Virus record (IMG/VR): IMGVR_UViG_3300037423_001636
Span: 1 to 64,000 of that record
Source of the DNA: a virus
Taxonomy: Duplodnaviria; Heunggongvirae; Uroviricota; Caudoviricetes
DNA length: 64,000 bases
Direction: 5' to 3' (one strand)
Shown: positions 1 through 64,000 of the stretch, piece after piece
Numbering within the stretch: the first letter of the stretch is position 1
Layout: each line of letters begins with the position of its first letter
The notes under the pieces: generated by a model
The model's input: only the letters and a program-made list of their open reading frames with translations
What the model was told of the DNA's origin: nothing
The model's database searches: none
Program-made: the position numbers and the translations under genes

Positions 1-29
1 TATTCTTCGCGAGCTGCACCGTTGAACGA

Positions 30-254
30 ATGAGCATCGACGACAAAGTTTCTCAGGCCGCTCGGAATCTCTTTCGGCTGGAAAATCCCGACCGTAAGAT
101 GACGGGGAAGCGCAGGCGACGGGCGAGCTATTGGCTTCGGTTGTATAATCGGTATGAGCATCGCCAGCAACGCGAGTTTGCACGACGCGAGCTGTGGCCC
201 GCCATCCTCAAGGCTCTCGACGAGGGCAAAATCCAGTCCGTGACCATCCTTTAA
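30..254 (+). CDS. hypothetical protein
   Basis: 74 aa ORF bounded by junction motifs. Confidence 0.7.
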   Translation: MSIDDKVSQAARNLFRLENPDRKMTGKRRRRASYWLRLYNRYEHRQQREFARRELWPAILKALDEGKIQSVTIL

Positions 255-263
255 CCAGAATGA

Positions 264-530
264 ATGAAAACCGCACCGCTAATCAAACTCCATCGTGACG
301 AGACTTCGGAAATCGCGGGCGATTGCGAAATCTGGGTGAATCCCGCCCATGTCGTCTCTATCGAGCCGCAGAAGGTGCCTAATTCAGAGCCGTGCGCGTC
401 CATCGAAATGACAACCTTCCACTTCACCACGATGGAGAGCTACGCGTGGGTTGTTGAACAACTGACGGGTTACTCCGCCGATGAAGCATTTGGTATGAAA
501 AATTGCTGTAAAGCGAATGAACAGCTATGA
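264..530 (+). CDS. hypothetical protein (FlbD-like IWVNPAHVVSI motif)
   Basis: 88 aa ORF; motif resemblance only. Confidence 0.6.
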   Translation: MKTAPLIKLHRDETSEIAGDCEIWVNPAHVVSIEPQKVPNSEPCASIEMTTFHFTTMESYAWVVEQLTGYSADEAFGMKNCCKANEQL

Positions 531-781
531 AAGTTGTAACCGAATGGAAAGACGGCTGTGGTGCGACGCTATTTGAACACACACCGAAGCAACACGACAT
601 GGAGCGTTGGGAGGTTCGCGAACTGGCGGACCAACTCAACGCGCTCGTCGCAGAATGGGACGCCCGCAATCGCATGAAGCGGTTGAGCGATATTCTGGAC
701 CAGCACGCCCAAATTGCCGCCGAAGCTCGCGCGCTCATCCTCAAAGAAATCGCCGGCCTACCGCTCGTGGAGACACGGTGA
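527..781 (+). CDS. hypothetical protein, paralog of 28209-28439
   Basis: shared KRL..I.D.HAQIAAEAR..I / IL.EIAGLP. Confidence 0.75.
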   Translation: MKVVTEWKDGCGATLFEHTPKQHDMERWEVRELADQLNALVAEWDARNRMKRLSDILDQHAQIAAEARALILKEIAGLPLVETR

Positions 782-787
782 ACGAAC

Positions 788-943
788 ATGACTTCCAAGC
801 AGCACGTTTTGAAAAAGTATCCGAAGGCGAAATGCCGCTGGATTCCCGGCTGGGGACTCTACGAGGTAGAGGCGAACGGTCGCTGCCTCGCGACCGGATT
901 CAACGCACCTACGACATGGAAAACTGCCGCGAAGAAACTCTAG
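788..943 (+). CDS. small hypothetical protein (51 aa, MTSKQHVLKKYPKAKC...)
   Basis: translated by hand; fills the gap between two GAACGAA motifs; below the ORF-track cutoff. Confidence 0.7.
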   Translation: MTSKQHVLKKYPKAKCRWIPGWGLYEVEANGRCLATGFNAPTTWKTAAKKL

Positions 944-968
944 GCGAACGAACACTCCTTTCCCACCC

Positions 969-1211
969 ATGGATCACCGAAGCGCTACTCTGAGCAACTT
1001 GCATCACGCCTACGCGCAGACCGACGGCACGTATGCGTTCCCGAACAGTCGCGAAGGCGACATGCTCAAACAGGCGAAAAAGGAAATCGAACAACTCCGC
1101 GCCACGCTTGAAGAATGTCGGACCTGCGTGAACTGCATGACCCTGACCGGAGCGCACAATCGCAGCCATGCGGCCCGCGCTCACCAAGTTATCGACGAAG
1201 CTCTCGGCTAA
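969..1211 (+). CDS. hypothetical protein
   Basis: 80 aa ORF in array. Confidence 0.7.
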   Translation: MDHRSATLSNLHHAYAQTDGTYAFPNSREGDMLKQAKKEIEQLRATLEECRTCVNCMTLTGAHNRSHAARAHQVIDEALG

Positions 1212-1223
1212 CCGGGAACGAAT

Positions 1224-1328
1224 ATGCGCCGCAAACGGAAGTATCTCACCGCGCGCCAATCTCGCGCCCTCGAACGCGCGATCAACAACCTCGTCTACGG
1301 ATGGGGGAAGCGCCGCGCCCGACGTTGA
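1224..1328 (+). CDS. small basic peptide (34 aa, MRRKRKYLTARQSRALE...)
   Basis: translated by hand; lies between two GAACGAA motifs. Confidence 0.6.
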   Translation: MRRKRKYLTARQSRALERAINNLVYGWGKRRARR

Positions 1329-1337
1329 ACGAAACCT

Positions 1338-1511
1338 ATGGGCTCTTACGCATCACACCTTTCCGACCAAATCGCCGCTAAAGACGCGCGCATCGCCGAG
1401 CTTGAGCGCGAGAACGCCGAACTCCGTAAAGCCCTCGAATCGGCTCGCGATCAAATGCAAGACGCGGGGCTCTTCAACGGCCTTGTGGCCTATCACACGC
1501 GCAAAGGGTGA
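1338..1511 (+). CDS. small coiled-coil protein (57 aa)
   Basis: translated by hand: MGSYASHLSDQIAAKDARIAELERENAELRKAL... Confidence 0.65.
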   Translation: MGSYASHLSDQIAAKDARIAELERENAELRKALESARDQMQDAGLFNGLVAYHTRKG

Positions 1512-1515
1512 ACAA

Positions 1516-1683
1516 ATGCTCACAGACCGCGATAAATACACAGTGGAGGTTGCACGAGAAATCGGCGGATGGACCAACCAACAACGTGTCGAGTTTTTTG
1601 ACTACCTCACGGCCAACTTTTGCCGCGACTGCGGATGCGAAAAAGAGCCGGGGTATTCCTGCCACTGCACTAACGACGAGTAG
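1516..1683 (+). CDS. small Cys-rich protein (55 aa)
   Basis: CRDCGC...CHC C-terminus; ATG right after GAACAA. Confidence 0.65.
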   Translation: MLTDRDKYTVEVAREIGGWTNQQRVEFFDYLTANFCRDCGCEKEPGYSCHCTNDE

Positions 1684-1756
1684 AACGAAACCACTTCACC
1701 CCACTTCCAGCTCCAATCTTGTCCGCCGGGACTCCGCCGATCACCAACATTTCCCT

Positions 1757-2839
1757 ATGAAATCGCTCATTACATTCGCTGCGGTGCTATGCACCACACT
1801 GTCCTTTGGACAGACTTCCCATACCAAAGCCCCCTCGGCTTTCGAGCCTGTTCCGTCGCTGCCTGTCAAGGGCTCTATCAATATCGCTTATCGCACCCGC
1901 TCTCAGTCCGATGGCGATAAGCCTAAAGCCGGAGTCACAGATGTTTACACGCTCAACATAAACGTGGCGAATTCTGCTCTATTCAAGGGCACGATCAGCC
2001 ATCTTCCCTACATCCACAATACCGTAACCCCAGATCAGCAGGGCAAGATCACATACGAGCTGGACCTTGATGTCGTCAATCCGGCGCGGCCAGAGCAGAC
2101 CCGGAATGTAGGGAAGATGTTCGGCAGCGCCCCGATCGACAAGATGAACATTTTTCGCTATAGCGACGGTGGGGGTGTCAAGGTTGCGGTGTTCCCCATC
2201 GGTGCGGCCAAGGGATTCGAGTCTCGATTCAATGGACTCGCACTCGCCAAGCCACCAGCCAGTTCTGGAATCGCCCGCCTCAAGCAGGAGGCTGTGAGAC
2301 TGGTCTCCAGTAAAGGCGGCGCAATCGTGTTGACGAAATACGACAAGATGAGTTTCGAGCAGCACGTGCTCCCGGCTGGCCCCGTTCAAATTTATCCGGA
2401 AACCACGGTAACTGGTATACTATTCTACGATTATGGTCGTTCTGCGTGGCATTTCAACAACGTCACTCTTCTCTACAACGCTGAAGGTCGCCGCGCCGTT
2501 GACACACTCACCGGTTCTATCCGTTGGATTGAAGCGCCGAATCGCAAATCTACGGGTGAAGGTCACTACGAATTCAACATCAATCTGAACGAGCCGCCGC
2601 CGACCGAGAGTGCGGTGTTCGGGGCGGTCGCTGACGAAAGCAGTTTCTTCGCGTCTGATGAAGCCATTCCTAGTCTAACGGGGGCGATCAACTACAAGGA
2701 TACTATCACTCCTGACGGGACCGTCACGGCATCAGTCGTTCAGATTGATCTGAAGGGGAATAAGCTGAGCAAGCAGCAGGTAATGGCTCTATCCAAGCTT
2801 TTATTTCTCAGCGCCCTTGTGCCGATAAACGCAGAATAG
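1757..2839 (+). CDS. secreted/periplasmic beta-rich protein of unknown function
   Basis: probable start MKSLITFAAVLCTTLSFG reads as a signal peptide; 360 aa. Confidence 0.75.
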   Translation: MKSLITFAAVLCTTLSFGQTSHTKAPSAFEPVPSLPVKGSINIAYRTRSQSDGDKPKAGVTDVYTLNINVANSALFKGTISHLPYIHNTVTPDQQGKITYELDLDVVNPARPEQTRNVGKMFGSAPIDKMNIFRYSDGGGVKVAVFPIGAAKGFESRFNGLALAKPPASSGIARLKQEAVRLVSSKGGAIVLTKYDKMSFEQHVLPAGPVQIYPETTVTGILFYDYGRSAWHFNNVTLLYNAEGRRAVDTLTGSIRWIEAPNRKSTGEGHYEFNINLNEPPPTESAVFGAVADESSFFASDEAIPSLTGAINYKDTITPDGTVTASVVQIDLKGNKLSKQQVMALSKLLFLSALVPINAE

Positions 2840-2889
2840 TCTTGACCAACTCCTCGCAATCTGCACACTCTCTATTTTTCAAACACCAA

Positions 2890-3555
2890 ATGAAATCACG
2901 ACTACTCGTCACTGCAATCTCCCTCGTTCTGACGCTTGCCGCGCCTCTTTTCGCCGCCGAGCCCGCTGGTTCTACTGCCGCCCCCGCGCCAGTAACCGAA
3001 TTCTCGGGCACTCTCTCCGCCGACTACGTGACATCCTATGTGTTCCGCGGGGCCAAAATCGCAGATGATTCCATCCAACCTGCAATCAACCTGCAATACG
3101 GCGCGCTCTACGGTACCGTGTGGGCCAACACTCCTACGAATCGTCGTCCGAACAGTGAGATCGATGTGACTGTGGGAGGCGCGCTGGCGGGATTGGACGC
3201 TGGTCTGACCGGCTACACCTACCCCGGCCGCGCCCAGACGACATGGGAGCCATATCTCGGTTACTCGCAGGAAATCCAGTGGTTCAAGGCGTCTGTATAC
3301 GCTTACCGGGACGCGACACTCAATACCACCACTCTGGAGGGCAAGGTCGCCGCAAAGCTGGGCCTCTTTTCTCTGGAAGCATCTGCGGGCACCGTGCGGC
3401 ATGGATATGCCTACTGGTCTGTCGGGCCTGTGGTCAAGAGGCAGATTACAAAGGCTCTATCGCTCTCTACTGGAGTGCAATACACGTCTACGGATGACTC
3501 GGCAGTCGGCAAGGATCGTTGGGTCGGCCGTGTTGGGGTATCATTTGGATTCTGA
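2890..3555 (+). CDS. outer-membrane beta-barrel, TorF/TIGR02001 (Gcw_chp)-like porin
   Basis: signal peptide, DYVTSYVFRG, SIQP, EIDVTVG, GYTYPG motifs, C-terminal Phe (GVSFGF). Confidence 0.8.
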   Translation: MKSRLLVTAISLVLTLAAPLFAAEPAGSTAAPAPVTEFSGTLSADYVTSYVFRGAKIADDSIQPAINLQYGALYGTVWANTPTNRRPNSEIDVTVGGALAGLDAGLTGYTYPGRAQTTWEPYLGYSQEIQWFKASVYAYRDATLNTTTLEGKVAAKLGLFSLEASAGTVRHGYAYWSVGPVVKRQITKALSLSTGVQYTSTDDSAVGKDRWVGRVGVSFGF

Positions 3556-3715
3556 GCGTGCCCCAATCTCCCACTCCACCTCATATCCGCGCCAATCTGC
3601 CCAAAGACCCGGTAGCCCGTCGCCGCGAATACATGCGGAGATACCGCCGCTGGTATTATCGGGAAGTGCGTCCGACATATATGAGGGAGTATTGGGCGAC
3701 CTATTGTAGAATCCC

Positions 3716-3925
3716 ATGAGCAAACCCATTTGCACCGCTGCCAACCCCGCACCGTTGGTCCCACCGTGGTCCAGTAGCGTTCGGCACTCCATCTCCGGGT
3801 GGAATGATAAATGGGATCATCCTGACGCAACCACTGAAGACATCGGCGGCGGAGTATACGAGGATTATCGCTATTCGTGTCCCCATTGCGGTGTACATCT
3901 CATCGAGGAGGGTGGGGACGCATGA
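3716..3925 (+). CDS. small zinc-ribbon protein
   Basis: WDHPDA...YSCPHCG. Confidence 0.6.
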   Translation: MSKPICTAANPAPLVPPWSSSVRHSISGWNDKWDHPDATTEDIGGGVYEDYRYSCPHCGVHLIEEGGDA

Positions 3926-4124
3926 GCGCCCATAGTTCCATTCCAATTCCCCAACTTACTGCTTTAGAACTTGAGGAGATTCTACTCACGGTTGATGGCC
4001 GTGGGCGAGAGATTAAACGCGAGGCTCTGTATGAGCTTATCCATCGCGCCACCGAAGGTGGTCGGCTGGACTATGATCTTATGAACGAGCTGAAACGATT
4101 ATGAGCTTCACACACTGATCCGCC

Positions 4125-4412
4125 ATGGTCATTTCTCTCGACTACGATTCCACTTACACACGCGATCCCGATCTCTGGGACTCCTTCATCATCGCAGCAA
4201 AGTCGCGCGGACATACAGTTATCTGTGTCACAAATCGCCCTTGGGCACCCGGCACCACAAAACAGGAGAGAGTGCCTAGCCCCGAGATTCCTTTCATCTG
4301 TGCGGGGGACAAATTCAAGGATGAAGCTGCCCGCGCCGCGGGGCACAAGGTGGCGATCTGGATTGATGATATGCCGGCCACTATCTCGCAGATTCCAGTC
4401 ATTCTCTCATAG
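4125..4412 (+). CDS. small HAD-superfamily protein
   Basis: SLDYDST (DxD motif I), VT, K, IDD motifs. Confidence 0.7.
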   Translation: MVISLDYDSTYTRDPDLWDSFIIAAKSRGHTVICVTNRPWAPGTTKQERVPSPEIPFICAGDKFKDEAARAAGHKVAIWIDDMPATISQIPVILS

Positions 4413-4718
4413 TTGCTTATCGCGAAGGTCTGCCGTACAGACAATGAGTAGCCCAACTACTGACTCGTCGGCACGGTCACATTGTCCTTCCAATTTCCGC
4501 CCACTCTGCTAGAGTCCCCTTTTATGCACCACCGCCACGAAGACAGCGACGATGAATGCGAATGTGAGCCAAACGGCTCATTCTGGTCCTATTTCGGCCA
4601 AGGGCTAGCCATCCTTCTGATCTGCCTCGGCATCGGTGGCCGCACGTGGCTGGAAAAGCACAATGGCCCTCTTGTCATCATTCGTCACGAACGCACAAAC
4701 TGATACAAATCATTCCAA

Positions 4719-5000
4719 ATGAACCCGTTCGAATCATTGTTCACCGATCTAGTTGTCAGCACCCTCGTCGCCAAAGTTGCGACTCTACCTCCGGATAAAC
4801 AGGAGGATGCCATCATGGATATTATCGGGCAGTATCTCGTCGTGATGAGCGTTGAAAAGATTACGGAGCTGCGCCAGATGATCGTGAAAGAGTATGGCGA
4901 GCATTCTGATTTTCCACTTGTGGTGAAAGTGCTGGAGCTGATGGATGGACATGTGGCGCTCCGTGAGATGGCCTCAACGACCGAGCCGACTCAATCATAA
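4719..5000 (+). CDS. hypothetical protein
   Basis: 93 aa, overlapping stop/start chain. Confidence 0.65.
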   Translation: MNPFESLFTDLVVSTLVAKVATLPPDKQEDAIMDIIGQYLVVMSVEKITELRQMIVKEYGEHSDFPLVVKVLELMDGHVALREMASTTEPTQS

Positions 5001-5317
5001 TGTCCTCTCTACCGGATGAGTTGCGCGTGATGGAGGCTCGGCTGAACGAGCTGAAGCAAGCGAATCTTGCGGCCAATCGGATTATCAGCCAGCAGGCCAA
5101 TGAGATGAAACAGCTCGCTGACCGTATTGCGGCGCTGGAAGCTGATGAAGCGAGACTTGACTGGCTTGCGGCGAATCCGTTGCGCGCCCACATCGGGGGT
5201 TTGCCAGCGAGCGCGAAAGCCTATTCCATCATCACAGAACTCCCGTTGCGAGCGGCGCTGGACGTGATGATAGAGAAAGAGTCTGCGGCCAAAGACGAGC
5301 CAAATCCAATTCCATGA
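5000..5317 (+). CDS. coiled-coil phage protein with RLDWL...LRAALD microdomain
   Basis: motif also seen at 28623 and 30505. Confidence 0.65.
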   Translation: MSSLPDELRVMEARLNELKQANLAANRIISQQANEMKQLADRIAALEADEARLDWLAANPLRAHIGGLPASAKAYSIITELPLRAALDVMIEKESAAKDEPNPIP

Positions 5318-5556
5318 ACACATCCCCAGCACAATCTGAACCTATCGCGCTGATTCCCGACGACACCCTTCATTCGATCTGCAAGATCGGGCAAGGAAAA
5401 GCGTGTTGCCGATACGTCATCGCTGGGCCGGGCGGCATAGAGTGCGCGAAGCACACTGATCTGCGGAATCTGCTTGACAAACGCGTGGCCGCCGGCACGT
5501 TCGTGGCTCAAGGCGACAACTGTGCGGGCCTTAAGCCCACTGAGACTGTCGTCTGA
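5314..5556 (+). CDS. Cys-rich phage protein
   Basis: CKIGQGKACCRY...ECAK...GDNC. Confidence 0.7.
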   Translation: MNTSPAQSEPIALIPDDTLHSICKIGQGKACCRYVIAGPGGIECAKHTDLRNLLDKRVAAGTFVAQGDNCAGLKPTETVV

Positions 5557-5588
5557 GGCTTCCCGTCTCTATCCATCCACCCAATCAT

Positions 5589-6137
5589 ATGAACACCTCA
5601 CGATCTATCGGAGACCGGCCGCTCGCTCTTGCTGGCTATCTGCGCAAGGCTGCGGACCTCCTGTTGGACACCGAAACCGCCAAGGACTACGATTGGAGTA
5701 AGTGCACTCGCTGTAATGTCGGCATGCTGGGCCGTGCTATTACAGGTATGGACGTGGACAAATTCTACAATGAGATTCCTAGGACTGGTGGTACGTGGTC
5801 CCTCAAAATGCTAGGGGTAGGAGTCGAGGATAACGTCGTCGTCGCTCAGATGCTTAAAGCCGGAATCGATCCGTCTGATATCGAGCATCTGGAGTTTCTC
5901 TGTCATCCCGATCTGAAACGGGCTGAGTGGAGCGATACTCCTAAATCCCTTATATTTTACCAATCGGCTCAAGCTCACTACAGGGAAGTCTCCAACGCTG
6001 TATGGTATCTGCTGGAATGGGCCAAAAAAATTGAGGCTTTCCATGCGGAGCGGGCCGCCGCTCTTCAACCGATCACATTAGACCACTCTCTTGTCACAAC
6101 TCAACCCTGTGTCGCTTGCGACACCCGCGAAATCTGA
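5589..6137 (+). CDS. hypothetical protein, paralog of 13805-14461
   Basis: IGDRPL.LAG.LR..A, Y.W....RCN.G.L.R.ITG, D..HLE.L. Confidence 0.75.
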   Translation: MNTSRSIGDRPLALAGYLRKAADLLLDTETAKDYDWSKCTRCNVGMLGRAITGMDVDKFYNEIPRTGGTWSLKMLGVGVEDNVVVAQMLKAGIDPSDIEHLEFLCHPDLKRAEWSDTPKSLIFYQSAQAHYREVSNAVWYLLEWAKKIEAFHAERAAALQPITLDHSLVTTQPCVACDTREI

Positions 6138-6150
6138 AAGATTGAGCATT

Positions 6151-6537
6151 ATGAATGTAGAACAGTTCGAAGCCACCCTCCAAGACACCATCGTCCGCAT
6201 CATCCAGTCCCACGGCGGTAAAGTGGACTTGAATCTGGAAGCCACACAGCTGGCCGGCAACCCCCAAGAGGGTCACTCTTCAACTCGCATGGGCTTCAAC
6301 GTAGAGTGGCCGACTCCTCCAGACGATGCAACACTGAAACAGATCAATCATGAGGTCGGCGACGCCATCATGGCGCTGGTCGCAAAGCATGCTGAAGAGC
6401 TGGGCATTACTCATGGCGGGGGAATCATGCGGTTTCCCGGCGGCATCATGGGATTCGGCGTGATGAAAGCGTCGGAGTCTGAAGGAGTGTCTGCGGAGGA
6501 CGGAGAGGATGATGGGGAGTTTTGGAAAAACGCGTGA
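6151..6537 (+). CDS. hypothetical protein
   Basis: 128 aa ORF. Confidence 0.65.
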   Translation: MNVEQFEATLQDTIVRIIQSHGGKVDLNLEATQLAGNPQEGHSSTRMGFNVEWPTPPDDATLKQINHEVGDAIMALVAKHAEELGITHGGGIMRFPGGIMGFGVMKASESEGVSAEDGEDDGEFWKNA

Positions 6538-6604
6538 CGGTTGTGAAATGACTGGATAGAAGTCCCTGTTGCATCTTATCGCAAAAAACTGCTAGAGTCC
6601 GATT

Positions 6605-7174
6605 ATGAGCGATTCACCTTCATCCACACCTAAAGAATCACATCTAGCCGAGACTATTGTTTTAGGCCGCCGCTGGCATCTTACTGCCGGGGCCGAAGCC
6701 GCAGTCAAAGCTTTGGGAGCGCGGCTAGACATGGATGTAAAACGTGAGGCGGGTAACGCACTCCGCCACATTGGAGAGTTTTTATCTGACATCAGTCCCT
6801 CACCAACGCTCGACGTGCGGGAAGCGGATTTTGCGCGGGCCGCGCACACCTATTTACGCAAATACTGCGACGATTCGCTTACGACTCTGCTCTATCGACT
6901 GATCGCGGACGGCAAAGGCTGGGCGGTTTGGGCTGCCTTTGTTAAAGGCGCGGTTGCAAATAATCTCGATTATCATGAAGCTCAGCGTGACGCTGAGACC
7001 TATTACCACGACAACATAGATATTCCGGAGAACTGCTATATGAGGTGCGCCCTTGGCGCGTGGCCCAAAAAAGACTACGATCAGATGATCAAGTATTTTC
7101 GTAAAGACGGCTGGTTTGACTGGCTGCCGAAGAATGGCGTGTCGAAGACACCATTAGCCAAAAGCGAGCGATGA
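6605..7174 (+). CDS. hypothetical protein (leaderless)
   Basis: TTGCAT-17-TAGAGT promoter directly upstream. Confidence 0.7.
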   Translation: MSDSPSSTPKESHLAETIVLGRRWHLTAGAEAAVKALGARLDMDVKREAGNALRHIGEFLSDISPSPTLDVREADFARAAHTYLRKYCDDSLTTLLYRLIADGKGWAVWAAFVKGAVANNLDYHEAQRDAETYYHDNIDIPENCYMRCALGAWPKKDYDQMIKYFRKDGWFDWLPKNGVSKTPLAKSER

Positions 7175-7515
7175 GCGTATCCTCTGCCTTTCAATCTCTG
7201 CTAGACGAGCTACAGACTGCTAGTGCTTCCCGCACATCTGAACTGAGGGCACAGCTATCCGAACTCGTCCAGCGGGGCGAAGCAGTTATCACTGGAAAAC
7301 TCCGCTGGTCCACAGAAAAACCCAGTGTAGCTGGAGTCTACTGGTACCGCACTAAGCGCGCCGGCTTGTTCACGACGCGCACTCTACTTAAAGTCTACGA
7401 GCAGGATCATCAATGGTTTGCGAGTCATGTGAATATGCAACATACAGACTTGGCTCTGGACTCTTATCACCAGAATGAGGCTGAGTGGGCGGGGCCGGTC
7501 AGTGTTCCAGAATAA
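7171..7515 (+). CDS. hypothetical phage protein
   Basis: WSTEKP..AG.YWYR...EWAGP motif. Confidence 0.7.
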   Translation: MSVSSAFQSLLDELQTASASRTSELRAQLSELVQRGEAVITGKLRWSTEKPSVAGVYWYRTKRAGLFTTRTLLKVYEQDHQWFASHVNMQHTDLALDSYHQNEAEWAGPVSVPE

Positions 7516-7700
7516 CCGAGTGAGATCATTTCTCCAATCCTGCTGTGATCATCTCCTCGAATGGTTCGGCGTCCTTTTCGTCCTCACTGGACTTGGATTT
7601 ATATACCTGCTCGACTGGCTGGCAGGACTGGCAAAAGACAAATGTGATGAAGAAGACGATCTCCACTTTTGAACGCTCGCCGCACGCATTTTCGTGCGAA

Positions 7701-8660
7701 ATGACATTTATTCCGTCCATCTATCCACACGAAATACTCGATAAGACTGCGGGCCAGAAGATTTGTGGGCATCTCAACAAGATGCTGACCAAGCTGGCTA
7801 AAAGCACGAATCTCAATCTGTTCGCCAAGCTGGACCCGTTACACGATAAGCGAACTCCCGGCTTGCACCAGAACACGAAAGGTGGCCACGAGACCTATTG
7901 CATAGAGATTGTTCCCCTGCCGGGGTTCCCTCTATATACCCACTGGCTTGAGAAAAAAGAGTGGGAGACAACACAAATCGTGATTGATGGGCTGTTCCGC
8001 ATCTTGGAGCCTATGGGACTGGTCCCGATGGTCGTAGAGACAACGAATGGAGTCGAGAGGCATTGGCCCACTGGCGGCTGTCACATCCACTATTCCTCCG
8101 ATCTCTTCGAGCTTGGGCCGGATTGGTATAAGCTGATGGAACGATTTCATCGGAATCTACTCATCGACTATGCCAATCGTCCTTACATCCGGTGGCTTTT
8201 CTGTCAGTGGTTCAATGACAAAAGCTGCCTGTGCCTGATCGATCAAGAAACGCTCCAGCTTACCGAGCTATCAGGTGTCAAGAAACTGACCGAGAAAAGC
8301 GTGTGGAACTACGCATTCTGGGGCAATCACTCTATAGAGCCGCGATATATGCTGAGTAGCAAGGCGACATACTCTACTTTCGAGTTCCGGTTCTTCAACA
8401 TGATCGCTAACGCCAGTGAATTGCGTTCCATTGTGCGGTTTGTGAATCGTTGGGTGACGCATCATGTAGCGCTAGCCACGAAAGACAAGAAGCTACCGCT
8501 AACCATAAACCTTAAGGAGTGGGTGCGGCTGGCAAACCTTGAAGAATCTCGGAAAGAGTGTAGGAATCTGCTTGACTCGCTCGGCCTAGACGTGCAAGAC
8601 TATCGCATATTCGAGGAGAGGAATCTAGAGAACAGGTTCCGCTTCGGTAATCTTGTGTGA
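7701..8660 (+). CDS. putative amidoligase (COOH-NH2 ligase/Amidoligase_2-like)
   Basis: IEIVP, TGGCHIH and TFEFRFF motifs. Confidence 0.65.
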   Translation: MTFIPSIYPHEILDKTAGQKICGHLNKMLTKLAKSTNLNLFAKLDPLHDKRTPGLHQNTKGGHETYCIEIVPLPGFPLYTHWLEKKEWETTQIVIDGLFRILEPMGLVPMVVETTNGVERHWPTGGCHIHYSSDLFELGPDWYKLMERFHRNLLIDYANRPYIRWLFCQWFNDKSCLCLIDQETLQLTELSGVKKLTEKSVWNYAFWGNHSIEPRYMLSSKATYSTFEFRFFNMIANASELRSIVRFVNRWVTHHVALATKDKKLPLTINLKEWVRLANLEESRKECRNLLDSLGLDVQDYRIFEERNLENRFRFGNLV

Positions 8661-8742
8661 TCGTTATGCCGTCTGGTTTAGCCATACACTGCGCCAGACA
8701 ATCCATCTTTCGTCAGTATAAACATCAACCATCAATACCATC

Positions 8743-8868
8743 ATGGCATCATCCAAGAAATCCACGTCCAAGAAAGCAACGAAATCCGCAGTGGCAAAAA
8801 AGCCAGCGAAGACTGCAAAGCAGAAATCCACGAAGGCTGAAGCGGCGGCTCCCTCTTCCGGCGAGTAG
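8743..8868 (+). CDS. histone H1/HC-like Lys-Ala-Ser-rich small protein (41 aa)
   Basis: translated by hand: MASSKKSTSKKATKSAVAKKPAKTAKQKSTKAEAAAPSSGE; A/C-rich leader and downstream hairpin. Confidence 0.65.
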   Translation: MASSKKSTSKKATKSAVAKKPAKTAKQKSTKAEAAAPSSGE

Positions 8869-8879
8869 TTGGGCTTTCG

Positions 8880-8904
8880 GCCTCACGCCAGTGCGGGGGC
8901 TTTT
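8880..8904 (+). terminator. possible Rho-independent terminator
   Basis: imperfect GC hairpin GCCTCACGC-CAGT-GCGGGGGC followed by TTTT. Confidence 0.4.
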
Positions 8905-9412
8905 CAAAACCCGCACAATCTTTTCCCATGGCCGCGCGCCGCACAGTGTCACAGCAACTTCTCCGTCTCCGCGAGATCCGCAAACCCACTTTGCCGGGGC
9001 CGCGCATCATGCCGGACAGGAAACGGGCCGCAGTGAGAGCGCGTGTGAAGAAAGTGAATGAAGATCATGACTCATGAGCAAATATATCATGAACAAATTC
9101 ATCATACCAGATTTCTATTTACCAGCCCACATTGAATGGGGCATCTCTTCAGAAGTAGATACCCCGACCACACGATCCCCATATTCATCCGTTTCCATGA
9201 CTGACAAACCTGAGATTCCCGAAGGCTTCCAAGAACTGGAGGAAGGCGAGAAGATAAAAGGAAGCGACCACTTTTGGGCACACGGTATCGGACCGTGGAC
9301 CAAGCACAAGGAACGCGCCACTCAGATCGGTAAATTGTATAATCCGGTGGGCAACAGTGGCGGTATTCACTGGTGGACTATCCGACGCATTGTTTGAACT
9401 GTGTTCGAACAA

Positions 9413-9940
9413 ATGAACCAGCATCACCACACGTTCCTTAGATTTGCTTCGTTTCTAGCGATCTTGTGGCTGCTCGCCCATGCCGCCCGGCTGGTTGGGG
9501 CGCAGATTCCACAACTCCAGTCAGACAGGCAGTCTCTTGAGCATTGGGAAGGCGTTCGCAGTCGGCCCTATCGAGACAAGAATGCGTGGTGCGTTGGTAT
9601 TGGACATTCGTTGACCGCTCACTTTGAACCTGTCAAATCACTCTACTCGACCGCGGAAATTGAAGCATTCTACTCATCAGACTATGCCGACACGCTGAGG
9701 ATTGCACGTAAAAGCGTGAAAGACTTTGACGGCTTGCCAACCGCCGCCCGCATGGTGATTGTGAATGTCATCTGGACTGTCGGTCCCACGGGATTCATGA
9801 AGTTACGTTCCTTTCGCGCCGCGCTCAGTCGTCGGGACTACTGGTTGGCTGCAAGTTACTTGCAAAAGACCAAGTGGCGAGCGGACGTAGGCGTAGACCG
9901 CTCGGAATGGGCAATACAGACACTACGGACTCAACAGTAG
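9413..9940 (+). CDS. GH24 (T4-like) lysozyme with N-terminal hydrophobic segment
   Basis: EGVRSRPYRD...VGIGH catalytic-region motif; KWRADVG..R C-terminal region. Confidence 0.8.
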   Translation: MNQHHHTFLRFASFLAILWLLAHAARLVGAQIPQLQSDRQSLEHWEGVRSRPYRDKNAWCVGIGHSLTAHFEPVKSLYSTAEIEAFYSSDYADTLRIARKSVKDFDGLPTAARMVIVNVIWTVGPTGFMKLRSFRAALSRRDYWLAASYLQKTKWRADVGVDRSEWAIQTLRTQQ

Positions 9941-10019
9941 ATTGTCTTGACTCTTTCGTTGAAATCTGAAAGAGTCCTGACCCCTTCATCGCACCCTTTT
10001 CTTCAAACCTATTCTATCT

Positions 10020-11195
10020 ATGGCGCTCGTTCCTAAGGAAACCTACTCAGCATGGTTCAGCCGCACAAGCTGGCCCTATAAACATTTCTCGTATCTCTTT
10101 GAAAACCCCTTGTGGAGCAAAAGTGTCCCCAAAGGCTTTTCGCTCTGCCCATATATTTGGTTGGCCATTTTTTCCCTCCTCATCTTCCGCCCTTTCGTTT
10201 TCCTCACTCTTGGCGTCGGCCGTGGAGTCAAGGCTCTGAGACTGGGCAGGCTGATGAGCTACAGTGATCGGTTCTTCGACTGGATGTTTCGAATGGAGGA
10301 CGGGTTGCCAGTTCTATCGACCATTCTCGGGCTATCCACATTTTCTATGTGTATCGGGGCTATGATTATATTTGTGAGTATGGCCGTAGCATGCTGGACC
10401 GCAGGAGTATTCGCCGCATTCACTCTCCCTTTCATTTTACTCGTGACGCTCCTATTCTGTCTCAACTACGCTAATAAACATGACCGGGACCGCTGCCCCG
10501 TAGAAATCTACGTGCGAGTAATCGCTCTCCTCTGTGTGATCTGCGCTTTTGTGTTTCAACCCGCGGGCGCACTGTACTCTTTCGTACATTTGCCATTAGC
10601 TGCTCTGGCCGGCATCGGTCATGCAATCGCGGCTGCAACAACCGCGATATGGCACGGAATCGTAGTCACGGCTCAATGGCTGGTAACCGGGGCATGGAAT
10701 CTGCGGTGGACATTGCTCTGGGCGGGCGTAGGCGTGGTAATCCTCGCGCTCTACGGATGGTTTGGCGGCCGGCTGGTGACGTTTGAGCCCAAGTATGATA
10801 ACACGAAAGCGTGGGCGGAGCGGCGGCGTCAATTCGCCGAATGGCTGCACATCAATGATGAGATCGACGGGGGCTGGAACAAACGAAACGAAAGCTGGTA
10901 TATGAGGTTTCTCGACCGACTTGGAGGCTGGGCAGACAAGTTCCTCACCAACTGGAATCCCCACGAGCCCATCCCCGACGAGATTCGCCTCAAGATTCAT
11001 GAGGCATGGCGCGCGGAACAGGAACGGCAGAGACTTTGGGACGAGCGCTGCCGCCGAATGACGAATTCGCTGGCCAAACTACTGGCTCCCTTGACTTGGG
11101 TCACGCATCAGATCAAGGTGTGCTGCTCGTATTTCTACGCCGTAGCGAAGGGTAGGAAAAAATCCATGTGTCCCTACGAACAATTTTACGACTAA
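10020..11195 (+). CDS. multi-pass membrane protein
   Basis: about 6-7 hydrophobic segments in 391 aa. Confidence 0.75.
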   Translation: MALVPKETYSAWFSRTSWPYKHFSYLFENPLWSKSVPKGFSLCPYIWLAIFSLLIFRPFVFLTLGVGRGVKALRLGRLMSYSDRFFDWMFRMEDGLPVLSTILGLSTFSMCIGAMIIFVSMAVACWTAGVFAAFTLPFILLVTLLFCLNYANKHDRDRCPVEIYVRVIALLCVICAFVFQPAGALYSFVHLPLAALAGIGHAIAAATTAIWHGIVVTAQWLVTGAWNLRWTLLWAGVGVVILALYGWFGGRLVTFEPKYDNTKAWAERRRQFAEWLHINDEIDGGWNKRNESWYMRFLDRLGGWADKFLTNWNPHEPIPDEIRLKIHEAWRAEQERQRLWDERCRRMTNSLAKLLAPLTWVTHQIKVCCSYFYAVAKGRKKSMCPYEQFYD

Positions 11196-11339
11196 ACCCT
11201 TTATTGAGGCATGTCTCAAGCGTCATGCTGCTACTCATTCTCATTCTCCTTATACTCATCGGCCTTCTCGCTAATTGGATTGACAAGCGGCGGCGTTAGG
11301 GCTTTACCCCCCGTAGACTTACACCCTCCACTCACATCC

Positions 11340-11717
11340 ATGAACCGCTTATCCTTTCTCAAGACAGCTATCACAACGACACTCATCGTCCCAGTCGCTC
11401 GTTTATTCAGCCAGACTAAGGTCGTTCCAAAGCCCGAAACCAACATCCTCACTCGGATCAATCAGGAATTGACTTTATGGAGGAGGGTTCATTTGGAATT
11501 GGTTGGAGGCACTCCAGCTTTTCCTGACGCCACGATACTTGCCATAGGCAGAAAGGAATTAGCCGAGGTTAAGGAGCTGGCAACGAAATCGATTCCCGTG
11601 CCACGACCAGACATACAAGACATTCCAGACGAGCTGCTTCCGCCGACACTTGAGCCCCATTTCTATGGACTCGTAATCGTGAAGCTTCCAGTAGACTCGT
11701 TTTTGCGGGTTTATTGA
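11340..11717 (+). CDS. hypothetical protein with degenerate Tat-like signal
   Basis: MNRLSFLKTA. Confidence 0.6.
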   Translation: MNRLSFLKTAITTTLIVPVARLFSQTKVVPKPETNILTRINQELTLWRRVHLELVGGTPAFPDATILAIGRKELAEVKELATKSIPVPRPDIQDIPDELLPPTLEPHFYGLVIVKLPVDSFLRVY

Positions 11718-12005
11718 TGTCTCAAGCCTCCCGAGAGCGCGAACGTCAGCGTAGACTAGCCGCCATCGCAGCTTCCAGCCGCCCGCGCAATCCCACTGGA
11801 CCAGAAATCCGGGGTGAACGTGGCCACATCAAACAGCCTCCTCTATCCAATGAGGAATGGATGATTCTACGCAATTGGCAAGCCGCTCAGATGAAGGAAT
11901 ATATGGATACGCCCGCCGCCGCAGCGAACCGCACGCACTTTCATCTTGACTTTGACGCCGGCACTCTGCTAGAGTCCATTCCTGCAATCACTCCACCCGA
12001 ACTTT

Positions 12006-12482
12006 ATGAAATCTAACCTCAATCCCGATTCCTCCTCCGAGTCCACCGCCGAGAATGATGACACTCCTGTCGGCTGCCGCGTCGGTGTAATCCTGTCGGC
12101 TGACGATACAACCGTCCAATTCCTTGGTTGGGGCACCTACGAAGGAGATTTCATACCGCCAGAACTCTCGAATCCAGACGTGATGCTGGAAAGAATGCGC
12201 GAAATGGCCCCTGCCTTGGAAGAGCAGATTGGGCTGGACAAGCTCCTGAAGGATTTCCAACTCTGGAACAAGAACCCGATCGTCGTCTCAATCTTCGGCA
12301 ACCCTCGGATCAAGCTGGATTCAGGGAAGACCGTCTGGGGCTACGAGTGCTACTGGGGTCCAGAATCCAAGATGAGAGACTACATCGGCGGCCGACAGAT
12401 TGTGGAGGTGGACATCGAGGAAGAGAGGGCGAAAGCCGCAGTCACCAACGCTCTGTCCGGCCAGAAAACCTCACGCAACTAA
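12006..12482 (+). CDS. hypothetical phage protein
   Basis: NPRIKLDSGKTVWGYECYWG motif. Confidence 0.7.
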   Translation: MKSNLNPDSSSESTAENDDTPVGCRVGVILSADDTTVQFLGWGTYEGDFIPPELSNPDVMLERMREMAPALEEQIGLDKLLKDFQLWNKNPIVVSIFGNPRIKLDSGKTVWGYECYWGPESKMRDYIGGRQIVEVDIEEERAKAAVTNALSGQKTSRN

Positions 12483-12494
12483 CACACATTTTCT

Positions 12495-12788
12495 ATGTCC
12501 CTAGCGAAACTCCTCGGGTTTAATCCCGCTGGCAACATCGATTTGCGCGATAATTCCAAGAAACGCAAGATTCTCACAGATGAAGAGCGCGAGCATTTTC
12601 GCGCGCTAGGAGAGTCTAAGAATGTCAGTCTCCAAGTCCTGTCCAATTACGTGCTGGGCAATGACGCAGCCGGCGTTACGCTCAAGCCTTTATCCCTCCT
12701 GTGCGGCGCACTAGCCGAGCTTCATCTGAACGCAGCTCTGGAGACGGATGCGAAGGAGAAGAAAGAGGACGACGCATCGCGGAACTGA
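12495..12788 (+). CDS. hypothetical protein
   Basis: 97 aa ORF. Confidence 0.6.
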   Translation: MSLAKLLGFNPAGNIDLRDNSKKRKILTDEEREHFRALGESKNVSLQVLSNYVLGNDAAGVTLKPLSLLCGALAELHLNAALETDAKEKKEDDASRN

Positions 12789-12805
12789 CAAGGGAAACCT
12801 GTTCT

Positions 12806-13102
12806 ATGAGCCAGCGAGAACACCCAAATCCACTACCCACCACTCCTCCGCGGGCTCTGCTTGTATCCATGGCTATGAGGATGCATCACGATTTCGGCGT
12901 CGATAAACATGAGGTGTTTCCGGGTCACTCGCAAGGATTCACTCAAGCGGAACGTGAAAGCGTTATAGCTGACATGGCCCGGCTGTATGAGGAGGTCTCT
13001 GGCCACGGGTTCTATCAATGGGGCGGGTCGCGCGACGCTATGTACGAGGCTTGGGGTCGCGGGGAACCTCCAACCGCACCCAATGAGCCTAAACCACAGT
13101 GA
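12806..13102 (+). CDS. hypothetical phage protein
   Basis: LYEEVSGHGFY motif. Confidence 0.65.
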   Translation: MSQREHPNPLPTTPPRALLVSMAMRMHHDFGVDKHEVFPGHSQGFTQAERESVIADMARLYEEVSGHGFYQWGGSRDAMYEAWGRGEPPTAPNEPKPQ

Positions 13103-13326
13103 AAGACCCAACTCGTATTCCAAAAATCTGTGCGATGCTCCAATCACTCTGGGTTGCGAATCCCAATCTCTCTTTCGGGCAGCTAATCGAATCAGTGGAG
13201 AGTCTTGCGTGGGATGGCCCATTCCCTAATCGCGACTTCTCCGCTCGCCTCATGAATCTGCCGGATGAATGGCTGGAACATGCGTTGAATCTAGCGGCAA
13301 AAGGGCCGATCAAACTCTCCAAATGA
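13099..13326 (+). CDS. DUF1040-like small protein
   Basis: KDPTRIPKI...W..NP.L.FGQLI. Confidence 0.55.
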   Translation: MKDPTRIPKICAMLQSLWVANPNLSFGQLIESVESLAWDGPFPNRDFSARLMNLPDEWLEHALNLAAKGPIKLSK

Positions 13327-13808
13327 CATTATACCACTTCTGCTCTCGGCATCACCTTGACGACATCCAACGAGAAGGTATCACCTTGGGCCGGCTGGTT
13401 TGGCGCTGGGAGCGGCCGAACCCCCCGGAATACGTAGGACCATTACAATGGCTGACCCGCAATCCAGATTTCAAGGCCCAAGGTTGGTGCTCGACTGCCG
13501 AACAAGGTTCTCGCCTCCCTTACTGTCGCAACGACTATCGGCTCACAATCGAGCTGCCTGAAGAGTTGCGGGAAAATGCCATCGATTGGCGCGTCTACTG
13601 TGATATGCATCACCCCCCGTTGGCTGAAACTCTCAATGCCGCGCCCGGCTGGATGGATTGGGTGATCTATGATGGAATGATCCCGATAGAGTGTGTGAAA
13701 AAGATTGACAGACACCCGGAATTCAACACGCTAGCGCAATCAAATCCGCAGGCTGCGTGGGCTCTCAAACGAAGTGCCATCGCGCGGCTGAAGACATTAA
13801 TATCATGA
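13323..13808 (+). CDS. possible ART/Tpt1-like fold protein
   Basis: LYHF.....I..EGI, WLT, W.IY.G.IP..C pattern. Confidence 0.45.
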   Translation: MTLYHFCSRHHLDDIQREGITLGRLVWRWERPNPPEYVGPLQWLTRNPDFKAQGWCSTAEQGSRLPYCRNDYRLTIELPEELRENAIDWRVYCDMHHPPLAETLNAAPGWMDWVIYDGMIPIECVKKIDRHPEFNTLAQSNPQAAWALKRSAIARLKTLIS

Positions 13809-14461
13809 ACACAATCACTCCCAATACCTCATTCGTTCCTACCGTCCGCCCCATCGGCGACCGTCCGCTTAGCCTCGCTGGCCACTTGCGCCGAACGGCT
13901 CACCTAATCAGTAGCGGTTCCACTACGTATGAATGGGAAAACGCCAACCGCTGCAATTGCGGCCTCTTGGCTCGCTCTATCACCGGACTAACGTCCAACG
14001 ATTTCGCTGCTCTGCTCATGCCACTTATCGACGATCGGAGAAATCGCGGATGGGCTCACCCGCATATGTGGAAGGGGCTCGCCGCGGATTTTTGCCCACT
14101 CAATCCGGGCGTGCCCGCTCCAGAACTGTTCAAGCAGCTCGCCGCGGCCGGCATGGAACCCGAGGACTTCAATCATCTCGAAGCGTTGAGCAATCCACAG
14201 ATCAAATGCCAAATCCAGCTGCGACATAAAACCGTGACATGGGACGAGAAAGTGAAAACGGGCTGGTTCCGCAGTCGCACGGAGCAGCGCAGTCGCACGG
14301 AGCCAGTTCCAATTAAGCAGAATGACTCGGCTTATGTCGCAGAATACATGACAATTTGGGCGCGGGAAATTGAGACGTATCGCGCCGCGCACGATGCGGC
14401 CAATACACCAAGCGACGCGCAAATGGAAGCGGTAGAAAACCGCCCGCTAGTCACCACCTGA
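13805..14461 (+). CDS. hypothetical protein, paralog of 5589-6137
   Basis: shared motifs listed for 5589. Confidence 0.75.
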   Translation: MNTITPNTSFVPTVRPIGDRPLSLAGHLRRTAHLISSGSTTYEWENANRCNCGLLARSITGLTSNDFAALLMPLIDDRRNRGWAHPHMWKGLAADFCPLNPGVPAPELFKQLAAAGMEPEDFNHLEALSNPQIKCQIQLRHKTVTWDEKVKTGWFRSRTEQRSRTEPVPIKQNDSAYVAEYMTIWAREIETYRAAHDAANTPSDAQMEAVENRPLVTT

Positions 14462-14462
14462 T

Positions 14463-14792
14463 ATGAGCACACATATAACAGCCGGCGATAAGGTCTGTTG
14501 TATCGACGACGGCTGGAATCGCCAAGCCAACCCGTTGGTTCATATGCTCCTGCAATCTGTTCAGCCCGCGCCGCCGACGAAGGATCAGGTTTATTGCGTG
14601 CGAGAGGTCTACACCAATCACGTCGGCACTCCATCTCTGCGACTGGTCGGCATCATATCTCCATCGGTGCCGGTTTTTGGAGAACTTGGCTGGCGCGCAG
14701 ACAATTTTCGGCGAATTTGGACGAATGATGCGGAGATTCGTGCTACCGTCGTAAAGTCTGTCCCGCAGACGATGGATCTGAAGGACGAATGA
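14463..14792 (+). CDS. hypothetical phage protein
   Basis: GDKVCCIDD...Y.VR...FRR. Confidence 0.65.
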   Translation: MSTHITAGDKVCCIDDGWNRQANPLVHMLLQSVQPAPPTKDQVYCVREVYTNHVGTPSLRLVGIISPSVPVFGELGWRADNFRRIWTNDAEIRATVVKSVPQTMDLKDE

Positions 14793-15018
14793 CGAAAACC
14801 GACCAGTTCGTTCGTACTCTACTGCTCAATGGGTTCCGTCCATATCGGCAAGGTAGAAAACGCGCGTTCGAGAAAAATGGGGACCGTATTCATACTAGCT
14901 TCACACTCCTCGGGGCTGGGTGGGTGCACGTCTACCAGCGGGAATATCCGTGTTCGGAAGGCTGGTCCATCTACAACTGCCGCGTTAGCAAAGCGCAAGA
15001 GCTGATTAGGTGGTGCTG

Positions 15019-15405
15019 ATGCTTATGGACACTCCTCCAGACTGGGCTTATCGTGCCGCAGAAGAGATTGTCTTCACCGGCACAGCAGACGATGACTATG
15101 CCGCTTCGATCATCGCTAGAGAGTGGCAGAAAGACACCCAAACAATCCGATGTGTTTTCTGCGGCATGGCATATCCACCCGGCACACCCGCTAGCCAACA
15201 CGAATCCCTCAATGCTCACATTCGCATCTGCGAAAAACATCCTTTGAGAGCGGCCGAAGCTCGAATCACGGCGCTGGAGAAAACGCTCAAGACTCTGCGC
15301 GACAACCCGTCTATGTGGAAGCGTGGCGGCGCTGGCGGCCAAGATCAGTATGCGGGCATGCCGCCGGGAATGCGGCTGATAGATGAGACTTTGAGGTCAA
15401 GCTAA
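15019..15405 (+). CDS. zinc-finger-like phage protein
   Basis: CVFCG...HI..CEKHP. Confidence 0.65.
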   Translation: MLMDTPPDWAYRAAEEIVFTGTADDDYAASIIAREWQKDTQTIRCVFCGMAYPPGTPASQHESLNAHIRICEKHPLRAAEARITALEKTLKTLRDNPSMWKRGGAGGQDQYAGMPPGMRLIDETLRSS

Positions 15406-15708
15406 CTTTATGAACAGTCCTGTCGCAATCTACATCGGCGGCTCTCACTGGCTCCGCAAGGGCGAGAAGGTCTTCATTCGATTCTTCAACGTAATCGGGC
15501 AAATTCCCCGCGGTTCACATCTCCCACCTTACGTCCCAGATACTACGGTCACGGCGGAAGCTCTGGCGGAAGCTGGGGTGCGCCTGCCGCCACTGGAAAG
15601 CCTGAAAGTAGGGGATTGCGTGTGAATGTTTGGGCTGTGGGCTGGTTTGCCCATAATGAGCAAATCACCCTATTGCCTCCAGCCTACTGATTCTGCTACG
15701 ATTCACCC

Positions 15709-16062
15709 ATGCAACGAGCACCAACACAAGCGCAAACCACCCCGCACGCTACTTCCAACGGCTATCGCATCCGTTTTCCAAAGGATAGTCAGTTGGCCAC
15801 AATTCGCGGCTGGAACGGCAAATCATACGCCATGTCGGTTTCGATCTACGAAATCATTTCCGATGAGACGAATTGGGGCTGCAAGATTCCCGGCTACAAT
15901 GTGGGCGACAAGGTGAGGATGATTTCCGGAGTGGAGGAAAGTGAGCGTCTCGGGCATCATCCGACAAGAATGTGGCGGACTGTTTGCCGAATTGGAGCGG
16001 AGCATGCTGAGCACGTGGGGTTTCCCGTGACGGCACTGCGTCTGGTGAATGGGGGTGCGTGA
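15709..16062 (+). CDS. hypothetical protein (leaderless)
   Basis: ATG 52 nt after box at 15657. Confidence 0.7.
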   Translation: MQRAPTQAQTTPHATSNGYRIRFPKDSQLATIRGWNGKSYAMSVSIYEIISDETNWGCKIPGYNVGDKVRMISGVEESERLGHHPTRMWRTVCRIGAEHAEHVGFPVTALRLVNGGA

Positions 16063-16589
16063 TGGCTGGCGGGGGCAATCAGACCACCTACGACGAGGGC
16101 ACGCGCCGAGACGCTGAAGAAGTGCGCCGATTTGCGGCCCACATGGGCGTCGAACTCCCCGAACGCTTTGACGGCGACATGCACCCGGCCGCGCAGTGTA
16201 TGAATGGGGCTCTGATGGATATCATTCAGCTGACGAATGCCCTTAGGAATATCGCGTTGACGCTGGGCGTAGATGACTACGAAAAGGCGCGAATGGTGGT
16301 TGAATCGGCTTTGGCCAGTCCATCAATCCTTCAACCTGCCGAAGCAGGCAATCTCTCCGTGAATACGCCCACAAATTCCTCTTCACTCGGCATCACTATC
16401 CCGGACAACGATCCCCGACCCCAGAAGCACGGCGGCCTGCGGCCAATCAAAGGATTGAAGCCCCGCTGCATAGACCCTTCCCATGAGCCACCCACACACA
16501 TAGTGATCCCGCCCGGCTATGAATACGAGCATGTGTGTCCGAGCTGTGGATTTACGATCGTTCTGTGGGGGCACGATGTCACCTTGTAA
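16062..16589 (+). CDS. hypothetical protein with C-terminal Zn ribbon
   Basis: C..P.HEPP.H...H.CPSCG. Confidence 0.6.
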   Translation: MAGGGNQTTYDEGTRRDAEEVRRFAAHMGVELPERFDGDMHPAAQCMNGALMDIIQLTNALRNIALTLGVDDYEKARMVVESALASPSILQPAEAGNLSVNTPTNSSSLGITIPDNDPRPQKHGGLRPIKGLKPRCIDPSHEPPTHIVIPPGYEYEHVCPSCGFTIVLWGHDVTL

Positions 16590-16611
16590 GGCTTGATTTC
16601 TGTTTTTTTAC

Positions 16612-16748
16612 GCTCTTGTATCACAAAACGGTCTAGGGGAATCTGTTCCGGCCGGATGGTCCTCCCTGAGCAGTCCACTGCTGCGTATAGTGGGGCGCGT
16701 GACCAGCGCAGTGATTTCGCAAGGTTCGAGCCCTCGCCAAGAGCACCA
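16612..16748 (+). ncRNA. tRNA-like RNA: acceptor, D and T arms and CCA; 77-nt D-loop insertion; no anticodon arm
   Basis: GCTCTTG/CAAGAGC-A-CCA; TA; TCAC/GTGA; GCAAGG-TTCGAGC-CCTCGC. Confidence 0.75.
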
Positions 16749-16767
16749 ATTTCTTTAACATTCTCTC

Positions 16768-16796
16768 TTGACTGGCGACACAATCTGTGCTCTATT
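16768..16796 (+). promoter_or_regulatory. sigma70-like promoter for ncRNA
   Basis: TTGACT-17 bp-TCTATT with TG extension. Confidence 0.55.
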
Positions 16797-16803
16797 CGCC
16801 TCC

Positions 16804-17112
16804 AACAGGTAGGCGCATGACCGTTCCGCCACTCAAACTAGATTCAGCTCTTTTACAGGAGTAAGTTTCAACTGTATTGCATAAGCGATACCGTTGGAGC
16901 GAAGCTCCAACAACAATTCCAGCCTTTGATCCGTGCGAAAAATCTGTGGTCGTAGCCCAGTACCGCACGGGGAGGCTTACGAATGGACGGCGGTAGCGAA
17001 TTGACCTTTCTATGGGCTAAACGACAGGTCAATAGGGAGCCGCACTGGAGAGTAGCACCATCCCAGTTTCTGACCACACATACGCCCGTGGCACGTCCAA
17101 TCACTTTTTTTT
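16804..17112 (+). ncRNA. large structured ncRNA with double pseudoknot
   Basis: many perfect helices; one loop pairs with two distal segments; ends in T8. Confidence 0.7.
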
Positions 17113-17133
17113 GCCGCCCTCGGGTGCGAAAGC

Positions 17134-17219
17134 GAGCGGTGGGGGAATACGAGCGTCGGGAGAACCGACGACGAGGCGCGACTGTGTGCCTGTTTCGAAC
17201 ACTCTCACCGCTCTTTTTT
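17134..17219 (+). ncRNA. multi-branched structured RNA or terminator-like element
   Basis: 12-bp stem GAGCGGTGGGGG/CTCTCACCGCTC enclosing two hairpins, then T6. Confidence 0.55.
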
Positions 17220-17252
17220 GACAAATCCATTTCCTCCAGTCATGGTTGACCT

Positions 17253-17350
17253 ACAGGCTCTTCAAGGACCGTTTGTGACTAAACGGTCTCTGGCAAGCTG
17301 GACCGGAGCCGTCCTCACACGAGGACCAGCCATGGCTGGGGGATTTCTTT
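17253..17350 (+). ncRNA. small structured RNA with its own promoter
   Basis: TTGACA(17218)-17-CATGGT; helices GGCTC/GAGCC, GACCGTTT/AAACGGTC, GTCCTC/GAGGAC. Confidence 0.55.
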
Positions 17351-17410
17351 GCGGTATAGGGAAAACTCCCCATTGACGAGCCTCTGCTAGTCTGGTAGAG
17401 TGTGCGTCTT

Positions 17411-17884
17411 ATGAATCCAGCCGCCTACATTCCGCTCACCCAATGCGTCAAGGGCAAAATCTATCGGCTTAATAGCCGCAATCTGGAGATCGGCGTGTAT
17501 GACGGCAAAGAGGGATTCATCGGAATCCGGGAGAAGTTCGGCCGTTTCTATCTCTTCACGGAATATCACCACGATCAGGGGCCGTCGGTTGGCACGGTCT
17601 ATCCACTGGAGGTTATTGGCGAATTGCCAGCGACAATTGCCGTCAACGATAGAGAGATCCACGCATGGGGTGACGGTTGGTTCTGGGATATGGAGCTAGA
17701 AATCTGGAAGCCCATAGCTCGCCGCGATCTGAAAGAGGGTGAGGCTCAGCATGGAACGCGACAGGGATTTGTGGACGAATTTGCCGGAACCAACACTCGG
17801 CTTGGCGACAATCAGTGGCCCTGTTTGCGCCGAAACGAGGCGCTATTCGACTACCTCAAAACGCTGGAGGCGCTTGGAGAATGA
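17411..17884 (+). CDS. hypothetical phage protein
   Basis: SRNL..GVY....GFIGIREKFG; boxed promoter. Confidence 0.75.
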   Translation: MNPAAYIPLTQCVKGKIYRLNSRNLEIGVYDGKEGFIGIREKFGRFYLFTEYHHDQGPSVGTVYPLEVIGELPATIAVNDREIHAWGDGWFWDMELEIWKPIARRDLKEGEAQHGTRQGFVDEFAGTNTRLGDNQWPCLRRNEALFDYLKTLEALGE

Positions 17885-18843
17885 GTGAGCCCGCCACCAA
17901 GACCATCTGTATCGAGCGTCCTTCTTTCCTATCTCAAATGAGCCGGGAAACGAACTATCGCTACGAAGACTTCGATATCTCCAAAGCCTCGCCACACATC
18001 CTCCGGGAGACGGTCCGCCATTGTCAGGAAGAATCTCTCGGCGGCCCCACCGCAATTGGGAACTACTTGAAGGCATCGCAGTGTCTGGACGGAGCTATTC
18101 TAGCCGTGGACCAGCGAGTGTCCCGAGACCTCGAAATCTCAACGGTAGCGGGCGATTTATCTCGACTCGCATTCCCGGCGGCCCAAATGGAGGTGCGATT
18201 CGCCGATCCTGATTTGCCCGCCATCCTGCTATGTCGAATCGACAACACTTCCGTGATTCACAAGGGAATGAAGATGGAGGACGGAATGACTTTAGCGAAC
18301 AAGGGAATCCTGTTCAGCGCCGACACGAAAAGCGGAGCCACTCTTACTCTTGCCCTCCCCGACACTCTGTGGCCGCAATATGTGAGCGGGCAATGGAGCG
18401 AGGACATGCGGCCAAAAATCTCTCAGGATATGGTCATGGAGGATGAAGAAGCGGCATGCATGAAATATCTCGCGCTGCTCGCGGTAAAAGTGCTCGCTTA
18501 CGCCAGCTGCTCTCACCTTGCGCCGACTCTGGTGACGACGAAAGCAGAGAAGAAAGCGGCGGGGATTCATCCGAAGCACGTATTGCCACATCAGAAGACG
18601 TTTGTGGTGCGTTACTTGCCCCATGTGATTCGAGAAAAGCCGGAAATCGCCGAAGCACATGAGCCATCAGGTAAAACGCGCCGCTTCATGGGTCGCGCCG
18701 GCCGGGTCGTGTTCTATGAGCATGAGAGGTATACCCGAATGAGAGGGGTTTGGCAGTGGCAAGCGCCGATTGCTCCCCCCGACGGCGTTCGCATCATTTA
18801 CCGCGTGCGGAAAGCAGCGGGCACTCCAGTTAACCATCCATGA
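17881..18843 (+). CDS. hypothetical protein (320 aa)
   Basis: long ORF with ATGA overlap. Confidence 0.75.
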   Translation: MSEPATKTICIERPSFLSQMSRETNYRYEDFDISKASPHILRETVRHCQEESLGGPTAIGNYLKASQCLDGAILAVDQRVSRDLEISTVAGDLSRLAFPAAQMEVRFADPDLPAILLCRIDNTSVIHKGMKMEDGMTLANKGILFSADTKSGATLTLALPDTLWPQYVSGQWSEDMRPKISQDMVMEDEEAACMKYLALLAVKVLAYASCSHLAPTLVTTKAEKKAAGIHPKHVLPHQKTFVVRYLPHVIREKPEIAEAHEPSGKTRRFMGRAGRVVFYEHERYTRMRGVWQWQAPIAPPDGVRIIYRVRKAAGTPVNHP

Positions 18844-19107
18844 TCATAGACGACAATATCCCTCCACTCCTTGTCACTCAGCTCAGACTCGACGTTCAGG
18901 CCGCCGATGACGCTATCATCAGAATGGAGCAGGCTGTCCATCCGAATCATTTCAACCGCGTGGAAGAGCTGCGAACGGTGCGGATTCTCTTGGCCGGCGT
19001 GCTGCACAGACTGGAGAAGGACATCGTGGCGTCTGCTGACCCGAAGGCAGAATAGGGAGTTGTCCTCATTGTGCTTTCGCCCCGCACTCTGCTATAGTTT
19101 TACCGCT

Positions 19108-19470
19108 ATGACAACGATATTCAACCCAGAGAAAAAAGATAAGCTCACTTACGGCGAATGTCTCGGCCCCGCCATGAAGATCACTGACCCGGCTGATGCG
19201 ACGCAGTATCTCAAAGCATATGCATTCATTCAGGTCGCGTTGGATCGTGGCGAAGGCAATAGGGGCGGCAAGACCGCGGAACAAATTGCCAAGAGCAATC
19301 TGGGCTACTATGCTGGCTATTACGACAACGAGACTCGTGAGCGCGTTGAAAGACTGTTCAATTGCAATCATCCGATCTTTGGGGCAATCGCGGAGAAAGC
19401 GCCGCCAACTCCAGAAGAGGCGTTTGAAATGGGGCGGAAAATGGGCGCGGCGAGGAAGCGGTCACGCTGA
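19108..19470 (+). CDS. hypothetical phage protein
   Basis: NLGYYAGYYD...HPIFG; boxed promoter. Confidence 0.75.
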   Translation: MTTIFNPEKKDKLTYGECLGPAMKITDPADATQYLKAYAFIQVALDRGEGNRGGKTAEQIAKSNLGYYAGYYDNETRERVERLFNCNHPIFGAIAEKAPPTPEEAFEMGRKMGAARKRSR

Positions 19471-19521
19471 GGTATCTCCCTTATTGTGTTTGTCCCTCAA
19501 TTCTGCTACATTCACACCACC

Positions 19522-20214
19522 ATGCCAAATCACGTATACTCCACCCTCCGTATCCGCGGCCCGCAAGCCGACATCGCTCGTCTCATCAAGACCGCTACCG
19601 TCAAAGCAGAAAAACACGGCAAGATGGAAAAGTTCATCAAATTCGACCGCCTGTTTCCGTGCCCCTGTGAGCTGTTTGAAGTTACTTCCCCAGTTCGAAT
19701 CGTGTCTGAAGAAGAGTTCCAAAAGCAAAAGACTGAACTGGCCGAGCGTAAAGCCCGGATCGCGGCGGGGGAAGAGAAAGAGTCGCTGTTTGGCATGTCA
19801 CTTTCCATCTCTTCGTCATATCAAAAGGAACTGATCCGCCGTTTCGGTGTGGATAATTGGTATGACTGGGCGATCAAGAACTGGGGCACCAAATGGGGTA
19901 CTTATGATGTCGCTCAGAGGGAATCCAAGACGGGCGAAGCCAATTTCTCCTTTCAAACCGCTTGGAGTCCCGCGGAGGGATTGTGGATCAAGGTTAGTGC
20001 CGATTTCCCCACACTGGAATTCTTCACTGAGTTCGCAGATGAAGGTGGCGGCTTTGTCGGCACACAGACGTTCAAGGAGGGCGAAAAGAGCGAGGACAGC
20101 GATCCTGATTGGAGTTCTCCGGAAGGCATCCAAATCCGCAAGAATGTCGGCCAATGGAGCGACGAGGAAGAGGATGAAGACGAAGAGTCTGAAACCAAGG
20201 ACGCCAATGTTTAG
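19522..20214 (+). CDS. DUF1281/Api92/YubB ferredoxin-like domain protein
   Basis: MPNH, NWYDW...NWGTKW, FQTAWSP motifs. Confidence 0.8.
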   Translation: MPNHVYSTLRIRGPQADIARLIKTATVKAEKHGKMEKFIKFDRLFPCPCELFEVTSPVRIVSEEEFQKQKTELAERKARIAAGEEKESLFGMSLSISSSYQKELIRRFGVDNWYDWAIKNWGTKWGTYDVAQRESKTGEANFSFQTAWSPAEGLWIKVSADFPTLEFFTEFADEGGGFVGTQTFKEGEKSEDSDPDWSSPEGIQIRKNVGQWSDEEEDEDEESETKDANV

Positions 20215-20419
20215 TGTCCGTCAAAAACGCGAAATCTCTGAAGCTGTTCAACGCATCCTTAGAGAGACGAATCATCCTGAGCTGCCAAAAGGCCGCGAAA
20301 TCGAATTCACTCTACACGTGAAGGGTATAGAGGGTTGGAGTTGGGCGGACATTAGGAACAATGGGAGCGTGGAGAATCCCGTCGTCAATCCTTGGAATGA
20401 AATACAGGACAAACAGTGA
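20207..20419 (+). CDS. hypothetical phage protein
   Basis: MFSVRQKREI...HPELP...WSWADI. Confidence 0.7.
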   Translation: MFSVRQKREISEAVQRILRETNHPELPKGREIEFTLHVKGIEGWSWADIRNNGSVENPVVNPWNEIQDKQ

Positions 20420-20486
20420 GTCTTTTGCTTTTAAAACTGATCATTTTAACCGTCTGTGCTTTCTTCGCTGGCGAATCGGTTAGTGA

Positions 20487-21149
20487 ATGCAAAACAAACC
20501 GGAAACAGCTTTGGTATGTTCTGCTGCTGTTTATCAGTTTGAGCATTGTATTTATCTCAATCTTGGGCGACAAGGCGGTGAAACCATGAAGTTGTCATTA
20601 AACAGTATAGTCACCGTCACTCTCACTGACTATGGGTGGGAGCTGGTCCGCGCTCACTACGAGAACCTAGCGTTGCCAGATCAAGTCTGTCCTGAACGCC
20701 CCGCCGATAACAAATGGACGACAGAACTGTGGCATGTCATGCGGATTGTGGGGCCACATCTCCACATCGCAATGCCGGACGACAAGAATCCTATGGTTGG
20801 AGTGGAGCTGGATATTGCGCGGAATGAAGTGGAGGTTGAGGAAAACCTGATCCTACCCACTCTCAATCCGCAGCTCGGTCTGGCCGCGCGCATCGAAGGG
20901 ACTTGGCGGCGCATCATGCATGACGTATTGGGATTCAGGGACTTCTGTGAATCCACTACTCAATTCAATTACATTGATTACAGCTATACGAAGGATTGCC
21001 CTGAAGCGTTTCGTGATGCGGGGCAGCTTCTCTGGAGCATCCTACTGGAGAAATTCGGTGGGAGCGACAATCACGGAGAGGTCCATTGGCCGAAAGAGCC
21101 GGGGAAGATGAATACGGTGACGAGACGGAGGGAGCTGTGGGAGAAATGA
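20487..21149 (+). CDS. hypothetical protein
   Basis: 220 aa ORF, start uncertain. Confidence 0.6.
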   Translation: MQNKPETALVCSAAVYQFEHCIYLNLGRQGGETMKLSLNSIVTVTLTDYGWELVRAHYENLALPDQVCPERPADNKWTTELWHVMRIVGPHLHIAMPDDKNPMVGVELDIARNEVEVEENLILPTLNPQLGLAARIEGTWRRIMHDVLGFRDFCESTTQFNYIDYSYTKDCPEAFRDAGQLLWSILLEKFGGSDNHGEVHWPKEPGKMNTVTRRRELWEK

Positions 21150-21410
21150 GCGGCACACCATCCTTTACCATTTCCGCAGCTCACGCTCGGAGCCTGTTAG
21201 ACACGCGGGCCGAATGGTCGCGCAATCCATCCGCGAAAACAATGCCTCAGCTTTATCACCGAATCACCACAGAAGCGGCGCAAGGTTTTAGCAATCTCAT
21301 CATCAAGGACTGGCCGCTCTCTGCGGAGGACCGTGCCGAATTGATCGGGCGCGGCTACCGCCTGCATATCGTGGAGGAGACTGTTTTAACAATTGAGTGG
21401 TAAACGCCAC

Positions 21411-21839
21411 ATGAAAGCCTCAAAACCATGGCCGCGAATCAGGGTCAACGAGAAGACACTCGGCGCTCGCGTAGACCGATTCATGAAGCGCAATCCAGCC
21501 CCAAAAGACAATTGGCCATTTCTCTATCTCTACGTAGATCACGGAATGCGGTATAGCCAATATCTGGATCGCTCCTTTTTCAGTGCCTACACTCCTGAAG
21601 GTGTGCAAGACTGTGTAGAACGTCGATTCATGAACGCAATCATGCGGGGGAAGGGTTCGAAACGGAAGCTTCGTAGAGAGATTGAGTGCAATCCACATTT
21701 ACACCCACTGCTCAAGGAGAATCTGATTCTGAATCTCCGATGTTTTGGCTCCAATCCAGAATTCTATCAACATTCCCGATTCATGCCGGTTGGTCTGACT
21801 GACAAACAGAAAGCGCAGAGGATCGTGGATGGAGATTGA
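21411..21839 (+). CDS. hypothetical protein
   Basis: stop codon is the first triplet of the box at 21837. Confidence 0.65.
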   Translation: MKASKPWPRIRVNEKTLGARVDRFMKRNPAPKDNWPFLYLYVDHGMRYSQYLDRSFFSAYTPEGVQDCVERRFMNAIMRGKGSKRKLRREIECNPHLHPLLKENLILNLRCFGSNPEFYQHSRFMPVGLTDKQKAQRIVDGD

Positions 21840-21890
21840 GGAAAATACCCTATATCAATCGATCGTAAAATCTGCTATACTATACGCGTC

Positions 21891-22199
21891 ATGAAATCTA
21901 CTCCTATCCCTCCACATCTATCCGTCACGCTTAGCGCCGCGCAAGGTCGCAAGCTGTTGGCCGCACTTCCTGACGCTTCGAAAGGTCTAGTCTACATCTG
22001 TATCGGTGCAAACTGCTGGGGACAAGCGTTGAACGCGAAGCTGGCCGCCGAGCGGGCGCGCTCCGAGGGTTCGGCGGGAGAATATATCATACACGCAGTC
22101 GGTAATGGAGCTGAGGTCGATCAGGTCAACGGAACACTCTATTACAACAGCAAGGTGGCCGGCACGCAGGTTGGCATCGCTCGCTTCAAACAGTCATGA
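21891..22199 (+). CDS. hypothetical protein (leaderless)
   Basis: boxed promoter. Confidence 0.7.
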   Translation: MKSTPIPPHLSVTLSAAQGRKLLAALPDASKGLVYICIGANCWGQALNAKLAAERARSEGSAGEYIIHAVGNGAEVDQVNGTLYYNSKVAGTQVGIARFKQS

Positions 22200-22510
22200 A
22201 GCCTTACATTTCGAACCCCGGCTACGAGGGAACGGTCAAGGTTCTTTGTGAGGCCGGCTACCACCGTTTACGACAATTCCGTTGTTCCGATTCCATGGAG
22301 CGTGGCGTCATTCCCGCAGAAGAGTTCATGGAGGTGTGGGTGGGCACCAAGGGCGTGCTCATTGTGCAGAAATGGACCAAGGGAAATGGGGCTCACGTCT
22401 ATTTGGGATGGGGTGCGGGCCAAACGTTTGAGGAGCTGAAGGTGGCGCTGAATAATCCCAAACCGTCTCCACGGGAGACCACCAAGTCGCTAGACGCAGC
22501 AGAGCAATGA
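22196..22510 (+). CDS. hypothetical protein
   Basis: ATGA overlap chain. Confidence 0.65.
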   Translation: MKPYISNPGYEGTVKVLCEAGYHRLRQFRCSDSMERGVIPAEEFMEVWVGTKGVLIVQKWTKGNGAHVYLGWGAGQTFEELKVALNNPKPSPRETTKSLDAAEQ

Positions 22511-22706
22511 AACAGCTCTACGAGCCACTCACCCGTGCCGAGATCAAGGCTATGACTCCTGCCGCCCGCGCTGATCGTTTAGCTTTGACCGAACATCAGT
22601 TATCGAATAAAGAACAAGCTCTTCAATGGATGGACCCCAAGCCCTATATGCTGGCGGAAATCGCCGGGCTGCGCGCCAATATCACTATACTGAAACGATT
22701 GAATAC

Positions 22707-23213
22707 GTGAATCCCGTGAACCTAGAATCTCTCATCACCGCATACCGTGCCGGCCAGCAGGCCCAATTGCAATTGGCCCAGCGGGCACGCAAAGTCTTTC
22801 GGACAATCCAACGGTTCAATCTGAACGCGGTAAACGACATCAGGCGAATCCGCTCCTATCGGTCGGAATACCTATGCGAGCATGGAATCGACCAACTTCC
22901 CCCAGACCCCATCTTCGCCGGCACTCAATGGTCGCGGGCAGACATTGAAGCCAATGGCGTGTCTATCGTATCTTCCGAATACATGGGCGATGAGGAATAC
23001 GACTATCACACTTTCACCCTCCCATTTACCGCGCTCTGGCAGACAGACGATGAGATCGAGGCAACTTTGCGCGCTAATCTTACTCGATATCTGTCGGAGG
23101 TGGCCCAGCACGAAGAGCGGAAAGCGCGGGAAGCAGAGGAGGAAGCACGGCAGCGATACGAAGAGCTGAAAGCGCGGTTTGAGCCGCTAACTCCAGATAA
23201 GCTCCAAGAATAA
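22707..23213 (+). CDS. hypothetical protein
   Basis: C-terminal coiled coil; stop is first triplet of box at 23211. Confidence 0.65.
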   Translation: MNPVNLESLITAYRAGQQAQLQLAQRARKVFRTIQRFNLNAVNDIRRIRSYRSEYLCEHGIDQLPPDPIFAGTQWSRADIEANGVSIVSSEYMGDEEYDYHTFTLPFTALWQTDDEIEATLRANLTRYLSEVAQHEERKAREAEEEARQRYEELKARFEPLTPDKLQE

Positions 23214-23263
23214 GGACATGTCCCTATCGACATCGGTCTGACAATCTGCTACGCTCCACTCCA

Positions 23264-23788
23264 ATGAATCACTCTCCCGAAACCATCCAAGAGCGACAAG
23301 AACGCCTCCAGCGCGAAATCAACGAACGCTACAAACTGCTCCACGCTATGGAAGCAGACATCGAGCGCGACACTCTAAAGCGGGCTTTGACCGCATTAGG
23401 CCAAGCCGGGGCAATCCTTGCTGTAGATTGCTGCCACGAAGAATGCATTGACGGTAAAGTGCTGACGAGCGACGGGCGACCCGACGGGTATGAACTCCAG
23501 AAGCTTGTCCCCGGTTTTCACAACTATCACGAATCAATGAGCGTCGTGCTGGACGATCTCCGCATCTCGCTGCGAGCTAATGACGGCATCATGAGTCTTG
23601 GAATTTACTACGAGAACAAGACTCTTTTGGAAGCGGGGGCCAAATACGATGAGAATCTGAAAGCCGCAAAATCTCTCATTCGGAGCTATGGCATCCAGCT
23701 TAGTGACGCGCCACTTCAACAAAAACGCTTGCAACTCATGAAAGATGCTGAAGAGCTAACGGACGCGATCAAACGATTGAATGTTTGA
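23264..23788 (+). CDS. hypothetical protein (leaderless)
   Basis: boxed promoter. Confidence 0.7.
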   Translation: MNHSPETIQERQERLQREINERYKLLHAMEADIERDTLKRALTALGQAGAILAVDCCHEECIDGKVLTSDGRPDGYELQKLVPGFHNYHESMSVVLDDLRISLRANDGIMSLGIYYENKTLLEAGAKYDENLKAAKSLIRSYGIQLSDAPLQQKRLQLMKDAEELTDAIKRLNV

Positions 23789-23820
23789 ATCCAATCTAGA
23801 TCACTGAGCCGAATTATTAC

Positions 23821-24171
23821 ATGAGCACTCTGACCAAACGTCGCTACGCCACCAATAAGCGTGCCGCGAAGCGTCGTGCGACATTGCCGCCAGAGCATGT
23901 CGGCCCTCGCTGGTATCGGTGGGGCATCGACAATCTCGACGATCCGATTGAATGGAACTACATCTACGGCTCGCCAGCTGACGCGCCAAAACAATCGTTG
24001 GAAAGCGGATGCTATATGGTCAGTGAACCCATTGATTATCCCCCGCTCGAATGGCTCGAAGCCGAGAATGATCGCATGTCAGAAGAAGAGCGCCGGGTCC
24101 GGGACTACCAAGACTTGGTGTGGCGCACATTGGCCACAGCGCGCCACGTGATGGCAAAGGCGGAGCCATGA
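23821..24171 (+). CDS. hypothetical protein
   Basis: 116 aa ORF. Confidence 0.6.
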   Translation: MSTLTKRRYATNKRAAKRRATLPPEHVGPRWYRWGIDNLDDPIEWNYIYGSPADAPKQSLESGCYMVSEPIDYPPLEWLEAENDRMSEEERRVRDYQDLVWRTLATARHVMAKAEP

Positions 24172-24384
24172 CACCTGTTCAAGAGCAGCTCGTTCTTTCT
24201 GTTATGAAAAAGGTTAAAACTCTCCCCGGTCGCGATTTGCGGCATAAATGGAGACAGGCGCTGGCAACCTACATTGGTTACGTTGAACTCGCTTCGCACG
24301 ACAAGAACGTTCGACCAAAGGTGGCAGAATTTGAGGAGCTGTTGAAGGTGTTTATCGGCCAATCCAAGCCCGAACAATCCTGAG

Positions 24385-24711
24385 ATGAACGACGGGGATT
24401 CTATACCCTATCACCTTCGGCCCGGCGCTCCTCAGCGCCGAGTAGTCTGCGCGGCCAATCGCATTGCTTCTGGCGAAATGGCGCTGGGTCCGCGACATTT
24501 TCACGCGCTCATGCACGTGGCGATCCAAGCCATGATTCACTCTGGTTCTGGTTCGCGGGCTGAGTGGACTCAATCTGAACAAGGCTTCATTGATCAGTGG
24601 GGCACGTTCATGACGCGTGAAGAGGCTCTGGCCGTCGCGCTAGCGGCGGGTCAGCGACTCTATCGGTGCGGCGGCGACGAGACTCGACTTTTCAGCGAAA
24701 ATCTCTACTGA
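24385..24711 (+). CDS. conserved phage protein
   Basis: VVCAA...RH...EQGFIDQWG.F.TREEA...LFSENLY. Confidence 0.75.
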   Translation: MNDGDSIPYHLRPGAPQRRVVCAANRIASGEMALGPRHFHALMHVAIQAMIHSGSGSRAEWTQSEQGFIDQWGTFMTREEALAVALAAGQRLYRCGGDETRLFSENLY

Positions 24712-24764
24712 TCCTACGCAATTCGACTTGACCATTGGGCTCTGGCATGCCTCAATCGAGACGC

Positions 24765-25103
24765 ATGCCATCCCGCATCTCTCTAGCCACGTCTCGCAAA
24801 TCCAAGCAACGCATTCCCAACTGGAACACGAATCCAGACAAGATCACGCTCAATCAGCGAAAGAGCCTGAAAAGATTGGACCGGCTCATGGATAAATTCG
24901 TGAAGTCCATGGACACTCTGTCCTATCTGAATCTAGAGCAGAGCGAGGCGCTGATTGCGGATATGGAATACGAAGTGATGCGCTACTTCCCATCTTCTTG
25001 GCCTGACGTACAGGCGCGTCTAAATGGTCTGATAACTGACCAGCAGATTGAGGGATCTTCCCTACAGACAGACGACCAAGAGTGTGATAGAGTGGTCGCA
25101 TGA
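24765..25103 (+). CDS. hypothetical protein
   Basis: ORF in overlap chain. Confidence 0.6.
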   Translation: MPSRISLATSRKSKQRIPNWNTNPDKITLNQRKSLKRLDRLMDKFVKSMDTLSYLNLEQSEALIADMEYEVMRYFPSSWPDVQARLNGLITDQQIEGSSLQTDDQECDRVVA

Positions 25104-25617
25104 AAACCGAAGCGCCTCAGCTATACGATGTCGTCGCCGTAGACATTTCTACCGGCAAGGTGGCCGCGCTGTTCGGGGAAGGCAAGACTCTCCGTAATGC
25201 CGAAGCCATCGTGAACATGGCTGTGATGCGCCGCGGCGTTGAGGAGCAATTCTACGCCGAAGTGCTCGCCGGTCAATTCAAGGTTGGAGACGCCTATTCG
25301 TCATGAAGCTCCGAGTCACCAAACGCCTACGTCGCACCGGCACTCAGGCCCGCTATCTGGTTCGCTATCAGGGTAAAAGCGCGCACGGTGCGGTGTTGCC
25401 CGACGTGATGAGATCAATCGGCTTAGCTCTGGTTACGTCCTATTTCCCCATCATTGACGGGCTGCTTACCCAGATGCAGTCAATAGAACAGGCTACCGAC
25501 ACCATCGTGGTGCAAATCGAGACGAAAGAGAAATAGCGATGAACTGTCCCTACTGCATGGAAGCGGTGGAGATTCGGGCGCAATCGGGCCAGTGAGAGCG
25601 CCGTAAGTGCACGAATA

Positions 25618-25974
25618 ATGACCTTTCACCCCGCAAAACCGAACGACCATCTCTTCCACCGCTGGGTCTCCACTGGGGGCCGCTGGGAGCTGGGATTCTG
25701 GCGAGTCATGTTTGGAGTGAGAGTGCGGCTGGGGCTAGTCGGCAACGGCTGGTGTACTCTCGACCTCTGCGCCGGGGCCGATCCCGAGTTTCAAGCAGAG
25801 CTGTTGCGCACGGTTATGGCGGCGTTGATTCCATTCGACGAGAAAAGCTCGGAAAGACAGATTCAAGATATGATTCCAGCGTATAGTGAAATAAAACCGA
25901 TTAATCTGGACCCAAAAGCGTGGCCGCTGCTCCAGAATCTAGCACGCTCAGCCCTTGGTATCGAAGTGTCGTAA
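25618..25974 (+). CDS. hypothetical protein
   Basis: 118 aa ORF. Confidence 0.65.
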   Translation: MTFHPAKPNDHLFHRWVSTGGRWELGFWRVMFGVRVRLGLVGNGWCTLDLCAGADPEFQAELLRTVMAALIPFDEKSSERQIQDMIPAYSEIKPINLDPKAWPLLQNLARSALGIEVS

Positions 25975-26003
25975 AGTGACATCAGAAAACCGGAGATTTT
26001 CAA

Positions 26004-26381
26004 ATGAAATACGACAAAACTACCCCCTGCGACAACTGTCCATTCAGGAGCGATAAACCGTTCCCTCTGGCTCCGGGACGTGTCCTTGAGATTGAACAGA
26101 GTCTTGTGCGCGGCGATTTCCCGTGCCACAAGACGACTGTGGAGACGGAGGACGAGCAGGGCTTCAGCGAGAGAGAAGCGACAGATAAAAGTCAGCATTG
26201 TGCCGGCGCTCTGATTCTGCTTGAGAAGCTGCAAAGCCCGTCGCAGATGATGAGGATATGCGAGCGCATCGGATTGTATGATGCCCGCAAACTGGATATG
26301 TCAGCCCCGGTCTACGATTCGTGGGAAGAGATGGAGATCGGGTGTGGGCGGCGACGGCGGAATAAGGCGGCAAATCATTAA
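26004..26381 (+). CDS. Cys-rich phage protein (DUF6283-like)
   Basis: PCDNCPFR, FPCHKT, QHCAGA. Confidence 0.7.
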   Translation: MKYDKTTPCDNCPFRSDKPFPLAPGRVLEIEQSLVRGDFPCHKTTVETEDEQGFSEREATDKSQHCAGALILLEKLQSPSQMMRICERIGLYDARKLDMSAPVYDSWEEMEIGCGRRRRNKAANH

Positions 26382-26700
26382 CAACATCTCAATCCAGCGT
26401 AGGGCGAAGTCCCTATTGCGCCGAAAGCGCGAATCTGCTATATTCTGCTCACGATGAATCCCAAAAACACCATTCGAGTCACTCTCGCCTACAATCCAAA
26501 TGCCGGCGCTCTTGGGCGGTCTGAAAAGACACCTTATCAAATCACCAAGATTGTTGGTGCAGTCCGAACGAGCGCCAAAAACTCTCACGTGGGCGACTAT
26601 CTCACGGAGAATGAGGCTGTCTACCTGTCTATGGCAGCGGACACTGAGGTCACAGTTGTGCCGGCGAAAGGCTGACGGCCAATTCACATCCCCTCTTCAC

Positions 26701-27171
26701 ATGAAACAATCTAAAAAATCCTCAATCAGCGCGGTAGTACTCGGCGCTGGCGTGTTGAACTGGCCTCGCGAAGAGCGAGTGGGAGACAGATATGGCATCG
26801 TCTTCCTCGGCCCCTCGTCCGGTGGCTATGCAATTCCAGACGGGACGCCTGTGGAATCCGCCAAGACTTATCGGCCAGTCAAGAAGCTGTGCGAAGGTCA
26901 AAGGGGCCGGCTGGTTGCGACAGTCCTTGAGACTCGGCGGTCGGGCCACATCGGAGACCTATTCCACGGCATTTCCCCGCGCACGCCGAAAGTGGGGCAA
27001 GAAATCGAGCTGGGCGAAGGCACGCTGTTTTTCGACACGCGCGAAGGAATGAGCGGATTTGGCGCTGGCCTGAAACCAGATGACGGCCGGGAAACCCTGT
27101 GGTTGAAGATCCGTTCGCTTTACGACTGCCACGATCAGACGGTGGAACTGAAATTCTATCCCGCGGAATGA
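26701..27171 (+). CDS. hypothetical phage protein
   Basis: ER..DRYG, SGHIGDLFHG. Confidence 0.7.
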   Translation: MKQSKKSSISAVVLGAGVLNWPREERVGDRYGIVFLGPSSGGYAIPDGTPVESAKTYRPVKKLCEGQRGRLVATVLETRRSGHIGDLFHGISPRTPKVGQEIELGEGTLFFDTREGMSGFGAGLKPDDGRETLWLKIRSLYDCHDQTVELKFYPAE

Positions 27172-27405
27172 CGAGCCGAAACCAAGCATGAAAATTTACT
27201 ACGCGGAGACCGATCGCGGATGTGCCTTGCGCACGGCCGAAACGCTCGATAAAGCACGCGCCCAATTCAAGCGCGAGGTCGGTGAGGACAACGTACGTAC
27301 TGTTCGCGAAGCAACCGAGAAAGACATTGATTGGGTGCGCGGGATGGGTGGCTACGTGCCGCCCTTTGTGAAGCTGGAGTGAATAAGGTTCAGGCTTTGA
27401 AAACC

Positions 27406-27762
27406 ATGAAAAAGACGACCAAGAAAAAACGCACTACGAAGACCAAGACGTTCCGGGTCTGGCGTCCTGCCTATCGTCCGTTCATCCACGGCGGCAACGT
27501 CAATGCTCCGATCTGCATTGAAACGCCCGCCGATGAAATCCACACTGCAAAGGGATTCTCTGTCGGATTGATTCGCCATAAGGCCAAGACCCTCGTATTC
27601 TGCGCTGCAAGCGGTGGCGTCGTCGGTGACGATATCATGCAAGTGATGGACGATATCAAAACGGGCAAACCATCAGTGATTCGGAAACAGATTGCGCAGG
27701 CGAAGCGCGAAGGGGCCGACGCAATAGCGGTCACTCCTGACGAATTTTTCGGAGTGAAATAA
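27406..27762 (+). CDS. hypothetical protein
   Basis: 118 aa ORF. Confidence 0.65.
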   Translation: MKKTTKKKRTTKTKTFRVWRPAYRPFIHGGNVNAPICIETPADEIHTAKGFSVGLIRHKAKTLVFCAASGGVVGDDIMQVMDDIKTGKPSVIRKQIAQAKREGADAIAVTPDEFFGVK

Positions 27763-27804
27763 ATCCTTTCGTTAGTCCCTCAAATCCCCTTACAACTTTC
27801 CTTT

Positions 27805-28194
27805 ATGAAGACCCTCGAACAGATCAAGGCATACCCCGGCGGGGAGAACTGCAATCTCATCGACAGTCGAGATAAGAAACGCCTTCTGCAATTCCTGCCG
27901 GTCGAAAACTGGAAGGCACTCGGCTTTTCGCTGAAGGATGGCGCTGAAGTCCCGACCCCGACCCCGCTCACACGCGAAACCGTTCTTGAAAATCTCGCAA
28001 ACGACTTGGAGTTTGCATTCGAGAAGGCTCACAACAAGCGCGGCATCTCGGCGTCGCTCATGGGCGACGTTATCAAAATGTGGATGTGGATTCTCGACGA
28101 CGAGGAGTTGATGAGGCCGCCTGAGTGGAGCGACTATGGCATAGCCTACTTGGAACGCGTCGCGAAGAAATATAGCCTCCCTGTCCCGGCCTGA
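27805..28194 (+). CDS. conserved phage protein
   Basis: D.EFAFEKA..KRGISA..M. Confidence 0.7.
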   Translation: MKTLEQIKAYPGGENCNLIDSRDKKRLLQFLPVENWKALGFSLKDGAEVPTPTPLTRETVLENLANDLEFAFEKAHNKRGISASLMGDVIKMWMWILDDEELMRPPEWSDYGIAYLERVAKKYSLPVPA

Positions 28195-28208
28195 CCGGAA
28201 CGAAAATC

Positions 28209-28439
28209 ATGGACACTGCAACACTTCGACCCTCCGCAGTTGCGGCATTTAACGCCTTCGCTGAGGCACTGTCAGGCGAGCCCGAGATTAAGCGGCTGAC
28301 CGGCATTATTGACCGGCACGCCCAAATCGCAGCCGAAGCTCGCGTGCTCATTCACAACGGCGGCGCTGGCCCGAACAATGCCCAACTGCGGCGCGTGGAT
28401 TACATCCTCAGAGAAATCGCCGGTCTACCGCGCGAGTAA
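28209..28439 (+). CDS. hypothetical protein, paralog of 527-781
   Basis: shared C-terminal half plus 18 extra codons. Confidence 0.75.
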   Translation: MDTATLRPSAVAAFNAFAEALSGEPEIKRLTGIIDRHAQIAAEARVLIHNGGAGPNNAQLRRVDYILREIAGLPRE

Positions 28440-28450
28440 CATCGAACGAA

Positions 28451-28612
28451 ATGGACCCGTTTAAGCCTACTCTCCCAAAGATTCGCTGCCGATTTTGCAA
28501 AAGACTCGTCGGCGTATTTATCCCGGCCGGCGGCGATGGTTCCGCGTGGCTGTTTCGCAAACACAATATCAACCGGGGCGTCGTCTGCAAAGGCACACGG
28601 CGCGAAGCTTGA
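28451..28612 (+). CDS. small Cys/His protein (53 aa)
   Basis: translated by hand: MDPFKPTLPKIRCRFCKR...HN...C.GT; between motifs. Confidence 0.65.
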   Translation: MDPFKPTLPKIRCRFCKRLVGVFIPAGGDGSAWLFRKHNINRGVVCKGTRREA

Positions 28613-28622
28613 GAACGAAACC

Positions 28623-28790
28623 ATGCCTACCGACACTGAAATACTGAACTGGCTCGCGCTCCGACTTGAGAAAGTTGGCTGGACCGAGCTGGAGCTAGAC
28701 ATCGAAGCGGAGCGCGACGACTGCTCCGACAACTTCGGCGATGATTTTCGCCGTGCCGTCGCAAACGCGATGAAGGTCAACCCCAACTGA
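28623..28790 (+). CDS. small protein with TDTEILNWL...FRRAV motif
   Basis: between motifs. Confidence 0.7.
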   Translation: MPTDTEILNWLALRLEKVGWTELELDIEAERDDCSDNFGDDFRRAVANAMKVNPN

Positions 28791-28806
28791 CGGAACGAAA
28801 CCACCC

Positions 28807-29049
28807 ATGCCTAACGACATTCCTTTAGTTCGACTTAGCCGCGACTACACGCAATGCGGCCTTTCGGCAAAGGCCCGAAACAATGCCGTGCGTGATGCCC
28901 ACTGGGTCACAGCCTCTCCGCATGAGTGGGTTTGGACGCCGGAGCAGCAAGCCAACATGGCGCGCTACGTTCTATGGGCATCGCAACGACTCGAAGCCAT
29001 CCGGCAACTTGCGGCGGCCACGCCGCTGCTCCACGAGCCGAAAACCTGA
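28807..29049 (+). CDS. hypothetical protein
   Basis: between motifs. Confidence 0.7.
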   Translation: MPNDIPLVRLSRDYTQCGLSAKARNNAVRDAHWVTASPHEWVWTPEQQANMARYVLWASQRLEAIRQLAAATPLLHEPKT

Positions 29050-29069
29050 ACGAAACTTAAAGGCAGCCG

Positions 29070-29504
29070 ATGAATCCAACGCGACTAGGCATTAATAAAT
29101 GCGGAACCGGCCTCTGGGCATCTGAGCCAGTTCGCCGTCAGACATACGCCGAAGTTGAGTGGGTGACTTGGGACAAGGCGAAACCGTTCACAAGTAAGCT
29201 CTCTGCCGAGGATGTAATCCGAGGTTGCAATTTGCAGGACTGTGAAGTTTTACCGCTCGCAGACCCGAATCCCCGACCGCGCCTGAGCGAAACGACTATG
29301 GACAACGATACAGCCAAGGAAGCCGACCGCCGACTTTTGCGCATGAAGGCGCTTTACCATACTTGCATGTCGCAGGCGTGCTTTCGGCGCGAAGAAGCGG
29401 CGAAGGAAACCGAGGTTGACGAAGCGACCGCACTGCGGCGCGAGGCAACCGTGTTCGAGGAGTGTGCGGGCTGGCTCAAGGCCGCAACCGACGACTGCCG
29501 CTAA
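29070..29504 (+). CDS. hypothetical protein, possibly two fused micro-genes
   Basis: internal degenerate motif followed by ATG at 29298. Confidence 0.6.
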   Translation: MNPTRLGINKCGTGLWASEPVRRQTYAEVEWVTWDKAKPFTSKLSAEDVIRGCNLQDCEVLPLADPNPRPRLSETTMDNDTAKEADRRLLRMKALYHTCMSQACFRREEAAKETEVDEATALRREATVFEECAGWLKAATDDCR

Positions 29505-29515
29505 ACGGAAAATCT

Positions 29516-29707
29516 ATGCTCAACCCAACTGCCACTCCCGAGCCTTCCGCGACTGTGCATCGCGTTCATTTCGTCATTCCCGACGCCACAGACGATCCTG
29601 AATTGGAGACGCTTTCTGTGATGATGCAGGCACTGAACTGGAAGCTTAAGGGCGACCTGCCCGCGAAGCGCCGTATCGTAGATTACCTGCGCAGCCGTCT
29701 GGAGTGA
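29516..29707 (+). CDS. hypothetical protein
   Basis: between motifs. Confidence 0.65.
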   Translation: MLNPTATPEPSATVHRVHFVIPDATDDPELETLSVMMQALNWKLKGDLPAKRRIVDYLRSRLE

Positions 29708-29727
29708 GAACAAAGAAGCGTTTTGTG

Positions 29728-30081
29728 ATGAAGACGAATCTCATTATGTCTGCGAAATCGGCGGCGGCGTTGATCGATGAGCTAATAATCGCCGCTCCGG
29801 AAATTCGTGGGGCGGGTATCTGCCGCAAGCTGCTCGCGCGCTTGGATAGATTTGACGACCGCAAGCTGAAGGCAGCTATTGCCACTACAAGCCGATTAGA
29901 ACGAAGCTCTCGGCAGAAAAGAAACGTGATGCACTACACGACACCAACCACAGACGACAACATAGACCAGCGGGTGGAAGAGTGGCACGCGATCATCCCG
30001 AGCACCGTGCCGCTCCACGAGTGGCTAGGACTGACATGGGAACAATACGCCCGCTGGGGCGAGACGAACAAGCTGGGTTGA
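29728..30081 (+). CDS. hypothetical protein, possibly two fused micro-genes
   Basis: internal GAACGAA at 29899; C-terminal LHEWLGLTWEQYARW domain. Confidence 0.6.
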   Translation: MKTNLIMSAKSAAALIDELIIAAPEIRGAGICRKLLARLDRFDDRKLKAAIATTSRLERSSRQKRNVMHYTTPTTDDNIDQRVEEWHAIIPSTVPLHEWLGLTWEQYARWGETNKLG

Positions 30082-30090
30082 ACGAAAACG

Positions 30091-30495
30091 ATGAGCGACC
30101 ACAACGAGCGCGCCTGCACCTACTGCGGAAGTTTCCTGCACCATGAATCTGCGTGCCCACAGCGCGAAAAATCTATGAGCAACACACCCCGCACTGATGC
30201 AGTTTACGCGAAGGTTCTCGAATCAAACGAGGGCCACGCTGACGACCTAATTACTCTGGTTAACTTCACTCGCGGCCTTGAGCGCGAGCTGACGGCGCAA
30301 ATCGAAGGGCACAAGCTGACGGCAAAAGAGGCGTCGGAAGCCGCCGTGCTGCGCGCCGCTGATCGCAAACTACGCGCCGCCTTGGAGGACGCGGCAAAGA
30401 GCTGGGAAAAGGAAGCCGCCGACACCAACTGGAACGGCCACATCCGCTCCACCTACGACTCGTGCGCGAAAGACCTTCGCGAATTGCTACGCTGA
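30091..30495 (+). CDS. hypothetical protein (Zn knuckle fused to MSNTPRTDA-type coiled coil)
   Basis: internal start MSNTPRTDA. Confidence 0.65.
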   Translation: MSDHNERACTYCGSFLHHESACPQREKSMSNTPRTDAVYAKVLESNEGHADDLITLVNFTRGLERELTAQIEGHKLTAKEASEAAVLRAADRKLRAALEDAAKSWEKEAADTNWNGHIRSTYDSCAKDLRELLR

Positions 30496-30504
30496 GAACG
30501 AACC

Positions 30505-30831
30505 ATGCCTACCACGAAAAAGCGGAAGCCGATTTCAAACCGGGAGCTGAACGGGCTCATGCACGACGCGATGCTGCACCAACTCCTCGACCAGCTTGGA
30601 GCGCCGAAAGAACAGAGCGGCGGCGTGCTATCGCCATTTGGCCGGCTGCGGCGAATCGCGCCGGCACTTCTCGCGGACAAGGCGCGCATGGACTGGCTCT
30701 GCAAATTCACCGAGTTCCGGTTCCGCGTCTATGACTCGAAGGAGCGGAAATTCCTCACGGAGAACTTGGCGCAGGGCGTCGTCATCCGCCCCGTCGTTGA
30801 TGCCGCGATGGCGAAGTATCCCAACCCCTGA
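30505..30831 (+). CDS. hypothetical protein with DKARMDWL...DAAM motif
   Basis: between motifs. Confidence 0.7.
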   Translation: MPTTKKRKPISNRELNGLMHDAMLHQLLDQLGAPKEQSGGVLSPFGRLRRIAPALLADKARMDWLCKFTEFRFRVYDSKERKFLTENLAQGVVIRPVVDAAMAKYPNP

Positions 30832-30839
30832 GAACGAAA

Positions 30840-30995
30840 ATGCTCTGGAAATTCATCCATAATCGCTGCTGGTTCGGATTCTGGTGGGCGTCGATTTGCT
30901 CAGCTCACTACCACAACGATTCGAAGTGCTCGCGTTGTCGGTCTGGTTATTGGACACGCACCAATTCACCGCGCCTTTTTGGGCGCAAAAGATAG
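30840..30995 (+). CDS. small Cys/Trp-rich protein (51 aa)
   Basis: translated by hand: MLWKFIHNRCWFGFWWASICSAH...C..C..G.W. Confidence 0.6.
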   Translation: MLWKFIHNRCWFGFWWASICSAHYHNDSKCSRCRSGYWTRTNSPRLFGRKR

Positions 30996-31009
30996 CGAAC
31001 GAGTCTCCC

Positions 31010-31210
31010 ATGAAAATCGACCTACTGCCGTTCACCATCCCCAACTTTGTGCGTATGGCATCGAAGCCGGGTCTGCGCCAAGAGGGATTTAAGGAATCGC
31101 CAGCGTTTCCGTTGGCTGACGTTCCAGCGGAAGACCTCGCCGCGCTCTGCGACCAATTCCGCGCCGACGTGTTTGCGAAGGCAGGCAAGCCGGACCCCGC
31201 GAAGAAATAG
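31010..31210 (+). CDS. small phage protein
   Basis: PFTIPNFV...LCDQFRADVFAKAGK.DP. Confidence 0.7.
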   Translation: MKIDLLPFTIPNFVRMASKPGLRQEGFKESPAFPLADVPAEDLAALCDQFRADVFAKAGKPDPAKK

Positions 31211-31218
31211 GCGAACGA

Positions 31219-31434
31219 ATGCACGACGCCGAACAGTTCACCTCCGCCGCGTGGCAATCACTCAAGCAGCAATGCTGCGTGAATCCAGAGACCGCCGTGC
31301 GCTGCGTCATGGTTTCCGAAGAAGCCTTTCGCGCAGCTATGGAAAAGGTTCTCCGCGAACGCGCGGACTCTAATGAGGAAGAGTGCGGAGGTAGAAGGCC
31401 GCCTGCCAAAGGAAACGAAGGACAGGTGGATTGA
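31219..31434 (+). CDS. hypothetical protein
   Basis: last gene of array 2. Confidence 0.55.
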   Translation: MHDAEQFTSAAWQSLKQQCCVNPETAVRCVMVSEEAFRAAMEKVLRERADSNEEECGGRRPPAKGNEGQVD

Positions 31435-31545
31435 GTGGTGCCGCAGTGAGCGCGAGACTCCAGATTAGAATAGATTAGAATAAAATGGAATAGGGACAAC
31501 TCCCTATAGCATTCTAACGCAACATTCTGATAGACTGAACGTCTA

Positions 31546-31908
31546 ATGAACCAAGAACGACGCAATTCGCTTACGAATGCCGAAAAAGCCCTCGACAAGC
31601 TCCTCTCCCCAGAAGTGCTGGCAGCAATCGCGCTCGTACAGAATACGGCTGAAAAGCTGACCGAGTTGAAAGACAGTGTGTCCGAAATCCGCGACGCAGA
31701 GCAGGAGTCATATGATAACATGCCTGAGTCCCTGCAACAGACCGAACGCGGCCAAAATTCGTCGTCCGCCATTGAGGCGCTAGACGAAGCAGTGGACGAA
31801 CTCGACAATGCTGAAACCAGCTTGCAAAGTCTTGCCGCAACACTGGACGAAGTGCGAGAAAAGATCGATCAAGCAGTCGGGGCATTGTCGAATGCGGGCT
31901 CTTACTGA
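31546..31908 (+). CDS. helical-bundle phage protein
   Basis: EQESYDNMPESLQ..ERG; boxed promoter. Confidence 0.75.
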   Translation: MNQERRNSLTNAEKALDKLLSPEVLAAIALVQNTAEKLTELKDSVSEIRDAEQESYDNMPESLQQTERGQNSSSAIEALDEAVDELDNAETSLQSLAATLDEVREKIDQAVGALSNAGSY

Positions 31909-31925
31909 TTCAGAGAATTTCTTAC

Positions 31926-32408
31926 ATGAAACCATTCCTAGTCAGAACCACTGAAGACTGGCAAGACCTCCCAGCCGGCTCTGGCGTGTGGGTGGAGCGC
32001 ATCAACAAACGCACTTACCGAGGCACATGGTCCTACAACGCCGCCAGTATGCTCGTTACCATCCCTAAGAACATCTGCGAGCGGCCACGTGATGCGCGCA
32101 AGCGTGTTCCGAAACACGTACCCCGCATCGTGGAAGACATTCGGGATCAAAAAACAGGGCAACGCCCGCTGATCCGCCGCTGTTTATGCAAGCACCTGAA
32201 CGGTACGTGGAGTTGGAATGCGATCGTATTTCAGAATGCTCCGGTCAGCCGCGCCATGACCAATCGCGGGTTTATCGAACTGGCATGCTGTCGCATCGAG
32301 CCTCGAAACGCAGACTCTACGCATGACACAAAAGCCGAAGCTGAGAAAGAGCTGAATCGTGTGCTTAAAGTCCTCGGTCTACACAAAGCTGCGGCTCCGG
32401 CCCCGTGA
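31926..32408 (+). CDS. hypothetical protein
   Basis: 160 aa ORF. Confidence 0.6.
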   Translation: MKPFLVRTTEDWQDLPAGSGVWVERINKRTYRGTWSYNAASMLVTIPKNICERPRDARKRVPKHVPRIVEDIRDQKTGQRPLIRRCLCKHLNGTWSWNAIVFQNAPVSRAMTNRGFIELACCRIEPRNADSTHDTKAEAEKELNRVLKVLGLHKAAAPAP

Positions 32409-32749
32409 AGACTTCGACCACTAACGACCGCGGCGAAATCGTAAACGGTCATCTATTGTTGACTGGTAGTGATACCGTCATATTCCTTCCCCACCGCGAT
32501 AGGTTTGGACCGAATCGGATTGCCTTTCAATCTGCTGAAATCAAGATAAGTAACGAAGCGATTACCGTGCTTGGTTACATCAATACGGGGGATAGAGATT
32601 CTGAAGGCAGAGAGCTATTCATTCGAGTGGAAAAAGCGTTCTATCTGCCATCCACAAAAGACTGAGGCCCAACGACAGCGGGCCGGCGGCAAGCATTTGG
32701 GGTATTTCCCCTATGGACAAGTAGGTCTGGAACTGATAGGATGTTGCGC

Positions 32750-33100
32750 ATGAAGACTACTTCACTTATCCGCCCCGCATCGCTCATCCGAGGTCTGCTG
32801 CTCGCCGCAATCCTCTGCGCATCATCTGTTTGCCCCAGCGCCCGCGCCCTGCCAAGCGAGCCATTACCAGAGATCGTATCTGCAACATCAACGAATATCA
32901 TCTTCTACGTCTACGGACTGTTCTATGGCCGGGATGTGGGTGACGCGTATACCGCGCAGCATATACGCACGAAGCGCGATTTGGCTCGCGGCTATCGTGA
33001 TATTGCTCGGATGTTCATGGATTCTGGACCAGCGTTCTCCTATTTCTGGGGCGTGGCCGACGGGCTGGACGAGGCAGCGAACCTGCGGGGGGAGCCCTGA
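32750..33100 (+). CDS. secreted hypothetical protein (leaderless)
   Basis: signal peptide ending in ARA; boxed promoter. Confidence 0.65.
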   Translation: MKTTSLIRPASLIRGLLLAAILCASSVCPSARALPSEPLPEIVSATSTNIIFYVYGLFYGRDVGDAYTAQHIRTKRDLARGYRDIARMFMDSGPAFSYFWGVADGLDEAANLRGEP

Positions 33101-33160
33101 CGCTGGCATAGGGACTGAACCCTATTGCACTTCTCTGATAGACTCTGGTAGAGTGGTTAC

Positions 33161-33928
33161 ATGAATTCAGAATCATCACCGTTCTATCGAATCCCCGCCG
33201 TAACCGTAGAATTGTGCCACTACGGAGGCAATTCCAAAGAGCTGGTTACGAAACACGATGAACAGCTCGCGGCCCGCAAGCAGGCGTTGATTGATCTGTT
33301 CACTGAACTATTCCCCGCTCCCACAAGCGTTGGGTTCAGCCACGATAAATGGAACATCTATCCTTGGATCGCGCTCCCCGGCTATCGAGTCAATATAGAC
33401 GAAACAAATCACGGCTATCTGCGGCTGACAGTCCGTTGGAGTTTCCACCGCTCCAACTCCACGATAAGGAAGATTAAACTCGTGCGCGAAGGTCAGGGCG
33501 ATCTGCTGGACAAGCTGAAGTTGAATAAGGCTGTCAGCGACATCATGGCGCAGTGGGAAGAGAAGGCGCAGCGGGAGAAGGCGGCGCGCACCACAGAGGA
33601 ACGCAGAAAGACCGCGGCGGCAGAACAATTCGCGATCACACGCCTCCAACTAAGCCTAGATGGAGTGCGATTCGACGAGGTTGAGGAGAAGGAGTTGCTG
33701 CCGACTCAAGGCGACATTCTACTGACCGATAACGCCCACGGCCCCCGTATCCATGTGGCGGGAAACACATGCTACCTCCTGCTGGCGAAGCACCCTTTTG
33801 ACGACGCACATCAGATTCCATTAAACACGGTCCACGAATTCATCGAGCTGTTTAAGCGGGCGGAACAATGGCTCAAGCAGGAGATCGCCGCCAAAGCAGA
33901 CGCTGAGGGGCAAAGCTCCGCAAAATGA
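33161..33928 (+). CDS. hypothetical protein (leaderless)
   Basis: runs from one box to the next. Confidence 0.75.
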   Translation: MNSESSPFYRIPAVTVELCHYGGNSKELVTKHDEQLAARKQALIDLFTELFPAPTSVGFSHDKWNIYPWIALPGYRVNIDETNHGYLRLTVRWSFHRSNSTIRKIKLVREGQGDLLDKLKLNKAVSDIMAQWEEKAQREKAARTTEERRKTAAAEQFAITRLQLSLDGVRFDEVEEKELLPTQGDILLTDNAHGPRIHVAGNTCYLLLAKHPFDDAHQIPLNTVHEFIELFKRAEQWLKQEIAAKADAEGQSSAK

Positions 33929-33977
33929 GGGGTATGCCTCATAGACTTAGCACACATCACTCTGCTATATTGTCACC

Positions 33978-34376
33978 ATGAATCAGCCTGCTAATCCTCT
34001 CACCCTCACATCAGCCAACGTCGAAGCCATCTTCCTCGACTGTCTATTTAAACCCGAAGAAGATACGTCGAATCATGTTGTTGGTGAAGGCGTGATGCAA
34101 AACTTCGGCTTCCACCCCGTCCGGCTCGAATCGCACAAGGACGAGATCAAGACTCTTCTCCATCAGCTCAACGACGCATTCCTCGTTAGTAAGGGCGGCG
34201 GCTGGTCGTTCTTGCAGGCATGTGTGACGAAAGACGGCAAGCACTGGGGAGAACACATGAACGTGGAACAGCTCATGGCGTTAGGAATCGCAACAAATCA
34301 GGCTAAATTGCTTATGCCGCGAGAATTATGGAACATCATGCCCGGCGGCATGCCCTATTTCTCCGTGATGGATTGA
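33978..34376 (+). CDS. conserved phage protein
   Basis: FGFHP.RLE, GGGWSFLQAC, PGGMPY. Confidence 0.8.
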   Translation: MNQPANPLTLTSANVEAIFLDCLFKPEEDTSNHVVGEGVMQNFGFHPVRLESHKDEIKTLLHQLNDAFLVSKGGGWSFLQACVTKDGKHWGEHMNVEQLMALGIATNQAKLLMPRELWNIMPGGMPYFSVMD

Positions 34377-34696
34377 GAAATACCCTTCACCCCTATGCCG
34401 ATCAACCAACAGAAATCCGCTCTCGCCCGAGCTGACCGCTATACGCGTGAAGCACTGGACGCCATCCGCACGGGAAAGGGCACGGCGGAAGGTCTTTTGA
34501 TGAACGCGCTTGGCGCGCTGAATTTCGCCGGGAATAGTCAGCAGAAGCTGATTGATGCGTGTGAAGCCGTAATCTCTGCCGCGAACCGAGAGACAATCGT
34601 GGCCGGCAAACACAAACTGACGGAGGGAAATGTACTCATTCAGACGGTGAAAGATGCCGTCGCCCACGCCAGCGGCCCCGGTATAGACTGATCACC

Positions 34697-35011
34697 ATGC
34701 GCTTCATCCATTCCAGCCGCCCGAGCAACGCCAACGCCGTCGTATACGAGCTTGAATTCCCCCGCTTCTCAGGCGGCGTCAGCTCGGCTTGGAACACGGA
34801 CAGAGTGTGGCGTTACACTGCGGACAAAACGCAGCTCAAACCCCGTGTAACCATACGAGCCGATACTTCCGAGATATATGGAGACGGCTCCATCAAAACG
34901 CTGCTCATCGAAATGACCCCAAAGGAAGCGGAAGAAATGGCGGCTAGCCTGCTCGACATGGCGAAATCGGCGCGAGAGACGGCGGCAAAGAATGGCGTGC
35001 CAGTAGAATGA
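34697..35011 (+). CDS. hypothetical protein
   Basis: stop is first triplet of box at 35009. Confidence 0.65.
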   Translation: MRFIHSSRPSNANAVVYELEFPRFSGGVSSAWNTDRVWRYTADKTQLKPRVTIRADTSEIYGDGSIKTLLIEMTPKEAEEMAASLLDMAKSARETAAKNGVPVE

Positions 35012-35060
35012 GGCAAGCACCCTATAGACTATCCACTCACAATCTGCTATAGTCTTTCCC

Positions 35061-35549
35061 ATGATCAAATCCTCTTACTACTCCCGCCGATTTCACTGCG
35101 CTTACCTCTACCCGGATGGCCACGCGGTCATCGTGTATGAGAAGCACGACAACGACGCTGGTGAGGTTCAATTCGTCGAGATTCACGAGCGATTCTTCAC
35201 TCATGCGAAATTCCTGCATTTCAAGGGTCGCATCGTCTGCTCCAAGCTGGGGCTCGTGAACCTCATGCAAGATGCGGTTGCTATTGAGGCAACTGGCCCG
35301 CGAATTGAGGACGGCACGCAGAAGACGATCGCCATGGGGATTCCCGTTTCCACCCTGAATGTCCAGACCAAGGGTGGCACCCTTCACTTCTACGATCTAC
35401 ACGGGCTCTGGAGTGGAGACTTCACCTACCAGCCCGGCGACACGTATGCAGAGACGTTTCGCCCCGACATTCTCGCCACCACGTCAGTCTGGGGAACTCA
35501 CCATATCGCACGTGTTGTGCCGGCCAAGGCCGTCACAGTGTCTGTCTAG
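35061..35549 (+). CDS. hypothetical protein (leaderless)
   Basis: TATAGT-7 nt-ATG. Confidence 0.75.
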   Translation: MIKSSYYSRRFHCAYLYPDGHAVIVYEKHDNDAGEVQFVEIHERFFTHAKFLHFKGRIVCSKLGLVNLMQDAVAIEATGPRIEDGTQKTIAMGIPVSTLNVQTKGGTLHFYDLHGLWSGDFTYQPGDTYAETFRPDILATTSVWGTHHIARVVPAKAVTVSV

Positions 35550-35833
35550 CCAGACACGCCCCGGATTCGCAGAATTTCAATGAGCACAAATACCCTACAG
35601 CCGCCGAGCGCAACTCGTCCTCCCTACACCGGGATGAACGCAGCTGACTTGCGAAAAGCCTTGAAACAGGAGATTCGCTGGTTTCAGTCCATCCCCCAAA
35701 AGGGCTCATTCAGTGGGCTCGAATCGGCAAAACGTCTGGATCAGATTCAACAAGAGCTAACCCGCCGCCGCCTACGGTTCACACCCTTCGTGGCTGAGGT
35801 CAAGGTTGAGGTTGGTTGATTTCACCAATTCCC

Positions 35834-36328
35834 ATGAACAATCGCAAGAATCAAACTCAATGCTCTGTCTGTGGCGGAAAAGACCTCTCCGCTGAAGAGC
35901 TGGCTGCCCGACTCAAGCTGATCGAGGAGTGGCAGGCCAAACAGATGGAAGACTATGGATTCTACATTCATTTGGTCCCCGATTCCTTTCCAGATCGTCG
36001 GCTTATCAACGCGCATACGCACGGACTACAGTCATTCGGGCACTTAGACCTTCAGCTTGTGCTCAATATCGGCGAGCAGAATATCAAGGGTATTTTCCAT
36101 CGATGTGTTGAGCTGATCAAACAAGGTCGGCAATTCGGCCGAATGGACAACGGCCATTGCATCGACGAGTCTGAGATCGCGCACGGGTATCTAACCCGAT
36201 TCATTTCGGCAATCGAGGACGATCGTCCCGTCTGGCGATTGGTCGTCCCGGACAAAGCGGGAAATCTGGATGAGAACAAGCTTGCGGAGCCGTATTCTCT
36301 GCAATATCGGTTTAGGATGGGTGAATAG
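35834..36328 (+). CDS. DUF4262-like protein
   Basis: HTHGL..FGH.DLQ...PD..G. Confidence 0.55.
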   Translation: MNNRKNQTQCSVCGGKDLSAEELAARLKLIEEWQAKQMEDYGFYIHLVPDSFPDRRLINAHTHGLQSFGHLDLQLVLNIGEQNIKGIFHRCVELIKQGRQFGRMDNGHCIDESEIAHGYLTRFISAIEDDRPVWRLVVPDKAGNLDENKLAEPYSLQYRFRMGE

Positions 36329-36423
36329 AGAGAGGAGCCGTCTGCACAACAGACCGCGCCGCAGGCGCTAAATGAGGTATACACCTCATAGACTCTGCGC
36401 CGAAAATCTGCTAGAGTGGTGGG

Positions 36424-36585
36424 ATGAAACGGATTGCTCTACGCAGCACTCATTCCCGCCGGCACCCCCAGACCGGGGCCGTCTTCCTCGCGACGACCCT
36501 CATTAGCGTTCCGGTCTATTTCGCAAGTGGAATCATCACAGCGGTCCTGTGGGTACTCCTTTTCTTTCTCGCTATCTTCGGCTAA
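36424..36585 (+). CDS. small membrane protein (53 aa, leaderless)
   Basis: translated by hand; ATG 51 nt after box at 36373. Confidence 0.65.
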   Translation: MKRIALRSTHSRRHPQTGAVFLATTLISVPVYFASGIITAVLWVLLFFLAIFG

Positions 36586-36619
36586 ACTCAATACCCAACT
36601 CTCTACCCTATTCCATCCC

Positions 36620-37003
36620 ATGCACACGATCCCCCCTATCGTCACGAAAGCAGCCAACGCTACGGCACACGCCGCAGTGAACACGGCCTTGCATCCGATT
36701 CAATCCACGGCGGCCGGCATCCATCAGATCAACGAGCTGCGCAAGCGCAACCGCCACTTCATTGTTGGCGCAGTCTTCATGGTTAGTGGGAGCGCGTTCG
36801 GCAGGTTCGGTCCGATCTTTATCTCCAGCGCCACGGGCCATTTGTTTGTGGATGTTGTGGCCTATCTGGTGCACGGCATCGGCACGGCACCTTTCGCGTA
36901 TCATATCATCCGTCGTTTTGCGTTAGAACCGCAGGCAGAGAAGAAGGTGCATCGCTCGCACAAGCGGAAGACGCATGAAGTTCATGCTGGCGAGGGAATC
37001 TAA
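36620..37003 (+). CDS. membrane protein
   Basis: two hydrophobic segments. Confidence 0.65.
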   Translation: MHTIPPIVTKAANATAHAAVNTALHPIQSTAAGIHQINELRKRNRHFIVGAVFMVSGSAFGRFGPIFISSATGHLFVDVVAYLVHGIGTAPFAYHIIRRFALEPQAEKKVHRSHKRKTHEVHAGEGI

Positions 37004-37541
37004 TGCACTCTGAAATCGAAGCTGGTAAGCGCACGGGAACGACCCTAATCATCACGATCGGGATTGCGGATGCTCGTGCCTACACTGCCGCCAAGATTCG
37101 TCGGGCGCGGCGCTGGAAGACGAAGGATGAATTCTGGTTCTGGATCGGCGCGGCTTACGCCTGCCGGATGCATCGGATGCATATGCAAGCGGAGAATGCG
37201 GCTCGAAATGAGTTGATCTCCTCATTGCATTCGCGCCGGTTAGCGTGCTAGACTGTTCACGCTATGAATAATCCCATCCGAATCATCTGCGTCATCGAAG
37301 GCGGCATCCCAACGTTCTTTTCGTCCGAATCTACGGGGGTAAACATCACCGTGCTGGACAATGACCAGCGGGCAATAGGAGAGTTGAACGAACAGGAGTG
37401 CGAGCAAATCGAACGACAAATACAGACACTCACGGAAATAGTCTTCGACGAACCGGCCCGTGCCGACGAGGGCGGGGATGACGAGTAATCCCTTTCACAA
37501 CCCACACCCAACTTTATTCACAACCCTCAATCACTACACAA

Positions 37542-38015
37542 ATGGGCTTAGACATGTACCTTTCTGCTTCCCGCTACCTCGCCGGCTGGGAACACGCAAA
37601 TGCCGCTGAACAGGCTATATTCAACGCTGTCCGCGAAGCCGCGGGGCTCGAAGCGGGTGACATCACTTCAGAATCACCATCCGGCGACATCTCGTTCAAC
37701 GTTTGCTACTGGCGCAAGGCGAATCACATCCACGCGTGGTTCGTGAAGAACTGTCAGAACGGCAAGGACGAGTGTCAAAGGTCCTCTGTGTCCCGCAAAC
37801 AGTTGGGGGAGCTGGCCGGACTTTGTGAGACGGTCTGCAAGGATCATTCCAAGGCGGCAGAGCTACTGCCAACGCAACGTGGATTCTTCTTCGGCGGGAC
37901 GGAATACGATGAATACTATTTCAAGGATTGCGAGTGGACCGCAAAGGCTCTGCGCGGCATCCTATCCAATCCCCGGCTAGAGGGATGGACGTTCATATAT
38001 CAGGCGAGCTGGTGA
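37542..38015 (+). CDS. conserved phage protein (MGLDMYL family)
   Basis: MGLDMYL, YWRKANHIH.WF, GFFFG...YDE.Y, Y.ASW. Confidence 0.85.
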   Translation: MGLDMYLSASRYLAGWEHANAAEQAIFNAVREAAGLEAGDITSESPSGDISFNVCYWRKANHIHAWFVKNCQNGKDECQRSSVSRKQLGELAGLCETVCKDHSKAAELLPTQRGFFFGGTEYDEYYFKDCEWTAKALRGILSNPRLEGWTFIYQASW

Positions 38016-38351
38016 TAATCCTACGGATTCTCAATCAATCATGAAAACTGTCTGGATCGCCTCCCTGTCCAATATGCCTCTGTTCGTGTTTAATCAGAAA
38101 CCGACAAAGGCCGATCTTAGGGAACAGTTCAATTTGTTTATGAGGTTCGCTGAGCCAGTGACCCACAAACTGGATTGGAGCGTAAAAGAGGTTCCGGTGA
38201 TTGAATTGCCGCCACGTCGGGCATTGCGCCGGGTCAAGCCCGGCAAATGAGGAGCATTCCCTATTGCGCAAACAGCACCTATCTGCTATATTCACTCTCG
38301 CAATGAAACAGATCAACCACACTCAATCGACTCTCTGAGCCACACACTACA

Positions 38352-38930
38352 ATGGGCACTCGCGGATCAATTGGTTTTCGCATCGACGGCAAGGACTATC
38401 TCGCCTACAATCATTCTGATTCCTATCCCTCCGGGCTCGGCACCGAATTCGTAGCTGAGGTCAAGAAACTGATCAAGGACAAAAAGCTCGCGGAGAAAGT
38501 CCGCGCCATTCGCCTTGTGAAAAGGGGCGACAAGCCCACCCCCGCCGACGTGGAGAAGCTGAAACCCTATACCGATCTGGGCGTCGGCAACCAAAGCACG
38601 TCCGACTGGTATTGTCTGCTCCGCAACGCGCAAGGCAGTCTGAAAGCGACGATTGATTCGGGCTACATACTGGACAACGCCACATTCATCCACGATTCCC
38701 TGTTCTGCGAGTACGCTTACATCTTGAATCTCGACACCGGCAACGTGGAGTTCTACAAGGGATTCAACAAGGACCGGAAAGCCGCGGGGCGCTACGCCGC
38801 GATCGAATCGAAAGACCGGGATGGCAAGTTCGAAGAATACTGCGGTTGCGTTCTCGCGGCCGAATTCCCGGCCAATGCAATCCCAAAAGACTGGGAAAAG
38901 AAAGCGTTCCCACCGGAGAAGGACGAATGA
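38352..38930 (+). CDS. MGTR-family phage protein
   Basis: MGTRG, D.YPSG.G, DSLFCEYAY..NLD. Confidence 0.8.
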   Translation: MGTRGSIGFRIDGKDYLAYNHSDSYPSGLGTEFVAEVKKLIKDKKLAEKVRAIRLVKRGDKPTPADVEKLKPYTDLGVGNQSTSDWYCLLRNAQGSLKATIDSGYILDNATFIHDSLFCEYAYILNLDTGNVEFYKGFNKDRKAAGRYAAIESKDRDGKFEEYCGCVLAAEFPANAIPKDWEKKAFPPEKDE

Positions 38931-38980
38931 GGGTTTTTCTCACTACGTTACAGCTATTAACCTGATAGATTCTTTCATTT

Positions 38981-39667
38981 ATGGGAACACGAGGCAGCAC
39001 ATTCGTTCAACTCGACGGCCAATATAAGGTCGCTCAATACGGGCAGTGGGATCACTATCCGTCCGGTCAAGGCGCAATCGCTCTTCACTTCCTCCATTCG
39101 CTTAAAACTGAATCAGATTTGCAGAAGTTCCGGCAGAAAGTCCGGGCGCTGATTCCAATCACAGAGAAAGAACTGGAGGATCGGTGGGTGGAGTGTGGTG
39201 CGGCGCGCGATGCATCTGGAATTTCCTTCGGAGTGTCGGATCGCATGAAAGCAAAGTATCCTCACCTACAGCGGGACTGTGGGGCGAAGGTTCTCGAATT
39301 GATTGCGAAAGACAAGATTCCTGATAGCAACGTTCAACTCGACTTGGAATTCCCAAAAGACTCCCTGTTCTGTGAGTGGGCTTACGTAATCGATCTCGAC
39401 AAGAACACGTTTGAGGTCTACAAGGGTTTCAACAAGCGGCCCCTGTTGAAGAATGCACGGTTCTATTTCGACGGTTATCACGATGACAAGCTTCACGACC
39501 CAAAGGAATATAACAAGAAGAGCAAGGGGAAGCCATATCACTACTATCCGATCCGCCTCAAGAAATCCTACAGGCTGGACAAGCTTCCATCGCTTGGCAA
39601 ACTAATTCTGGATTGCGAGGGCAAGGAAGCCGCGGCGGAGTGGGAGAAACGCAATCTGGCAATCTAA
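38981..39667 (+). CDS. MGTR-family phage protein, tandem paralog
   Basis: MGTRG, QWDHYPSGQG, DSLFCEWAYVIDLD. Confidence 0.8.
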   Translation: MGTRGSTFVQLDGQYKVAQYGQWDHYPSGQGAIALHFLHSLKTESDLQKFRQKVRALIPITEKELEDRWVECGAARDASGISFGVSDRMKAKYPHLQRDCGAKVLELIAKDKIPDSNVQLDLEFPKDSLFCEWAYVIDLDKNTFEVYKGFNKRPLLKNARFYFDGYHDDKLHDPKEYNKKSKGKPYHYYPIRLKKSYRLDKLPSLGKLILDCEGKEAAAEWEKRNLAI

Positions 39668-40420
39668 ACACCATGTTCCCTCGCTACACTCACACCGATC
39701 GCTCTGGCATGAACTGGCGATTCGCCGGCTCGCGCCCCATCTCCGCCCTAGCTGATTCCGTCATGGCAGAATGCGGATTTGAGCCGAGTAAAGATGGAGC
39801 GGGGTGGAAACCGAAAAAGGTCCGGCGTAAGCCGCACAAAACACGGTCCAAATGAGGTCTACTCCTCATTGCGTTCCCACCTGTGAATCTGATAGAGTGA
39901 TGGCGTCATGAAAACCTATCTACTCGTCATCAACTTCTTCAATGGAACCGTGTTCCAAGCAGAGCGCGAGTGCAAGAGCTGGCGCGGAGCCAAGCAATGG
40001 GAGACTAACACGATCAAGCGGGAGACTAAGGCCCGCGGCTCCGACTGGCAAAAGCGCAGTCTCGGAATTAGCAGCTGGCCCGGCAACAATGCGTTCAATC
40101 GGTGGGTGGAGGGGAAAGCGGTAGACTGAATCTAATCAATCATGAGAACCACACGCGCCGAGTTAGATGAACTAGCCGCCAAATGCGGACTGCAAATCCA
40201 GCACGATTGCGGGGGCTATCGAGTCGCGCGGGGTGGCGCTTATCTCTTCCCCGACACCGGCATCTGCCCCACGGCTACACGCAAGGAATGCGCGATATTT
40301 CTCCGGGGCTATCTCGTTGGGGTGAGGAATGTAACGATACGGTCAACAATCTGAAGCAAGGATGATTTGAGTAGTCTACCCTATAGATATTTCGTCCGCA
40401 ATCCATTATAGTCATGCGTC

Positions 40421-40582
40421 ATGAAAAGCCTTTTTATTCATTTGGTCATAACTGCGCTGGCTGTTGGTTTGGCGATTGGTGCTTTTAAGCAAGAGATGCC
40501 GCCTATAGTGACGTATCCTTTGCTCATGGTTGCCATGGCGTTTGGTTTGGCGTTAGTAGTGCGGCTATTCTTGGAGGACTGA
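40421..40582 (+). CDS. small two-TM membrane protein (leaderless)
   Basis: translated by hand: MKSLFIHLVITALAVG...; boxed promoter. Confidence 0.6.
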   Translation: MKSLFIHLVITALAVGLAIGAFKQEMPPIVTYPLLMVAMAFGLALVVRLFLED

Positions 40583-40584
40583 GT

Positions 40585-41256
40585 ATGGGAGTATATATTG
40601 ACACCTTTCGCACTGAGCACAAAATGGCACAGCTCGCAGACTCGCTGGTGACCGTCTACGCCTACCGTTTCCTCTGTCGATTAGGCGACAACGAGGACCG
40701 CTGGGGCAAATGGACGCCGCGTGCCCGTATGCTCAAGGCGCACACTGAACGCGCAATCGAACGATTTGAAACCGTCAAGCCGCGATTCGTGGCGGGTGTA
40801 TTCGAGAACAATTGGGATGGCGCGAACGTGTATTCCAATCCAAAAGGCGCGGTCTGGTATGACTGCGACGCGTTCCCCGGCACGCTGATCGGCTTTCTAG
40901 CCAAACGGGGCCACAACTGGGCTATTACGACCAGCTTTGTCAGACAGACGGGTCACATAGTAGCGGGACAGACTGTCATACACAACTATCTGTCAATCGT
41001 GGAGAATGGGGAATACAAAGAACAGGATGTTTCCTACGTGGTTGACGACCGCACCATGACACCGGCTGAATTTCTGCTATGGAAAGTGCCCGCGGTAAAC
41101 GCTTATCTGGATAAATGCCAACGCGAACAGAATGAGCGGGCGAGACAAAATGAGATTGCCGCGGCTCAACGTCGCCAAAAACAAGCTGAATTAGACGCAC
41201 AGATTGCGGCCAAATTGAACGAACTGGAAGAGCTGAGAAAGCAGCGCAACGCCTGA
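40585..41256 (+). CDS. hypothetical protein
   Basis: 223 aa with C-terminal coiled coil. Confidence 0.7.
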   Translation: MGVYIDTFRTEHKMAQLADSLVTVYAYRFLCRLGDNEDRWGKWTPRARMLKAHTERAIERFETVKPRFVAGVFENNWDGANVYSNPKGAVWYDCDAFPGTLIGFLAKRGHNWAITTSFVRQTGHIVAGQTVIHNYLSIVENGEYKEQDVSYVVDDRTMTPAEFLLWKVPAVNAYLDKCQREQNERARQNEIAAAQRRQKQAELDAQIAAKLNELEELRKQRNA

Positions 41257-41399
41257 CATGATCGATTATTTTGTCACTACATGGACAGATGCCATCCTAC
41301 TCTGCATCCTTCTTCTCATGCTGATGGGGGCAGTCATATGCTACAGTTCGCGAGACCATTGAGCGAGCTGGAAGAGTTGCGGAAACAGCGTACAATGGC

Positions 41400-41723
41400 A
41401 TGAATGCCACACTCGAATCGATTGAAACGGTCTTCACTGTCTCTCCGTGGTATCGGGAAGCGTCTTTCCCACAGGGCAAACCAATTGCTTGGCGAAGATA
41501 CTGCCACGTTCAGTCCAAACTGAAAGAGATAGTGGGACACGTAGACGGAATGCCGGTCCAAGTGTCTGTGAGTCAGTGGCGCATCACAGTCTATGATGAC
41601 AAGCCGCGTAAATTCTGTGTGACTGAGTGTCAACCGGGTCGTGGATTCGTGGCAAAGAGCAAGATTGCGGCGCTGCGCGGGATAATGGATCGTTGCGATC
41701 AAACGGGCCGATATACGGGGTAG
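41400..41723 (+). CDS. hypothetical protein
   Basis: 107 aa ORF. Confidence 0.6.
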   Translation: MNATLESIETVFTVSPWYREASFPQGKPIAWRRYCHVQSKLKEIVGHVDGMPVQVSVSQWRITVYDDKPRKFCVTECQPGRGFVAKSKIAALRGIMDRCDQTGRYTG

Positions 41724-42272
41724 ATGAAATTAACAGCGCAGGCACAGCTTGAGACGTTCTATGCGTTCAAACGCATGCACCGGAATGATCTTATTCATAT
41801 CGCCGAACAGGCAGGGTTGGAACCGACTCACTACAACACGCACGAGAAACGGGCGGCTGGGGTAACTGTGTTTTATTATCGCTCGGTGGCGCTGTTCGCG
41901 AGCACAAAGAAAGAGATCAACAAACCATTCGGCCAATGACCATCGGCCAAATAGCTGAGGCAGCTAAAGCGGCGGGCGTGGACTCTGCGAAACTCACGCT
42001 CGCGCTACATGAGCCGGTTTATTTCTATCAGTGGCGCTATGGCACTGGTCACGTTACGTTCGGAAACCATTGCACAGAAACAGAATGGCTGGCACAAGTG
42101 ACAAAACAGTTGAAAACCAACCCCGGTTCTCCCATCAACCTGATTGAAAAGAAGGGGCCATTCGTCGAATGAAACACGATCACCACTCTTACGATAATAA
42201 GGAGAACCCCCTATAGACAAGGGACGCAAACTCTGATATTCTCTTTCCTGTTCGATTGATAGTTCAATTTAC

Positions 42273-42515
42273 GCGCGATTAGCTCAATTGGTTCCTGTCG
42301 GCGCTCCGCAAGGAGATACGGCAGGGGTGATAACCGACGAAGACTAGACGAGAGACCCCGATGCTAAGTCTCCATTGCAAGGGATACGACCCGGAGGGCA
42401 CTCAGTCTAGCTAGTAAGCGGCGACTACCTAGAGCGTCATCGGTGGAGCGATCCACCATACACGATGAAGGTTGCCACAGGTCTGAAACGACTGGTTCGA
42501 GTCCGGCATCGCGCA
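42273..42515 (+). ncRNA. tRNA-Val(TAC)-derived RNA with three insertions (138 nt in D-loop, hairpin in anticodon loop, 17 nt in T-stem)
   Basis: GCGCGAT/ATCGCGC-A; GCTC-AATTGGT[..]A-GAGC; TCATC[..]TACAC-GATGA; AGGTT-GCC[..]GG-TTCGAGT-CCGGC. Confidence 0.8.
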
Positions 42516-42529
42516 ATCCTTTTTTTTAT

Positions 42530-42619
42530 GCTCTGCCCCTGCTTGACAGGGGTAAACTGTCAACCTCTGTTGCAACAGGGGCGCAGCGTAGCGGGGCCGA
42601 ATGCAACGCTAGAGCGCCA
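42530..42619 (+). ncRNA. tRNA-like cloverleaf ending in GCCA, no canonical D/T loops
   Basis: GCTCT/AGAGC-G-CCA; CCCCTG/CAGGGG; CCTCTGT/ACAGGGG; AGCGT/ACGCT. Confidence 0.55.
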
Positions 42620-42625
42620 ATCTTT

Positions 42626-42699
42626 GCGGGGATAGCTCAATTGGTAGAGCACGTCTAAACATGGCGTGGATAGAGGTTCGAATCCTTTTCCCTGCACCA
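42626..42699 (+). tRNA. atypical tRNA (apparent anticodon AAC, Val-like; A33; position 26 missing)
   Basis: GCGGGGA/TCCCTGC-A-CCA, GCTC-AATTGGTA-GAGC, ACGTC-TAAACAT-GGCGT, AGAGG-TTCGAAT-CCTTT. Confidence 0.75.
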
Positions 42700-42705
42700 T
42701 TCTAC

Positions 42706-42801
42706 ACCGGAAATCGTGGAAACGGCATTCCATGAGAGACGGTCGATCAACGCCCTGCGTGCGCGGCTGGCTCTTCGTCTAAACGCCTTAAGGACGCCGG
42801 T
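42706..42801 (+). ncRNA. possible fourth cloverleaf-like structured RNA
   Basis: ACCGG/CCGGT closing TGGAA/TTCCA, AGACG/CGTCT, CCT/AGG. Confidence 0.4.
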
Positions 42802-42814
42802 CTATCTCTTTCCC

Positions 42815-43249
42815 ATGTCCTTTCGTCCCATCATCTGGAATCAATACCTCGGCAAACCTGAATGCCCTTACATGCGGCGATGGGTGCTGAATCTAGGTCT
42901 TTTCTCCATTCGTTTGCATCAGTGGTTTGCGGGCGACGACGATCGCGCTCTGCATGATCATAGCTGGGATTTCTGGGTGTGGGTCCTGCGCGGCTCCTAT
43001 ATGGACATTTCCAAGAGCAAGGGTCAGATGGTCGAGCAACTGATGGTGCCTTCATGGCGTCCGACCTTCCGCAAAGCTGAGCATGCCCACACAGTCCAAA
43101 CTAAGGGGTGCTGGACTCTACTACTGACTGGCCCCGAGCGACGAGCGTGGGGCTTCTTCATGAAGCTGCCGCGGACTGGCCATGTCAAATGGGTGAAAGC
43201 GAGTCGATATTTCCGCAAGCGTGGGCATCATCCATGCAGCTCAAGTTGA
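42815..43249 (+). CDS. cupin-like phage protein
   Basis: IRLH...DDDRALHDHSW.F...L.G.Y...H.H.V....WTL..TGP..R.WGF. Confidence 0.75.
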   Translation: MSFRPIIWNQYLGKPECPYMRRWVLNLGLFSIRLHQWFAGDDDRALHDHSWDFWVWVLRGSYMDISKSKGQMVEQLMVPSWRPTFRKAEHAHTVQTKGCWTLLLTGPERRAWGFFMKLPRTGHVKWVKASRYFRKRGHHPCSSS

Positions 43250-43298
43250 GGTGTGGACCCCATAGACTCAGGAGATAGAATCTGATAGAGTATCACCC

Positions 43299-43631
43299 AT
43301 GAATTCCGATCCTTATGTCCGCGCCATGTTCGGCCAGAATGCCGTGCAAATCCCATTCAACTGCATCGTACAAGCGGACCCCGACACGAAATCAGTGGCC
43401 GCGATTGTTGTAGTCCGTGGTCCTGAAGCGATGCGTCTAACGTTCGGGAGCAAGCGGACTCACCAACTAATTCTAGGTGACGCTGTTATTCGCCCTCACG
43501 CAGTCATTGAATCCAATCACTGTCGCGGCTACGGTCTGACCGGACTGGCAACCAGCGGATTCAGAATGGACGAGTGGGCTGAAAAGGGCAAAATCATTCT
43601 AGATAGCACGGGCCGTCTTGCAAAAGCATAA
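43299..43631 (+). CDS. hypothetical protein (leaderless)
   Basis: boxed promoter. Confidence 0.7.
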   Translation: MNSDPYVRAMFGQNAVQIPFNCIVQADPDTKSVAAIVVVRGPEAMRLTFGSKRTHQLILGDAVIRPHAVIESNHCRGYGLTGLATSGFRMDEWAEKGKIILDSTGRLAKA

Positions 43632-43643
43632 TAAAAAACTCTA

Positions 43644-44063
43644 ATGTCCGCCACCACCTATAAAATCAGTTCGTATGACGCTCTCACGCTATTTCGGATT
43701 GGGCGTCCTAATCTCTGCGGTCTGTTGTGCTGGTTAGAACGTAAACTCGGCCCCACTGAAACGATTCTAATCGAGCACTGGACCGACTCTCTGTTCTACG
43801 TGTCTGTGATGGATAGCAGAATCCAAAGGAGTCCCGATAATCTGGGGATCGGATTCACGGTTGACCTCGCGAACGATCGGATTTTCTGGAATGCCAGCGG
43901 CGGGAACTGCTGGGTGCGCTCTGCCAAGTGGAAACGAATGGTAGGCAAGACACGTGTGGACGGGCTTACCGAAGCTCAGGATTTCCACGTGTATAAGGTC
44001 GTTCCTATTCCGAAGGCACAAATTAAGGGGAAGTCCTCAGTGACTTCAGTTGCTGGAGTGTGA
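43644..44063 (+). CDS. hypothetical protein
   Basis: 139 aa ORF. Confidence 0.6.
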   Translation: MSATTYKISSYDALTLFRIGRPNLCGLLCWLERKLGPTETILIEHWTDSLFYVSVMDSRIQRSPDNLGIGFTVDLANDRIFWNASGGNCWVRSAKWKRMVGKTRVDGLTEAQDFHVYKVVPIPKAQIKGKSSVTSVAGV

Positions 44064-44075
44064 TAGACTGTTCCC

Positions 44076-44567
44076 ATGAATTCTGAAACGCGCAGCGAAC
44101 CACACACGATTGAGCCGAAATGGACTGTTACTGAGGCGGTCGCGCCTCCGGGAATGATCGAACTGCACATCGGAACGCCGGCACGCACGTATGCCGTAGT
44201 CTATGCGGACAAAGCAAACAAGCTGGAAGTAGCGGTCGCGCGGGATACGGCAAAGTTGATTGCCCAAGCGCCTGAAACGGCCAAGAGGCTCGAAACTGCG
44301 TCAGCGGCTCTGCTGGAAATGCGCGCCGCTCTGGAGAAGGCCCACGCTGCGCTTACTCAGTATGAAGGAATGAGCACAGAGCTGCAATCGCGATTCGATG
44401 ACGCAACCAAAGAACTGAGTCCATACGAAACATGGATGGTCAAATCCAATCTGGAACATGCTCAGTCAAACGGATTGGAGATGAAATCGGTGATCGCTCA
44501 GCTTCGCAAGACCGGCTACGATAAGATCGCCGATGCAGTTGCGAAGGTGGTGCTATTGGGGGTATAA
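44076..44567 (+). CDS. hypothetical phage protein
   Basis: HT..KW...A.LIAQAPE motif. Confidence 0.7.
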   Translation: MNSETRSEPHTIEPKWTVTEAVAPPGMIELHIGTPARTYAVVYADKANKLEVAVARDTAKLIAQAPETAKRLETASAALLEMRAALEKAHAALTQYEGMSTELQSRFDDATKELSPYETWMVKSNLEHAQSNGLEMKSVIAQLRKTGYDKIADAVAKVVLLGV

Positions 44568-44608
44568 CCCTATTGAACATTCACGCTTCAATCTGCTAGT
44601 ATGACCGC

Positions 44609-45007
44609 ATGACAATGAAGACTCAGCCGAACGCACAGACGCCGGGGCCGCTGGCCGCGACTAACTACACGGACAACGGGGGGAACGAGTGGACCGTGAA
44701 CCCGCAGCGCAGAGACGGACAGGCCGGGCGCATTCTCGCCGTGCTTAACGGGGCCGACTCTGACCGCAATGCGCTAGATGCCCGGCTACTCGCACTCGCT
44801 TACACCGCTTTCGACAAATCCGGGCGGGAGCTGGGAGTGGATGCTGCAATACTAGCCGAACGAATTGATCTGGCTGCGCTAATTAAAGCCTGTCATCTGC
44901 TTGTCATGAGCAACGACCGTAACCCATCTTACTTCGCCCATTTGCAAGATAGCAAGAGCACAATTGCGGGCATTTTGATGCCCCTAGCAGGAGAACTGCG
45001 CCTATGA
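44609..45007 (+). CDS. hypothetical phage protein (leaderless)
   Basis: TPGP...DARLLA; boxed promoter. Confidence 0.7.
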   Translation: MTMKTQPNAQTPGPLAATNYTDNGGNEWTVNPQRRDGQAGRILAVLNGADSDRNALDARLLALAYTAFDKSGRELGVDAAILAERIDLAALIKACHLLVMSNDRNPSYFAHLQDSKSTIAGILMPLAGELRL

Positions 45008-45315
45008 GCGGTAAGCCTACCAATCTCCCTCCCTTCGCGATCTGCTGGTGGACGCACCCCAAACAGCCGCATCGTCGCGCGGCCTACGTGTCCCATCTGC
45101 CCGGCGAGGACGGCGCGGATTGGGGCTATACACCCAATCGGGAGGGAGTGCCGAATCTGAATCTCCCATTTGACCCCAAAGGAAAAGCCCGGCTGGACGT
45201 GGCAAAACCTTTGAATCGATACTGGCAAAGACGGTTTCGAGCTGATTGCCGGGCGACTGGAGTGACGTTCCACAGTGAACCCATATTGACCTCACTCCAG
45301 AATGAAAACCAGTGA
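45004..45315 (+). CDS. hypothetical protein
   Basis: DWGYT...A..L..YWQRRF. Confidence 0.65.
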   Translation: MSGKPTNLPPFAICWWTHPKQPHRRAAYVSHLPGEDGADWGYTPNREGVPNLNLPFDPKGKARLDVAKPLNRYWQRRFRADCRATGVTFHSEPILTSLQNENQ

Positions 45316-45477
45316 ATAGCAAGCGGTCCATGGGAATTCCCATACACCGGAGCACGGCAAAAACTCTGTTTTGATCGAATCTAAAAGCGGGGGCAAGTGA
45401 TCTGATAGCCTGAAAACCCTCCCTGCGGCTCCCAGCGGGGCCGGCTAGCTAGTTAGAAGTGGAAGCCAATTAGACTC

Positions 45478-45493
45478 TGTTCTACGTGGAACA
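45478..45493. promoter_or_regulatory. parS-like palindrome
   Basis: TGTTCTACGTGGAACA, one mismatch from parS variant TGTTCCACGTGGAACA, in a non-coding gap. Confidence 0.6.
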
Positions 45494-46835
45494 AATAGAT
45501 AGAATACGTATAGGAATACACCACCAACAGAACAGACTCAAATTACGGAGAATCAAGGAGATACGAGAATAGGGTAAAAAGAGAGAGTGGGATTGGGTGT
45601 AGGCACCCATTTTTTCCCCTCAATTTCCCAAAACTGTCCTATCTCCACTCATACAGTTTACATCACTCTGCTATCGTCAGCACTAGGCTCGCTCAGATTG
45701 AGGCTTTCTCCCTATATCATTTTGGCCTAACCATCTGCTAGAATGTTTGATCTACTCATGAAAAAACCAATCAAGATCGTCACTATTGTGCTGGCCGTTC
45801 CGGTTAATTCGGAAACCTACATGGATATTTTGTCGGGCGCGAGAGATGATTCCAGCGGCGAAATCATCGAATGGGCCGCGGCGAAAGATGCTGATGGTTA
45901 TAGGGTTGACGATAAAATCGTGGACGGCGAAACGCCGGAAATGTTGGAGCTATTTGAATCGGATTATGTGTCGCCAGAACTGAGGAAAGCTGAGGAGAAG
46001 AGAAAATAGGTGGGTCGGGTATGAAAACTCAGCCAAAAACGTATCCAAAATCCTCCAAATCCGCTAGAGTTGGGTATGGTTTCTGCTAGGGCCGGACACA
46101 ACAGCGGGATTTCATAAACAGATTTAATACAGAGTGTTACAAAAATGACCTTGTTTTGGCACTCTCTGGCCGAAACGTATCCAAAAGAGACTGCCAATCA
46201 TTTGCATCAGTCCACGCATTAGCCATCTTCATTCCTTGATCTGCGCGCCATAAATAGTCCTACTTTACCCACATACCTACGGGAAACCCCTACATGGGGC
46301 ATCGGAAACGGCTTGACACGAGCGTGCAAATTGCTCTAGTCTAGTCTACATCGGAACAGTCTATCTAGCTCACACCCCGGCAATCCAGCCGGCTGCACTG
46401 ATCCCTTGTTCCACCCATCCCGTCTTTCCCATGACGAATCTGAGTGTGCTTGCGCTGGTTTGCTCTCGCTTTTTAGCCACTATCCCGGCGGCTTCGCTGC
46501 CTGTTCCTGCTAGCATCTCCATTTCCATTCCACCCGTTCCGACTCTGACTGGCGATAAAGGTTCCGCGCAATTGGCGCGGGCGCAGTCGGCGCGCAGGGT
46601 GGAGATTGGTCCCACATTATGCTGGATCGATCTCAAGAATGGTCTCGAAATCCATCGCGGGGCGAAGACTGGCAAAATCTACAAGCTTTTTTGCAAGGGT
46701 AGGAAAGTGGGGACGTTTAAGTCCCTGCGGGCGGCGGTAGAAGCCGCTAAGAATGAATGGGTTATATAGGCAGTTAGGGTAATTACTAGCTCTGGTAGGG
46801 ATTATACCCTATCTGAGATTCGGTCTCTTTCGTAT

Positions 46836-46863
46836 TTGACAGATGTCTGTGATCTGTTATGGT
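46836..46863 (+). promoter_or_regulatory. sigma70 promoter for H-NS-like gene
   Basis: TTGACA-16 bp-TATGGT with TG extension; box TAGGG-ATTATA-CCCTA ends about 25 bp upstream. Confidence 0.6.
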
Positions 46864-46996
46864 CCACTGTGTAAAGAGCGTTTCCGGCTCTTCTAGTTAG
46901 GTCTAGCTTTGCATCGTAGGCAAAGAAAAACCTTTCGGCAAGACTGGCCGGAATGCTCATCACACAACACAAAAAACCATACAACAACACGTCAAA

Positions 46997-47530
46997 ATGA
47001 ATACCGAAACCAATATCGCTGCGGCCCCGGCTGCGGCTGCAAACATCGGGACGATCGCATCTACCCCGGTCGGCCAGATCAACGAAGTTCGCGAGATTGA
47101 CAATCGTCTCGGGGAGCTACAGAATACGCTCAACAACCTGCTTGCCCGCCGGGAGGAATTGAGACTCTCTGAGGAACAAGAGAAACGCGAGAAAGCGATG
47201 AAACTGCCGGCGGAATGGGGGTTCGATGGAATGGATTCCTTCATCTCCTTCCTGCGGTCTGTCTCCCCAAAACAGCAGGCTGCGAAAGGTCTGCGCTCCG
47301 GCCGCGCGTTCAGCCCCGAGCTGATTGCGGAGTTGAAGAAGCAGATCCGGGAAGGGAAGACGGCCAAACAGGTGAAGAGCGCACTTGGAATCTCGTTCCC
47401 GAGCTATTACGCCATGAAATCGCGGCTCGGACTCACGAAGAAATACAGCTACCCCAAGGGTCGGAAAGCCGCTCGCCGGGGGCATAAATCCCGGCCGCAG
47501 ATGGCTGGTTCTGAGCTGGCGGCGGCGTAG
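46997..47530 (+). CDS. H-NS-like nucleoid/HTH DNA-binding protein of Opitutae type
   Basis: N-terminal coiled coil, LPAEWGFDGMDSFI linker, C-terminal HTH (EGKTAKQVKSALGISFPSYYAMKSRLGL). Confidence 0.65.
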   Translation: MNTETNIAAAPAAAANIGTIASTPVGQINEVREIDNRLGELQNTLNNLLARREELRLSEEQEKREKAMKLPAEWGFDGMDSFISFLRSVSPKQQAAKGLRSGRAFSPELIAELKKQIREGKTAKQVKSALGISFPSYYAMKSRLGLTKKYSYPKGRKAARRGHKSRPQMAGSELAAA

Positions 47531-47881
47531 TCGCTCATCGCGACGGGATTGCTTTAGTAATCCAGCACGATAGTGCGAAATAGCACCAAATAGCCCTGTT
47601 CCGAGTTTGGAGAACACTCGGCAGGGCTATCTGCATGTCTAGGGGAAATTGGGTGTATACACCCAAAATACAGTGAAATTGGGGAATTTTCCCCACTCCA
47701 CAGAATCGCAATGGAGAGGCGATCTCAGTAGAATCAATATTGCGGTATAGAGTCAATTTAGAGGTGCTTAGAATCCAGCTAGAATAGCCTAGGATTTAAT
47801 CCATATCGTTCTAGTAGGGATTAAAAAATGAGTGCTCTACCCTACTATACAGGCTCTTCCGGGTCTGCTAGAATGAGTGAG

Positions 47882-48289
47882 ATGCAAAAAATCCACCTTT
47901 CACCGGCTCAACGTGCGGCTATCCTAGCCGTAATTGCACGTTATTCAGAGCGCCCAAGCCCCGCTGATTACGACAGGGAGCAAAGATCGCTTGGCCGAAT
48001 CGAAATAACACCCAAGCCAAAAGCGAAATCGATTCCGAATACGCTTCCCGGCTTTCAATCTGGAGATGTGAAGCTCGGCGCGGCATTCGATGCCAAACGT
48101 GATTTGCCTGAGGGTTGGGCCGCCGTGAGCTGCCATGATAGCGGGGGGAATCACAGCATCGAAAACGCTGCAACGTGTGTCTGGCGCAACGTCTGGAACG
48201 GTTGGATTGACGGCGCGCCTTACGATCTTGCGGCGAAAGCCGCGGCTCCGGGCGGGGCCGGCGAGACAGTGCGGGCTCTGACAGATTGA
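47882..48289 (+). CDS. hypothetical protein (leaderless)
   Basis: box to box. Confidence 0.65.
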   Translation: MQKIHLSPAQRAAILAVIARYSERPSPADYDREQRSLGRIEITPKPKAKSIPNTLPGFQSGDVKLGAAFDAKRDLPEGWAAVSCHDSGGNHSIENAATCVWRNVWNGWIDGAPYDLAAKAAAPGGAGETVRALTD

Positions 48290-48338
48290 GGTATACACCC
48301 TATATACATTTCACAGACAATCTGCTATACTATTACTT

Positions 48339-48632
48339 GTGAATAGCAGAACGCTCAAAAGACAATCGCTCAGTCAGCTCGCCGCAAAACATGGGGCGAT
48401 AGTCGAGGAGGATGAAGGCACGTCAGACATGCGCCTATTCCAAGTCATTGCGCCGGCCGGCAAGATCTGGAAAGGAGCTGATTTGCATACACTGGTAGTC
48501 CAGTGGGCTCGCGGCGGGTCAGATCAAGCAATCCGATTTAATCAGGATAGCTTTAAAGATGTTGCCGAACGTATGTCCCATGGGCTTCGGGATATGACGG
48601 AAGAGGAGCGAGAGCTGTGCGCGGAAGATTGA
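48339..48632 (+). CDS. hypothetical protein (leaderless)
   Basis: box to box. Confidence 0.7.
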   Translation: MNSRTLKRQSLSQLAAKHGAIVEEDEGTSDMRLFQVIAPAGKIWKGADLHTLVVQWARGGSDQAIRFNQDSFKDVAERMSHGLRDMTEEERELCAED

Positions 48633-48680
48633 GGCATTTACCTCACTAGACAGATTCCCCGCACTCTGCTAGACTCAGGC

Positions 48681-49001
48681 ATGGACACTTTCGCCGATTC
48701 TCCTCGTTCTCTACAGGGATTGGAATTCGCTCAGCTACCCAAAACTCCATTTGCGCTACGTTACGATTGGCAAGCTACTCAGGAGGGGCAGCGTGGAGGT
48801 ATGTCATTTCAATCTACTGAATGGCAGGGAATTTCGGCCGATACTTGGGAGCAAGCTAAAATAAAAGCTCGCGCGCTGGTCAGTGCGATCCCAGCAATCC
48901 GTTTCGATTCAAACGAGCCGCATCATCTGCGCGGGTGCTGTCTTGTGGAATTGGTGGCCGAATTAAGCTCATTTCGCACGTTGGTATTAAGTCCGAATTG
49001 A
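48681..49001 (+). CDS. hypothetical protein (leaderless)
   Basis: box to box. Confidence 0.7.
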   Translation: MDTFADSPRSLQGLEFAQLPKTPFALRYDWQATQEGQRGGMSFQSTEWQGISADTWEQAKIKARALVSAIPAIRFDSNEPHHLRGCCLVELVAELSSFRTLVLSPN

Positions 49002-49049
49002 GGTATATTACCCATAGACTGTTCATCTTCAATCTGCTAGAGTGTCCTT

Positions 49050-49793
49050 GTGAAACAAACTCTCCCACACATCCTGTTCAAAGCCGTGTCTGAAAACAGC
49101 AAGACCGGCCCGATACCCACAACCTATTCAGAATCAAAGACATGCCCGAAAAGCTGTCCATTTTTGAAACAGGGTTGCTATTCCAGATACGGCCCATCAT
49201 TCTGGCACTGGCGTAGGCTCGATCAGGGGACTGCAACGGGTCGAATCACGTGGGCGAAATTCCTGAATAAGATTCGGCACTTGAACAGAGGCCAGATCTG
49301 GCGGCATAACGTCGCGGGAGACTTGCCGGGAGATCAGAGTAAGATTGACGGCAAAGCACTGGCAGACCTCACGAGTGCAAACGCGGGGAAAGCAGGGTTC
49401 ACATTTACGCACCACGACGTTCTGTCCAAACAGAATGGCGCGCATAATCGGGCGGCGATTCGCAAAGCGAGTGCCGCGGGATTCACTATAAATCTGAGTG
49501 GGAATAACTTGCAGCATGCTGACAAGCTAGTCGCAACTGGCGTTGCTCCCGTCGTCACTATCGTTCCGACCGGCTCGCCCAACACCCAATTCACTCCAAA
49601 CGGGCATAAGGTCATCATTTGTCCCGCACAAACACGGGAAAACGTGACTTGTAATTCGTGCCGACTCTGCGCTAAGGCAGATCGCTCTATGAAATGCAAT
49701 GGTGGGAAACAGCTGATTATCGGTTTCCTGCCTCATGGAATGGGAGCGAAGTATGCCGAACGCGTTGCGTCCCGCGGGACTGTTGCCGCATGA
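49050..49793 (+). CDS. Cys-rich phage protein (Gp88/radical-SAM-like family)
   Basis: SENSKTG.I, TCPKSCPF...CY, WRHNVAGD, FTH, CPAQ...TC.SC.LC. Confidence 0.7.
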   Translation: MKQTLPHILFKAVSENSKTGPIPTTYSESKTCPKSCPFLKQGCYSRYGPSFWHWRRLDQGTATGRITWAKFLNKIRHLNRGQIWRHNVAGDLPGDQSKIDGKALADLTSANAGKAGFTFTHHDVLSKQNGAHNRAAIRKASAAGFTINLSGNNLQHADKLVATGVAPVVTIVPTGSPNTQFTPNGHKVIICPAQTRENVTCNSCRLCAKADRSMKCNGGKQLIIGFLPHGMGAKYAERVASRGTVAA

Positions 49794-50030
49794 AATGAGG
49801 ACATTTCTCTATTCTATTTTATCACCGAAATCCTCTAGACTTTACACCTATGGAAATCCTCCTAATCATCGCGCTCATCGTGATCGGCTGCATTGCTGAC
49901 GCGATTGCTAAGCGTGATTGAACTAACTCGTCCCGCGATGCCCGCGTGCGCTATCTATTTCTGGCACTGTGGCCAGATGCATTTTACAGCTTAATCGACT
50001 AACCCTCAACCCGACTACGGTCTAAATCAA

Positions 50031-50543
50031 ATGGGCTACACCCACTACTGGCGGCAAAGCCGCTCCTTCAACACCAAAGAATGGGTGAAAATCACAGCGG
50101 AAGCGAAACGCATAGTTGCAAAGGCCATGCGGGGCTACTATGCCGGCCCGGAAACGGCAGAGTCGGCGGCCAACGCCGGACGCGATGAACAGGGTTTTCG
50201 CACTGGATTCGCCGAGAAATCAGCTTGGCGTACGTTCCCCCACGAGGAAATCGGTACGGCGGAACAGGGCAAGCCGATCGCGCTCTGCGGCTCCGACGGC
50301 ACGGGCGAACCTAAATTCACCGCGGATTGCATTGCTCTAAACGGTTCGCGAGCAAAGAACGAGGATTACGAATCATTCGTTCTGGAGCGCGCTCCAAATG
50401 AGACGTTCAATTTCACTAAAACCGAGTATCGACCTTACGATCCTGTCGTAGTGTCCATTCTCGCCGCGGCTCGCACGATTGCGCCGGACGCGATTAAAGT
50501 CAGTTCGGACGGTGGGGAAGGTGCAATCCGGCTACTGTTCTGA
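50031..50543 (+). CDS. conserved phage protein (MGYTHYW family)
   Basis: MGYTHYW, NG....E.F, F.KT...PYD, SSDG. Confidence 0.8.
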   Translation: MGYTHYWRQSRSFNTKEWVKITAEAKRIVAKAMRGYYAGPETAESAANAGRDEQGFRTGFAEKSAWRTFPHEEIGTAEQGKPIALCGSDGTGEPKFTADCIALNGSRAKNEDYESFVLERAPNETFNFTKTEYRPYDPVVVSILAAARTIAPDAIKVSSDGGEGAIRLLF

Positions 50544-50669
50544 CACGAGTGGAAGGCGAAAGATTGAGGTGATCTCCCTACTAGACAGATTGTGGGAAGT
50601 GTGCTAGACTGCGTGCCGTTGATTAGGAAACACCCAAAACAACCAAACAGAGTCTAATCCATCCCCACC

Positions 50670-51029
50670 ATGTCGAAATCTGATCGCCTCTCCCTCATTC
50701 GCCTGCGCCACGCCATTCTGTTCGGCGTCGCGCTTGGCGCAAACGGTTTCCTTCCCGTTAGCCGGGCCGAAGTGAGCAAAGAAGCTCGCGCCGTGAAAGC
50801 GAAAGTCTCCGCTCAAATGGACGATTCGCTCTCCGAGGGTGATCGCATCGAAGCGCCGGCCGGGGCAAGCTCCCTCATCAGCTCTTTCGATTCGATTGAA
50901 GAGGTGAGGGAAACTGATTCCAATTCACTCCTGTCTGCCGCTGAGCGTCGCCAGCTCGCACGCGAAGTCGGGCCGGTCAAGGCGTTCAAAGCTGCCGTTC
51001 GCTCCCTTCCGCTACGTCTGATGGCGTAG
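50670..51029 (+). CDS. hypothetical protein
   Basis: boxed promoter and A/C-rich leader. Confidence 0.7.
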   Translation: MSKSDRLSLIRLRHAILFGVALGANGFLPVSRAEVSKEARAVKAKVSAQMDDSLSEGDRIEAPAGASSLISSFDSIEEVRETDSNSLLSAAERRQLAREVGPVKAFKAAVRSLPLRLMA

Positions 51030-51065
51030 CACGATCCACAAACAAACAAAACAGAGTCAAAACAC

Positions 51066-51090
51066 CCCGGCGGGTTCACACCCCGCCGGG
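51066..51090 (+). terminator. strong intergenic hairpin (terminator or processing site)
   Basis: CCCGGCGGG/CCCGCCGGG 9-bp stem, weak T-tract. Confidence 0.4.
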
Positions 51091-51405
51091 AACTCTATTT
51101 CTTCCCAGATGAAAACTTTCCTCAGCGAATCCGAAATCATTCACCCAACGCCGCATCAGCTTGCCGCGGAGAAGCGCGCCGCGGCTGTAAACGCCAAAGC
51201 GTTTCGCCATCGGGTGGGGGAAGCGCGGGCGCTCGCGCACTGGCGAGTCAAATGGGAAACGGCACAAGGGTTGAAACAAGCTGAGCCATTCGTCTTTTAT
51301 TACTGGTTGGCCTACGGTAGGGCGCTCGGCAAGAATCTCGCGGAGTAAAAAATTGAGGTGTTTGCCCTATGGCGCTAGCCGCGGCAATCTGCTAGAGTGT
51401 CCACC

Positions 51406-51792
51406 GTGAAAACTACTCGCCTCCGCTACTCCGCTTCAATCACTGTCGAGCGCAATGGTCATGAGATCACGCTCAACGTGTCGGCTACAGTCACAGACGA
51501 ACACAAACAGTTCTATCTCAGCGATTTCAAAACGTCGCCAATTCTACCGTGCGACATAACCGCACAAGAGTATGATCTCGCTGAATCTGCGGTGATCGAC
51601 GTGGCGCGATGCTATCCGGAAACAGGTCAATCTGTGGATAGTGTCAATCCCATCGATCACGACGATCTGTGCGGCTGGTTTCGCGCAGGACGGGCCGCGG
51701 CAATGGCTAACCGCAAATTCGAGTTGCCGAGTGGGGAGAGTGATGCGAGGCGCAACGCGTGGAGTGACGGATTTCGGAGCGTGCGAGGATAA
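51406..51792 (+). CDS. hypothetical protein with C-terminal RMF-like motif (leaderless)
   Basis: FRAGRAAA...P......AWSDGF. Confidence 0.65.
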   Translation: MKTTRLRYSASITVERNGHEITLNVSATVTDEHKQFYLSDFKTSPILPCDITAQEYDLAESAVIDVARCYPETGQSVDSVNPIDHDDLCGWFRAGRAAAMANRKFELPSGESDARRNAWSDGFRSVRG

Positions 51793-52138
51793 AAAAGAAA
51801 TAACATGGCCGCAATCTTTTCCATCCCGCTGATTACAGCTAACCGCGTTCCGATTCAAAATGCAATCGTCGGGCCGATTCAATTCCTCGGGATTCCCCGC
51901 TTTCCCACCATGGATAGACTGTGGACCGTGCTTGCCGACACGCGGCGCATTCGGCGTAGTTTGGAGATTGAGCCGGAAAACGTGCATCTGGGAATCACGG
52001 ACGTTCCGGAAATGATTCAGAAGCTACGCGATTACGAGCGCAAGGTGATGGGAATTCTCAGGACGCAGGGCGCAACTGTGTAAAATAGGGAATCAACCCT
52101 AGAGACAAAATCAAATCAATCTGCTAGAGCCTATCCCA

Positions 52139-52477
52139 GTGAGCGGAATTACTGTAAAAGAACTGAGAGAACGGGACGGCGGCCGATGGGGCGGCAAACC
52201 TCGTGTCAAACGTGCCGAGCTGTTCACGAAAAACGGGTTTCCCGTCCAAGGGCTGCGCAACGCGCTAGACGTTTACGAGTGCAAAACGCTAGAAGAATTG
52301 CAGGCGAAAATCGCCAACCCAGACGAATTCATCGGGCCGAACAGTTTCATGCGTGTGCGCGGTTGCGGCCAACCGGGAAACCCGGGCAAAGTGACTCTGT
52401 TTCTATTTCCTCACTTGCTCAGCCGAGCCGAACAGATTGAGGAAAAGACCCTATTGAATTTGGGTGACGGAATCTAG
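52139..52477 (+). CDS. protein with RNAP alpha-CTD-like HhH motif (leaderless)
   Basis: V..LRNAL....C.TLEEL...F.RVRG.G. Confidence 0.45.
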   Translation: MSGITVKELRERDGGRWGGKPRVKRAELFTKNGFPVQGLRNALDVYECKTLEELQAKIANPDEFIGPNSFMRVRGCGQPGNPGKVTLFLFPHLLSRAEQIEEKTLLNLGDGI

Positions 52478-52490
52478 TAGAGTGTTTGCC

Positions 52491-52817
52491 GTGAAAACTA
52501 TTCCCGCCCCGCTGATTCGCACTATCCTAGTCCACTATCGTGCATTCAATTCCGATAGTGTTTTCGTCTATTCTGGCCCGATTCCCATGACGGCCCCGAC
52601 GCACGACAAGCAAACCCGGATCAAGGTGCTCGAAACGATTTTTCGCGAGTGCAATCACGTCGATGGAACGGAATGGATTGAAGGGCGGGGATTGCGCTCT
52701 ATGTCTGCTGAGCTGAGCGGCAAGGGTGATCAAGTTATCTTTCTATTCACGGACGGCACGATCGAACGCTGGGAGTGCAAGCCATTGGGGTGGGTTCAAA
52801 TCGAGGACACTCCGTGA
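52491..52817 (+). CDS. YodL-like protein (leaderless)
   Basis: LETIF...N...RSMS..D.V...W.C...GW. Confidence 0.55.
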   Translation: MKTIPAPLIRTILVHYRAFNSDSVFVYSGPIPMTAPTHDKQTRIKVLETIFRECNHVDGTEWIEGRGLRSMSAELSGKGDQVIFLFTDGTIERWECKPLGWVQIEDTP

Positions 52818-53732
52818 ATCTGATTCTTTTCATCGTGTTCACGGATAAACCCGTCCATCGACGCGGCATCTACACGGCATTCCAAACCAAACGGCACGAA
52901 ATCAAAGCAACTGATTTGCAATCTGCTAGAGAGCTTGCGGTCGCGGCCCATCCCGGCTCAACTGTTTCGATGTCATGGAGTGCGTTTCCCCAGCCCAAAT
53001 AAAATCAAAATGAATTTCATCAAACAGCTGCAATCTGACAATCACGCTCTAGCTGCCGCGCTCGCGCGAGTGGAGACTGAAATCAGCTCATTTCAATCTT
53101 TCCTCCAAAATTCGCCCAAATTTCAGGGATTCGAGCAAAATGGAGAGCGCAAGGATTGGATTTCCACGTCCGACGTGATCGCGCGGCTGATGGAGATACG
53201 TCGGGCCGCGGTCTGCGATACGTTCCAAGGGCACACAAACGTCACGATCAAACACGTGGACAAGTAAGATGACGAATTTTTCGCGCGCGAGGGAAAATGA
53301 GCGCGCGAGTCAAAATAGAATCAATCCAAAATCCTCAAAATCAAAATCGTTCAAATCAATCAAAATGAATCCAATCAACTCCATCTCCGCTTCACAGTCA
53401 CAGCTGCGTTCAGCGACATCCTTTAAGCGCCTTCCCATCGGCGCGAAATTCATCAGCCAAGCCAACGGCACGATCGGCCAGACATTCAGGAAATGCGGGA
53501 ATAGCGCAGCGTTCAAGATCAAGGAGAATGGCATCGGCGAGACGCACGCGAAGATTGCGTTTAGTCGCTCTCATGCTGTGCTCGCGCAGCATTAGACATT
53601 CTACTTGCTCCGCTTCCCTCCGAATCAGCTCAAAAGAAAGCTTGATCCGTTCTGATTAGTCTGAAACGCTGCATGCAGTCCGGGGCATTCCGCCCCGGCA
53701 AAACAAAACACAGTTAATCGGAGTTAATCATC

Positions 53733-54812
53733 ATGAGTCACGAAATCACCGCGATCGACAAGCAACAAGGCATCTCGCAAGCTTGGCACGGTCTGACCGA
53801 GGTAATGACAGAGATCGTTCTGTCCGTCTGTTTCCTCAGCAAATGGAACGTGAAGAAACGTCCGTTGTACCGCCCCGTTACGGTCAAAGACGAATCCGGC
53901 GCAACCATCAAAACGGACTACGTCGAAACCTCGGCGTGCGACGTGGTTTGCACGGATGATGAAAACATCATCATCGGCAAACCAGTGGACCGCGAGACGT
54001 ACAGTCTGTTAGACAACTCGTCTTTCCTCGCGATCGTTCAAGACGCGATGAATCGAATCAGTGGCGCAATCGTCGCGAGCGTTGGGAGCGTGTGTGCCCG
54101 TGCGCGCATCTTTGTGACGCTGCAAATCCCGCAGTTGCCGTCATTCGTCGCCGCGGATCGGGAATTCAAACCCTACCTGAATTTCCTGTCGTCGCACGAC
54201 AAGTCAGCGCCGTTCACCGTCAACCTGTCCACCGTGTGCACCGTGTGCAATAACACGTTTACCCTTAACCTGATGGACAATAAAAACGATTCGTTTCGGG
54301 TTGAGATTCGCCACACTAAAAACATGGCTGATTCGCTTGCTGACGTGCCCGCTATGATCGAAGCGTTTTATGCGACTGCGCATCGATTCGCAACGGTCCT
54401 AAACGATTTCGCCAAGATCGAGATTTCGGCCGCGGACGCGCGCTCATTCTTCACGGGCTTTCTGACGGAGAAAGACGGAGAAGCGTCGCAAGTTGAACTG
54501 TCCGGCCGGCGAGTGAATCAGATCGATCGGCTCACTCTCCTTTTCGCCATCGGCAAAGGCAATTCCGGACGCAATCTCTCCGACGTGTTTTCCGCTGTGA
54601 CGGATTACTACTCGCACGAATCGGTCAACCAGTCCGGCGAGAACACGCAACGGCAGATCGAATCTTCGGAGTTTGGCTCAGGTGCAGCAATGAAGAGTCT
54701 TGCGTTCGTCGTGCTGCAAGACGCTGAACGGCGCGCCAAGCTGATCACCCGCGGTCAGACGGTACTCGCCGCGCACGAGACACGAGAGAAAGAAAAAGCG
54801 TTGGCGCAGTAA
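53733..54812 (+). CDS. DUF932 family (phage/plasmid TIGR03299-like) protein
   Basis: AWHGL, Y....N, S.GS, SHD, VCTVCNNT, RHT, AVTDY.SH, FGSG..K. Confidence 0.85.
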   Translation: MSHEITAIDKQQGISQAWHGLTEVMTEIVLSVCFLSKWNVKKRPLYRPVTVKDESGATIKTDYVETSACDVVCTDDENIIIGKPVDRETYSLLDNSSFLAIVQDAMNRISGAIVASVGSVCARARIFVTLQIPQLPSFVAADREFKPYLNFLSSHDKSAPFTVNLSTVCTVCNNTFTLNLMDNKNDSFRVEIRHTKNMADSLADVPAMIEAFYATAHRFATVLNDFAKIEISAADARSFFTGFLTEKDGEASQVELSGRRVNQIDRLTLLFAIGKGNSGRNLSDVFSAVTDYYSHESVNQSGENTQRQIESSEFGSGAAMKSLAFVVLQDAERRAKLITRGQTVLAAHETREKEKALAQ

Positions 54813-54836
54813 CCCGGCGCAACACTCGCACTCTCC

Positions 54837-54863
54837 AAGCCCATCGGAAACGATGGGCTTTTT
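54837..54863 (+). terminator. Rho-independent terminator
   Basis: AAGCCCATCG-GAAA-CGATGGGCTT-TTT. Confidence 0.85.
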
Positions 54864-54959
54864 CGTCTGAACGCGAAGCGCGAACTACGTAGTTCCCGCA
54901 CCGTTAGCGCCCACTCTCCCCTTGCGCCTTAAGGCCCAAGGGCGCAACCTGTCCGCGCT

Positions 54960-55196
54960 ATGGCCAATCCAATCCAAGTCTATTCACGCAACGTTTACGG
55001 GATTGATCGCACTTACGCGATCGATCCTCTTGTTTCCGATTCACTCCAAACCCTGACGGGACAACGGACACTTTCCGCGGCTCAGCTAGACGCATTGCGA
55101 GAGCTAGGCCACCGGATCGAGCTAGTCCACGATCCTAGGGCAAAGTATGGCAAGACCGTGATCACTACGAAAGACCTACCTGCAACGCTTTCGTAA
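54960..55196 (+). CDS. small phage protein
   Basis: NVYG....Y...LTG..TL....L..LG. Confidence 0.7.
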   Translation: MANPIQVYSRNVYGIDRTYAIDPLVSDSLQTLTGQRTLSAAQLDALRELGHRIELVHDPRAKYGKTVITTKDLPATLS

Positions 55197-55214
55197 ACCT
55201 CCTACCCTCCTACA

Positions 55215-55724
55215 ATGGACACTACTTCCGCTCCTACCCTGCCCGCGCTAGTCCAGCTTTACCCGCTACTCCGCCGGATCACTGAGCGCAAAGGACAATT
55301 CGTCTCGTGCCTTTGGATTCACTCTCTCAAGTCTCGTAAAGGTGTTTCCGCCCTAGTCACAAAAGAGGTTCGCACCACCGTGCGGAGTGGCATCATTTAC
55401 GACAACCGCGAATCAGTCCAATTGGCTCGCACCGTTGGCAGTCGCCAAGGCGAAAGCTTGCCACCCGTCAACGCTGGACTTCCGTGGGGCGAATGGTTGG
55501 CTTTCCCTTATGTCATCGGGCACAAGGGAGCGCACTACGTTCGCCTTTATCCCGTGCTTCGCTCTGATGGCGCGCCGCGCAAGTGCAAGGTGATCTATCG
55601 GGAGAACGGTGCGCGCATTACTCGCGAGCGTGCGCAGTCCCTTTGCCTCGCATCTGAGTTTGGCGAGACAACAGACGTTACATGCTACACGCTGCGCCTG
55701 TCCGCGCTGCGTCGCGTGCGATAG
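55215..55724 (+). CDS. conserved phage protein
   Basis: G..Y.N, LPWGEW..FPY.I.HKG..Y.R.YP. Confidence 0.75.
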   Translation: MDTTSAPTLPALVQLYPLLRRITERKGQFVSCLWIHSLKSRKGVSALVTKEVRTTVRSGIIYDNRESVQLARTVGSRQGESLPPVNAGLPWGEWLAFPYVIGHKGAHYVRLYPVLRSDGAPRKCKVIYRENGARITRERAQSLCLASEFGETTDVTCYTLRLSALRRVR

Positions 55725-55748
55725 GGCGCAAACAGTCTAGCACACTTC

Positions 55749-55778
55749 GCCCCACTGGCAACGGTGGGGCTTTTCTTT
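55749..55778 (+). terminator. Rho-independent terminator ending the early region
   Basis: GCCCCACTG-GCAA-CGGTGGGGC-TTTTCTTT. Confidence 0.85.
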
Positions 55779-55916
55779 GCCTTTAAACGAACGATCTTTT
55801 CCCAACCCTCTAGAGGGAAGCGTGCCGATCGTGTAGGGTAGTGGCGGCCGGCGGTCAGATTGCGTCTAACGCAGCGCAAAGCGTGTTTCCGTGGATTTGC
55901 AACTATCTAGCAGACT

Positions 55917-56160
55917 TGGGGTTAACACCCTAGACGCACTAGGATGATCACCCTAGAGAGTGCGGCCGGCGAATGGCGCAAGTCTATTGCATAACATATG
56001 GACAAGATCACCCTAGATCGCGCAAGGTAAACACCCTATCCGTTGCAAGTTGTTGCGCTTGCGCTACTTGCTTATACGTAGTGTCCGCATAGGGTGTTCA
56101 CCTTCAGATCAATTTCGTTTTTGCAGTAAAACACCCTAGGAGAGTAGGGGAAAGACTCTA
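55917..56160. repeat. cluster of 7 box or half-box sites (CACCCTA core)
   Basis: starts at 55917, 55940, 56000, 56023, 56090, 56123, 56145. Confidence 0.75.
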
Positions 56161-56564
56161 GCAGAGAAGAGAATGGATTGCGCCAGAGGGTGGCATACCG
56201 GATTTCGTAAAAGCAAGAAAGTTGCGATAGGCGAGGGCGAGCCCCCGGGCATTGAATCCCACCTCTATGCCTATCAAACTCTAAAGGTCTCTTCGTTTGG
56301 GAAAAGTGGATGGCTATTTTCCTCTGGAGGTCCGCAGATACCCCCATACACCTTTCTAAAATATGGCTGACCCTATATGGCGAAACCTGAAAGTCGATTC
56401 CAAAAATCGGGGGACTATTTGGCTCTAAACCTTTATAAATATCCCGCCAAAATAGCGGAATAAATGGCGGAATTTGAGAGAATTTAGCGGATTTAGACAC
56501 AACTTTGCTAGATTTAGCGTAATTTAAGGCGAAGTCCACATTTGGTGGCTAGACAGTCTAACAC

Positions 56565-57293
56565 TTGAAAACACGTAAATGTTACAATCCCTGTAATCGT
56601 GCGCTGGCGCGACCTGAACTGACCCGAGAATTTCTTGAGAAAAAATATATACAAGAACGGGCTACGGTTATAGCGATTTCCAAAGAAACTGGGTGGAGTT
56701 CTACTTTTATCCACAAGAGAATCACTCGGCTTGGAATCAACCGGCCAGAAAAATACAAAGATCTGACTGGTCATAAATACGGGCGATTGACCGTATTAAA
56801 TTTTGAGTCTCTTGGAAAATATGGCGCAGTGTGGAATTGTGTGTGTGAATGTGGCTCACAAAAGAAAGCAAGAGCGCACAACCTAAAAAACGGTAACACA
56901 AAAAGTTGTGGATGTTTGGCCAGAGCTTATGTGGGAAAAATATCGGGAAGACATTTTTCAAATATAAGACTCGGAGCTAAGCACAGAAATATACATTTCG
57001 ATATAACAATTGAAGAAATTTGGGATCTATACGTTGAGCAAAATGGTAAATGTGCCATCAGTGGAGAAGATATTGTTCTGAGTTTAGATAGGGACACCGA
57101 AGTGACCGCTTCACTAGATAGAATAGATTCCAATGCTGGATATACCATAGAAAACGTCCAATGGGTTCATAAAGAAATCAACTGTATGAAAATGGACCAC
57201 CCAGAAAAACACTTTTTAGAATGGATCGAGAAAATCTATCTGTTCCAGAAAACGAAGTCCCCAGTAGTGGGGCTAGTCATCCAACAACAATAA
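56565..57293 (+). CDS. HNH-type homing endonuclease-like protein
   Basis: DLTG.KYGRLTV, W.C.CECG, TKSCGC, CAISG, SLDRIDSN.GY...NVQWVHK..N; visibly more AT-rich than flanks. Confidence 0.8.
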   Translation: MKTRKCYNPCNRALARPELTREFLEKKYIQERATVIAISKETGWSSTFIHKRITRLGINRPEKYKDLTGHKYGRLTVLNFESLGKYGAVWNCVCECGSQKKARAHNLKNGNTKSCGCLARAYVGKISGRHFSNIRLGAKHRNIHFDITIEEIWDLYVEQNGKCAISGEDIVLSLDRDTEVTASLDRIDSNAGYTIENVQWVHKEINCMKMDHPEKHFLEWIEKIYLFQKTKSPVVGLVIQQQ

Positions 57294-57308
57294 AATAGGA
57301 TTGAAAAT

Positions 57309-58445
57309 ATGCATAAAAACAATTACAGTTTAGAAGTCTTGGTCAAGGGAAAACCCGTCCAAGAGTTCATCCATGAAAGTAAGAGTTTTATTGAGGCGCG
57401 CGAGAATACAGAATATACTCTCCGCTTTCGAAACAACAGCTGGAAAAAAGTAATGGCCATCTTCTCCGTGGACGGAGTTGAGGTCTTGAAAGGCAAGGTT
57501 GCCGCTAATGCCGAGAATGGCTACATCGTGCAGCCCTTTTCGTCCATAGAGGTCAAGGGTTATCGCATTGACGATAAAACCGTGGCCGCGTTCAAGTTTT
57601 CGCGAGGCCCGCAAAGCTATGCAGTAGTCGTCGGTGGGGAAACGAACGAGCCCGAAGGCGACCCGGCACTAGGCGTTTTCAAACATGACAAGACGGACCG
57701 CAACAACGGTGTCATTGGCGTACGAGTGTTTGAGGAGGATGTGGCGGAAAAGGATTATGCCGCAGCCTACAAACAGCTACCAGTCGCGACTTATACGACT
57801 TCCTCATCCGGCGGGGGGCTCACTTGGTCTGGCACTGGGTCCAATGGTATTTTTACCAGCGGTTGTAGTCCAAGCAGCTTCACTGTAAACGTGACTGGCT
57901 CCGCAGGCATGTTTAGCGTTAGTAACGGCGGCACTTATGCCTCCAGCGGGCCGCGGGCGCGGACCATATATCAGTGTAATAGCACATTTACGGGACCAGC
58001 ATTTGCAAATGGCGGTGAGGTTACCACGTCCCGCACGGACATCAATCAGTTCGGCAAACTAGATAGGGTTGAAGATCTGATCTGCGAAGGTCCTATATAC
58101 GGAGCCACTATCAGCAGCTCGGTCAGCATCTACAATCTATCCTGCACGGGCGTACATACGACATATGGCGTGTCCAATCCTGCCGCAGCAGCGCCGGCTT
58201 TCGACATGGGTAGTAGCTGGGGCGGTAAAGTAGAAGACAAGATTCGCGAGGTTCAGTTCAAGAGAGTCGATTCGTTCACGGAGATTGTCCTATTCTACGC
58301 TTCGAAACCTTCGTTGATAAGCTGGGGGATCGATTTCAGCAACACCAAGGAGGTTTTTGCGTGGCCTTCCGCCTTTGAGGACCGCAAGCAGTATTGCAAG
58401 GCTCCTCCGGGGTGGACGGGACAGGGTAAGGGAGGTGGAAAATGA
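57309..58445 (+). CDS. conserved hypothetical protein (beta-sandwich N-terminus, S/G/T-rich linker)
   Basis: EA....EY.L...NN, SVDG..V..G, GY, G.R, A.F.F, GVIG..VF.E. Confidence 0.75.
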   Translation: MHKNNYSLEVLVKGKPVQEFIHESKSFIEARENTEYTLRFRNNSWKKVMAIFSVDGVEVLKGKVAANAENGYIVQPFSSIEVKGYRIDDKTVAAFKFSRGPQSYAVVVGGETNEPEGDPALGVFKHDKTDRNNGVIGVRVFEEDVAEKDYAAAYKQLPVATYTTSSSGGGLTWSGTGSNGIFTSGCSPSSFTVNVTGSAGMFSVSNGGTYASSGPRARTIYQCNSTFTGPAFANGGEVTTSRTDINQFGKLDRVEDLICEGPIYGATISSSVSIYNLSCTGVHTTYGVSNPAAAAPAFDMGSSWGGKVEDKIREVQFKRVDSFTEIVLFYASKPSLISWGIDFSNTKEVFAWPSAFEDRKQYCKAPPGWTGQGKGGGK

Positions 58446-58975
58446 GACCCAAACTGTACACGCTTATTCTGGACCGCTCTGGTTCGATGCAGTCAATCTG
58501 GAGCGAAATCACTGCTACAGTCAATGATCATATGGAGACCAAGGCAGCTGGCGCGCTGACTTCGCTCCTTCTGTTCGATACGGATGGACTGGATTTTCTA
58601 TTCAAGTATACGAATCCGACCCTGCTGGACAAAACCACGTTCCAGCCGCGAGGTGGAACTCCGTTAAGAGATGCCGTCATGTATGCCGTGGAGACCATGA
58701 GCAGGGATTGGAACGATACTCTGAGAGACATGGAGGTGGAAATCACCGTGTTTACCGATGGCGAAGAGAATTCTAGCAAATTCTGGTCCTCTCAGGACGT
58801 GGCCCGTACCATCACCCACTTCCAAGACGCCTACGGTTGGAAGGTCTCGTTTATCGGGGCTGGTGAGAAGACTGACGTGGCGAGCTACGCGAGTCAGTTT
58901 GGAATCAAGTCCGAAAACGTCATAAGCTACTCCGCTCCGGAACAGCTGGCCGCCGCCTTCGCCCAAACCTGCTAA
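58442..58975 (+). CDS. von Willebrand factor A domain protein
   Basis: MIDAS DRSGSM, P.GGTPL.DA, TDG.EN.S. Confidence 0.9.
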   Translation: MRPKLYTLILDRSGSMQSIWSEITATVNDHMETKAAGALTSLLLFDTDGLDFLFKYTNPTLLDKTTFQPRGGTPLRDAVMYAVETMSRDWNDTLRDMEVEITVFTDGEENSSKFWSSQDVARTITHFQDAYGWKVSFIGAGEKTDVASYASQFGIKSENVISYSAPEQLAAAFAQTC

Positions 58976-59011
58976 TCTCCGTACAACTATCCAGTCGCAC
59001 GGTGTAATTAA

Positions 59012-59317
59012 GTGTGTCAAACCCACACCGCCGTGCTTCTTGGCATCGCAGCAGAGTTATCCGCCCCACCCTCCAGCCCGACCAGCTTTCGGGAATTAAC
59101 AATGATTGCCAAAGCCGTGCGCGGCTACGATGTGATCGCAATTAGTCCCGAAGAAATGGTGAGTCTATACGCTAAGTGGTTTAGAGTATACGGGCTATTT
59201 GATTACGTAGACGATATCCTGAAACCCGGAGAAGAGGAGCTGACGGTCGAAGTTGATGGCGGACCCGGAGCGCGGCTCACCGTTCACAACGTGCAGATTG
59301 TGATTGGTCTTATTTAG
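59012..59317 (+). CDS. hypothetical protein
   Basis: GTG start after GTGTAATT motif. Confidence 0.55.
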   Translation: MCQTHTAVLLGIAAELSAPPSSPTSFRELTMIAKAVRGYDVIAISPEEMVSLYAKWFRVYGLFDYVDDILKPGEEELTVEVDGGPGARLTVHNVQIVIGLI

Positions 59318-59876
59318 ATTCGTAGGCTTCCCACAGCCGTCGAACGTCTCGGTGGAACCTCAGATGAGCCCGCTGATATGTGGACCCAAGTCTCGCCGCG
59401 ATCTGGTAGAAGCTCATGCCATCTCGCACGCGCCAGTCGAAAACCCGCCGGTCAGCTCGGTTGAGCGTGTTTCTAAAGTCTTCTATATCAGAAGGTGGCC
59501 AAGATTGGTCGTCCACAATATCTGGCTCCACTACCGTAATCTCCTCACCCCAACGGCTAGTCTGCACGACCTTCGTCCTTATCGGTCGCGCTAGCAACAG
59601 ATTGGTGCGCCAGCGGTGGCTCTTGACCCCGCGGGCCGGAAGACTACGACGCAGCGAGTTGAAGACGGAGTTGCGGACTATTGTAAATACCCAACTAAAC
59701 AGCTTGCCGCGATCTTTATCGAACTGGCCGCGCTTCTCAAACACGCGAATAATGGCTTCAGAGCGGATATCTTCCCATTCTTGGGACGGCAGTTTTACAT
59801 CGAGTAGCCGGCGTTGCATGGCACCGAAACAACGGGCAGCCATGGAAAACAGCTCTTGATCGTTTGTGCTGCTCAT
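59310..59876 (-). CDS. sigma-70/ECF-like RNA polymerase sigma factor
   Basis: region 2 EDIRSEA.IRVF....FD..RG...SW...IVRN; region 4 L...DRRVF......GMS..QIA..LG. Confidence 0.8.
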   Translation of the reverse strand: MSSTNDQELFSMAARCFGAMQRRLLDVKLPSQEWEDIRSEAIIRVFEKRGQFDKDRGKLFSWVFTIVRNSVFNSLRRSLPARGVKSHRWRTNLLLARPIRTKVVQTSRWGEEITVVEPDIVDDQSWPPSDIEDFRNTLNRADRRVFDWRVRDGMSFYQIAARLGSTYQRAHLRFHRDVRRLWEAYESK

Positions 59877-60208
59877 GCGCCACTCTTCTTCACCAGCTTG
59901 GCAAACCATGTGATGTTCTCGCAGCACCAGTTCCAGTAGCCCGCGTCATGCTTCTTGACCCAATCCCACTCTTTATTTTTGTGCTTCCCAAATGACATGA
60001 CCCGCTTTCCTCCAGCCGTGATCGGCGTAGCGCTCCCCGTTCCTTTCAACGCTTCCTCTGCCGTGATACGCTCCACTCCATTCTTACCTTCTTTTAAATC
60101 TTCAGCAGTAATCCTCGGCCCCTTTTTCCACTCGTCTGACTTCGGGCGCGCTTTGTCGGCCATGAATAGCCGAGCGGATTCACGGGCGGCTGGGTGGAGG
60201 TCAGGCAT
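59873..60208 (-). CDS. protein with ExoX C-terminal/DUF3820-like motif
   Basis: MSFGKHK.K....V...D.GY..W. Confidence 0.6.
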   Translation of the reverse strand: MPDLHPAARESARLFMADKARPKSDEWKKGPRITAEDLKEGKNGVERITAEEALKGTGSATPITAGGKRVMSFGKHKNKEWDWVKKHDAGYWNWCCENITWFAKLVKKSGA

Positions 60209-60932
60209 GAAATATCGCTGAAACGGGGAATGGCCGAGCCCAAATTGCCGAATAGCCGCCCCATCGATTCGTGAATTCATTCAGCTCTACCCAAGTCTCC
60301 AGCGGGCGGGAACGGCTAGAATCGCCGATTAGGACGTGTCCTTCATAGTGCCCCAGCCCTGCTTTCTTTCGCTCCTCGGACTCACCCTCCAAACTGTGGA
60401 TATAGCGCCAACCGCAGATCATGACCCAATGATCGGTCGTGCCCCAAGTGCGAATGGGAGCGTCTTCGGGGTAGCCGCCATGCTTGACCTGAGCGATACC
60501 ATAGTATCCAGCATTCAACATTGCGCGACAGTACTCACGCCAAGCGAACTGTGCTCGTAGACCAAACGGGACATCACGCCCATAGTCTGAATCCAGCCAG
60601 ACCGGCACATCACTAATCACATGATCGAGCAGAACTGGAATATCGTTACACCCGCCACGACAACCTGTGTCCGACGCCAAAAGGTCCAGTGTGCGCACCA
60701 TAGACTGACGGCAAAACGAGGACCGCTTCTCGACCGGCTTGCCGCCATAATACTCGCCCGCTTGGTGGAGTTCATCGTAGACACGCTCGACTGTCCAGCC
60801 GGCATCGTGGCCACCGAGCAGGCCACCTACGACTAATGCCCCGCAATCCCCGCCGGGAAAAATGCATGGGGTTTGCTGCTTGATGGGACGACGTGGCAGA
60901 ATTACCTGTTTTTGGACCGTTACGTCACTCAT
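60201..60932 (-). CDS. C39/papain-like cysteine peptidase-like protein
   Basis: Q...GDCG, DHWVMICG, IGDS (Cys-His-Asp order). Confidence 0.6.
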   Translation of the reverse strand: MSDVTVQKQVILPRRPIKQQTPCIFPGGDCGALVVGGLLGGHDAGWTVERVYDELHQAGEYYGGKPVEKRSSFCRQSMVRTLDLLASDTGCRGGCNDIPVLLDHVISDVPVWLDSDYGRDVPFGLRAQFAWREYCRAMLNAGYYGIAQVKHGGYPEDAPIRTWGTTDHWVMICGWRYIHSLEGESEERKKAGLGHYEGHVLIGDSSRSRPLETWVELNEFTNRWGGYSAIWARPFPVSAIFHA

Positions 60933-61168
60933 TTCGCAGTTGGCTCCGGTTTATACACGCCGCCCCTCTGATACCACGCATCTATATGCCCCTGACACGC
61001 ATGAATCCATTCACATTCCGTGAAATCCTCATTACACTCCTCATCAATCACTTCGACATCGCCCCAACATGGCTCAGCCGGATTGGCCCGCCAATAGGCG
61101 AAGCAGTCGCTGCCACAGCAAGCCTTAGGATTATACGAAGCGGAACAGACGGGCTTGAACTCGCTCAT
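60929..61168 (-). CDS. small Cys-rich protein
   Basis: PCWG.V...HACQGH. Confidence 0.65.
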   Translation of the reverse strand: MSEFKPVCSASYNPKACCGSDCFAYWRANPAEPCWGDVEVIDEECNEDFTECEWIHACQGHIDAWYQRGGVYKPEPTAK

Positions 61169-61377
61169 GTTGAAAACGCCGGCTTCTCATCCAGCAGTTC
61201 CGTCTCATAGTGCTGACATTCCTCATGATCAGACCATGTGACGTAATACACAATGTGATATTGTCCGTCGGACCCGGGCCGGAGAAGAATTCCTGTTATT
61301 ATTCCAGCCCATTCGTGATTAGCGCGAGCATAAACGAGCTGGCCGAGGTAGAATGTGGTGGAAACAGTCAGCTCCAT
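61165..61377 (-). CDS. small SH3-like phage protein
   Basis: F.LGQ.VY...G.ITG...Y.V.W...HYE.EL. Confidence 0.65.
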   Translation of the reverse strand: MELTVSTTFYLGQLVYARANHEWAGIITGILLRPGSDGQYHIVYYVTWSDHEECQHYETELLDEKPAFST

Positions 61378-61506
61378 AGATAGAATGTCATTTAACTGAG
61401 TAAGCCGCGTGGAATACTGGACATAACTAGAGCGTCATGACACTGGGAATTGCGTCAAGAGAAAAACGCCAATCCGTGACATTCTACACAACCACCCGCC
61501 GGCCGC

Positions 61507-61515
61507 GTGTAAATT
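61507..61515 (+). promoter_or_regulatory. putative late-promoter motif GTGTAAATT
   Basis: identical copy at 62339-62347 and variant at 59002, each shortly upstream of a + strand gene. Confidence 0.5.
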
Positions 61516-61537
61516 GTAGCAGTCAGTTCAATATTCT

Positions 61538-62323
61538 ATGGCCAAAAAGCACTCGAAGAAAGTGGCGACCGAAGTTTCGGTCGAGAATGGCGTCGCAACT
61601 GGAGATTCGTCTCCGCATATCCATCAGCGGGATAAGATAGGATTCCAGCTAAGCATCAGAGAGCGTGACGACCTAACCGAAAAGCAGAAGCGACTGATAG
61701 ATCTTATTTTAGACAAGAACACTAGGGTTGTTTTCGTTAATGGGCCGGCAGGTACGTCTAAGACATGGGTGGCGATCTATTGCGCCCTGCATCTCCTTAA
61801 AAAACGGGCTGTGTCCGATCTTTTGTATGTCCGCTCTCTGGCCGAATCCGCTTCCAAGTCCTTCGGTACACTACCCGGAGACTTGGGGCCGAAACTCCAG
61901 CCATTTCTCATGCCTCTTCAAGACAAGCTGGATGAACTGCTTCCTAGAGGTGAGGTAGACAAACTGCTTAAAGACGAGCGAGCGACAGGGATGCCCATCA
62001 ACTTCCTAAGAGGCTCATCGTTTAACGCCAAGGTGATTATAGCAGATGAAGCGCAGAATTTTGATTTCAAGGAACTCACGACACTCATCACTCGCCTTGG
62101 TCAGTTTTCCAAGATGCTCATAATCGGTGATTCACGTCAATCCGACCTGCACGGGCGGAGCGGGTTCACGCAGTTTTATCAAACCTTCGACGACGATGAC
62201 TCTCGCCAACGAGGCATTCACTGCTTCTCTTTCACTAAAGAAGACATCGTAAGATCGGGCATTTTGGGCTACATAGTAGATCGAATCGAGTCAGCAAATC
62301 AATCGCCATCCAAACCTGTCTAA
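61538..62323 (+). CDS. phoH: PhoH-family ATPase
   Basis: GPAGTSKT, G.LPGD, LRG, DEAQN, TRLG..SK, GD..QSD, DIVRS. Confidence 0.92.
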   Translation: MAKKHSKKVATEVSVENGVATGDSSPHIHQRDKIGFQLSIRERDDLTEKQKRLIDLILDKNTRVVFVNGPAGTSKTWVAIYCALHLLKKRAVSDLLYVRSLAESASKSFGTLPGDLGPKLQPFLMPLQDKLDELLPRGEVDKLLKDERATGMPINFLRGSSFNAKVIIADEAQNFDFKELTTLITRLGQFSKMLIIGDSRQSDLHGRSGFTQFYQTFDDDDSRQRGIHCFSFTKEDIVRSGILGYIVDRIESANQSPSKPV

Positions 62324-62365
62324 ATTGTCAGGTTTCTTGTGTAAATTCATGGGTATACTCTGCCC

Positions 62366-62692
62366 ATGCAAAACGGATCACTCTCCTTAGTCCGCGGCGA
62401 CGACGTGGATGTTGGATTACAGATTAATAATCCCGACCAAACCGCTTACAATTTAAGTGGTTGCGCACTCACTTTTACGGCTCGTCAGAACGCGTTTTTC
62501 TCCACGGTGCTCTTGACCAAAACGGTCACGCAACACCTCAGCAATACTGGGGGCACCTCTCAATTCAGTTTCGTCCCCGCCGACACTCTTTCCATGGACG
62601 ATACGACTCACTATTTCGACATCAAGCTCACCTCGGCCTCCGGCAAGATCAGCACGCTCATGTATGGGGATCTTACGATCCGACCAACGTAA
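62366..62692 (+). CDS. BppU-like Ig-fold virion/baseplate protein
   Basis: RGD, NLSG....F, DT......YFDI.L. Confidence 0.65.
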   Translation: MQNGSLSLVRGDDVDVGLQINNPDQTAYNLSGCALTFTARQNAFFSTVLLTKTVTQHLSNTGGTSQFSFVPADTLSMDDTTHYFDIKLTSASGKISTLMYGDLTIRPT

Positions 62693-62704
62693 TTTCATGC
62701 CTTC

Positions 62705-63151
62705 ATGTCGGACTGTCCCTCACTCACTCTTACCGTAGCGCAAGCGCCAGTCGCCACGCTTAACGTCGCGGCGTCGCCAAGCCTCTCGTTTTATGCCGCG
62801 AATCAGGTGCCGGGGCTATCGCTTGCGTTGACTGCGGCTGAGACACTTTCTGATTCCAGTTTCGTTAGTATAACGTCCGTGGGTGTAAAAATGGCATCAT
62901 CGTTCCCGGCGCTTCCGGCCCACGCCTTCATTCGAAACGCGGCAGCTTCGGGCAGCTCCGTATATGTCCAAGTTAATGGACTACTCAACGGTCTCGCCGG
63001 ATTGTCGGTTGGTACGCCCTATTTTCTCAGTGATGTTGCGGGGGGAGTTTCTGTAACCTCACCAGCATCTGGAACCTGCCAACGAGTTGGTACTGCCGTA
63101 GCGACTGACACTATTCTTGTGCAGATCGAGCCTCCGACCTATCTCGCATGA
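62705..63151 (+). CDS. virion structural protein (capsid-cement/fibre-like)
   Basis: GL..G..YFLS...G.......P..G...QRVG.A. Confidence 0.6.
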   Translation: MSDCPSLTLTVAQAPVATLNVAASPSLSFYAANQVPGLSLALTAAETLSDSSFVSITSVGVKMASSFPALPAHAFIRNAAASGSSVYVQVNGLLNGLAGLSVGTPYFLSDVAGGVSVTSPASGTCQRVGTAVATDTILVQIEPPTYLA

Positions 63152-64000
63152 GCCAGCGCAACGCACTCGTCCTCATCTCTGGCAGGTTCTACGAACTCCC
63201 AGTTGGAGATACGCTTATCGGCACCGTTGGAACCGGACAATCCGGGCAATTCGCCAGCGTTACCGCGCTCAATGCCAGCGGCGCGAACCTACTCTCTCAG
63301 ATTGCCGCGTCGGCAGCCGGCGTCTCGACTTTGAACTCGCTCAGTGGGGCCTTGACTTTGGCTGGCGGAGGAAATGTGACGGTCTCATATCAAGGTCAAA
63401 CGATTTTTGTTTCTGGAGACACTGGAGACTACGCCGCCTTCGCCCTAAGAATCGATTTGTCTTCAACCGGGGCCGCTATCAACGACCAGATTGGTTCTTT
63501 GTCAGGTTGGGCGGAAAGTGCAGACAGCCTACAGACCAGCAATAGTGTCAATCTGTCTGGCAATCTCACTCAAACCGGCGTATCTCTATATCAACGAGAC
63601 ATCGACATCAGTGGTTCGCTTGCAGCTCAAATCGCTGGCGGCAATGGAACCGCGGTTAAAGTCACCGGCTCTGCAACATTGACCGCGGCGAGTCTCACTG
63701 GAATAGGCGGCACAATCGTTTATCTGGACGGTGGGATAGTGTACGTTAGCGGGGGCGGTGGGGGCAATGGCGACGTAACGAGTGTCCAGCTCGCTAGCAC
63801 GGGCCAGCAGGCATGGACTTCTGCCAACAATAATGGCGTCAATCTGTCCGGTAATCTCGCTTCCACCGGAGCTGTGTTGGGCGCAAGAACGGACTCGCTT
63901 TCGGGTTGGACGGCTAGCGCTGCAAATCTCACGACTACCGGATCTATGCTTGACGCCCGCATTAACACGGTATCAACGAACCTGCAAGGCACAGGGCTCA
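63148..64000 (+). CDS. long Ser/Gly/Thr-rich tail-fibre-like protein (runs off window)
   Basis: MSQRNALVLISG...; GVSTLNSLSG.L, repeated NLSGNL.(S/Q)TG and SLSGW motifs; appears open to window end. Confidence 0.75.
   Translation, partial: MSQRNALVLISGRFYELPVGDTLIGTVGTGQSGQFASVTALNASGANLLSQIAASAAGVSTLNSLSGALTLAGGGNVTVSYQGQTIFVSGDTGDYAAFALRIDLSSTGAAINDQIGSLSGWAESADSLQTSNSVNLSGNLTQTGVSLYQRDIDISGSLAAQIAGGNGTAVKVTGSATLTAASLTGIGGTIVYLDGGIVYVSGGGGGNGDVTSVQLASTGQQAWTSANNNGVNLSGNLASTGAVLGARTDSLSGWTASAANLTTTGSMLDARINTVSTNLQGTGL

Follow-up and report, generated by a model that had tools for sequence, protein, structure and literature searches.

A stop-anchored GAACGAA linker between phage micro-genes and its possible role in translational reinitiation

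A 205-kb uncultured phage strings together ten tiny, unrelated genes by means of the seven-letter word GAACGAA, which is placed right after each stop codon. Three other phage genomes, two of them unrelated, carry the same arrangement, so that the word represents a real and previously undescribed gene-joining signal, most likely one that allows ribosomes to carry on to the next gene, although this functional reading is inferred from sequence alone and remains tentative.

The array at the start of the window

The window, i.e. the whole 64,000-nt stretch that was analysed, starts a siphophage genome that is circular at 205,041 bp, as the last 127 bp of the contig repeat its first 127 bp. An earlier note had described nine consecutive junctions with GAACGAA, GAATGAA or GAACAAA between positions 24 and 1689, delimiting eight ORFs of 34–88 aa, of which three were absent from the ORF track and one was mis-started. 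This observation is confirmed: all nine words are present at these places on the plus strand (Table 1). With a cut-off of 60 aa, the 51-, 34- and 57-aa genes vanish, while the 55-aa gene appears as the tail of a 171-aa ORF (1168–1683). Shuffled sequences give 12.5 exact copies of GAACGAA per 64 kb on both strands, which corresponds to about 0.17 expected copies on one strand of 1.7 kb, whereas six are seen (Poisson estimate, P about 2e-8).

As the note had stated, the pattern stops at 1689, and its suggestion that the array continues upstream of the window also holds. The array wraps the contig junction, with two more units at genome positions 204587–205041, comprising GAACGAA at 204587, GAATGAA at 204910 and genes of 101 and 48 aa. 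The complete array 1 thus has 11 motif sites (genome 204587 to window 1689) and 10 genes of 34–101 aa.

Table 1. Features of the two GAACGAA arrays in the window (window coordinates).
Position	Strand	Feature	Remarks
1..25	+	3' end of 48-aa gene	begins at genome 204920, before the contig junction (ORF L001:14921-15067); TGA stop at 23-25 overlaps the motif
24..30	+	GAACGAA linker	TGAACGAATG; stop, motif and start overlap
30..254	+	micro-gene, 74 aa	no family match
258..264	+	GAATGAA variant linker	3 nt after the TAA stop; its last A starts the ATG; a further GAATGAA overlaps at 262
264..530	+	micro-gene, 88 aa	five homologs in the 1.8-billion-protein library, so a real protein family
515..521	+	GAATGAA variant	5 nt before the ATG at 527 but inside the 3' end of the preceding gene, whose stop overlaps the next ATG (ATGA at 527-530); the one array site not anchored to a stop
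527..781	+	micro-gene, 84 aa	paralog of array-2 gene 28209-28439 and of a G007 array gene
780..786	+	GAACGAA linker	TGAACGAAcATG
788..943	+	micro-gene, 51 aa	
946..952	+	GAACGAA linker	2 nt after TAG; 16-nt C-rich leader to the ATG
969..1211	+	micro-gene, 80 aa	
1216..1222	+	GAACGAA linker	4 nt after TAA
1224..1328	+	micro-gene, 34 aa	basic
1327..1333	+	GAACGAA linker	TGAACGAAacctATG
1338..1511	+	micro-gene, 57 aa	coiled-coil-like
1510..1516	+	GAACAAA variant linker	TGAACAAATG
1516..1683	+	micro-gene, 55 aa	Cys-rich C-terminus
1683..1689	+	terminal GAACGAA	TAGAACGAA; after the last micro-gene
1690..1756	+	67-nt C-rich leader	no ATG; runs from the last motif to the next gene
1757..2839	+	resident downstream gene, 360 aa	signal-peptide-like N-terminus; no family; no promoter or SD of its own
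28198..31219	+	second GAACGAA array (array 2), 12 sites	promoter-distal part of an operon driven by the dyad-promoter module at 26400

Genome-wide distribution and occurrence in other phages

Genome-wide, GAACGAA is the commonest 7-mer in stop/start junction context, and 15 of its 17 such sites lie in the two arrays. The possibility, set beforehand as a refuting condition, that the word is equally frequent at all gene junctions or inside genes is therefore not borne out, although 14 sense-strand copies lie inside other genes with no clear sign of avoidance. Only one paralogous gene pair is shared between the two arrays, which are thus not duplicates of each other.

A distant relative, referred to as G007 (TerL 33 % identical), has a GAACGAA array at the locus orthologous to array 1, with its gene content fully replaced. 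One gene is 70 % identical between array 2 and the G007 array, and its DNA homology starts and ends at the motifs. In addition, two complete small temperate phages, G057 and G058, share no proteins with each other, with the phage studied here or with G007, yet carry the same kind of arrays. The first motif in these phages sits at the stop of a resident gene, namely terS in G058 and an intI-like gene in G057.

The interpretation offered in the note was partly supported. Its view that two arrays with the same punctuation argue for a mechanism rather than a local duplication agrees with the single shared gene pair, the array-specificity of the word and its recurrence in three other phage genomes with different genes. 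In contrast, the promoter and recombinase that the note proposed to look for upstream found no support: there is no array-specific promoter, and neither this phage nor G007 encodes a tyrosine recombinase (no PF00589 match). As attC-like sites are likewise absent, an integron-like cassette system in this genome is not shown, but the recombination idea stays alive as a rival because of the integrase in G057 (see below).

Architecture of the junctions

In the five arrays, all 55 of 55 sites are on the sense strand. The motif begins −2 to +5 nt from the end of the upstream stop in 51 of 55 sites (sd 2.7), while the distance to the next ATG runs from −1 to 106 nt (median 6 nt, IQR 1–13.5), with many sites overlapping the ATG or lying within 4 nt of it and about a third of the leaders being 12–106 nt long. 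In most junctions, stop and ATG are within about 30 nt of each other. Nearly all starts are ATG, and no ATG occurs in 699 nt of motif-to-start leaders, against about 10 expected from array composition and about 7 at the rate of non-array spacers. This count is partly biased by the way in which starts were defined; with that bias allowed for, P is about 0.007.

No promoter- or terminator-like site was found inside array 1. No sigma-70-like promoter lies upstream of or within it either, while an attI cannot be recognised by sequence alone. Array 2 and the G007 array lie between dyad-promoter modules. A trailing motif occurs exactly where the next gene has no promoter of its own (array 1, G007, G057) and is absent where a promoter module follows (array 2). 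The motif is predicted to be more single-stranded than its surroundings and is not part of a hairpin. SD-like cores precede only about 15–25 % of genes in all four phages, but a real AAGGAG is used before the capsid-region genes of this phage. Other operons of the same phage couple genes without the word, by ATGA/TGATG overlaps.

A possible signal for termination-reinitiation

The best, albeit tentative, explanation is that GAACGAA is an RNA-level intercistronic signal read by host machinery, most likely the ribosome. Located immediately after the stop codon of one small gene, it would let the terminating ribosome stay on the mRNA, move downstream and reinitiate at the first AUG. In this way, accessory genes without promoter or SD placed deep inside long operons would be translated. 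Because every unit ends in the same word, it may also act as a common boundary at which such genes are gained, lost and exchanged. The position, strand and stop-anchoring of the motif, its conservation across unrelated phages, the absence of SD pairing, hairpins, promoters and attC sites, and the first-AUG rule are established by the sequence analysis, whereas the ribosome as reader, the event of termination-reinitiation and the dependence of downstream translation on a ribosome terminating upstream are inferred, in the absence of expression data. The restriction of the word to junctions of promoter-less genes, its constant sense orientation, its anchoring to the stop, the first-AUG rule, the trailing motif before genes without a promoter of their own, its persistence while the genes turn over, its predicted single-strandedness, the low share of genes with SD-like cores and the lack of a shared phage protein that could serve as reader all speak for this view. 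Against it stand the existence of overlap-coupled operons without the word and the lack of complementarity to 16S or 23S rRNA beyond chance, for which E. coli had to serve as proxy for an unidentified host, leaving the ribosome without an evident way of reading the word. Moreover, the stop-anchored layout of N genes flanked by N+1 motifs would equally fit a cassette at the DNA level, and one array abuts an integron-type integrase.

A bolder and rather unlikely version, which the data nevertheless leave possible, is that GAACGAA is a previously unknown, host-read licence for reinitiation in bacteria, a prokaryotic counterpart of viral TURBS elements that keeps the terminating ribosome on the mRNA so that it scans to the first AUG. 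It would double as the common currency of a pool of micro-gene cassettes circulating among unrelated phages of one host group, in one case beside an integron-type integrase.

How genes without SD sequences are translated inside operons is an open question for many bacterial phyla and their phages, and a short sequence-specific signal that is tied to the stop codon and shared by unrelated phages would make it directly testable. The word also gives a simple rule for finding unannotated micro-genes, several of which fall below a usual cut-off of 60 aa in this array, and marks where phage accessory genes, often anti-defence or host-takeover genes, are swapped. The integrase next to one array raises the question of whether a hairpin-less cassette system exists.

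Alternative explanations

Conceivably, although less likely, GAACGAA could be a DNA-level boundary, i.e. the crossover or core site at which cassettes of leader, ORF, stop and motif are inserted, excised and swapped by a host- or phage-encoded recombinase or by short-homology recombination, following an integron-like logic without attC hairpins. This is supported by the N+1 motifs that flank N cassettes in all five arrays, by the position of the first motif at the stop of a resident gene and of the last, which can be followed by the resident gene's own long leader of 67–106 nt, by the complete gene turnover at an orthologous locus with the motif kept, by the shared cassette bounded by motifs, and by the recurrence of the word in unrelated phages. 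Furthermore, the G057 array directly follows a recombinase that scores above the curated cut-off of the integron-integrase family (TIGR02249, 273 vs 265 bits) and whose best solved relative is VchIntI4 (2A3V, E 2e-46), and the G058 array ends 14 nt before a XerC/D-like recombinase gene. However, the phage studied here and G007 lack any tyrosine recombinase, seven bases are too few for known site-specific recombinases or for efficient homologous recombination, and the variants GAATGAA, GAACAAA and GGACGAA are tolerated. Integrases next to small early genes are normal in temperate phages, and gene-sized homology blocks would end at gene borders anyway. A pure DNA role also predicts neither the ATG depletion in the leaders nor the strict sense orientation.

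Somewhat less likely still is the other main rival, an RNA processing site, at which a host endoribonuclease would cut the polycistronic early transcript to release monocistronic, near-leaderless mRNAs like those from the many leaderless promoter modules of the phage, which expresses about 30 early genes from promoters placed so that the start codon is at or near +1. The short median gap to the ATG, the lack of ATG between motif and start, the predicted accessibility of the motif, the intact upstream ORF left by a cut just after the stop and the need for a host-encoded reader are in line with this idea, but no RNase is known to have this specificity, the 14 copies inside other genes are not clearly avoided, about a third of the leaders are too long to be leaderless, and the phage has no MazF/PemK-type gene. 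An operator for a phage-encoded translational regulator or nuclease, like T4 RegA or RegB, that would switch off the micro-gene class together is very unlikely. While the word marks one class of small accessory genes, lies in the translation initiation region of most of them and is predicted to be single-stranded, the three carrier lineages share no detectable protein, no anti-motif RNA was found (only one intergenic TTCGTTC in this phage and none in G007), and anchoring to the stop is unexpected for an initiation-site operator. Finally, an ordinary SD site or a chance or duplication artefact is refuted for practical purposes. Although the motif lies between stop and start, where ribosome-binding sites lie, its best duplex with the last 30 nt of E. 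coli 16S rRNA is −1.3 to −1.8 kcal/mol, there is no UUYGUUY site in E. coli 16S or 23S rRNA, and shuffled words pair as well with 16S rRNA in 188 of 300 trials. The variable gap to the start does not fit the SD spacing of about 5–10 nt, the genes are unrelated, and the motif is enriched far above shuffles. A −35 element of the phage's sigma factor was rejected because no conserved −10 follows and the ATG is too close, and a role for a T7-type RNA polymerase of the phage was rejected as well.

Comparison with known systems

In bacterial translational coupling by termination-reinitiation or 70S scanning, as in the TURBS-type reinitiation of caliciviruses and influenza B, the downstream cistron has no promoter or SD of its own, its start lies shortly after the upstream stop, the first AUG is used and a short sequence near the stop is associated with the event. 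The GAACGAA junctions share the missing promoter and SD, the closeness of stop and start, the inferred use of the first AUG and the short sequence near the stop. However, bacterial coupling normally relies on an overlap or an SD rather than a fixed non-SD 7-mer after the stop, and TURBS lies upstream of the stop and pairs with 18S rRNA, while no rRNA pairing was found here.

The start-associated sequences (SAS) of Cluster K mycobacteriophages (Pope et al. 2011, PMC3203893) are also short asymmetric repeats in one orientation only, confined to non-structural genes of different families, next to ATG starts and sometimes containing the upstream stop; their function is unproven, with a role in translation proposed. 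GAACGAA agrees in its single orientation, the unrelated genes and the ATG starts. Yet, SAS are 13-bp repeats of the GGGATAGGAGCCC type that contain the SD core AGGAG, sit 3–7 bp before the start and are confined to one phage cluster, whereas GAACGAA has 7 nt and no SD core, is anchored to the stop and occurs in unrelated phages.

PeSL (promoter-early stem-loop) cassettes of T4-type phages (Arbiol et al. 2010, PMC2839356) are likewise repeated regulatory units between small non-essential genes in hyperplastic regions, at which gene content turns over between relatives. A PeSL consists of a sigma-70 promoter plus a terminator hairpin, while the GAACGAA junctions have neither and are 7–30 nt in all; in this phage, the PeSL-like role is played by the separate dyad-promoter modules.

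Integron arrays are likewise co-oriented rows of small promoter-less ORFs with a boundary element right after each stop and N+1 boundaries for N cassettes. Nevertheless, no recurrent inverted repeats were found in array 1 or the G057 array, stop-to-start spacers are only about 4–30 nt in most junctions compared to attC sites of 55–140 bp (imperfect inverted repeats with RYYYAAC ... GTTRRRY cores), and no core-pair candidates were found in this phage or G057 on either strand. An integron integrase adjoins the array only in G057, where it is co-directional and upstream rather than divergent with an attI between.

Searches for related genes and further arrays

The 84-aa gene has no homolog among 5.8 billion proteins. 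The 101-aa gene has one 74 %-identical homolog on a 1.5-kb contig, and a metagenome protein scan found nothing further. Searches with the 360-aa downstream gene and with single-sequence TerL returned no viral relatives. Close TerL relatives in IMG/VR are short structural-region fragments without arrays, while contigs of 180–210 kb carry TerL 50–62 % identical to that of this phage. No cultured relatives that could identify the host were found, and the hits among genome contigs are binned MAG contigs. Beyond the 7-mer there is no extended consensus, as only sites 1683 and 201113 share GAACGAAnCCACTTC.

Two scans of viral collections and one of metagenomes for three motifs in a row gave only noise, namely a CRISPR array, (GAAC)n microsatellites, tandem repeats and in-frame Asn-Glu or Met-Asn-Glu-Arg codons, whereas a third viral scan with other spacings was successful.

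Genome and extent of the array

The window covers the first 64 kb of a single contig of 205,168 bp, whose last 127 bp are identical to its first 127 bp. This is an assembly overlap, and the genome is hence a 205,041-bp circle or terminally redundant unit. IMG/VR classes it as a virus record with direct terminal repeats and 100% completeness. It encodes a large terminase, a 1,944-aa tape-measure protein, a J-type tail fibre and a DNA polymerase, and is therefore a jumbo siphophage, for which no cultured relative was found. In addition, it encodes a sigma factor (Sigma70_r2, E 3.6e-9), whose promoters were not identified, and a 502-aa protein with a TROVE (Ro60-like) domain, and ARAGORN calls a tRNA-Val with anticodon AAC, which is unusual for bacteria (see table for coordinates).

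The observation of the earlier note holds, as all nine junction words and all eight ORFs are found where it had placed them. The array continues across the contig junction, where one GAACGAA and one GAATGAA precede two more genes of 101 and 48 aa. In full, array 1 comprises 11 motif sites and 10 genes of 101, 48, 74, 88, 84, 51, 80, 34, 57 and 55 aa, and its last motif is followed by a 67-nt leader that runs to a 360-aa gene. Six exact copies of the motif in 1.7 kb compare with about 0.17 expected from shuffled sequence.

The note had named equal frequency of the motif at all gene junctions, or inside genes, as the outcome that would speak against it. GAACGAA occurs 31 times on the + strand and 25 times on the - strand of the genome. 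Every 7-mer was scored for junction context, defined as an ORF stop within -14 to +3 nt and an ORF-opening ATG within 30 nt. GAACGAA ranks first with 17 such sites, 15 of which lie in array 1 and in the second array of the same genome (array 2), while the other high-ranking 7-mers are plain TGATG overlaps. The sense-strand copies elsewhere lie inside genes, with the exception of two isolated junction-like sites. The word is therefore neither general to all junctions nor random. One of the isolated sites lies 15 nt after a stop and 39 nt before a 64-aa zinc-finger-like gene that has a homolog in the relative G007 (see below), and it shares the extended word GAACGAA-N-CCACTTC...CCAG with the last motif of array 1, both being long-leader sites.

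The interpretation offered in the note is partly supported: its argument that two arrays with the same punctuation point to a mechanism rather than a local duplication holds, but neither an array-specific promoter for array 1 nor a tyrosine recombinase was found in this genome. Array-1 proteins have almost no family matches, and an all-against-all BLAST comparison finds one paralogous pair between the two arrays, with 41% identity. Within this pair, a patch of about 50 nt (GACCrGCACGCCCAAAT...GCTCAT) is about 90% identical at the DNA level, more than in the G007 ortholog, which suggests recent gene conversion between the two arrays. Some of the genes have outside support. The 88-aa protein has five homologs in a library of 1.8 billion proteins and matches a small domain that occurs 5-6 times in tandem in large proteins of 545-1192 aa (P0125, P0128), while the 101-aa protein matches phrog_6851 and has one 74%-identical homolog.

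No sigma-70-like promoter or intrinsic terminator lies in or just before array 1. The roughly 30 dyad-plus-promoter modules with near-leaderless starts that the phage carries are confined to 17-56 kb and bracket array 2, which is the distal part of one long operon. SD-like cores precede only about 16% of genes, yet two capsid-region genes carry AAGGAG or AAGGA. The host thus probably has a normal anti-SD and presumably reads normal SDs, which most phage genes simply lack.

Positions of features discussed in the text (G000, the phage genome under study; G007, IMGVR_UViG_3300045051_000720; G057, IMGVR_UViG_3300020202_000132; L numbers denote extracted loci)
Genome	Position	Strand	Locus position	Feature
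G000	1-127 and 205042-205168			identical contig ends
G000	204587			GAACGAA, array 1, before the contig junction
G000	204606-204911			first gene of array 1
G000	204910			GAATGAA, array 1, before the contig junction
G000	264-530			88-aa array-1 gene
G000	527-781			array-1 member of the paralogous pair
G000	1683			last motif of array 1
G000	1757			start of the 360-aa gene
G000	4719-5000			gene whose homolog flanks the G007 array
G000	28209-28439			array-2 member of the paralogous pair
G000	42626-42699			tRNA-Val (AAC)
G000	59310-59927	-		sigma factor
G000	83129-83155			SD core region and capsid-region gene at 83155
G000	83835-83860			SD core region and capsid-region gene at 83860
G000	163510-165018		L007:510-2015	502-aa TROVE-domain protein
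G000	172888			isolated junction-like GAACGAA
G000	201113		L001:11114	isolated junction-like GAACGAA with extended word
G007	11,660-11,759			recurrence of the final 100 bases of the contig
G007	168042-171786			GAACGAA array
G007	169743-169973			cassette shared with array 2 of G000
G057	31806-32987	-	L512:11806-12987	integron-integrase-family recombinase

Related and unrelated carriers

TerL homologs at 50-62% identity exist on contigs of 180-210 kb. A TerL-profile scan of IMG/VR, followed by motif counts on whole records, identified one carrier, G007 (219 kb, GC 59%, TerL 33% identical), with 11 exact copies of the motif plus variants in the same stop/motif/ATG layout. The final 100 bases of its contig recur further inside, so that the record probably carries about 11.8 kb of terminal redundancy, giving a true unit of about 207.7 kb. 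A whole-proteome comparison shows that G000 and G007 are syntenic. The G007 array lies between the homologs of the first gene of array 1 and of the G000 gene at 4719-5000 and thus occupies the orthologous locus, yet its gene content is entirely different. The one shared cassette is 70% identical to the first gene of array 2 of G000, far above the 30-45% of core genes, and its DNA similarity begins at one motif and ends at the next. G007 also has the dyad-promoter modules, one just upstream of its array and the next after it.

A further pattern scan revealed two more arrays in complete small genomes, G057 (42.6 kb) and G058 (IMGVR_UViG_3300044656_000133, 36.4 kb), both with a GC content of about 61%. 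These share no proteins with each other or with G000 and G007, beyond one or two weak hits, and lack the dyad modules. In G058, the array starts at the stop of terS and ends 14 nt before a XerC/D-like recombinase gene, which is followed by terL. In G057, the first motif of a ten-site micro-gene array overlaps the stop codon of a tyrosine recombinase that scores above the curated cut-off of the integron-integrase family (TIGR02249) and is closest to VchIntI4 among solved structures. A second, convergent recombinase lies on the other side of this array, and no attC sites were found. Because no phage protein is common to the three lineages, the reader of the word is either host machinery or a DNA-level process.

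Anatomy of the junctions

Over 55 sites in five arrays, the motif starts -2 to +5 nt from the end of the preceding stop in 51 sites, often as TGAACGAA. In contrast, the gap to the next start codon is loose (IQR 1-13.5), with leaders of 49, 67, 77, 82 and 106 nt. Every array has N genes flanked by N+1 motifs. In array 1, G007 and G057 the last motif is followed by a long leader to a gene that has no promoter of its own, while array 2 ends without a trailing motif, exactly where a promoter module follows. The leaders are C-rich and G-poor and contain no ATG in 699 nt, where about 10 are expected from array composition and about 7 at the rate seen in the other spacers of the phage. The definition of a start used here biases this count somewhat; if this is allowed for, P is about 0.007.

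The motif is predicted to be less paired than its surroundings, and no hairpins or attC-like repeats were found to accompany it. It does not pair with E. coli 16S or 23S rRNA better than shuffled words, and no complementary small RNA was found. No MazF/PemK, T7-type polymerase or tyrosine recombinase was detected in the phage. A role of the word as a -35-type element for the phage sigma factor is excluded, as the ATG follows at once and nothing conserved follows the word.

Possible function and comparison with described systems

Five properties point to an mRNA signal that acts at termination: the motif is found on the sense strand only, is anchored to the stop, is predicted to be single-stranded, is followed by an AUG-free leader of any length, and is used only where the next gene lacks a promoter. 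In this view, the ribosome that has just finished one micro-gene would be kept on the message and reinitiate at the first AUG. Placement, strand, anchoring and leader composition are read directly from the sequences, whereas the ribosome as reader and reinitiation as the event are inferred, and this reading is favored only tentatively. The same geometry would fit a DNA cassette boundary, which gains from the integron-type integrase in G057 and from the cassette shared between arrays, but loses from the absence of any recombinase in G000 and G007, the absence of attC and the shortness of the site, and is considered less likely. Cleavage at the word to make near-leaderless mRNAs is a further option that appears somewhat less likely still. 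These roles are not mutually exclusive, as a signal needed for expression would automatically become a shared microhomology at every gene border.

In the literature library searched, no paper links GAACGAA to phages. The nearest described motifs are the SAS repeats of Cluster K mycobacteriophages, which are start-anchored and contain an SD core, while PeSL cassettes consist of a promoter plus a hairpin. The array fails the attC and adjoining-integrase criteria of integrons, the defining tests of SD sites and PeSLs, and the sequence and spacing criteria of SAS, although it shares with SAS the single orientation, the unrelated genes and the ATG starts. New here are the wrap-around extent of array 1, the orthologous array in G007, the quantified stop anchoring and the N+1 rule, the first-AUG result, the complete, unrelated temperate carriers, and the integron-type integrase.

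The word also appears in IMGVR_UViG_3300044513_003720 and 3300021425_003897 (L043 and L074) within tandem repeats of about 177 nt, each carrying ...GTGTCCAAG...GAACGAAcaaaaATGTAyGCGGACCCGGAG. This may be a repeated micro-gene or a repeat protein and is unrelated to the arrays described here. A different phage (IMGVR_UViG_3300017958_002304 and kin; L093, L094 and L028) uses another repeated junction word, TGAAAGGCGCrgAnAATG, before several small genes.

Follow-up and report, generated by a model that had tools for sequence, protein, structure and literature searches.

The early region of the uncultured jumbo phage G000, whose genome measures 205,168 bp (~205 kb) and whose first 64,000 nt form the window analysed here, contains 32 copies of a compact module in which a 16-bp box with the consensus TRRGG-N6-CCYYA directly precedes a sigma70-type promoter and, in most cases, a start codon. 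Each of about 30 small early genes looks to be driven by its own host-type boxed promoter, and three related phages appear to be organised alike. With moderate confidence, we favour the reading in which the box is the site of a protein, probably a dimer, that works together with the host sigma70 RNA polymerase, most likely as an activator, at about 30 leaderless transcription units.

The exact box motif occurs 29 times in the window, compared with 0.52 +/- 0.69 in shuffled sequences, and the genome-wide search for which the initial annotation had called returned 31 boxes, 29 of them clustered at 17-56 kb. The extended -10 element, ATCTGCTANANT with at most one mismatch, was matched 32 times against 3.2 expected. 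When one box mismatch is tolerated, which adds the modules at 15657, 37209, 40368, 47829 and 48999, together with the variant at 38928, the 32 modules span 15.6-52.5 kb, all on the + strand, and consist of the box, a -35-like TWG, a spacer of 17-18 bp and TGnTAnnnT. Under the same rule, the reversed sequence yielded no full module and the real sequence 27. The roughly 30 units of box, promoter and predicted leaderless gene originally described are borne out. The modules and the remaining boxes are the following.

15657..15711, + strand: module 1, box TGAGC..CCCTA (one mismatch), -10 TACGAT, ATG at 15709
17357..17413, + strand: module 2, box, TTGACG, -10 TAGAGT, ATG at 17411
19053..19110, + strand: module 3, upstream 71-aa ORF ending on the box TAG, ATG at 19108
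19468..19524, + strand: module 4, box TGA is the upstream stop, ATG at 19522
21837..21893, + strand: module 5, box TGA is the upstream stop, ATG at 21891
23211..23266, + strand: module 6, box TAA is the upstream stop, ATG at 23264
25049..25102, + strand: module 7, located in the 3'-terminal part of the upstream ORF, ATG at 25100
26400..26456, + strand: module 8, ATG at 26454
31491..31548, + strand: module 9, ATG at 31546
32698..32752, + strand: module 10, ATG at 32750
33109..33163, + strand: module 11, ATG at 33161
33926..33980, + strand: module 12, upstream ORF ending on the box TGA, ATG at 33978
35009..35063, + strand: module 13, upstream ORF ending on the box TGA, ATG at 35061, module retained by the G006 orthologue
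36373..36426, + strand: module 14, box a perfect palindrome, TAGACT-17-TAGAGT, ATG at 36424
37209..37266, + strand: module 15, box TGAGT..CCTCA (one mismatch), ATG at 37264
38248..38292, + strand: module 16, upstream ORF ending on the box TGA, promoter present; start uncertain, either that of the gene at 38352, preceded by a leader, or that of a short ORF at 38303
38928..38983, + strand: module 17, variant box TGAGG-N7-CTCA, upstream ORF ending on its TGA, ATG at 38981
39853..39910, + strand: module 18, upstream ORF ending on the box TGA, ATG at 39908
40368..40423, + strand: module 19, box TGAGT..CCCTA (one mismatch), TAGATA-17-TATAGT, ATG at 40421
42198..42242, + strand: module 20, box and promoter leading to a predicted structured RNA gene without an ORF; tRNA-Val follows at 42626-42699
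43247..43301, + strand: module 21, upstream ORF ending on the box TGA, ATG at 43299
44024..44078, + strand: module 22, ATG at 44076
44557..44611, + strand: module 23, ATG at 44609
45699..45760, + strand: module 24, ATG at 45758, 13 nt past the -10
47829..47884, + strand: module 25, box with one mismatch, ATG at 47882
48287..48341, + strand: module 26, upstream ORF ending on the box TGA, GTG at 48339
48630..48683, + strand: module 27, upstream ORF ending on the box TGA, ATG at 48681
48999..49052, + strand: module 28, box with one mismatch, TGA is the upstream stop, GTG at 49050 (DUF7227 gene)
50565..50610, + strand: module 29, box and promoter, start codon uncertain
51354..51408, + strand: module 30, GTG at 51406, module retained by the G005 orthologue
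52086..52141, + strand: module 31, -10 TAGAGC, GTG at 52139
52438..52493, + strand: module 32, GTG at 52491, module retained by the G005 orthologue
46796..46811, no strand assigned: box with no promoter abutting it; 24 nt downstream begins a TTGACA-16-TATGGT promoter
47680..47695, no strand assigned: orphan box inside an ORF-free 297-nt stretch
55917..55932, no strand assigned: orphan box where the + strand early block ends

The geometry of the modules is rigid. From the end of the box to the TG of the extended -10 there are 20 or 21 nt, without exception in G000, and the -35-like element, with hexamers such as TTGcgc and TAGACt, shows T at position 17 and G at position 19, counted from the box start, in 24 of 30 copies each. 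The start codon lies 5-9 nt past the -10 (13 nt in one case) in 28 of the 32 modules, a figure that adds module 40368 to the 27/31 of the main count and considers only ORFs of at least 53 aa; measured from the box start, it lies at 51-55 nt in 27 modules and at 59 nt in one. Starts of the form ATG-AA are found in 20/27, 6/13 and 12/16 module genes in three sets, compared with 20/133 of the other genes. These sequence statistics support the view that the boxed promoters form one large sigma70-type class with the start codon at or near the transcript start, and the geometry fits leaderless transcription units, as the initial annotation had proposed: the start codon would stand at or within ~3 nt of the predicted transcript start, leaving no space for a Shine-Dalgarno (SD) sequence. 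The SD is also absent from the late genes of G000. A comparable arrangement, in which a -10 element directly precedes the ORF and expression is leaderless, has been reported for Deinococcus-Thermus and Thermus phages (PMC12340547). The resemblance includes the -10 hexamer 5-9 nt before the start, the lack of an SD and the many genes involved; however, those promoters have no conserved upstream box.

In 13 modules, the first triplet of the box is the in-frame stop codon of an upstream ORF of at least 69 aa, and all 13 cases originally listed were verified; the module at 52438 is an ambiguous fourteenth, and the remaining upstream stops are spread from -47 to +52.

The module is also present in three related IMG/VR phages, G005, G006 and G011, with large-terminase identities to G000 of 39%, 50% and 35%, respectively, and a GC content of 44-55%. 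G005 has at least 13 modules and G011 has 17 boxes; of the 28 boxes of G006, 26 precede a promoter and a start codon. Orthologues that are 32-38% identical retain the box at the same spacing, and their spacer sequences diverge; the maintenance of the module in three related phages shows that it is under selection. Measured from the box start, the start codon lies in one of three distance classes in G006 (52-57, 64-65 and 79-80 nt) and mostly at 67-76 nt in G011. The box thus also occurs ~11-12 or 21-24 bp farther upstream in the relatives, approximately one or two helical turns, and such steps in G006 and G011 resemble the behaviour of activators acting from one face of the helix.

These displacements bear on two other regulatory readings. 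The box could be a part of the core promoter, UP-like or an extended -35, read by RNA polymerase itself, possibly in a phage-modified form, which would agree with the rigid spacing of 0-1 nt between box and -35 in G000, the almost invariant proximal CCCTA and the short A-rich stretch immediately 5' of the box. We consider this very unlikely, given that the box of G006 and G011 can stand 11-12, 21-24 or more bp farther upstream, that orphan boxes without promoters occur, and that two half-sites do not match the known alpha-CTD or sigma region 4 elements. Less improbable, but still rather unlikely, is that a repressor or shut-off protein, of late phage or host origin, uses the box as its operator and silences all the promoters, or that the box is a roadblock to polymerases arriving from upstream. 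The promoters look self-sufficient, with their -35-like TWG and TGn extended -10, and some kind of insulation would be useful since there are no terminators between the units. A precedent exists in the cluster A stoperators of temperate mycobacteriophages, asymmetric 13-bp sites not linked to promoters and read by a monomeric immunity repressor (PMC9283540, PMC6550527), in which one repressor site is spread over ~30 copies in short intergenic spaces, all oriented alike and some of them overlapping a start or stop codon, much as in G000. Unlike stoperators, the G000 box consists of two half-sites fixed to a promoter, and there are no lysogeny genes in G000; neither a tyrosine integrase nor an HTH_3 repressor was found. 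Moreover, the box is clear of the -35, the -10 and the start site in every case, and the 11-24 bp displacement in approximately helical-turn steps in G006 and G011 is poorly suited to occlusion.

The composition of the box argues for a site with two protein-bound halves rather than for a structure. Perfect palindromes number 8 of 30, compared with the 7.8 +/- 2.0 expected if half-sites were paired at random, and an A-C mismatch occupies positions 3/14 in 15 of 30; the independence of the half-sites extends to G005, where only one box in 13 is a perfect palindrome, and to G006. The half-sites are used unequally, the distal one being mostly TGAGG and the proximal one mostly the nearly invariant CCCTA, and the N6 centre is 70-83% A+T. 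A hairpin in RNA or DNA, acting on the upstream transcript as a terminator, as a stabiliser of its 3' end or as a processing site, in the manner of PeSLs, would account for the position of the box at the 3' end of the upstream gene and for the quarter or so of the copies that are perfect 5-bp palindromes. Nevertheless, this reading is largely refuted and scarcely tenable: covariation is absent, half of the copies carry the A-C mismatch, no T tract follows the box, and intrinsic terminators are not enriched (21 found versus 21.4 expected).

For the same reasons, namely the lack of stem covariation, T tract and terminator excess, the analogy with the PeSLs of T4-type phages drawn in the initial annotation fails in its structural sense. 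In those phages, a GC stem-loop that terminates transcription is followed by an SD (PMC2839356, PMC4122927). Like PeSLs, the G000 modules place a sigma70-like promoter in the intergenic spacers of small variable genes, and they also share with them the dozens of repeats between small orphan genes and the association with variable gene content. In contrast to PeSLs, the G000 modules leave just 5-9 nt from the -10 to the start codon and have no SD, and distant relatives conserve the sequence of the box itself.

The comparison of gene order concerns a possible role in gene exchange. Within the boxed region, the order of genes is scrambled between G000 and its distant relatives G005 and G006, and the flanks are collinear; orthologues gain or lose their own module between phages, and some have it in one phage only. 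These observations give weak support to shuffling by recombination between boxes. That the box is mainly a recombination joint for inserting, deleting or shuffling promoter-gene cassettes, with regulation secondary, we hold to be highly improbable, despite this variability and the precedent of the T4-type PeSLs (PMC2839356, PMC4122927). Module copies share only ~25 scattered conserved positions, so that identity is short and interrupted, with no long identical stretch; repeats within one genome are limited to the 36-76 bp module, which indicates that the modules are not recent copies, and no recent box-flanked duplications were seen. Neither was a site-specific recombinase found, and a recombination joint leaves the fixed helical phasing to the promoter unexplained.

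The geometry of the box recalls that of phage Mu, in which the small phage regulators Mor and C turn on a temporal class of promoters and the Mor site is a 16-bp element with two 5-bp inverted repeats, centred at ~-43.5 upstream of a sigma70 -10 (PMC4390567, PMC2582627). The G000 box has the same length, the same two 5-bp repeats and, assuming a transcription start 7 nt past the -10, the same centre. The differences are that G000 keeps a -35-like element, whereas the Mor/C class has no recognisable -35 hexamer; that G000 has about 30 such promoters and Mu one to four; that G000 has no Mor/C homologue, and its mRNAs are predicted to be leaderless; and that the relatives also have boxes about one or two turns farther upstream. 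The boxed module looks like a new form of already known phage promoter cassettes.

In the activator reading that we favour, the distal TRRGG and the proximal CCCTA, flanking the AT-rich 6-bp centre, would be read by a sequence-specific protein bound to a fixed helix face just 5' of the host sigma70-type promoters. Once bound, the protein would contact RNA polymerase, most likely as an activator, and about 30 transcription units would thereby switch on together. The mRNA of each unit would begin at or within ~3 nt of the start codon, and translation would therefore be leaderless; the usual ATG-AA start would be part of the module. As the module takes up the entire intergenic space, its first triplet (TGA, TAG or TAA) is often the stop of the preceding gene.

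Some observations count against this reading. The retention of a -35-like element and an extended -10 means that an activator may be unnecessary, and the unequal use of the half-sites is unlike the prediction for a simple symmetric dimer. Early genes of virulent phages are usually independent of a phage activator. Searches of the 117 early ORFs with Pfam and PHROGs found no regulator; those for Mor, HTH_3 and WhiB gave no match, nor did the Mor/C family PF08765 at E values up to 10 in G000, G005 and G006. The best syntenic conserved early protein (198771-199217) yielded a confident model with no known DNA-binding fold. Since no regulator was found, the single dimeric regulator of the initial annotation is something that we infer. 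Tentatively, and with less than even confidence, we suggest that this clade uses an unrecognised DNA-binding factor lacking any detectable signature of Mor, HTH_3 or another known family, whether phage-encoded, injected or a host global regulator exploited by the phages, which would recruit the host sigma70 polymerase from one helix face to the ~30 leaderless units, with promoter, operator, stop and start fused in a portable 51-55-nt cassette that would ease gene exchange.

If the reading that we favour is true, about 15% of a jumbo phage genome would be under one protein-DNA switch coupled to leaderless expression. The module would then be a compact, self-contained expression cassette, with stop codon, operator, promoter and start codon in ~55 bp. 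The module offers a handle for finding the regulator and could serve to test the use of leaderless translation in infection. Conserved at 35-50% terminase identity, the box is a useful marker for the early regions of this clade and a candidate orthogonal promoter-operator part, and the module could predict the expression timing of orphan genes in uncultured phages.

The 16-bp box TRRGG-N6-CCYYA occurs 29 times in the window, where 0.52 copies would be expected, and 31 times in the whole genome of our phage (G000), with 29 of the 31 at 17-56 kb. The extended -10 ATCTGCTANANT, with at most one mismatch, has 32 matches against 3.2 expected. When one mismatch is allowed in the box, we find 32 modules, all on the + strand. 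In every one, 20 or 21 nt separate the end of the box from the TG of the extended -10, so that the hexamer immediately after the box (TTGcgc, TAGACt, etc.) stands 17-18 bp from TAnnnT. In 28 of these modules, the -10 is followed after 5-9 nt (once 13 nt) by the start codon of an ORF that is 53 aa or longer; in 27 of the 28, box start and start codon are 51-55 nt apart. The reversed sequence, searched by the same rule, contained no module. These counts bear out the initial annotation, which had described about 30 modules of box, promoter, and leaderless gene, and the feature is real. Nearly every leaderless extended -10 promoter is boxed, which leaves hardly any unboxed ones against which the quality of the -35 could be compared.

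G000, of which the window is the first 64 kb, is an IMG/VR virus record of 205,168 bp. It has direct terminal repeats and looks like a siphovirus-type jumbo phage. It encodes a homologue of the central tail fibre protein J, a large terminase, and a DnaE-type polymerase, and a 1944-aa ORF within its tail-gene block is probably the tape measure protein. No close relative was found by megablast against cultured phages. Between position 1 and about 56 kb, the genes are, with few exceptions, small and on the + strand, and almost none are recognised by Pfam or PHROGs; the late genes lack a Shine-Dalgarno sequence. Matches to GT9 heptosyltransferase (Pfam) hint at a Gram-negative host. The extended -10 TGCTAnAnT is partly like the Caulobacter RpoD -10 GCtANAWC (PMC8144410), a sequence likeness that is weak, since a related phage (G005) has TGnTA with any base at n.

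Several features of the early region deserve separate mention. Three extended -10 promoters without a box (CTGCTAGAGT) lie in the first 15 kb, at 4506, 6589, and 11966; two of the three have a start codon 6-8 nt past the -10, and they may form a separate class, perhaps an earlier one. Other features of the window are as follows.

42198-42700: boxed promoter driving a structured RNA of about 270 nt, with no protein gene, ending in a T run at 42522-42530
42626-42699: tRNA-Val (anticodon AAC), after the structured RNA of the boxed promoter at 42198
51066-51090: strong 9-bp all-GC hairpin (CCCGGCGGG, 7-nt loop, CCCGCCGGG) between two early genes, with no clear T tract
49050-49793: DUF7227 protein, one of the few early-region genes with a family match
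53733-54812: DUF932 protein, likewise
61538-62323: PhoH-like ATPase, likewise

Pattern scans of IMG/VR revealed the module in three other records, which share a structural gene block with G000.

Phages carrying the module, with the identity of their large terminase to that of G000.
G005 (source sample IMG 3300020202): 98.6-kb fragment, GC 44%, terminase 39% identical
G006 (source sample IMG 3300036770): 190.7 kb with terminal repeats, GC 53%, terminase 50% identical
G011: 191.4 kb, GC 55%, terminase 35% identical

The PhoH-like ATPase is 57-67% identical in G005 and G006 and 35% in G011. In IMG/VR, G006 has one near relative only, a 100% identical fragment of it (G007), which reads across the junction of the G006 ends (190500-190671 and 1-154), where tandem repeats of about 60-130 bp are found. 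Among the matches listed in a metagenome search, almost all relatives were at 35-38% identity, and a search of genome contigs for close relatives of G000 gave two short contigs. Logan, NCBI, and JGI hold terminase relatives at 57-62% identity (P0002-P0020). A further phage, G001, of 194.5 kb and 35% GC (terminase match 36%), carries no box and was left out of the comparison. By the same rule as above, we count 27 full modules in G000, 13 in G005, and 16 in G006; all of them point in the direction of the genes, and the reversed controls gave 0. In three orthologous gene pairs (32-38% protein identity), the box, -35, -10, and start codon are in register and the spacer sequences differ; within one genome, DNA similarity goes no further than the module itself (36-76 bp), apart from a single 78-bp match that two neighbouring genes share. 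Since the register is kept in orthologues and similarity is confined to the module, the modules are under selection and are not recent copies.

The palindromic appearance of the box could indicate a hairpin or terminator, and this possibility was rejected. Perfect 5-bp palindromes are present in 8 of 30 boxes, as random pairing of left and right halves would give (7.8 +/- 2.0), and 15 of the 30 have an A-C mismatch at pair 3/14; only 1 of 13 boxes in G005 is a perfect palindrome, and G006 behaves in the same way. Downstream of the box there is no T tract, and terminator-like sites show no enrichment (21, with 21.4 expected). The promoter-proximal half-site is almost always CCCTA in every genome, the distal one varies (TGAGG, TAGGG, TAAGG, TGGGG), and the six central bases, although unconserved, are 70-83% A+T in genomes of 44-55% GC. 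As a sequence pattern, this is the signature of a deformable centre flanked by two half-sites that a protein contacts.

The position of the box bears on how it might act. In G006, a promoter and a start codon follow 26 of the 28 boxes in the early region. The distance from box to start forms three classes there: 52-57 nt for 16 boxes, 64-65 nt for 5, and 79-80 nt for 3; the common class in G011 is 73-76 nt. The box therefore also acts from further upstream, by about 11-12 or 21-24 bp, which is close to one or two helical turns. Such steps speak against a box that belongs to the core promoter or works by simple occlusion, and they fit a factor that must lie on one face of the helix to meet RNA polymerase. 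If transcription starts 7 nt past the -10, the box would span -51 to -36, with its centre at -43.5. The reading that we favour, and regard as somewhat probable, is that an activator-type dimer reads the box and acts on the host sigma70 holoenzyme. The main rival, a repressor site or roadblock, seems unlikely to us. Against a repressor network of the lysogeny type, six-frame searches found neither a tyrosine integrase nor an HTH_3 protein.

The same six-frame searches found no WhiB or Mor protein, and a regulator was absent from the matches of the 117 early ORFs (Pfam and PHROGs) and from the first 25 of the 55 Pfam families listed for 148 other ORFs. Protein-atlas look-ups for a candidate binder gave nothing informative. 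The best syntenic conserved early protein, of 148 aa (G000 198771-199217; L011:14771-15214), is encoded at the head of the early region, is syntenic in G006 and G011, and belongs to a family of 538 representative clusters. Its AlphaFold model has a pLDDT of 93, and searches of Pfam, PDB sequences, Foldseek, and VIA matched nothing but a generic helical hairpin; this confident model shows no known DNA-binding fold.

The module also touches the genes on both sides. The 13 cases in which the first triplet of the box had been described as the stop codon of the previous gene are all correct, and there is one further ambiguous case. Upstream stops are at offset 0 in 13-14 of about 31, and the others spread over about 100 nt. 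We read the stop codon in the box as a by-product of compaction, because the module is the whole intergenic space and three of the four variants of its first triplet, TRR, are stop codons. Downstream, module genes begin with ATG-AA in 20/27 cases in G000, 6/13 in G005, and 12/16 in G006, against 20/133 (15%) of other genes, and the module thus extends into the coding sequence. This excess fits a transcription start on the A of the ATG and leaderless translation. Promoters whose -10 is adjacent to the ORF are known from Deinococcus-Thermus (PMC12340547).

Within the boxed region, shared genes are reordered in G005 and two are swapped in G006, with collinear flanks, and some genes have a module of their own in one phage that their orthologues lack. 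The scrambled order and the gain or loss of modules are compatible with cassette exchange, as judged from gene order in pairs too distant for breakpoint mapping.

Compared with known systems, the PeSLs of T4-type phages share the layout of these modules, with the difference that their stem-loop is a terminator and that a Shine-Dalgarno sequence comes after it (PMC2839356, PMC4122927). The stoperators of mycobacteriophages share copy number and codon overlap but belong to temperate phages and are sites for a monomer (PMC9283540). The -35-like element that the promoters keep and the absence of a PF08765 protein in G000 both speak against membership in the Mor/C system. What is new is that a non-hairpin dyad site at a Mor-like distance is combined with leaderless ATG-AA starts and a stop codon inside the site, in about 30 copies and with clade-wide conservation.

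In phage contigs of 37-42% GC without protein homology to G000 (IMG/VR records G008, G009, G010; L325-L330), TAGGGG-N4-CCCCTA adjoins TTGACA-N17-TGGTAAAAT promoters with the spacing found in G000. What comes after these promoters is a GGCGCC word and hairpins, not a leaderless gene, and the palindrome is also found directly downstream of other promoters.

Outside the boxed region, at 56-205 kb, G000 has a second and different promoter-like motif, AAC(T/C)-N13-18-(C)GTGTAAA, with 17 sites upstream of structural and replication genes; GTGTAAA is enriched on the coding strand of G006 as well. We take its AAC / CGT pattern to resemble that of ECF-sigma promoters. Example sites and the two small sigma-like genes are listed here.

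Window 61507: second-motif site
Genome 85120, 85616, 141516, 157298: second-motif sites
Genome 101024, 103616, - strand: second-motif sites
Window 59310-59927, - strand: small sigma-like gene 1, Sigma70_r2 match (E 5e-8)
Genome 74693-75370, + strand: small sigma-like gene 2, weak region 4 match

The second of these genes aligns with the first over the region 2 of the latter (31% identity) and is kept in all four phages. Given this second motif and two sigma-like proteins of the phage itself, we infer that the boxed modules are the host-sigma class, early or middle, of a two-tier transcription programme.

What the first reader, a model, noticed from the sequence alone, without database searches (positions are those of the whole stretch)
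16612..16748. Second tRNA shell with an insertion at the same D-loop position and no anticodon arm
Seen: acceptor GCTCTTG/CAAGAGC plus A-CCA, T8A9, D-stem TCAC/GTGA and T-loop TTCGAGC are intact. A 77-nt folded insert (16633-16709; AGGGGA/TCCCT, TCCGGCCGGA, CCACTG/TAGTGG) sits after D-loop GGT and before the A-D-stem 3' strand, exactly where the 42273 element has its insert. The anticodon and variable arms are reduced to TTTC. In both elements the D-loop GGT can pair with an ACC near the end of the insert. Inference: two RNAs of unrelated sequence 26 kb apart share one architecture, which suggests a class of phage tRNA mimics. They cannot decode but keep the elbow and CCA end, so they could act as decoys for anticodon nucleases, synthetases, EF-Tu or RelA, or as scaffolds.
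Basis: partly seen in the sequence, partly recalled or inferred. Interest (0 to 1): 0.85.

Follow-up and report, generated by a model that had tools for sequence, protein, structure and literature searches.

The report
Phage tRNA-Arg-like gene, oversized extra domain
A soil jumbo phage carries a 137-base tRNA-type gene that does contain an anticodon arm (CCG, arginine) plus a roughly 60-base extra domain, so it is an oversized tRNA-like RNA and not an anticodon-less shell; with no relatives found, its fold and role stay unproven.

Summary
The shell is real. It has a 7-bp acceptor stem, U8/A9, a GG-containing D loop, a canonical TTCGA T arm and an encoded ACCA. Its ends at 16612 and 16748 carry the same flank motifs (TTTAC before, ATTT after the CCA) as the phage's own tRNA genes.

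The claim "no anticodon arm" does not hold. The "insert" opens with an alternative D-stem partner (GGGG), A26, and a 5-bp stem with a 7-nt loop (U33, CCG, G37) in exact tRNA register. ARAGORN calls tRNA-Arg(CCG) only when part of 16661-16723 is deleted.

My best reading is a tRNA-Arg(CCG)-like RNA with a 61-nt domain at the variable position.

No homologue was found in phages, IMG/VR, 42 related records, a metagenome pattern scan or bacterial genomes, so covariation cannot decide between the folds.

The 42273 element does have a true D-loop insert, so "one shared architecture" remains unproven.

This scan has repeatedly noted phage tRNA-like genes with giant variable arms on other DNA.

The parts
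16607..16611 (+). 5' leader motif TTTAC directly before the mature 5' end
   Evidence: The same T-rich leader stands before 26 of 31 array tRNAs.
16612..16618 (+). Acceptor stem, 5' strand GCTCTTG
   Evidence: Seven Watson-Crick pairs with 16738-16744.
16619..16620 (+). U8 and A9 connector
   Evidence: Read from the sequence. Aligned to U8/A9 by covariance model R1.
16621..16639 (+). D arm in the cloverleaf reading: TCAC, an 11-nt loop AAAACGGTCTA (A14, G18 G19, A21), then GGGG
   Evidence: Drawn this way by ARAGORN after a variable-region deletion and aligned this way by R1. The stem has 3 of 4 pairs, with one A.G mismatch.
16640..16640 (+). A26 spacer
16641..16657 (+). Anticodon arm ATCTG / TTCCGGC / CGGAT. 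The anticodon CCG (Arg) is at 16648-16650, with U33 and G37.
   Evidence: All 13 tRNA calls in the deletion scan were Arg(CCG). An arm this good in this register appears in 2.5e-4 of 200,000 shuffles.
16658..16718 (+). 61-nt extra domain at the variable-loop position. Candidate hairpins are CCACTG-7-TAGTGG (16675-16693) and GCGC-GTGACCA-GCGC (16695-16709).
   Evidence: Deletions that restore a tRNA call all lie within 16661-16723. The fold is not more stable than shuffles (z +0.62). No copy of it exists elsewhere in the genome.
16710..16714 (+).
   Evidence: Read from the sequence. Chance of A+GTGA within 6 nt of the T stem is 3.6e-3, and of any GTGA in the domain 0.20. The fold constrained this way gives -43.0 kcal/mol against -31.4 for the cloverleaf.
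16719..16737 (+). T arm GCAAGG / TTCGAGC / CCTCGC, with a canonical T54-U55-C56-G57-A58 loop
   Evidence: There is one A.C mismatch. The stem is either 6 bp or 5 bp plus an extra C before the acceptor strand.
16738..16748 (+). Acceptor 3' strand CAAGAGC, discriminator A, encoded CCA
   Evidence: Almost all array tRNAs of this phage also encode CCA.
16749..16753 (+). 3' trailer ATTTC directly after the CCA
   Evidence: A trailer of the form [AT]TT[TCA] follows 26 of 31 array tRNAs.
16059..16589 (+). Upstream 176-aa ORF ending 22 nt before the element; probably co-transcribed with it
   Evidence: ORF list. No promoter-like or terminator-like site lies between the ORF and the element. The protein has no homologue among 5.8 billion proteins.
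16755..16784 (+). Promoter-like site just downstream, likely the start of the next transcription unit
   Evidence: Consensus scan, 9 of 12 matches.

Best explanation
Positions 16612-16748 are a phage tRNA-type gene.

Expression and maturation (inferred): the RNA is probably read through from the upstream ORF. It is then cut by the host tRNA-maturation enzymes (RNase P at 16612, 3' trimming to the encoded CCA at 16748), like the phage's roughly 30 other tRNAs.

Fold (best supported, not proven): a tRNA-Arg(CCG)-like cloverleaf with
- a 7-bp acceptor stem,
- a D arm with G18/G19,
- a 5-bp anticodon stem and a 7-nt loop U-U-CCG-G-C,
- a canonical T arm,
- a 61-nt extra domain emerging where the variable loop sits. 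This is the face of the L-shape where class II tRNAs carry their long arm.

Function (inferred): no 61-nt self-splicing intron type is known, and the phage encodes no tRNA-splicing endonuclease, so the domain is most likely retained. The default role is a supplementary arginine tRNA for CGG, with an added domain whose partner is unknown. CGG is the phage's second most used Arg codon, and no other phage tRNA reads it.
For: Shown:
- The shell and its exact ends match this phage's tRNA gene format. TTTAC stands before the gene and ATTT after the CCA. Both motifs occur at 22 of 31 array tRNAs, with a joint background of 8e-4.
- Of 3,255 single deletions, only 13 gave an ARAGORN tRNA call. All 13 lie within 16661-16723 and all give Arg(CCG).
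- Under canonical tRNA rules (D stem at least 3 of 4 pairs, GG in the D loop, N26, a 5-bp stem, U33, R37), the arm arises in 2.5e-4 of 200,000 shuffles of the 'insert'.
- A class I tRNA covariance model built from a related phage's tRNAs aligns 16612-16657 as acceptor, D arm and anticodon arm.
- This phage already lengthens the variable arm of class I tRNAs: Lys-UUU is 91 nt, Ala-UGC 89 nt and a CAU tRNA 88 nt.
- The phage's Arg tRNAs are GCG, UCU and CCU only. CGG makes up 19% of Arg codons, 11.4 per thousand codons.
- The overlapping ORFs have no Pfam or PHROG match.
- The phage has no tRNA-splicing endonuclease, and Rfam finds no intron or ribozyme.
Against: - No homologue was found anywhere, so there is no covariation and no sign of purifying selection.
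- After the deletion the ARAGORN call is marginal. It passes at threshold 100 but not at 102, and 13 of 110 shuffled inserts also give some tRNA call.
- The cloverleaf has an A.G mismatch in the D stem and an A.C mismatch in the T stem. It also has an extra base between the T stem and the acceptor stem. That gives a 7/6 branch of 13 bp instead of 12, which could hinder EF-Tu or ribosome use.
Neither fold is the minimum-free-energy structure.
- The extra domain shows no thermodynamic signal.
- Position 20 is U, not the A20 used by E. coli ArgRS (own knowledge).
- The same genome has a proven D-loop insert at 42273.
Confidence: 0.4

Rival explanations
1. Same cloverleaf-plus-domain fold, but the RNA does not decode. 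It is a tRNA mimic made early in infection. Its canonical elbow and CCA end engage host tRNA-handling or tRNA-attacking proteins, or the phage's own Ro60. The 61-nt domain serves as a handle.
For: - The phage's decoding set has a different elbow: 28 of 31 array tRNAs have G55 and most lack G18/G19. All three tRNA-type genes in the early region keep the canonical TTC/GG elbow (about 0.002 by my hypergeometric count).
- Two of those three carry large inserts.
- The phage also encodes Ro60/TROVE and an RNA ligase inside the tRNA array, the kind of toolkit seen in tRNA-centred conflicts.
- The 7/6 acceptor branch and the stem mismatches argue against efficient decoding.
- The relative G001 also has odd canonical-elbow tRNA-like genes in its early region.
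Against: - No partner, motif or homologue has been identified.
- The Y-RNA Ro-binding motif GNCGAAN0-1G (PMC4201824) is absent; only GGUCC is present.
- The anticodon loop is fully canonical, which a decoy does not need.
- Canonical elbows may simply mark recently acquired genes.
- Similar decoy claims elsewhere in this scan fared poorly on later checks.
Confidence: 0.25
2. TCAC pairs with GTGA. A 77-nt, three-hairpin insert sits in the D loop after GGT, as in the 42273 element. There is no functional anticodon arm, so this is a non-decoding tRNA shell or scaffold.
For: - TCAC/GTGA is a perfect 4-bp stem preceded by A21 and lying 4 nt before the T stem. Its chance is 3.6e-3.
- The constrained energy is -43.0 kcal/mol against -31.4 for the cloverleaf.
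- The 42273 element has a genuine insert at the same D-loop position 20/21.
- A 54-nt armless tRNA shell exists at 162076-162129.
Against: - This fold requires the register-perfect anticodon stem-loop and GGGG to be accidents, at 2.5e-4.
- No D-loop deletion gives a tRNA call at the default threshold.
- The insert folds worse than its shuffles (z +1.33).
- Nearest-neighbour energy is a poor judge here: the unconstrained minimum-energy fold even breaks the T arm.
Confidence: 0.15
3. A decaying tRNA gene. A former tRNA-Arg(CCG) was disrupted by about 60 nt of inserted DNA and is now on its way to loss.
For: - Mismatches in the D and T stems and an extra base at the T/acceptor junction.
- The inserted domain has no structural signal.
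- No conservation is detectable anywhere.
- The element is absent from the syntenic early region of the relative G001.
Against: - The acceptor stem is perfect.
- The T loop, the D-loop GG, the anticodon loop, the CCA and both flank motifs are all intact.
- Working-looking array tRNAs of this phage also carry stem mismatches.
- The insert matches no repeat or mobile sequence in the genome.
Confidence: 0.15
4. The region is not an RNA gene. It is a chance resemblance in an intergenic stretch or in a small ORF.
For: Rfam and ARAGORN give no call. ORFs of 75 and 88 aa overlap the region.
Against: The joint occurrence of the acceptor stem, T arm, NCCA end and both flank motifs is far below chance. 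The overlapping ORFs have no family match.
Confidence: 0.03

Closest known systems
Class II tRNAs (Leu, Ser, bacterial Tyr, Sec) and allo-tRNAs (Mukai et al. 2017, PMC5389517; review by Krahn et al. 2020, PMC7609411)
   Same: A full cloverleaf with extra RNA emerging between the anticodon arm and the T arm. The acceptor/T branch length is non-standard, as in tRNA-Sec and allo-tRNAs.
   Different: Known variable arms are single hairpins; class II arms are 'greater than 10 nucleotides' (PMC7609411) and to my knowledge stay under about 25 nt. Here the domain is 61 nt, has at least two candidate hairpins, and sits on an Arg (class I) anticodon. The branch here is 7/6, not 8/5, 9/4, 8/4 or 9/3.
'Enigmatic introns' in Lak megaphage tRNA genes (Devoto et al. 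2019, PMC6784885)
   Same: Phage tRNA genes interrupted by tens of bases that fit no known bacterial intron class. They are found only when finders are run in a non-bacterial mode.
   Different: The Lak inserts were called as anticodon-loop introns by eukaryote-mode tRNAscan and are conserved between genomes. This insert lies at the variable position (or in the D loop under the rival fold) and has no known relative.
Element at 42273-42515 of the same window
   Same: Same genome and strand. It has a canonical TTCGA T loop and a GG D loop, a TTTAC leader, and is a tRNA-derived gene with large added RNA.
   Different: It has an unambiguous 138-nt insert after D-loop GGT. It also has a 15-16-nt hairpin in the anticodon loop and about 17 nt at the T stem. 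It has no encoded CCA and has its own palindrome-box promoter at 42198. Its anticodon (UAC) duplicates an array tRNA. It shares no sequence with the 16612 element.
Bacterial Y RNAs of the YrlA type, bound by Ro60 (Chen et al. 2014, PMC4201824)
   Same: Non-decoding RNAs with a tRNA-like D/T elbow that are handled by tRNA enzymes. They are also found in phages. This phage encodes a Ro60/TROVE protein.
   Different: YrlA RNAs have their ends in a Ro-binding stem carrying GNCGAAN0-1G, and they lie within 4 kb of the Ro60 gene. This RNA ends in an acceptor stem plus CCA, lacks the motif, and lies 147 kb from the TROVE gene. A better Y-RNA candidate sits at about 163254-163376, directly upstream of that gene.
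Phage T4 stable RNAs RNAC and RNAD
   Same: Phage-encoded stable RNAs of about 120-140 nt whose function is still unknown (PMC9697503). From my own memory, not checked here: they are encoded with the T4 tRNA genes and have tRNA-like paired ends.
   Different: No sequence relationship was tested. The T4 RNAs are late transcripts in the tRNA cluster, whereas this gene lies in the early-gene region far from the array.
Engineered aptamer-tagged tRNAs (Mukai 2020, PMC7590224) and tRNA scaffolds for RNA expression (own knowledge)
   Same: They show that a tRNA body can carry an added structured RNA and still be processed and, in some designs, remain active in translation.
   Different: Those are artificial constructs. 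This element would be a natural counterpart, and its activity is untested.

Membership tests
Canonical tRNA (Rfam RF00005) | 7-bp acceptor stem, discriminator base and 3' CCA | tested here: met
   GCTCTTG/CAAGAGC gives 7 Watson-Crick pairs, followed by A and an encoded CCA.
Canonical tRNA (Rfam RF00005) | T arm: 5-bp stem, loop T54-U55-C56-R57-A58, directly abutting the acceptor strand | tested here: inconclusive
   The loop TTCGAGC and the G53-C61 pair are canonical. The stem has one A.C mismatch, and one extra C precedes the acceptor strand, giving a 6-bp stem or a bulge.
Canonical tRNA (Rfam RF00005) | U8, A14, G18 G19 and a 3-4-bp D stem | tested here: met
   U8, A14, GG and A21 are present. 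The D stem is TCAC/GGGG (3 of 4 pairs) or TCAC/GTGA (4 of 4 pairs), depending on the fold.
Canonical tRNA (Rfam RF00005) | Anticodon arm: 5-bp stem, 7-nt loop, U33 and a purine at 37, one base after the D stem | tested here: met
   16641-16657 forms ATCTG-TTCCGGC-CGGAT after A26. It arises in 2.5e-4 of shuffles.
Canonical tRNA (Rfam RF00005) | Overall size and a score above the family threshold | tested here: not met
   The element is 137 nt. Rfam gives no match at E<=10 even on 149 nt alone, and ARAGORN gives no call.
Class II tRNA | A single variable-arm hairpin of limited length (under about 25 nt, from my own knowledge) on a Leu, Ser, Tyr or Sec body | tested here: not met
   The domain is 61 nt with at least two candidate hairpins, and the anticodon is CCG (Arg).
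tRNA with a group I intron | Intron in the anticodon loop with a conserved catalytic core, usually 200 nt or more | tested here: not met
   The added RNA is 61-77 nt and is not in the anticodon loop. Rfam finds no intron or ribozyme family.
Archaeal-type spliced tRNA (bulge-helix-bulge introns) | A tRNA-splicing endonuclease available to remove the intron | tested here: not met
   The phage genome has no PF01974 match, while the archaeal control genomes do. The host is unknown. Bulge-helix-bulge motifs were not modelled.
tmRNA | tRNA-like domain plus a tag reading frame and pseudoknots | tested here: not met
   ARAGORN's tmRNA search of the window and the whole genome found none.
YrlA / Y RNA | Ro-binding motif GNCGAAN0-1G near the 5' end, ends in a long stem, gene within 4 kb of Ro60 | tested here: not met
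   The motif is absent (only GGUCC at 16658-62). The ends form an acceptor stem. The TROVE gene lies at 163453-165018, 147 kb away.
   This is true for 42273. For 16612 it holds only if TCAC pairs with GTGA and not with GGGG. The statistics favour the other fold and the energy favours this one.
   A canonical anticodon stem-loop is present at 16641-16657.

The most novel reading that the evidence does not exclude
Soil jumbo phages of this lineage may run two tRNA designs.
- The first is a decoding set with a rewired A18/G55-type elbow, which host enzymes and defences that read the universal T-psi-C elbow would not see.
- The second is a small set of early-expressed, canonical-elbow tRNA bodies that carry inserted RNA domains. 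These are the 16612 and 42273 elements here and odd tRNA-like genes in relatives. They would act as baits or adaptors for host tRNA-targeting defences or for the phage's own Ro60/RNA-ligase repair module.
Under this reading the 16612 RNA is one such natural 'tRNA-scaffold' effector.
Probability: 0.15. Interest if true: 0.75.

Novelty: new variant of a known kind. Interest (0 to 1): 0.45.

Why it matters
If the RNA is made and retained at 137 nt, it extends how much extra RNA a tRNA body can carry in nature. It would be a class I (Arg) tRNA with a 61-nt domain, about three times the longest known variable arms.

It would also add to a growing, still undescribed set of phage tRNA-like genes that standard annotation misses. 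That matters for counting phage tRNAs, for codon-supply arguments, and for the idea that phages use tRNA bodies as carriers for other RNA modules.

The single sequence here cannot settle the fold or the function. The immediate value is therefore a corrected description and a clear experiment that separates the two folds.

Tried and rejected
Homologue hunt (all empty):
- blastn against 50,697 phage records.
- Exact 5' and 3' halves in IMG/VR.
- Upstream ORF by pattern search in IMG/VR and in 5.8 billion proteins, which returned only the query itself.
- BLAST of the element in 42 related IMG/VR records.
- Two-anchor pattern in JGI metagenomes: 5 hits, none related.
- Anticodon arm plus T loop pattern: in bacterial genomes, 2 hits, both in coding sequence; in IMG/VR, no hit.
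- This scan's own index: no look-alike.

Expression:
- Only one holder was listed, a soil-metagenome DNA run.

Structure:
- Minimum-energy folding and z-scores gave no signal for the whole element or for its parts.
- ARAGORN calls on deleted versions are only marginally better than on shuffles, where 13 of 110 gave some call.
- My own reading, a D-loop insert plus GCGC-GTGACCA-GCGC as a Val(GAC) anticodon arm, appears only at a lowered threshold and has C37. I rejected it.
- Covariance model R1 could not span 137 nt, so it gave only a partial parse of the 5' half.

Other ideas rejected:
- tmRNA.
- Known ribozyme or intron families.
- A repeat or mobile insert.
- Y RNA or Ro60 partner: the motif is not met.
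- Archaeal-type splicing: no endonuclease is encoded.
- A phage ArgRS or CCA-adding enzyme that might pair with the RNA: none is encoded.
- Comparison with a tRNA-Arg(CCG) from related phages: none exists among the relatives' tRNA arrays examined (G001, G004, G005).

Full report
CONTEXT. The window is the first 64 kb of a complete 205,168-bp phage genome with direct terminal repeats. Its DNA was found in one soil-metagenome run. The phage has no close cultured relative: its terminase is at most 28% identical to anything in the phage collection. The nearest complete relative in IMG/VR is G001 (190,671 bp). Its terminase is 50% identical, and the two genomes are collinear over about 90 kb of structural and replication genes. 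The early regions share only a few genes. The element is single-copy.

THE OBSERVATION. ARAGORN and Rfam miss the element, even when Rfam is given only 149 nt at E<=10. The shell is nevertheless not chance.
- I scanned the whole genome for a T loop, a T stem and a perfect 7-bp acceptor stem. The only hits ending in NCCA were the tRNAs at 42626 and 168854 and this element.
- The two ends carry the 'cassette' format of this phage's own tRNA genes. A T-rich leader ending in TTTAC precedes the 5' end, and ATTT follows the CCA. Both motifs occur at 22 of 31 array tRNAs, and their joint background frequency is 8e-4.
- This supports 16612 and 16748 as the mature ends, made by the usual tRNA-processing route. 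That last step is inference.
- The overlapping ORFs match no protein family.

The 77-nt 'insert' is not a well-folded module. It folds worse than its dinucleotide shuffles (z +1.33), and its pieces give z +0.2 to +0.6. More importantly, it begins with a canonical tRNA continuation.
- After the D loop AAAACGGTCTA comes GGGG, which pairs with TCAC in 3 of 4 positions.
- Then comes A26, then ATCTG / TTCCGGC / CGGAT. That is a 5-bp stem with a 7-nt loop carrying U33, anticodon CCG and G37.
- I deleted every possible stretch of 30-99 nt (3,255 variants). ARAGORN called a tRNA in only 13, all with the deletion inside 16661-16723 and all tRNA-Arg(CCG).
- A class I tRNA covariance model built from five tRNAs of a related phage aligned 16612-16657 as acceptor, D arm and anticodon arm. 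It could not span the full 137 nt.
- So the RNA has an anticodon arm. The extra RNA is most simply a 61-nt domain at the variable-loop position (16658-16718).

HOW STRONG IS THAT? It is only moderately strong, and I want to be plain about it.
- The ARAGORN call is marginal. It is lost at threshold 102, and 13 of 110 shuffled inserts also give some call after some deletion.
- A rule-based test is sharper. A D-stem partner, GG in the D loop, N26, a 5-bp stem, U33 and R37 in register arise in 2.5e-4 of 200,000 shuffles.
Any GTGA at all in the domain arises in 20%.
- If only one of the two pairings is functional, this favours the cloverleaf by roughly 14-fold or more. The criteria were set after seeing the sequence.
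The unconstrained optimum (-48.1, z -0.53) breaks even the T arm, which shows how little these energies say here.
- The cloverleaf also has an A.G mismatch in the D stem, an A.C mismatch in the T stem, and an extra base at the T/acceptor junction, giving a 7/6 branch.

PRECEDENTS INSIDE THE GENOME POINT BOTH WAYS.
- For a variable-position domain: the phage's own class I tRNAs Lys-UUU (91 nt), Ala-UGC (89 nt) and a CAU tRNA (88 nt) carry long variable arms. G001 has an early-region tRNA-Ile(UAU)-like gene with an extra hairpin at that position.
- For a D-loop insert: the 42273 element becomes tRNA-Val(UAC) with a 15-nt anticodon-loop insert once 42293-42430 alone is removed. It becomes a clean 72-nt cloverleaf with a 6-nt anticodon loop once three inserts are removed. 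No alternative register exists there.
The claim that both share one architecture rests on choosing the less likely fold for 16612.

NO COMPARATIVE EVIDENCE. I searched for relatives through DNA, flanking proteins, related phage records, a metagenome pattern scan and bacterial genomes, and found none. Related phages carry no tRNA-Arg(CCG) to compare with.

FUNCTION. Nothing suggests removal of the domain.
- It matches no intron or ribozyme family, and at 61 nt it is far shorter than group I tRNA introns, usually 200 nt or more (own knowledge).
- The phage has no tRNA-splicing endonuclease.
- The default reading is a retained extra domain on a tRNA that can still present CCG.
- That would fill a gap. 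The phage's Arg tRNAs are GCG, UCU and CCU, while CGG is its second most used Arg codon (19%, 11.4 per thousand).
- I give this reading 0.40.

A non-decoding mimic with the same fold gets 0.25.
- It draws on a real contrast. 28 of 31 array tRNAs have G55 and mostly lack G18/G19. All three early-region tRNA-type genes keep the canonical elbow.
- The phage also encodes a Ro60/TROVE protein and an RNA ligase within the array.
- However, the Ro-binding motif of bacterial Y RNAs is absent from the element (PMC4201824).
- A better Y-RNA candidate lies right upstream of the TROVE gene.

COMPARISON WITH WHAT IS KNOWN.
- The closest described things are class II tRNAs and allo-tRNAs (PMC5389517, PMC7609411) and the unexplained 'introns' of Lak megaphage tRNAs (PMC6784885).
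- Functionally, the closest are Y RNAs of the YrlA type and the still-unexplained T4 RNAC/RNAD (PMC9697503).
- None is a family this element can be filed under.
- Earlier notes of this scan describe several phage tRNA-like genes with 68-95-nt variable-position domains on other DNA. Another reader of this same stretch proposed tRNA-Arg(CCG) with a 60-nt variable arm, which my tests support.
- It is therefore a new variant of a kind already seen repeatedly in this scan, without family data of its own.

VERDICT. This is a real tRNA-type gene, best described as tRNA-Arg(CCG)-like with a 61-nt extra domain. Its fold and function are unproven. Interest is moderate (0.45).

Noticed in passing
G000 genome 156823-168948 (outside the window; loci L002-L022): The phage's array of about 31 tRNAs has a rewired elbow. 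28 of 31 T loops read N-G-C instead of T-T-C (TGC 16, AGC 5, CGC 3, GGC 2, TGG 2), and most D loops lack GG. Almost all encode CCA. ARAGORN finds only 18 of them at its default threshold. The same swap has been reported several times by this scan in other soil jumbo phages and in Verrucomicrobia.
   Followed up: partly
G000 genome 156823-156913, 158169-158257, 161273-161360: The class I tRNAs Lys-UUU (91 nt), Ala-UGC (89 nt) and a CAU tRNA (88 nt) carry class II-like long variable arms.
   Followed up: no
G000 genome 162076-162129: A 54-nt 'mini' tRNA shell sits inside the array. It has acceptor GACTCCA/TGGAGTC, T arm GAGGG-TGAGAAT-CCCTT and GCCA, with only 19 nt where the D and anticodon arms should be. 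It carries the same ATTT flanks as its neighbours.
   Followed up: no
G000 genome 163254-163376 and 163453-165018 (L128 558-680 and 757-2322): A 521-aa ORF with a Ro60/TROVE domain lies inside the tRNA array. Directly upstream is a ~123-nt RNA candidate closed by a 9-bp terminal stem, with an internal canonical GAGAG-TTCGAAC-CTCTC T arm (fold z -1.98). It looks like a YrlA-type Y RNA, although Rfam gives no match.
   Followed up: partly
G000 genome 166729-167172: An RNA ligase domain (PF09414, E 8e-35) lies in a 350-aa ORF between tRNA-Arg genes. No RtcB, CCA-adding enzyme, ArgRS or tRNA-splicing endonuclease was found in the phage.
   Followed up: partly
window 42273-42515: This is a tRNA-Val(UAC)-like gene with three added pieces: 138 nt after D-loop GGT, a 15-16-nt hairpin in the anticodon loop, and about 17 nt at the T stem. 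It has no encoded CCA. A palindrome-box early promoter module at 42198-42213 lies about 60 nt upstream, so it appears to have its own early promoter. An ordinary Val(UAC) tRNA already exists at 159696.
   Followed up: partly
window 42626-42699: A well-formed tRNA-Val carries anticodon AAC. An A34 is unusual for bacterial Val tRNAs. It has no spacer base between the D stem and the anticodon stem, and it has a canonical elbow, unlike the array tRNAs.
   Followed up: no
window 17357-55932: The palindromic box TRRGG-N6-CCYYA occurs 29 times, always on the + strand, where 0.5 are expected. None lies upstream of 17357, so the 16612 element sits just outside this regulon.
   Followed up: partly
G001 (IMGVR_UViG_3300036770_006434) 187779-187877(-) and 6968-7066(-): The relative's early region holds two canonical-elbow tRNA-like genes. 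One is tRNA-Ile(UAU)-like with an extra hairpin whose loop shows GAU. The other has a GTCCCGGGAC hairpin inside the D loop, an 8-bp anticodon stem with a TCCAAAA loop, and no CCA.
   Followed up: partly
L123 (G002 29240-29500) and L124 (G003 66900-67160): Two more distant jumbo phages (terminase 34-35% identical) share a ~100-nt shell. It has an acceptor-like stem, a CGCGGG-TTCGACT-CCCGC T arm and ACCA, with an AT-rich interior that has no recognisable D or anticodon arm.
   Followed up: no
window 16790-17400: About 600 nt downstream of the element have no ORF with a family match (the 88-aa and 120-aa ORFs were tested). Other readers flagged this stretch as a large structured RNA. Rfam finds nothing there.
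   Followed up: partly
terminase homologues P0002, P0004, P0005 and many others: Many terminase relatives are 900-1,900 aa with the match split into two or three stretches, against 636 aa here. This suggests inteins or other insertions in the terminase genes of this lineage.
   Followed up: no

Follow-up and report, generated by a model that had tools for sequence, protein, structure and literature searches.

A gene-free island in a phage genome

The DNA analysed here (hereafter the window) is 64 kb long and starts at the first base of a phage record, which is complete at 205,168 bp and has direct terminal repeats. The genome is ~86 % coding, with nearly all genes on the + strand; its recognised phage genes include those for the large terminase subunit, a ribonucleotide reductase and a DnaB-type helicase, and its main tRNA array is situated at 156-167 kb of the record. 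The large terminase subunit did not have a close relative in IMG/VR, and neither did the 176-aa gene upstream of the region of interest. This is a soil jumbo phage, an orphan among the collections searched. Shine-Dalgarno motifs are essentially unused genome-wide, with GGAGG preceding five of 295 genes, and their near-absence hints at a host with leaderless or Shine-Dalgarno-independent initiation.

The non-coding gap that separates the 176-aa gene from a 157-aa gene (Table 1) is the longest of the window and among the longest of the genome. With a codon model trained on the phage's own genome, every ORF in 16590-17400 scored negative or zero, versus +29 and +43 bits for the flanking genes. 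The two ORFs covering the element studied here did not match any Pfam or PHROG family, nor did they have a homologue among 5.8 billion protein clusters except for the phage's own record, in agreement with the initial annotation, which had found no credible ORF. A decayed gene was also considered, but six-frame tblastn searches of 48 related-phage loci returned matches with E>2 only; this absence of translated similarity, together with the lack of a tRNA-model signal, gives no sign of such a gene. As modelled, the gap would be an RNA island of four folded modules in ~800 nt.

Table 1. Features of the RNA island and its downstream gene, in window coordinates. Fold z-scores were calculated against shuffled sequences for the + and - strands.
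Feature	Coordinates	Strand	Description	Fold z (+ / -)
Non-coding gap	16590 to ~17401		~800 nt, between the 176-aa gene and the 157-aa gene	-5.8 / -2.2
Module A, tRNA-like	16612-16748	+	7-bp acceptor stem, T-loop motif at 16724, 3' ACCA then ATTTCTTT	
Candidate promoter	16768-16796	+	TTGACT (16768-73)-N17-TCTATT; weakly resembles the phage promoter family	
Tandem hairpins	16874-16911	+	GTATTGC-ATAA-GCGATAC, then C, then GTTGGAGC-GAA-GCTCCAAC (16893-16911)	
H1 hairpin	16921-16977	+	14 bp (6+8 bp, 3-nt bulge), 26-nt loop L1 (16938-63)	-3.75 / -2.72 (1 of 200 shuffles reaches the + value)
H1 outer stem	16921-25 / 16973-77	+	AGCCT / AGGCT	
H1 inner stem	16931-37 / 16964-70	+	CCGTGCG / CGCACGG	
L1 loop segments	16945-51; 16953-59	+	TGTGGTC; TAGCCCA	
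L1 kissing segment	16949-16959	+	GTCGTAGCCCA, 5' partner of the putative kissing helix	
Four-way-junction domain	16981 to ~17102	+	122 nt, cloverleaf topology in the predicted MFE fold	-3.21 / -1.32 (16981-17104; 0 of 200 shuffles reach the + value)
Part of closing stem	16984-89 / 17094-99	+	TGGACG / CGTCCA	
P3 hairpin stem	17000-07 / 17026-33	+	ATTGACCT / AGGTCAAT, 8 bp	
L3 kissing segment	17013-17025	+	TGGGCTA (17013-19)-AA-CGAC, 3' partner of the putative kissing helix	
GACCACA	17072-17078	+	Proposed partner in a second pseudoknot, judged fortuitous	
T8 tract	17105-17112	+	2 nt past the extended closing stem	
Module D1	17113-17222	+	12-bp stem (17134-45 / 17202-13) with two 6-bp hairpins on top, then T6 (17214-19)	-3.98 / -1.86
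Module D2	17232-17344	+	17-bp stem with two hairpins atop, then ATTTCTTT	-6.17 / -4.01
Strong phage-type promoter	17373-17401	+	19 bits; 10 nt before the downstream start codon	
Downstream gene	17411-17884	+	157 aa, phrog_3740	

The 157-aa gene belongs to a family with more than 100 relatives in large phages, the closest being 58 % identical to the protein of this phage. In 22 of 39 other large-phage records, its homolog has tRNA genes no more than 3 kb away and is often embedded in an array of 10-22 of them; none of these relatives has a comparable gap upstream. An AlphaFold model of the protein (pLDDT 94) is mostly beta, with no fold match in PDB; searches with the sequence did not retrieve any match from PDB, NCBIfam or Pfam. 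No paralogy was found between this gene and the one that follows a second RNA island, at 42 kb.

Predicted structure of the element

All the pairings quoted in the initial annotation could be located, to within one base, including a hairpin presenting a 26-nt loop (H1), both strands of the stem proposed to close a multi-branched structure, the upstream hairpin GTTGGAGC-GAA-GCTCCAAC and a downstream T8 tract. H1 is predicted with pair probabilities of 0.9-1.0. The multi-branched structure is a four-way junction in the predicted fold, with an MFE of -43.2 kcal/mol and an MFE structure that makes up 14 % of the ensemble. Its closing stem P1, GAATGGACG/CGTCCAATC, contains 8 bp and an A.A mismatch (nine positions), with pair probabilities of 0.77-1.0, and is followed in order by a long P2+P3 arm (14 bp, with the 18-nt loop L3 at 17008-25), P4 and a weak P5. 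In this single-sequence prediction for 16981-17104, the topology is therefore four-armed with the last arm placed directly on the closing stem, an enlarged first arm and a 3-nt spacer ahead of the last arm.

The closing stem encloses 105 nt of branched RNA and is separated by 2 nt from the U8 tract, which is probably the 3' end of the RNA, generated by termination or processing. Runs of at least seven T on the + strand are rare in this phage (nine in 205 kb), and three of the nine are situated inside the two RNA islands. Towards the 5' end proposed for the RNA, GTTGGAG (16893-99) could pair with any of three segments, CTCCAAC (16800-06), TTTCAAC (16866-72) and GCTCCAAC (16904-11), leading to mutually exclusive hairpins.

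Promoters and neighbouring modules

Module A ends in a CCA and an ATTT trailer that are those of all 23 phage tRNAs, and contains the only GTTCRANYC motif of the island, although it did not match the tRNA model RF00005. The island thus opens with a tRNA-like gene having a CCA end, which places the element in an RNA-gene context. Throughout the phage, the 23 tRNAs (the array at 156-167 kb plus 42626-42699) all encode CCA followed by a conserved (A)TTT trailer, and many carry TTTAC or TTTTC immediately ahead of their first base.

A TTGACT promoter had been proposed upstream of the element. The hexamer is indeed present, with a candidate -N17-TCTATT continuation, and the site is among the top 70 of ~205,000 positions with a position weight matrix built from 19 phage promoters; nevertheless, its match to the phage promoter family is weak, at 7.8 bits compared to 19-39 for the strong members. 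A generic promoter scan identified an overlapping 9/12 site at 16755-84. The phage promoter family itself has ~50 copies of the form TGAGG-N6-8-CCCTATAGAC-N18-(A/C)TCTGCTAGAGTG (also written TGAGG..CCCTATAGAC-N18-ATCTGCTAGAGTG), whose upstream half is a small palindrome; copies occur in the window at 4504, 6587, 11964, 17382 and 19000-53000, as well as at 112-126 kb and 188 kb of the record. They are usually situated 10-28 nt ahead of a start codon, implying very short leaders. Besides the strong copy that precedes the 157-aa gene, there is another ahead of the 42-kb RNA island.

Downstream of the T8 tract, the island continues with modules D1 and D2, the latter being the most structured of the 638 200-nt windows of the 64 kb. 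The D2 stem consists of a palindrome present twice, in perfect form at 17326 (14 bp; CCAGCCATGGCTGG) and in slightly altered form at 17236 (CCAGTCATGGTTGA). A role of this palindrome as a recurrent operator was discarded, as it was found nowhere else in the phage genome.

Stability of the fold

The frame 16915-17115 (201 nt) folds at -68.9 kcal/mol, with z-scores of -2.25 on the + strand (equalled by 3 of 200 shuffles) and -0.81 on the - strand. Of forty coding windows of equal length drawn at random from this genome (mean z -0.31, sd 1.2), two reached -2.25; taken alone, this frame is in about the 5 % tail of coding windows, a modest signal. Among 638 overlapping 200-nt windows covering the 64 kb, those of the island rank 1, 11, 24 and 42 by fold z, so that four of its nine windows are in the top 7 %, with the 201-nt frame at about rank 42; for comparison, ranks 22 and 23 belong to the tRNA-like RNAs of 42.3-42.6 kb, which are probably genuine. 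Other 200-nt windows with + strand z-scores of -4 to -5.2 are 36301-36500, 39801-40000, 45101-45300 and 56801-57000.

The putative transcript 16803-17112 had a z of -3.56, which none of 100 shuffles reached. The z-scores of individual modules (Table 1) are somewhat flattering, because the module boundaries were picked after seeing the fold. The main helices and the putative kissing helix described below contain only Watson-Crick pairs and could form on either strand, or in DNA; stability is nonetheless clearly higher on the + strand, owing to G.U pairs. These predictions support that the stretch is structured above background on the + strand.

Loop-loop pairings

The two halves of the element may contact each other through their loops. 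RNAduplex paired L1 (16949-59) with L3 (17013-25) in an 11-bp helix with a 2-nt bulge and an energy of -17.2 kcal/mol, matched by seven of 5000 loop shuffles. For a regional test, the 201 nt were shuffled and refolded, and the best duplex was taken among all pairs of loops sitting on stems of at least 6 bp; the real value was -15.8, and two of 300 shuffles (~1 %) reached -17.2, with 10 of 300 reaching -12. In the nested MFE structure, L1 folds into its own local 6-bp hairpin, which competes with the kissing helix. Opening L1 and L3 requires 10 kcal/mol, against 17.2 recovered from the duplex, a gain over the nested MFE of ~7 kcal/mol with the pseudoknot penalty uncounted, indicating that the kissing form is competitive with the nested structure but has no overwhelming advantage. 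The H1 hairpin and the P2+P3 arm have 14 bp each, and we infer that such equal arms, lying side by side, would bring their loops level. One pseudoknot-type contact, from L1 to L3, is thus plausible from the predicted energies.

The initial annotation had proposed a double pseudoknot, whose second helix would join TGTGGTC of L1 to GACCACA. This second pairing was reached by 1384 of 5000 shuffles (28 %), shares GTC (16949-51) with the kissing helix and overlaps P5; its formation would need the opening of P5 and part of P4, at a cost of 9.3 kcal/mol and with a net loss. As a chance-level pairing that displaces P5, excludes part of the kissing helix and has a net energy cost, it was rejected, and the double pseudoknot is not confirmed. 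Of the two tertiary pairings put forward, only that between L1 and L3 therefore stands.

Comparison with known RNA families and searches for relatives

A search of the whole window with Rfam 15 at gathering score identified only the tRNA at 42626, and the region 16500-17500, examined with permissive filters, did not produce any match at E<=10. The families covered included GOLLD, ROOL, raiA, OLE, pRNA, C4 antisense RNA, HDV-like, twister and group I intron. No Rfam family thus recognised the element. The suggestion of a ribozyme- or riboswitch-grade fold was not supported: there was no match to a ribozyme family of Rfam, nor any conserved aptamer. Nor does the setting suggest a riboswitch, since 300 nt, with D1 and D2 among them, separate the element from the next gene, which has its own promoter, and no conserved relatives were found in the sources searched.

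The element was also compared with tRNAs. Genome-wide, RF00005 at E<=10 identified 21 places, none of them in 16.6-17.4 kb. ARAGORN with default settings did not find a tRNA in the element, and its calls at relaxed settings disagreed with one another and included no + strand tRNA over 16981-17102; the T-loop consensus GTTCRANYC is also missing from 16803-17112. A single-stranded 3' CCA followed by (A)TTT was sought and rejected, as the CCA at 17097-99 pairs with TGG at 16984-86 and the trailer is ATCAC-T8. The closest resemblance in this phage is to module A and to an expanded tRNA-shaped RNA at 42273-42515, which share with the element the predicted four-arm topology with an enlarged first arm, the lack of a spacer between last arm and closing stem, an A-ATC(A)C-T8-type tail and a location in an RNA island of this kind. 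The element is followed by GTCCA-ATCAC-T8, similar to the tail of the 42.3-kb tRNA-like RNA, GCGCA-ATCC-T8. On the other hand, the element lacks T-loop and D-loop consensus, tRNA-model signal and sequence similarity to them, and its CCA is paired in a stem.

Sequence searches retrieved no relative of the element. The island had no blastn match among INPHARED phage records, and an exact 26-mer was absent from IMG/VR; blastn and nhmmer against the relatives' loci, three whole related records and the phage's own genome found only the island itself and no paralogue. A single-sequence covariance model of 16921-17100 (R1) retrieved nothing from eight sequence sources or from 39 whole related large-phage records sharing the neighbouring gene family. 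A 17-mer from L1 had at least 120 exact matches in metagenome contigs, about the number expected by chance, and in the 80 metagenome loci listed for it R1 matched only the word itself. A model of D2 (R2) also retrieved nothing from the same 39 large-phage records, and only itself from the own genome. It is plausible that the element is a new orphan non-coding RNA, outside known families.

Nature of the element

Our preferred interpretation, which we hold tentatively, is that a discrete structured non-coding RNA, encoded in an RNA-gene island, has its core in this stretch and makes one kissing-loop contact. The RNA would span ~310 nt of the + strand, from ~16.80 kb to the T8 tract at 17.11 kb, transcribed from the weak phage-type promoter or by read-through and ending at the U8 tract. 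H1 and the first junction arm, each of 14 bp, would lie side by side and their loops would pair as an 11-bp kissing helix, either locking the two halves of the RNA or, if formed between molecules, linking copies of it. Such an RNA could serve as a stable protein-binding or scaffold RNA beside the neighbouring tRNA-like RNA, instead of being a cis regulator. The context formed by the tRNA-like module A, D1 and D2, the rare T8 tail and a tRNA-associated neighbour gene favours an RNA gene.

The strongest competing explanation, although we consider it unlikely, is that the island is cis-acting transcription punctuation, with tandem terminators or attenuators at a unit boundary, perhaps read through under phage control, and a fortuitous loop-loop match. 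It would account for three closing stems that are each followed by a U-rich tract (U8 at 17105, U6 at 17214 and AUUUCUUU at 17345), for the three alternative partners of GTTGGAG and for the strong promoter that restarts transcription at 17373. Canonical terminators of hairpin plus T-run do occur elsewhere in this phage (e.g., at 45610, 85049 and 155145), but these are simple hairpins, whereas the stems of the island enclose branched structures of 56-105 nt, and the T8 and T6 sites were not called by a consensus terminator scan. Moreover, the island starts with a tRNA-like gene bearing a CCA end, which makes it an RNA-gene context, and 800 nt is much sequence for punctuation in a dense genome.

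Slightly less probable is a functionless spacer, that is, unselected DNA such as what remains of decayed genes or of a tRNA array; the hairpins and the loop match would then have arisen by chance. The absence of homologues and paralogues is compatible with it, as is the position of the 201-nt frame only in the 5 % tail; besides, the loop pairing was chosen by a reader after scanning 64 kb, and its companion is plainly a chance match. On the other hand, the high ranks of four of the nine island windows, rank 1 included, and the strand asymmetry of stability speak against a spacer; there is neither translated similarity to the relatives' loci nor a tRNA-model signal, hence no sign of a decayed gene, and phages seldom keep 800 nt of junk.

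There is little to recommend a DNA-level element, in which the inverted repeats would function in double-stranded DNA, as binding sites for proteins or as sites of a replication origin. H1, P3, P1 and the kissing segments are all Watson-Crick, and so strand-symmetric, and D2 contains a perfect palindrome with a near copy; yet G.U pairs make the + strand clearly more stable, the motifs are not repeated at other places of the genome and there is no skew change at the island. Least credible of all is that the 88-aa + strand ORF at 16983-17249 is a real small protein gene: it is recorded in a protein collection as a called gene of the phage's contig and has GGAGG 7 nt before its ATG, which carries little weight because so few genes of this phage have that motif, but its codon score is negative, it matches only itself among the protein clusters, and its Arg-rich, low-complexity product would cross the T8 tract and D1.

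Relation to other phage RNAs

If the element is a non-coding RNA, as we favour, its nearest kind is the structured RNAs that phages encode beside tRNA islands. The phi29-type pRNA (RF00044) is a small phage RNA with two complementary loops that pair between molecules, hand in hand, over ~4 nt, and belongs to small podoviruses. The element resembles it in having complementary loops; nevertheless, it did not match RF00044 and there is no sign of a packaging role.

ROOL and GOLLD are non-coding, richly structured RNAs of phages and prophages, often encoded near tRNA islands, in which kissing loops are central (RF03087, RF01998; bioRxiv 10.1101/2024.12.08.627333). One kissing loop of ROOL, first taken as a tertiary contact, was found to join separate molecules (bioRxiv 10.1101/2024.12.08.627333). 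The element is likewise phage-encoded, non-coding and structured; however, it is ~180-310 nt long, compared to 600-800 nt for ROOL and GOLLD, and did not match their covariance models at E<=10.

YrlA, a bacterial Y RNA (RF02553) bound by Ro60 (Rsr), carries a GNCGAAN0-1G Ro-binding motif near its 5' end and is encoded on the same strand as the Ro60/TROVE gene, no more than ~4 kb from it (Chen et al. 2014, PMC4201824). The likeness here is that the phage has both a TROVE/Ro60-like protein and tRNA-like RNAs, and that the element has a stem closing its ends and a U-rich tail. On the contrary, the TROVE gene is ~146 kb away from the element, and a regular-expression search did not find GNCGAAN0-1G in 16590-17401. 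The best scores for RF02553 in the genome were 13 bits at 160 kb and 11.5 bits at 42.6 kb, with none in the island, and no partner RNA exceeded 13 bits anywhere in the phage. The TROVE/Ro60-like gene is situated inside the main tRNA array (match at 163.8-164.5 kb, within a 521-aa open frame at 163510-165018 of the record), and its match scores 45 bits, or 65 bits with a neighbouring match in the same frame.

We consider it doubtful, if worth stating, that the element is the founding member of a new class of compact phage RNAs of ~180-310 nt, having equal arms joined by a loop-loop helix of 7-11 bp, either as an intramolecular lock or forming oligomers as in ROOL, GOLLD and pRNA, and made along with tRNA-like RNAs in a jumbo phage that encodes a Ro60-like protein. 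Large phages have RNA islands beside their tRNA genes, with products that include GOLLD, ROOL and Y-like RNAs, and an unrelated structured RNA in such an island, if true, would imply a repertoire wider than the catalogued families; in addition to the element, this phage has genes for a Ro60-like protein and for oversized look-alikes of tRNAs. It would also be a compact test object (<200 nt) for folding or assembly driven by loop-loop contacts, as far as a single-sequence prediction can indicate.

Elsewhere in the record there is another gap lacking coding signal, of 1.46 kb (154453-155911), situated just upstream of the main tRNA array and containing a canonical terminator at 155145.
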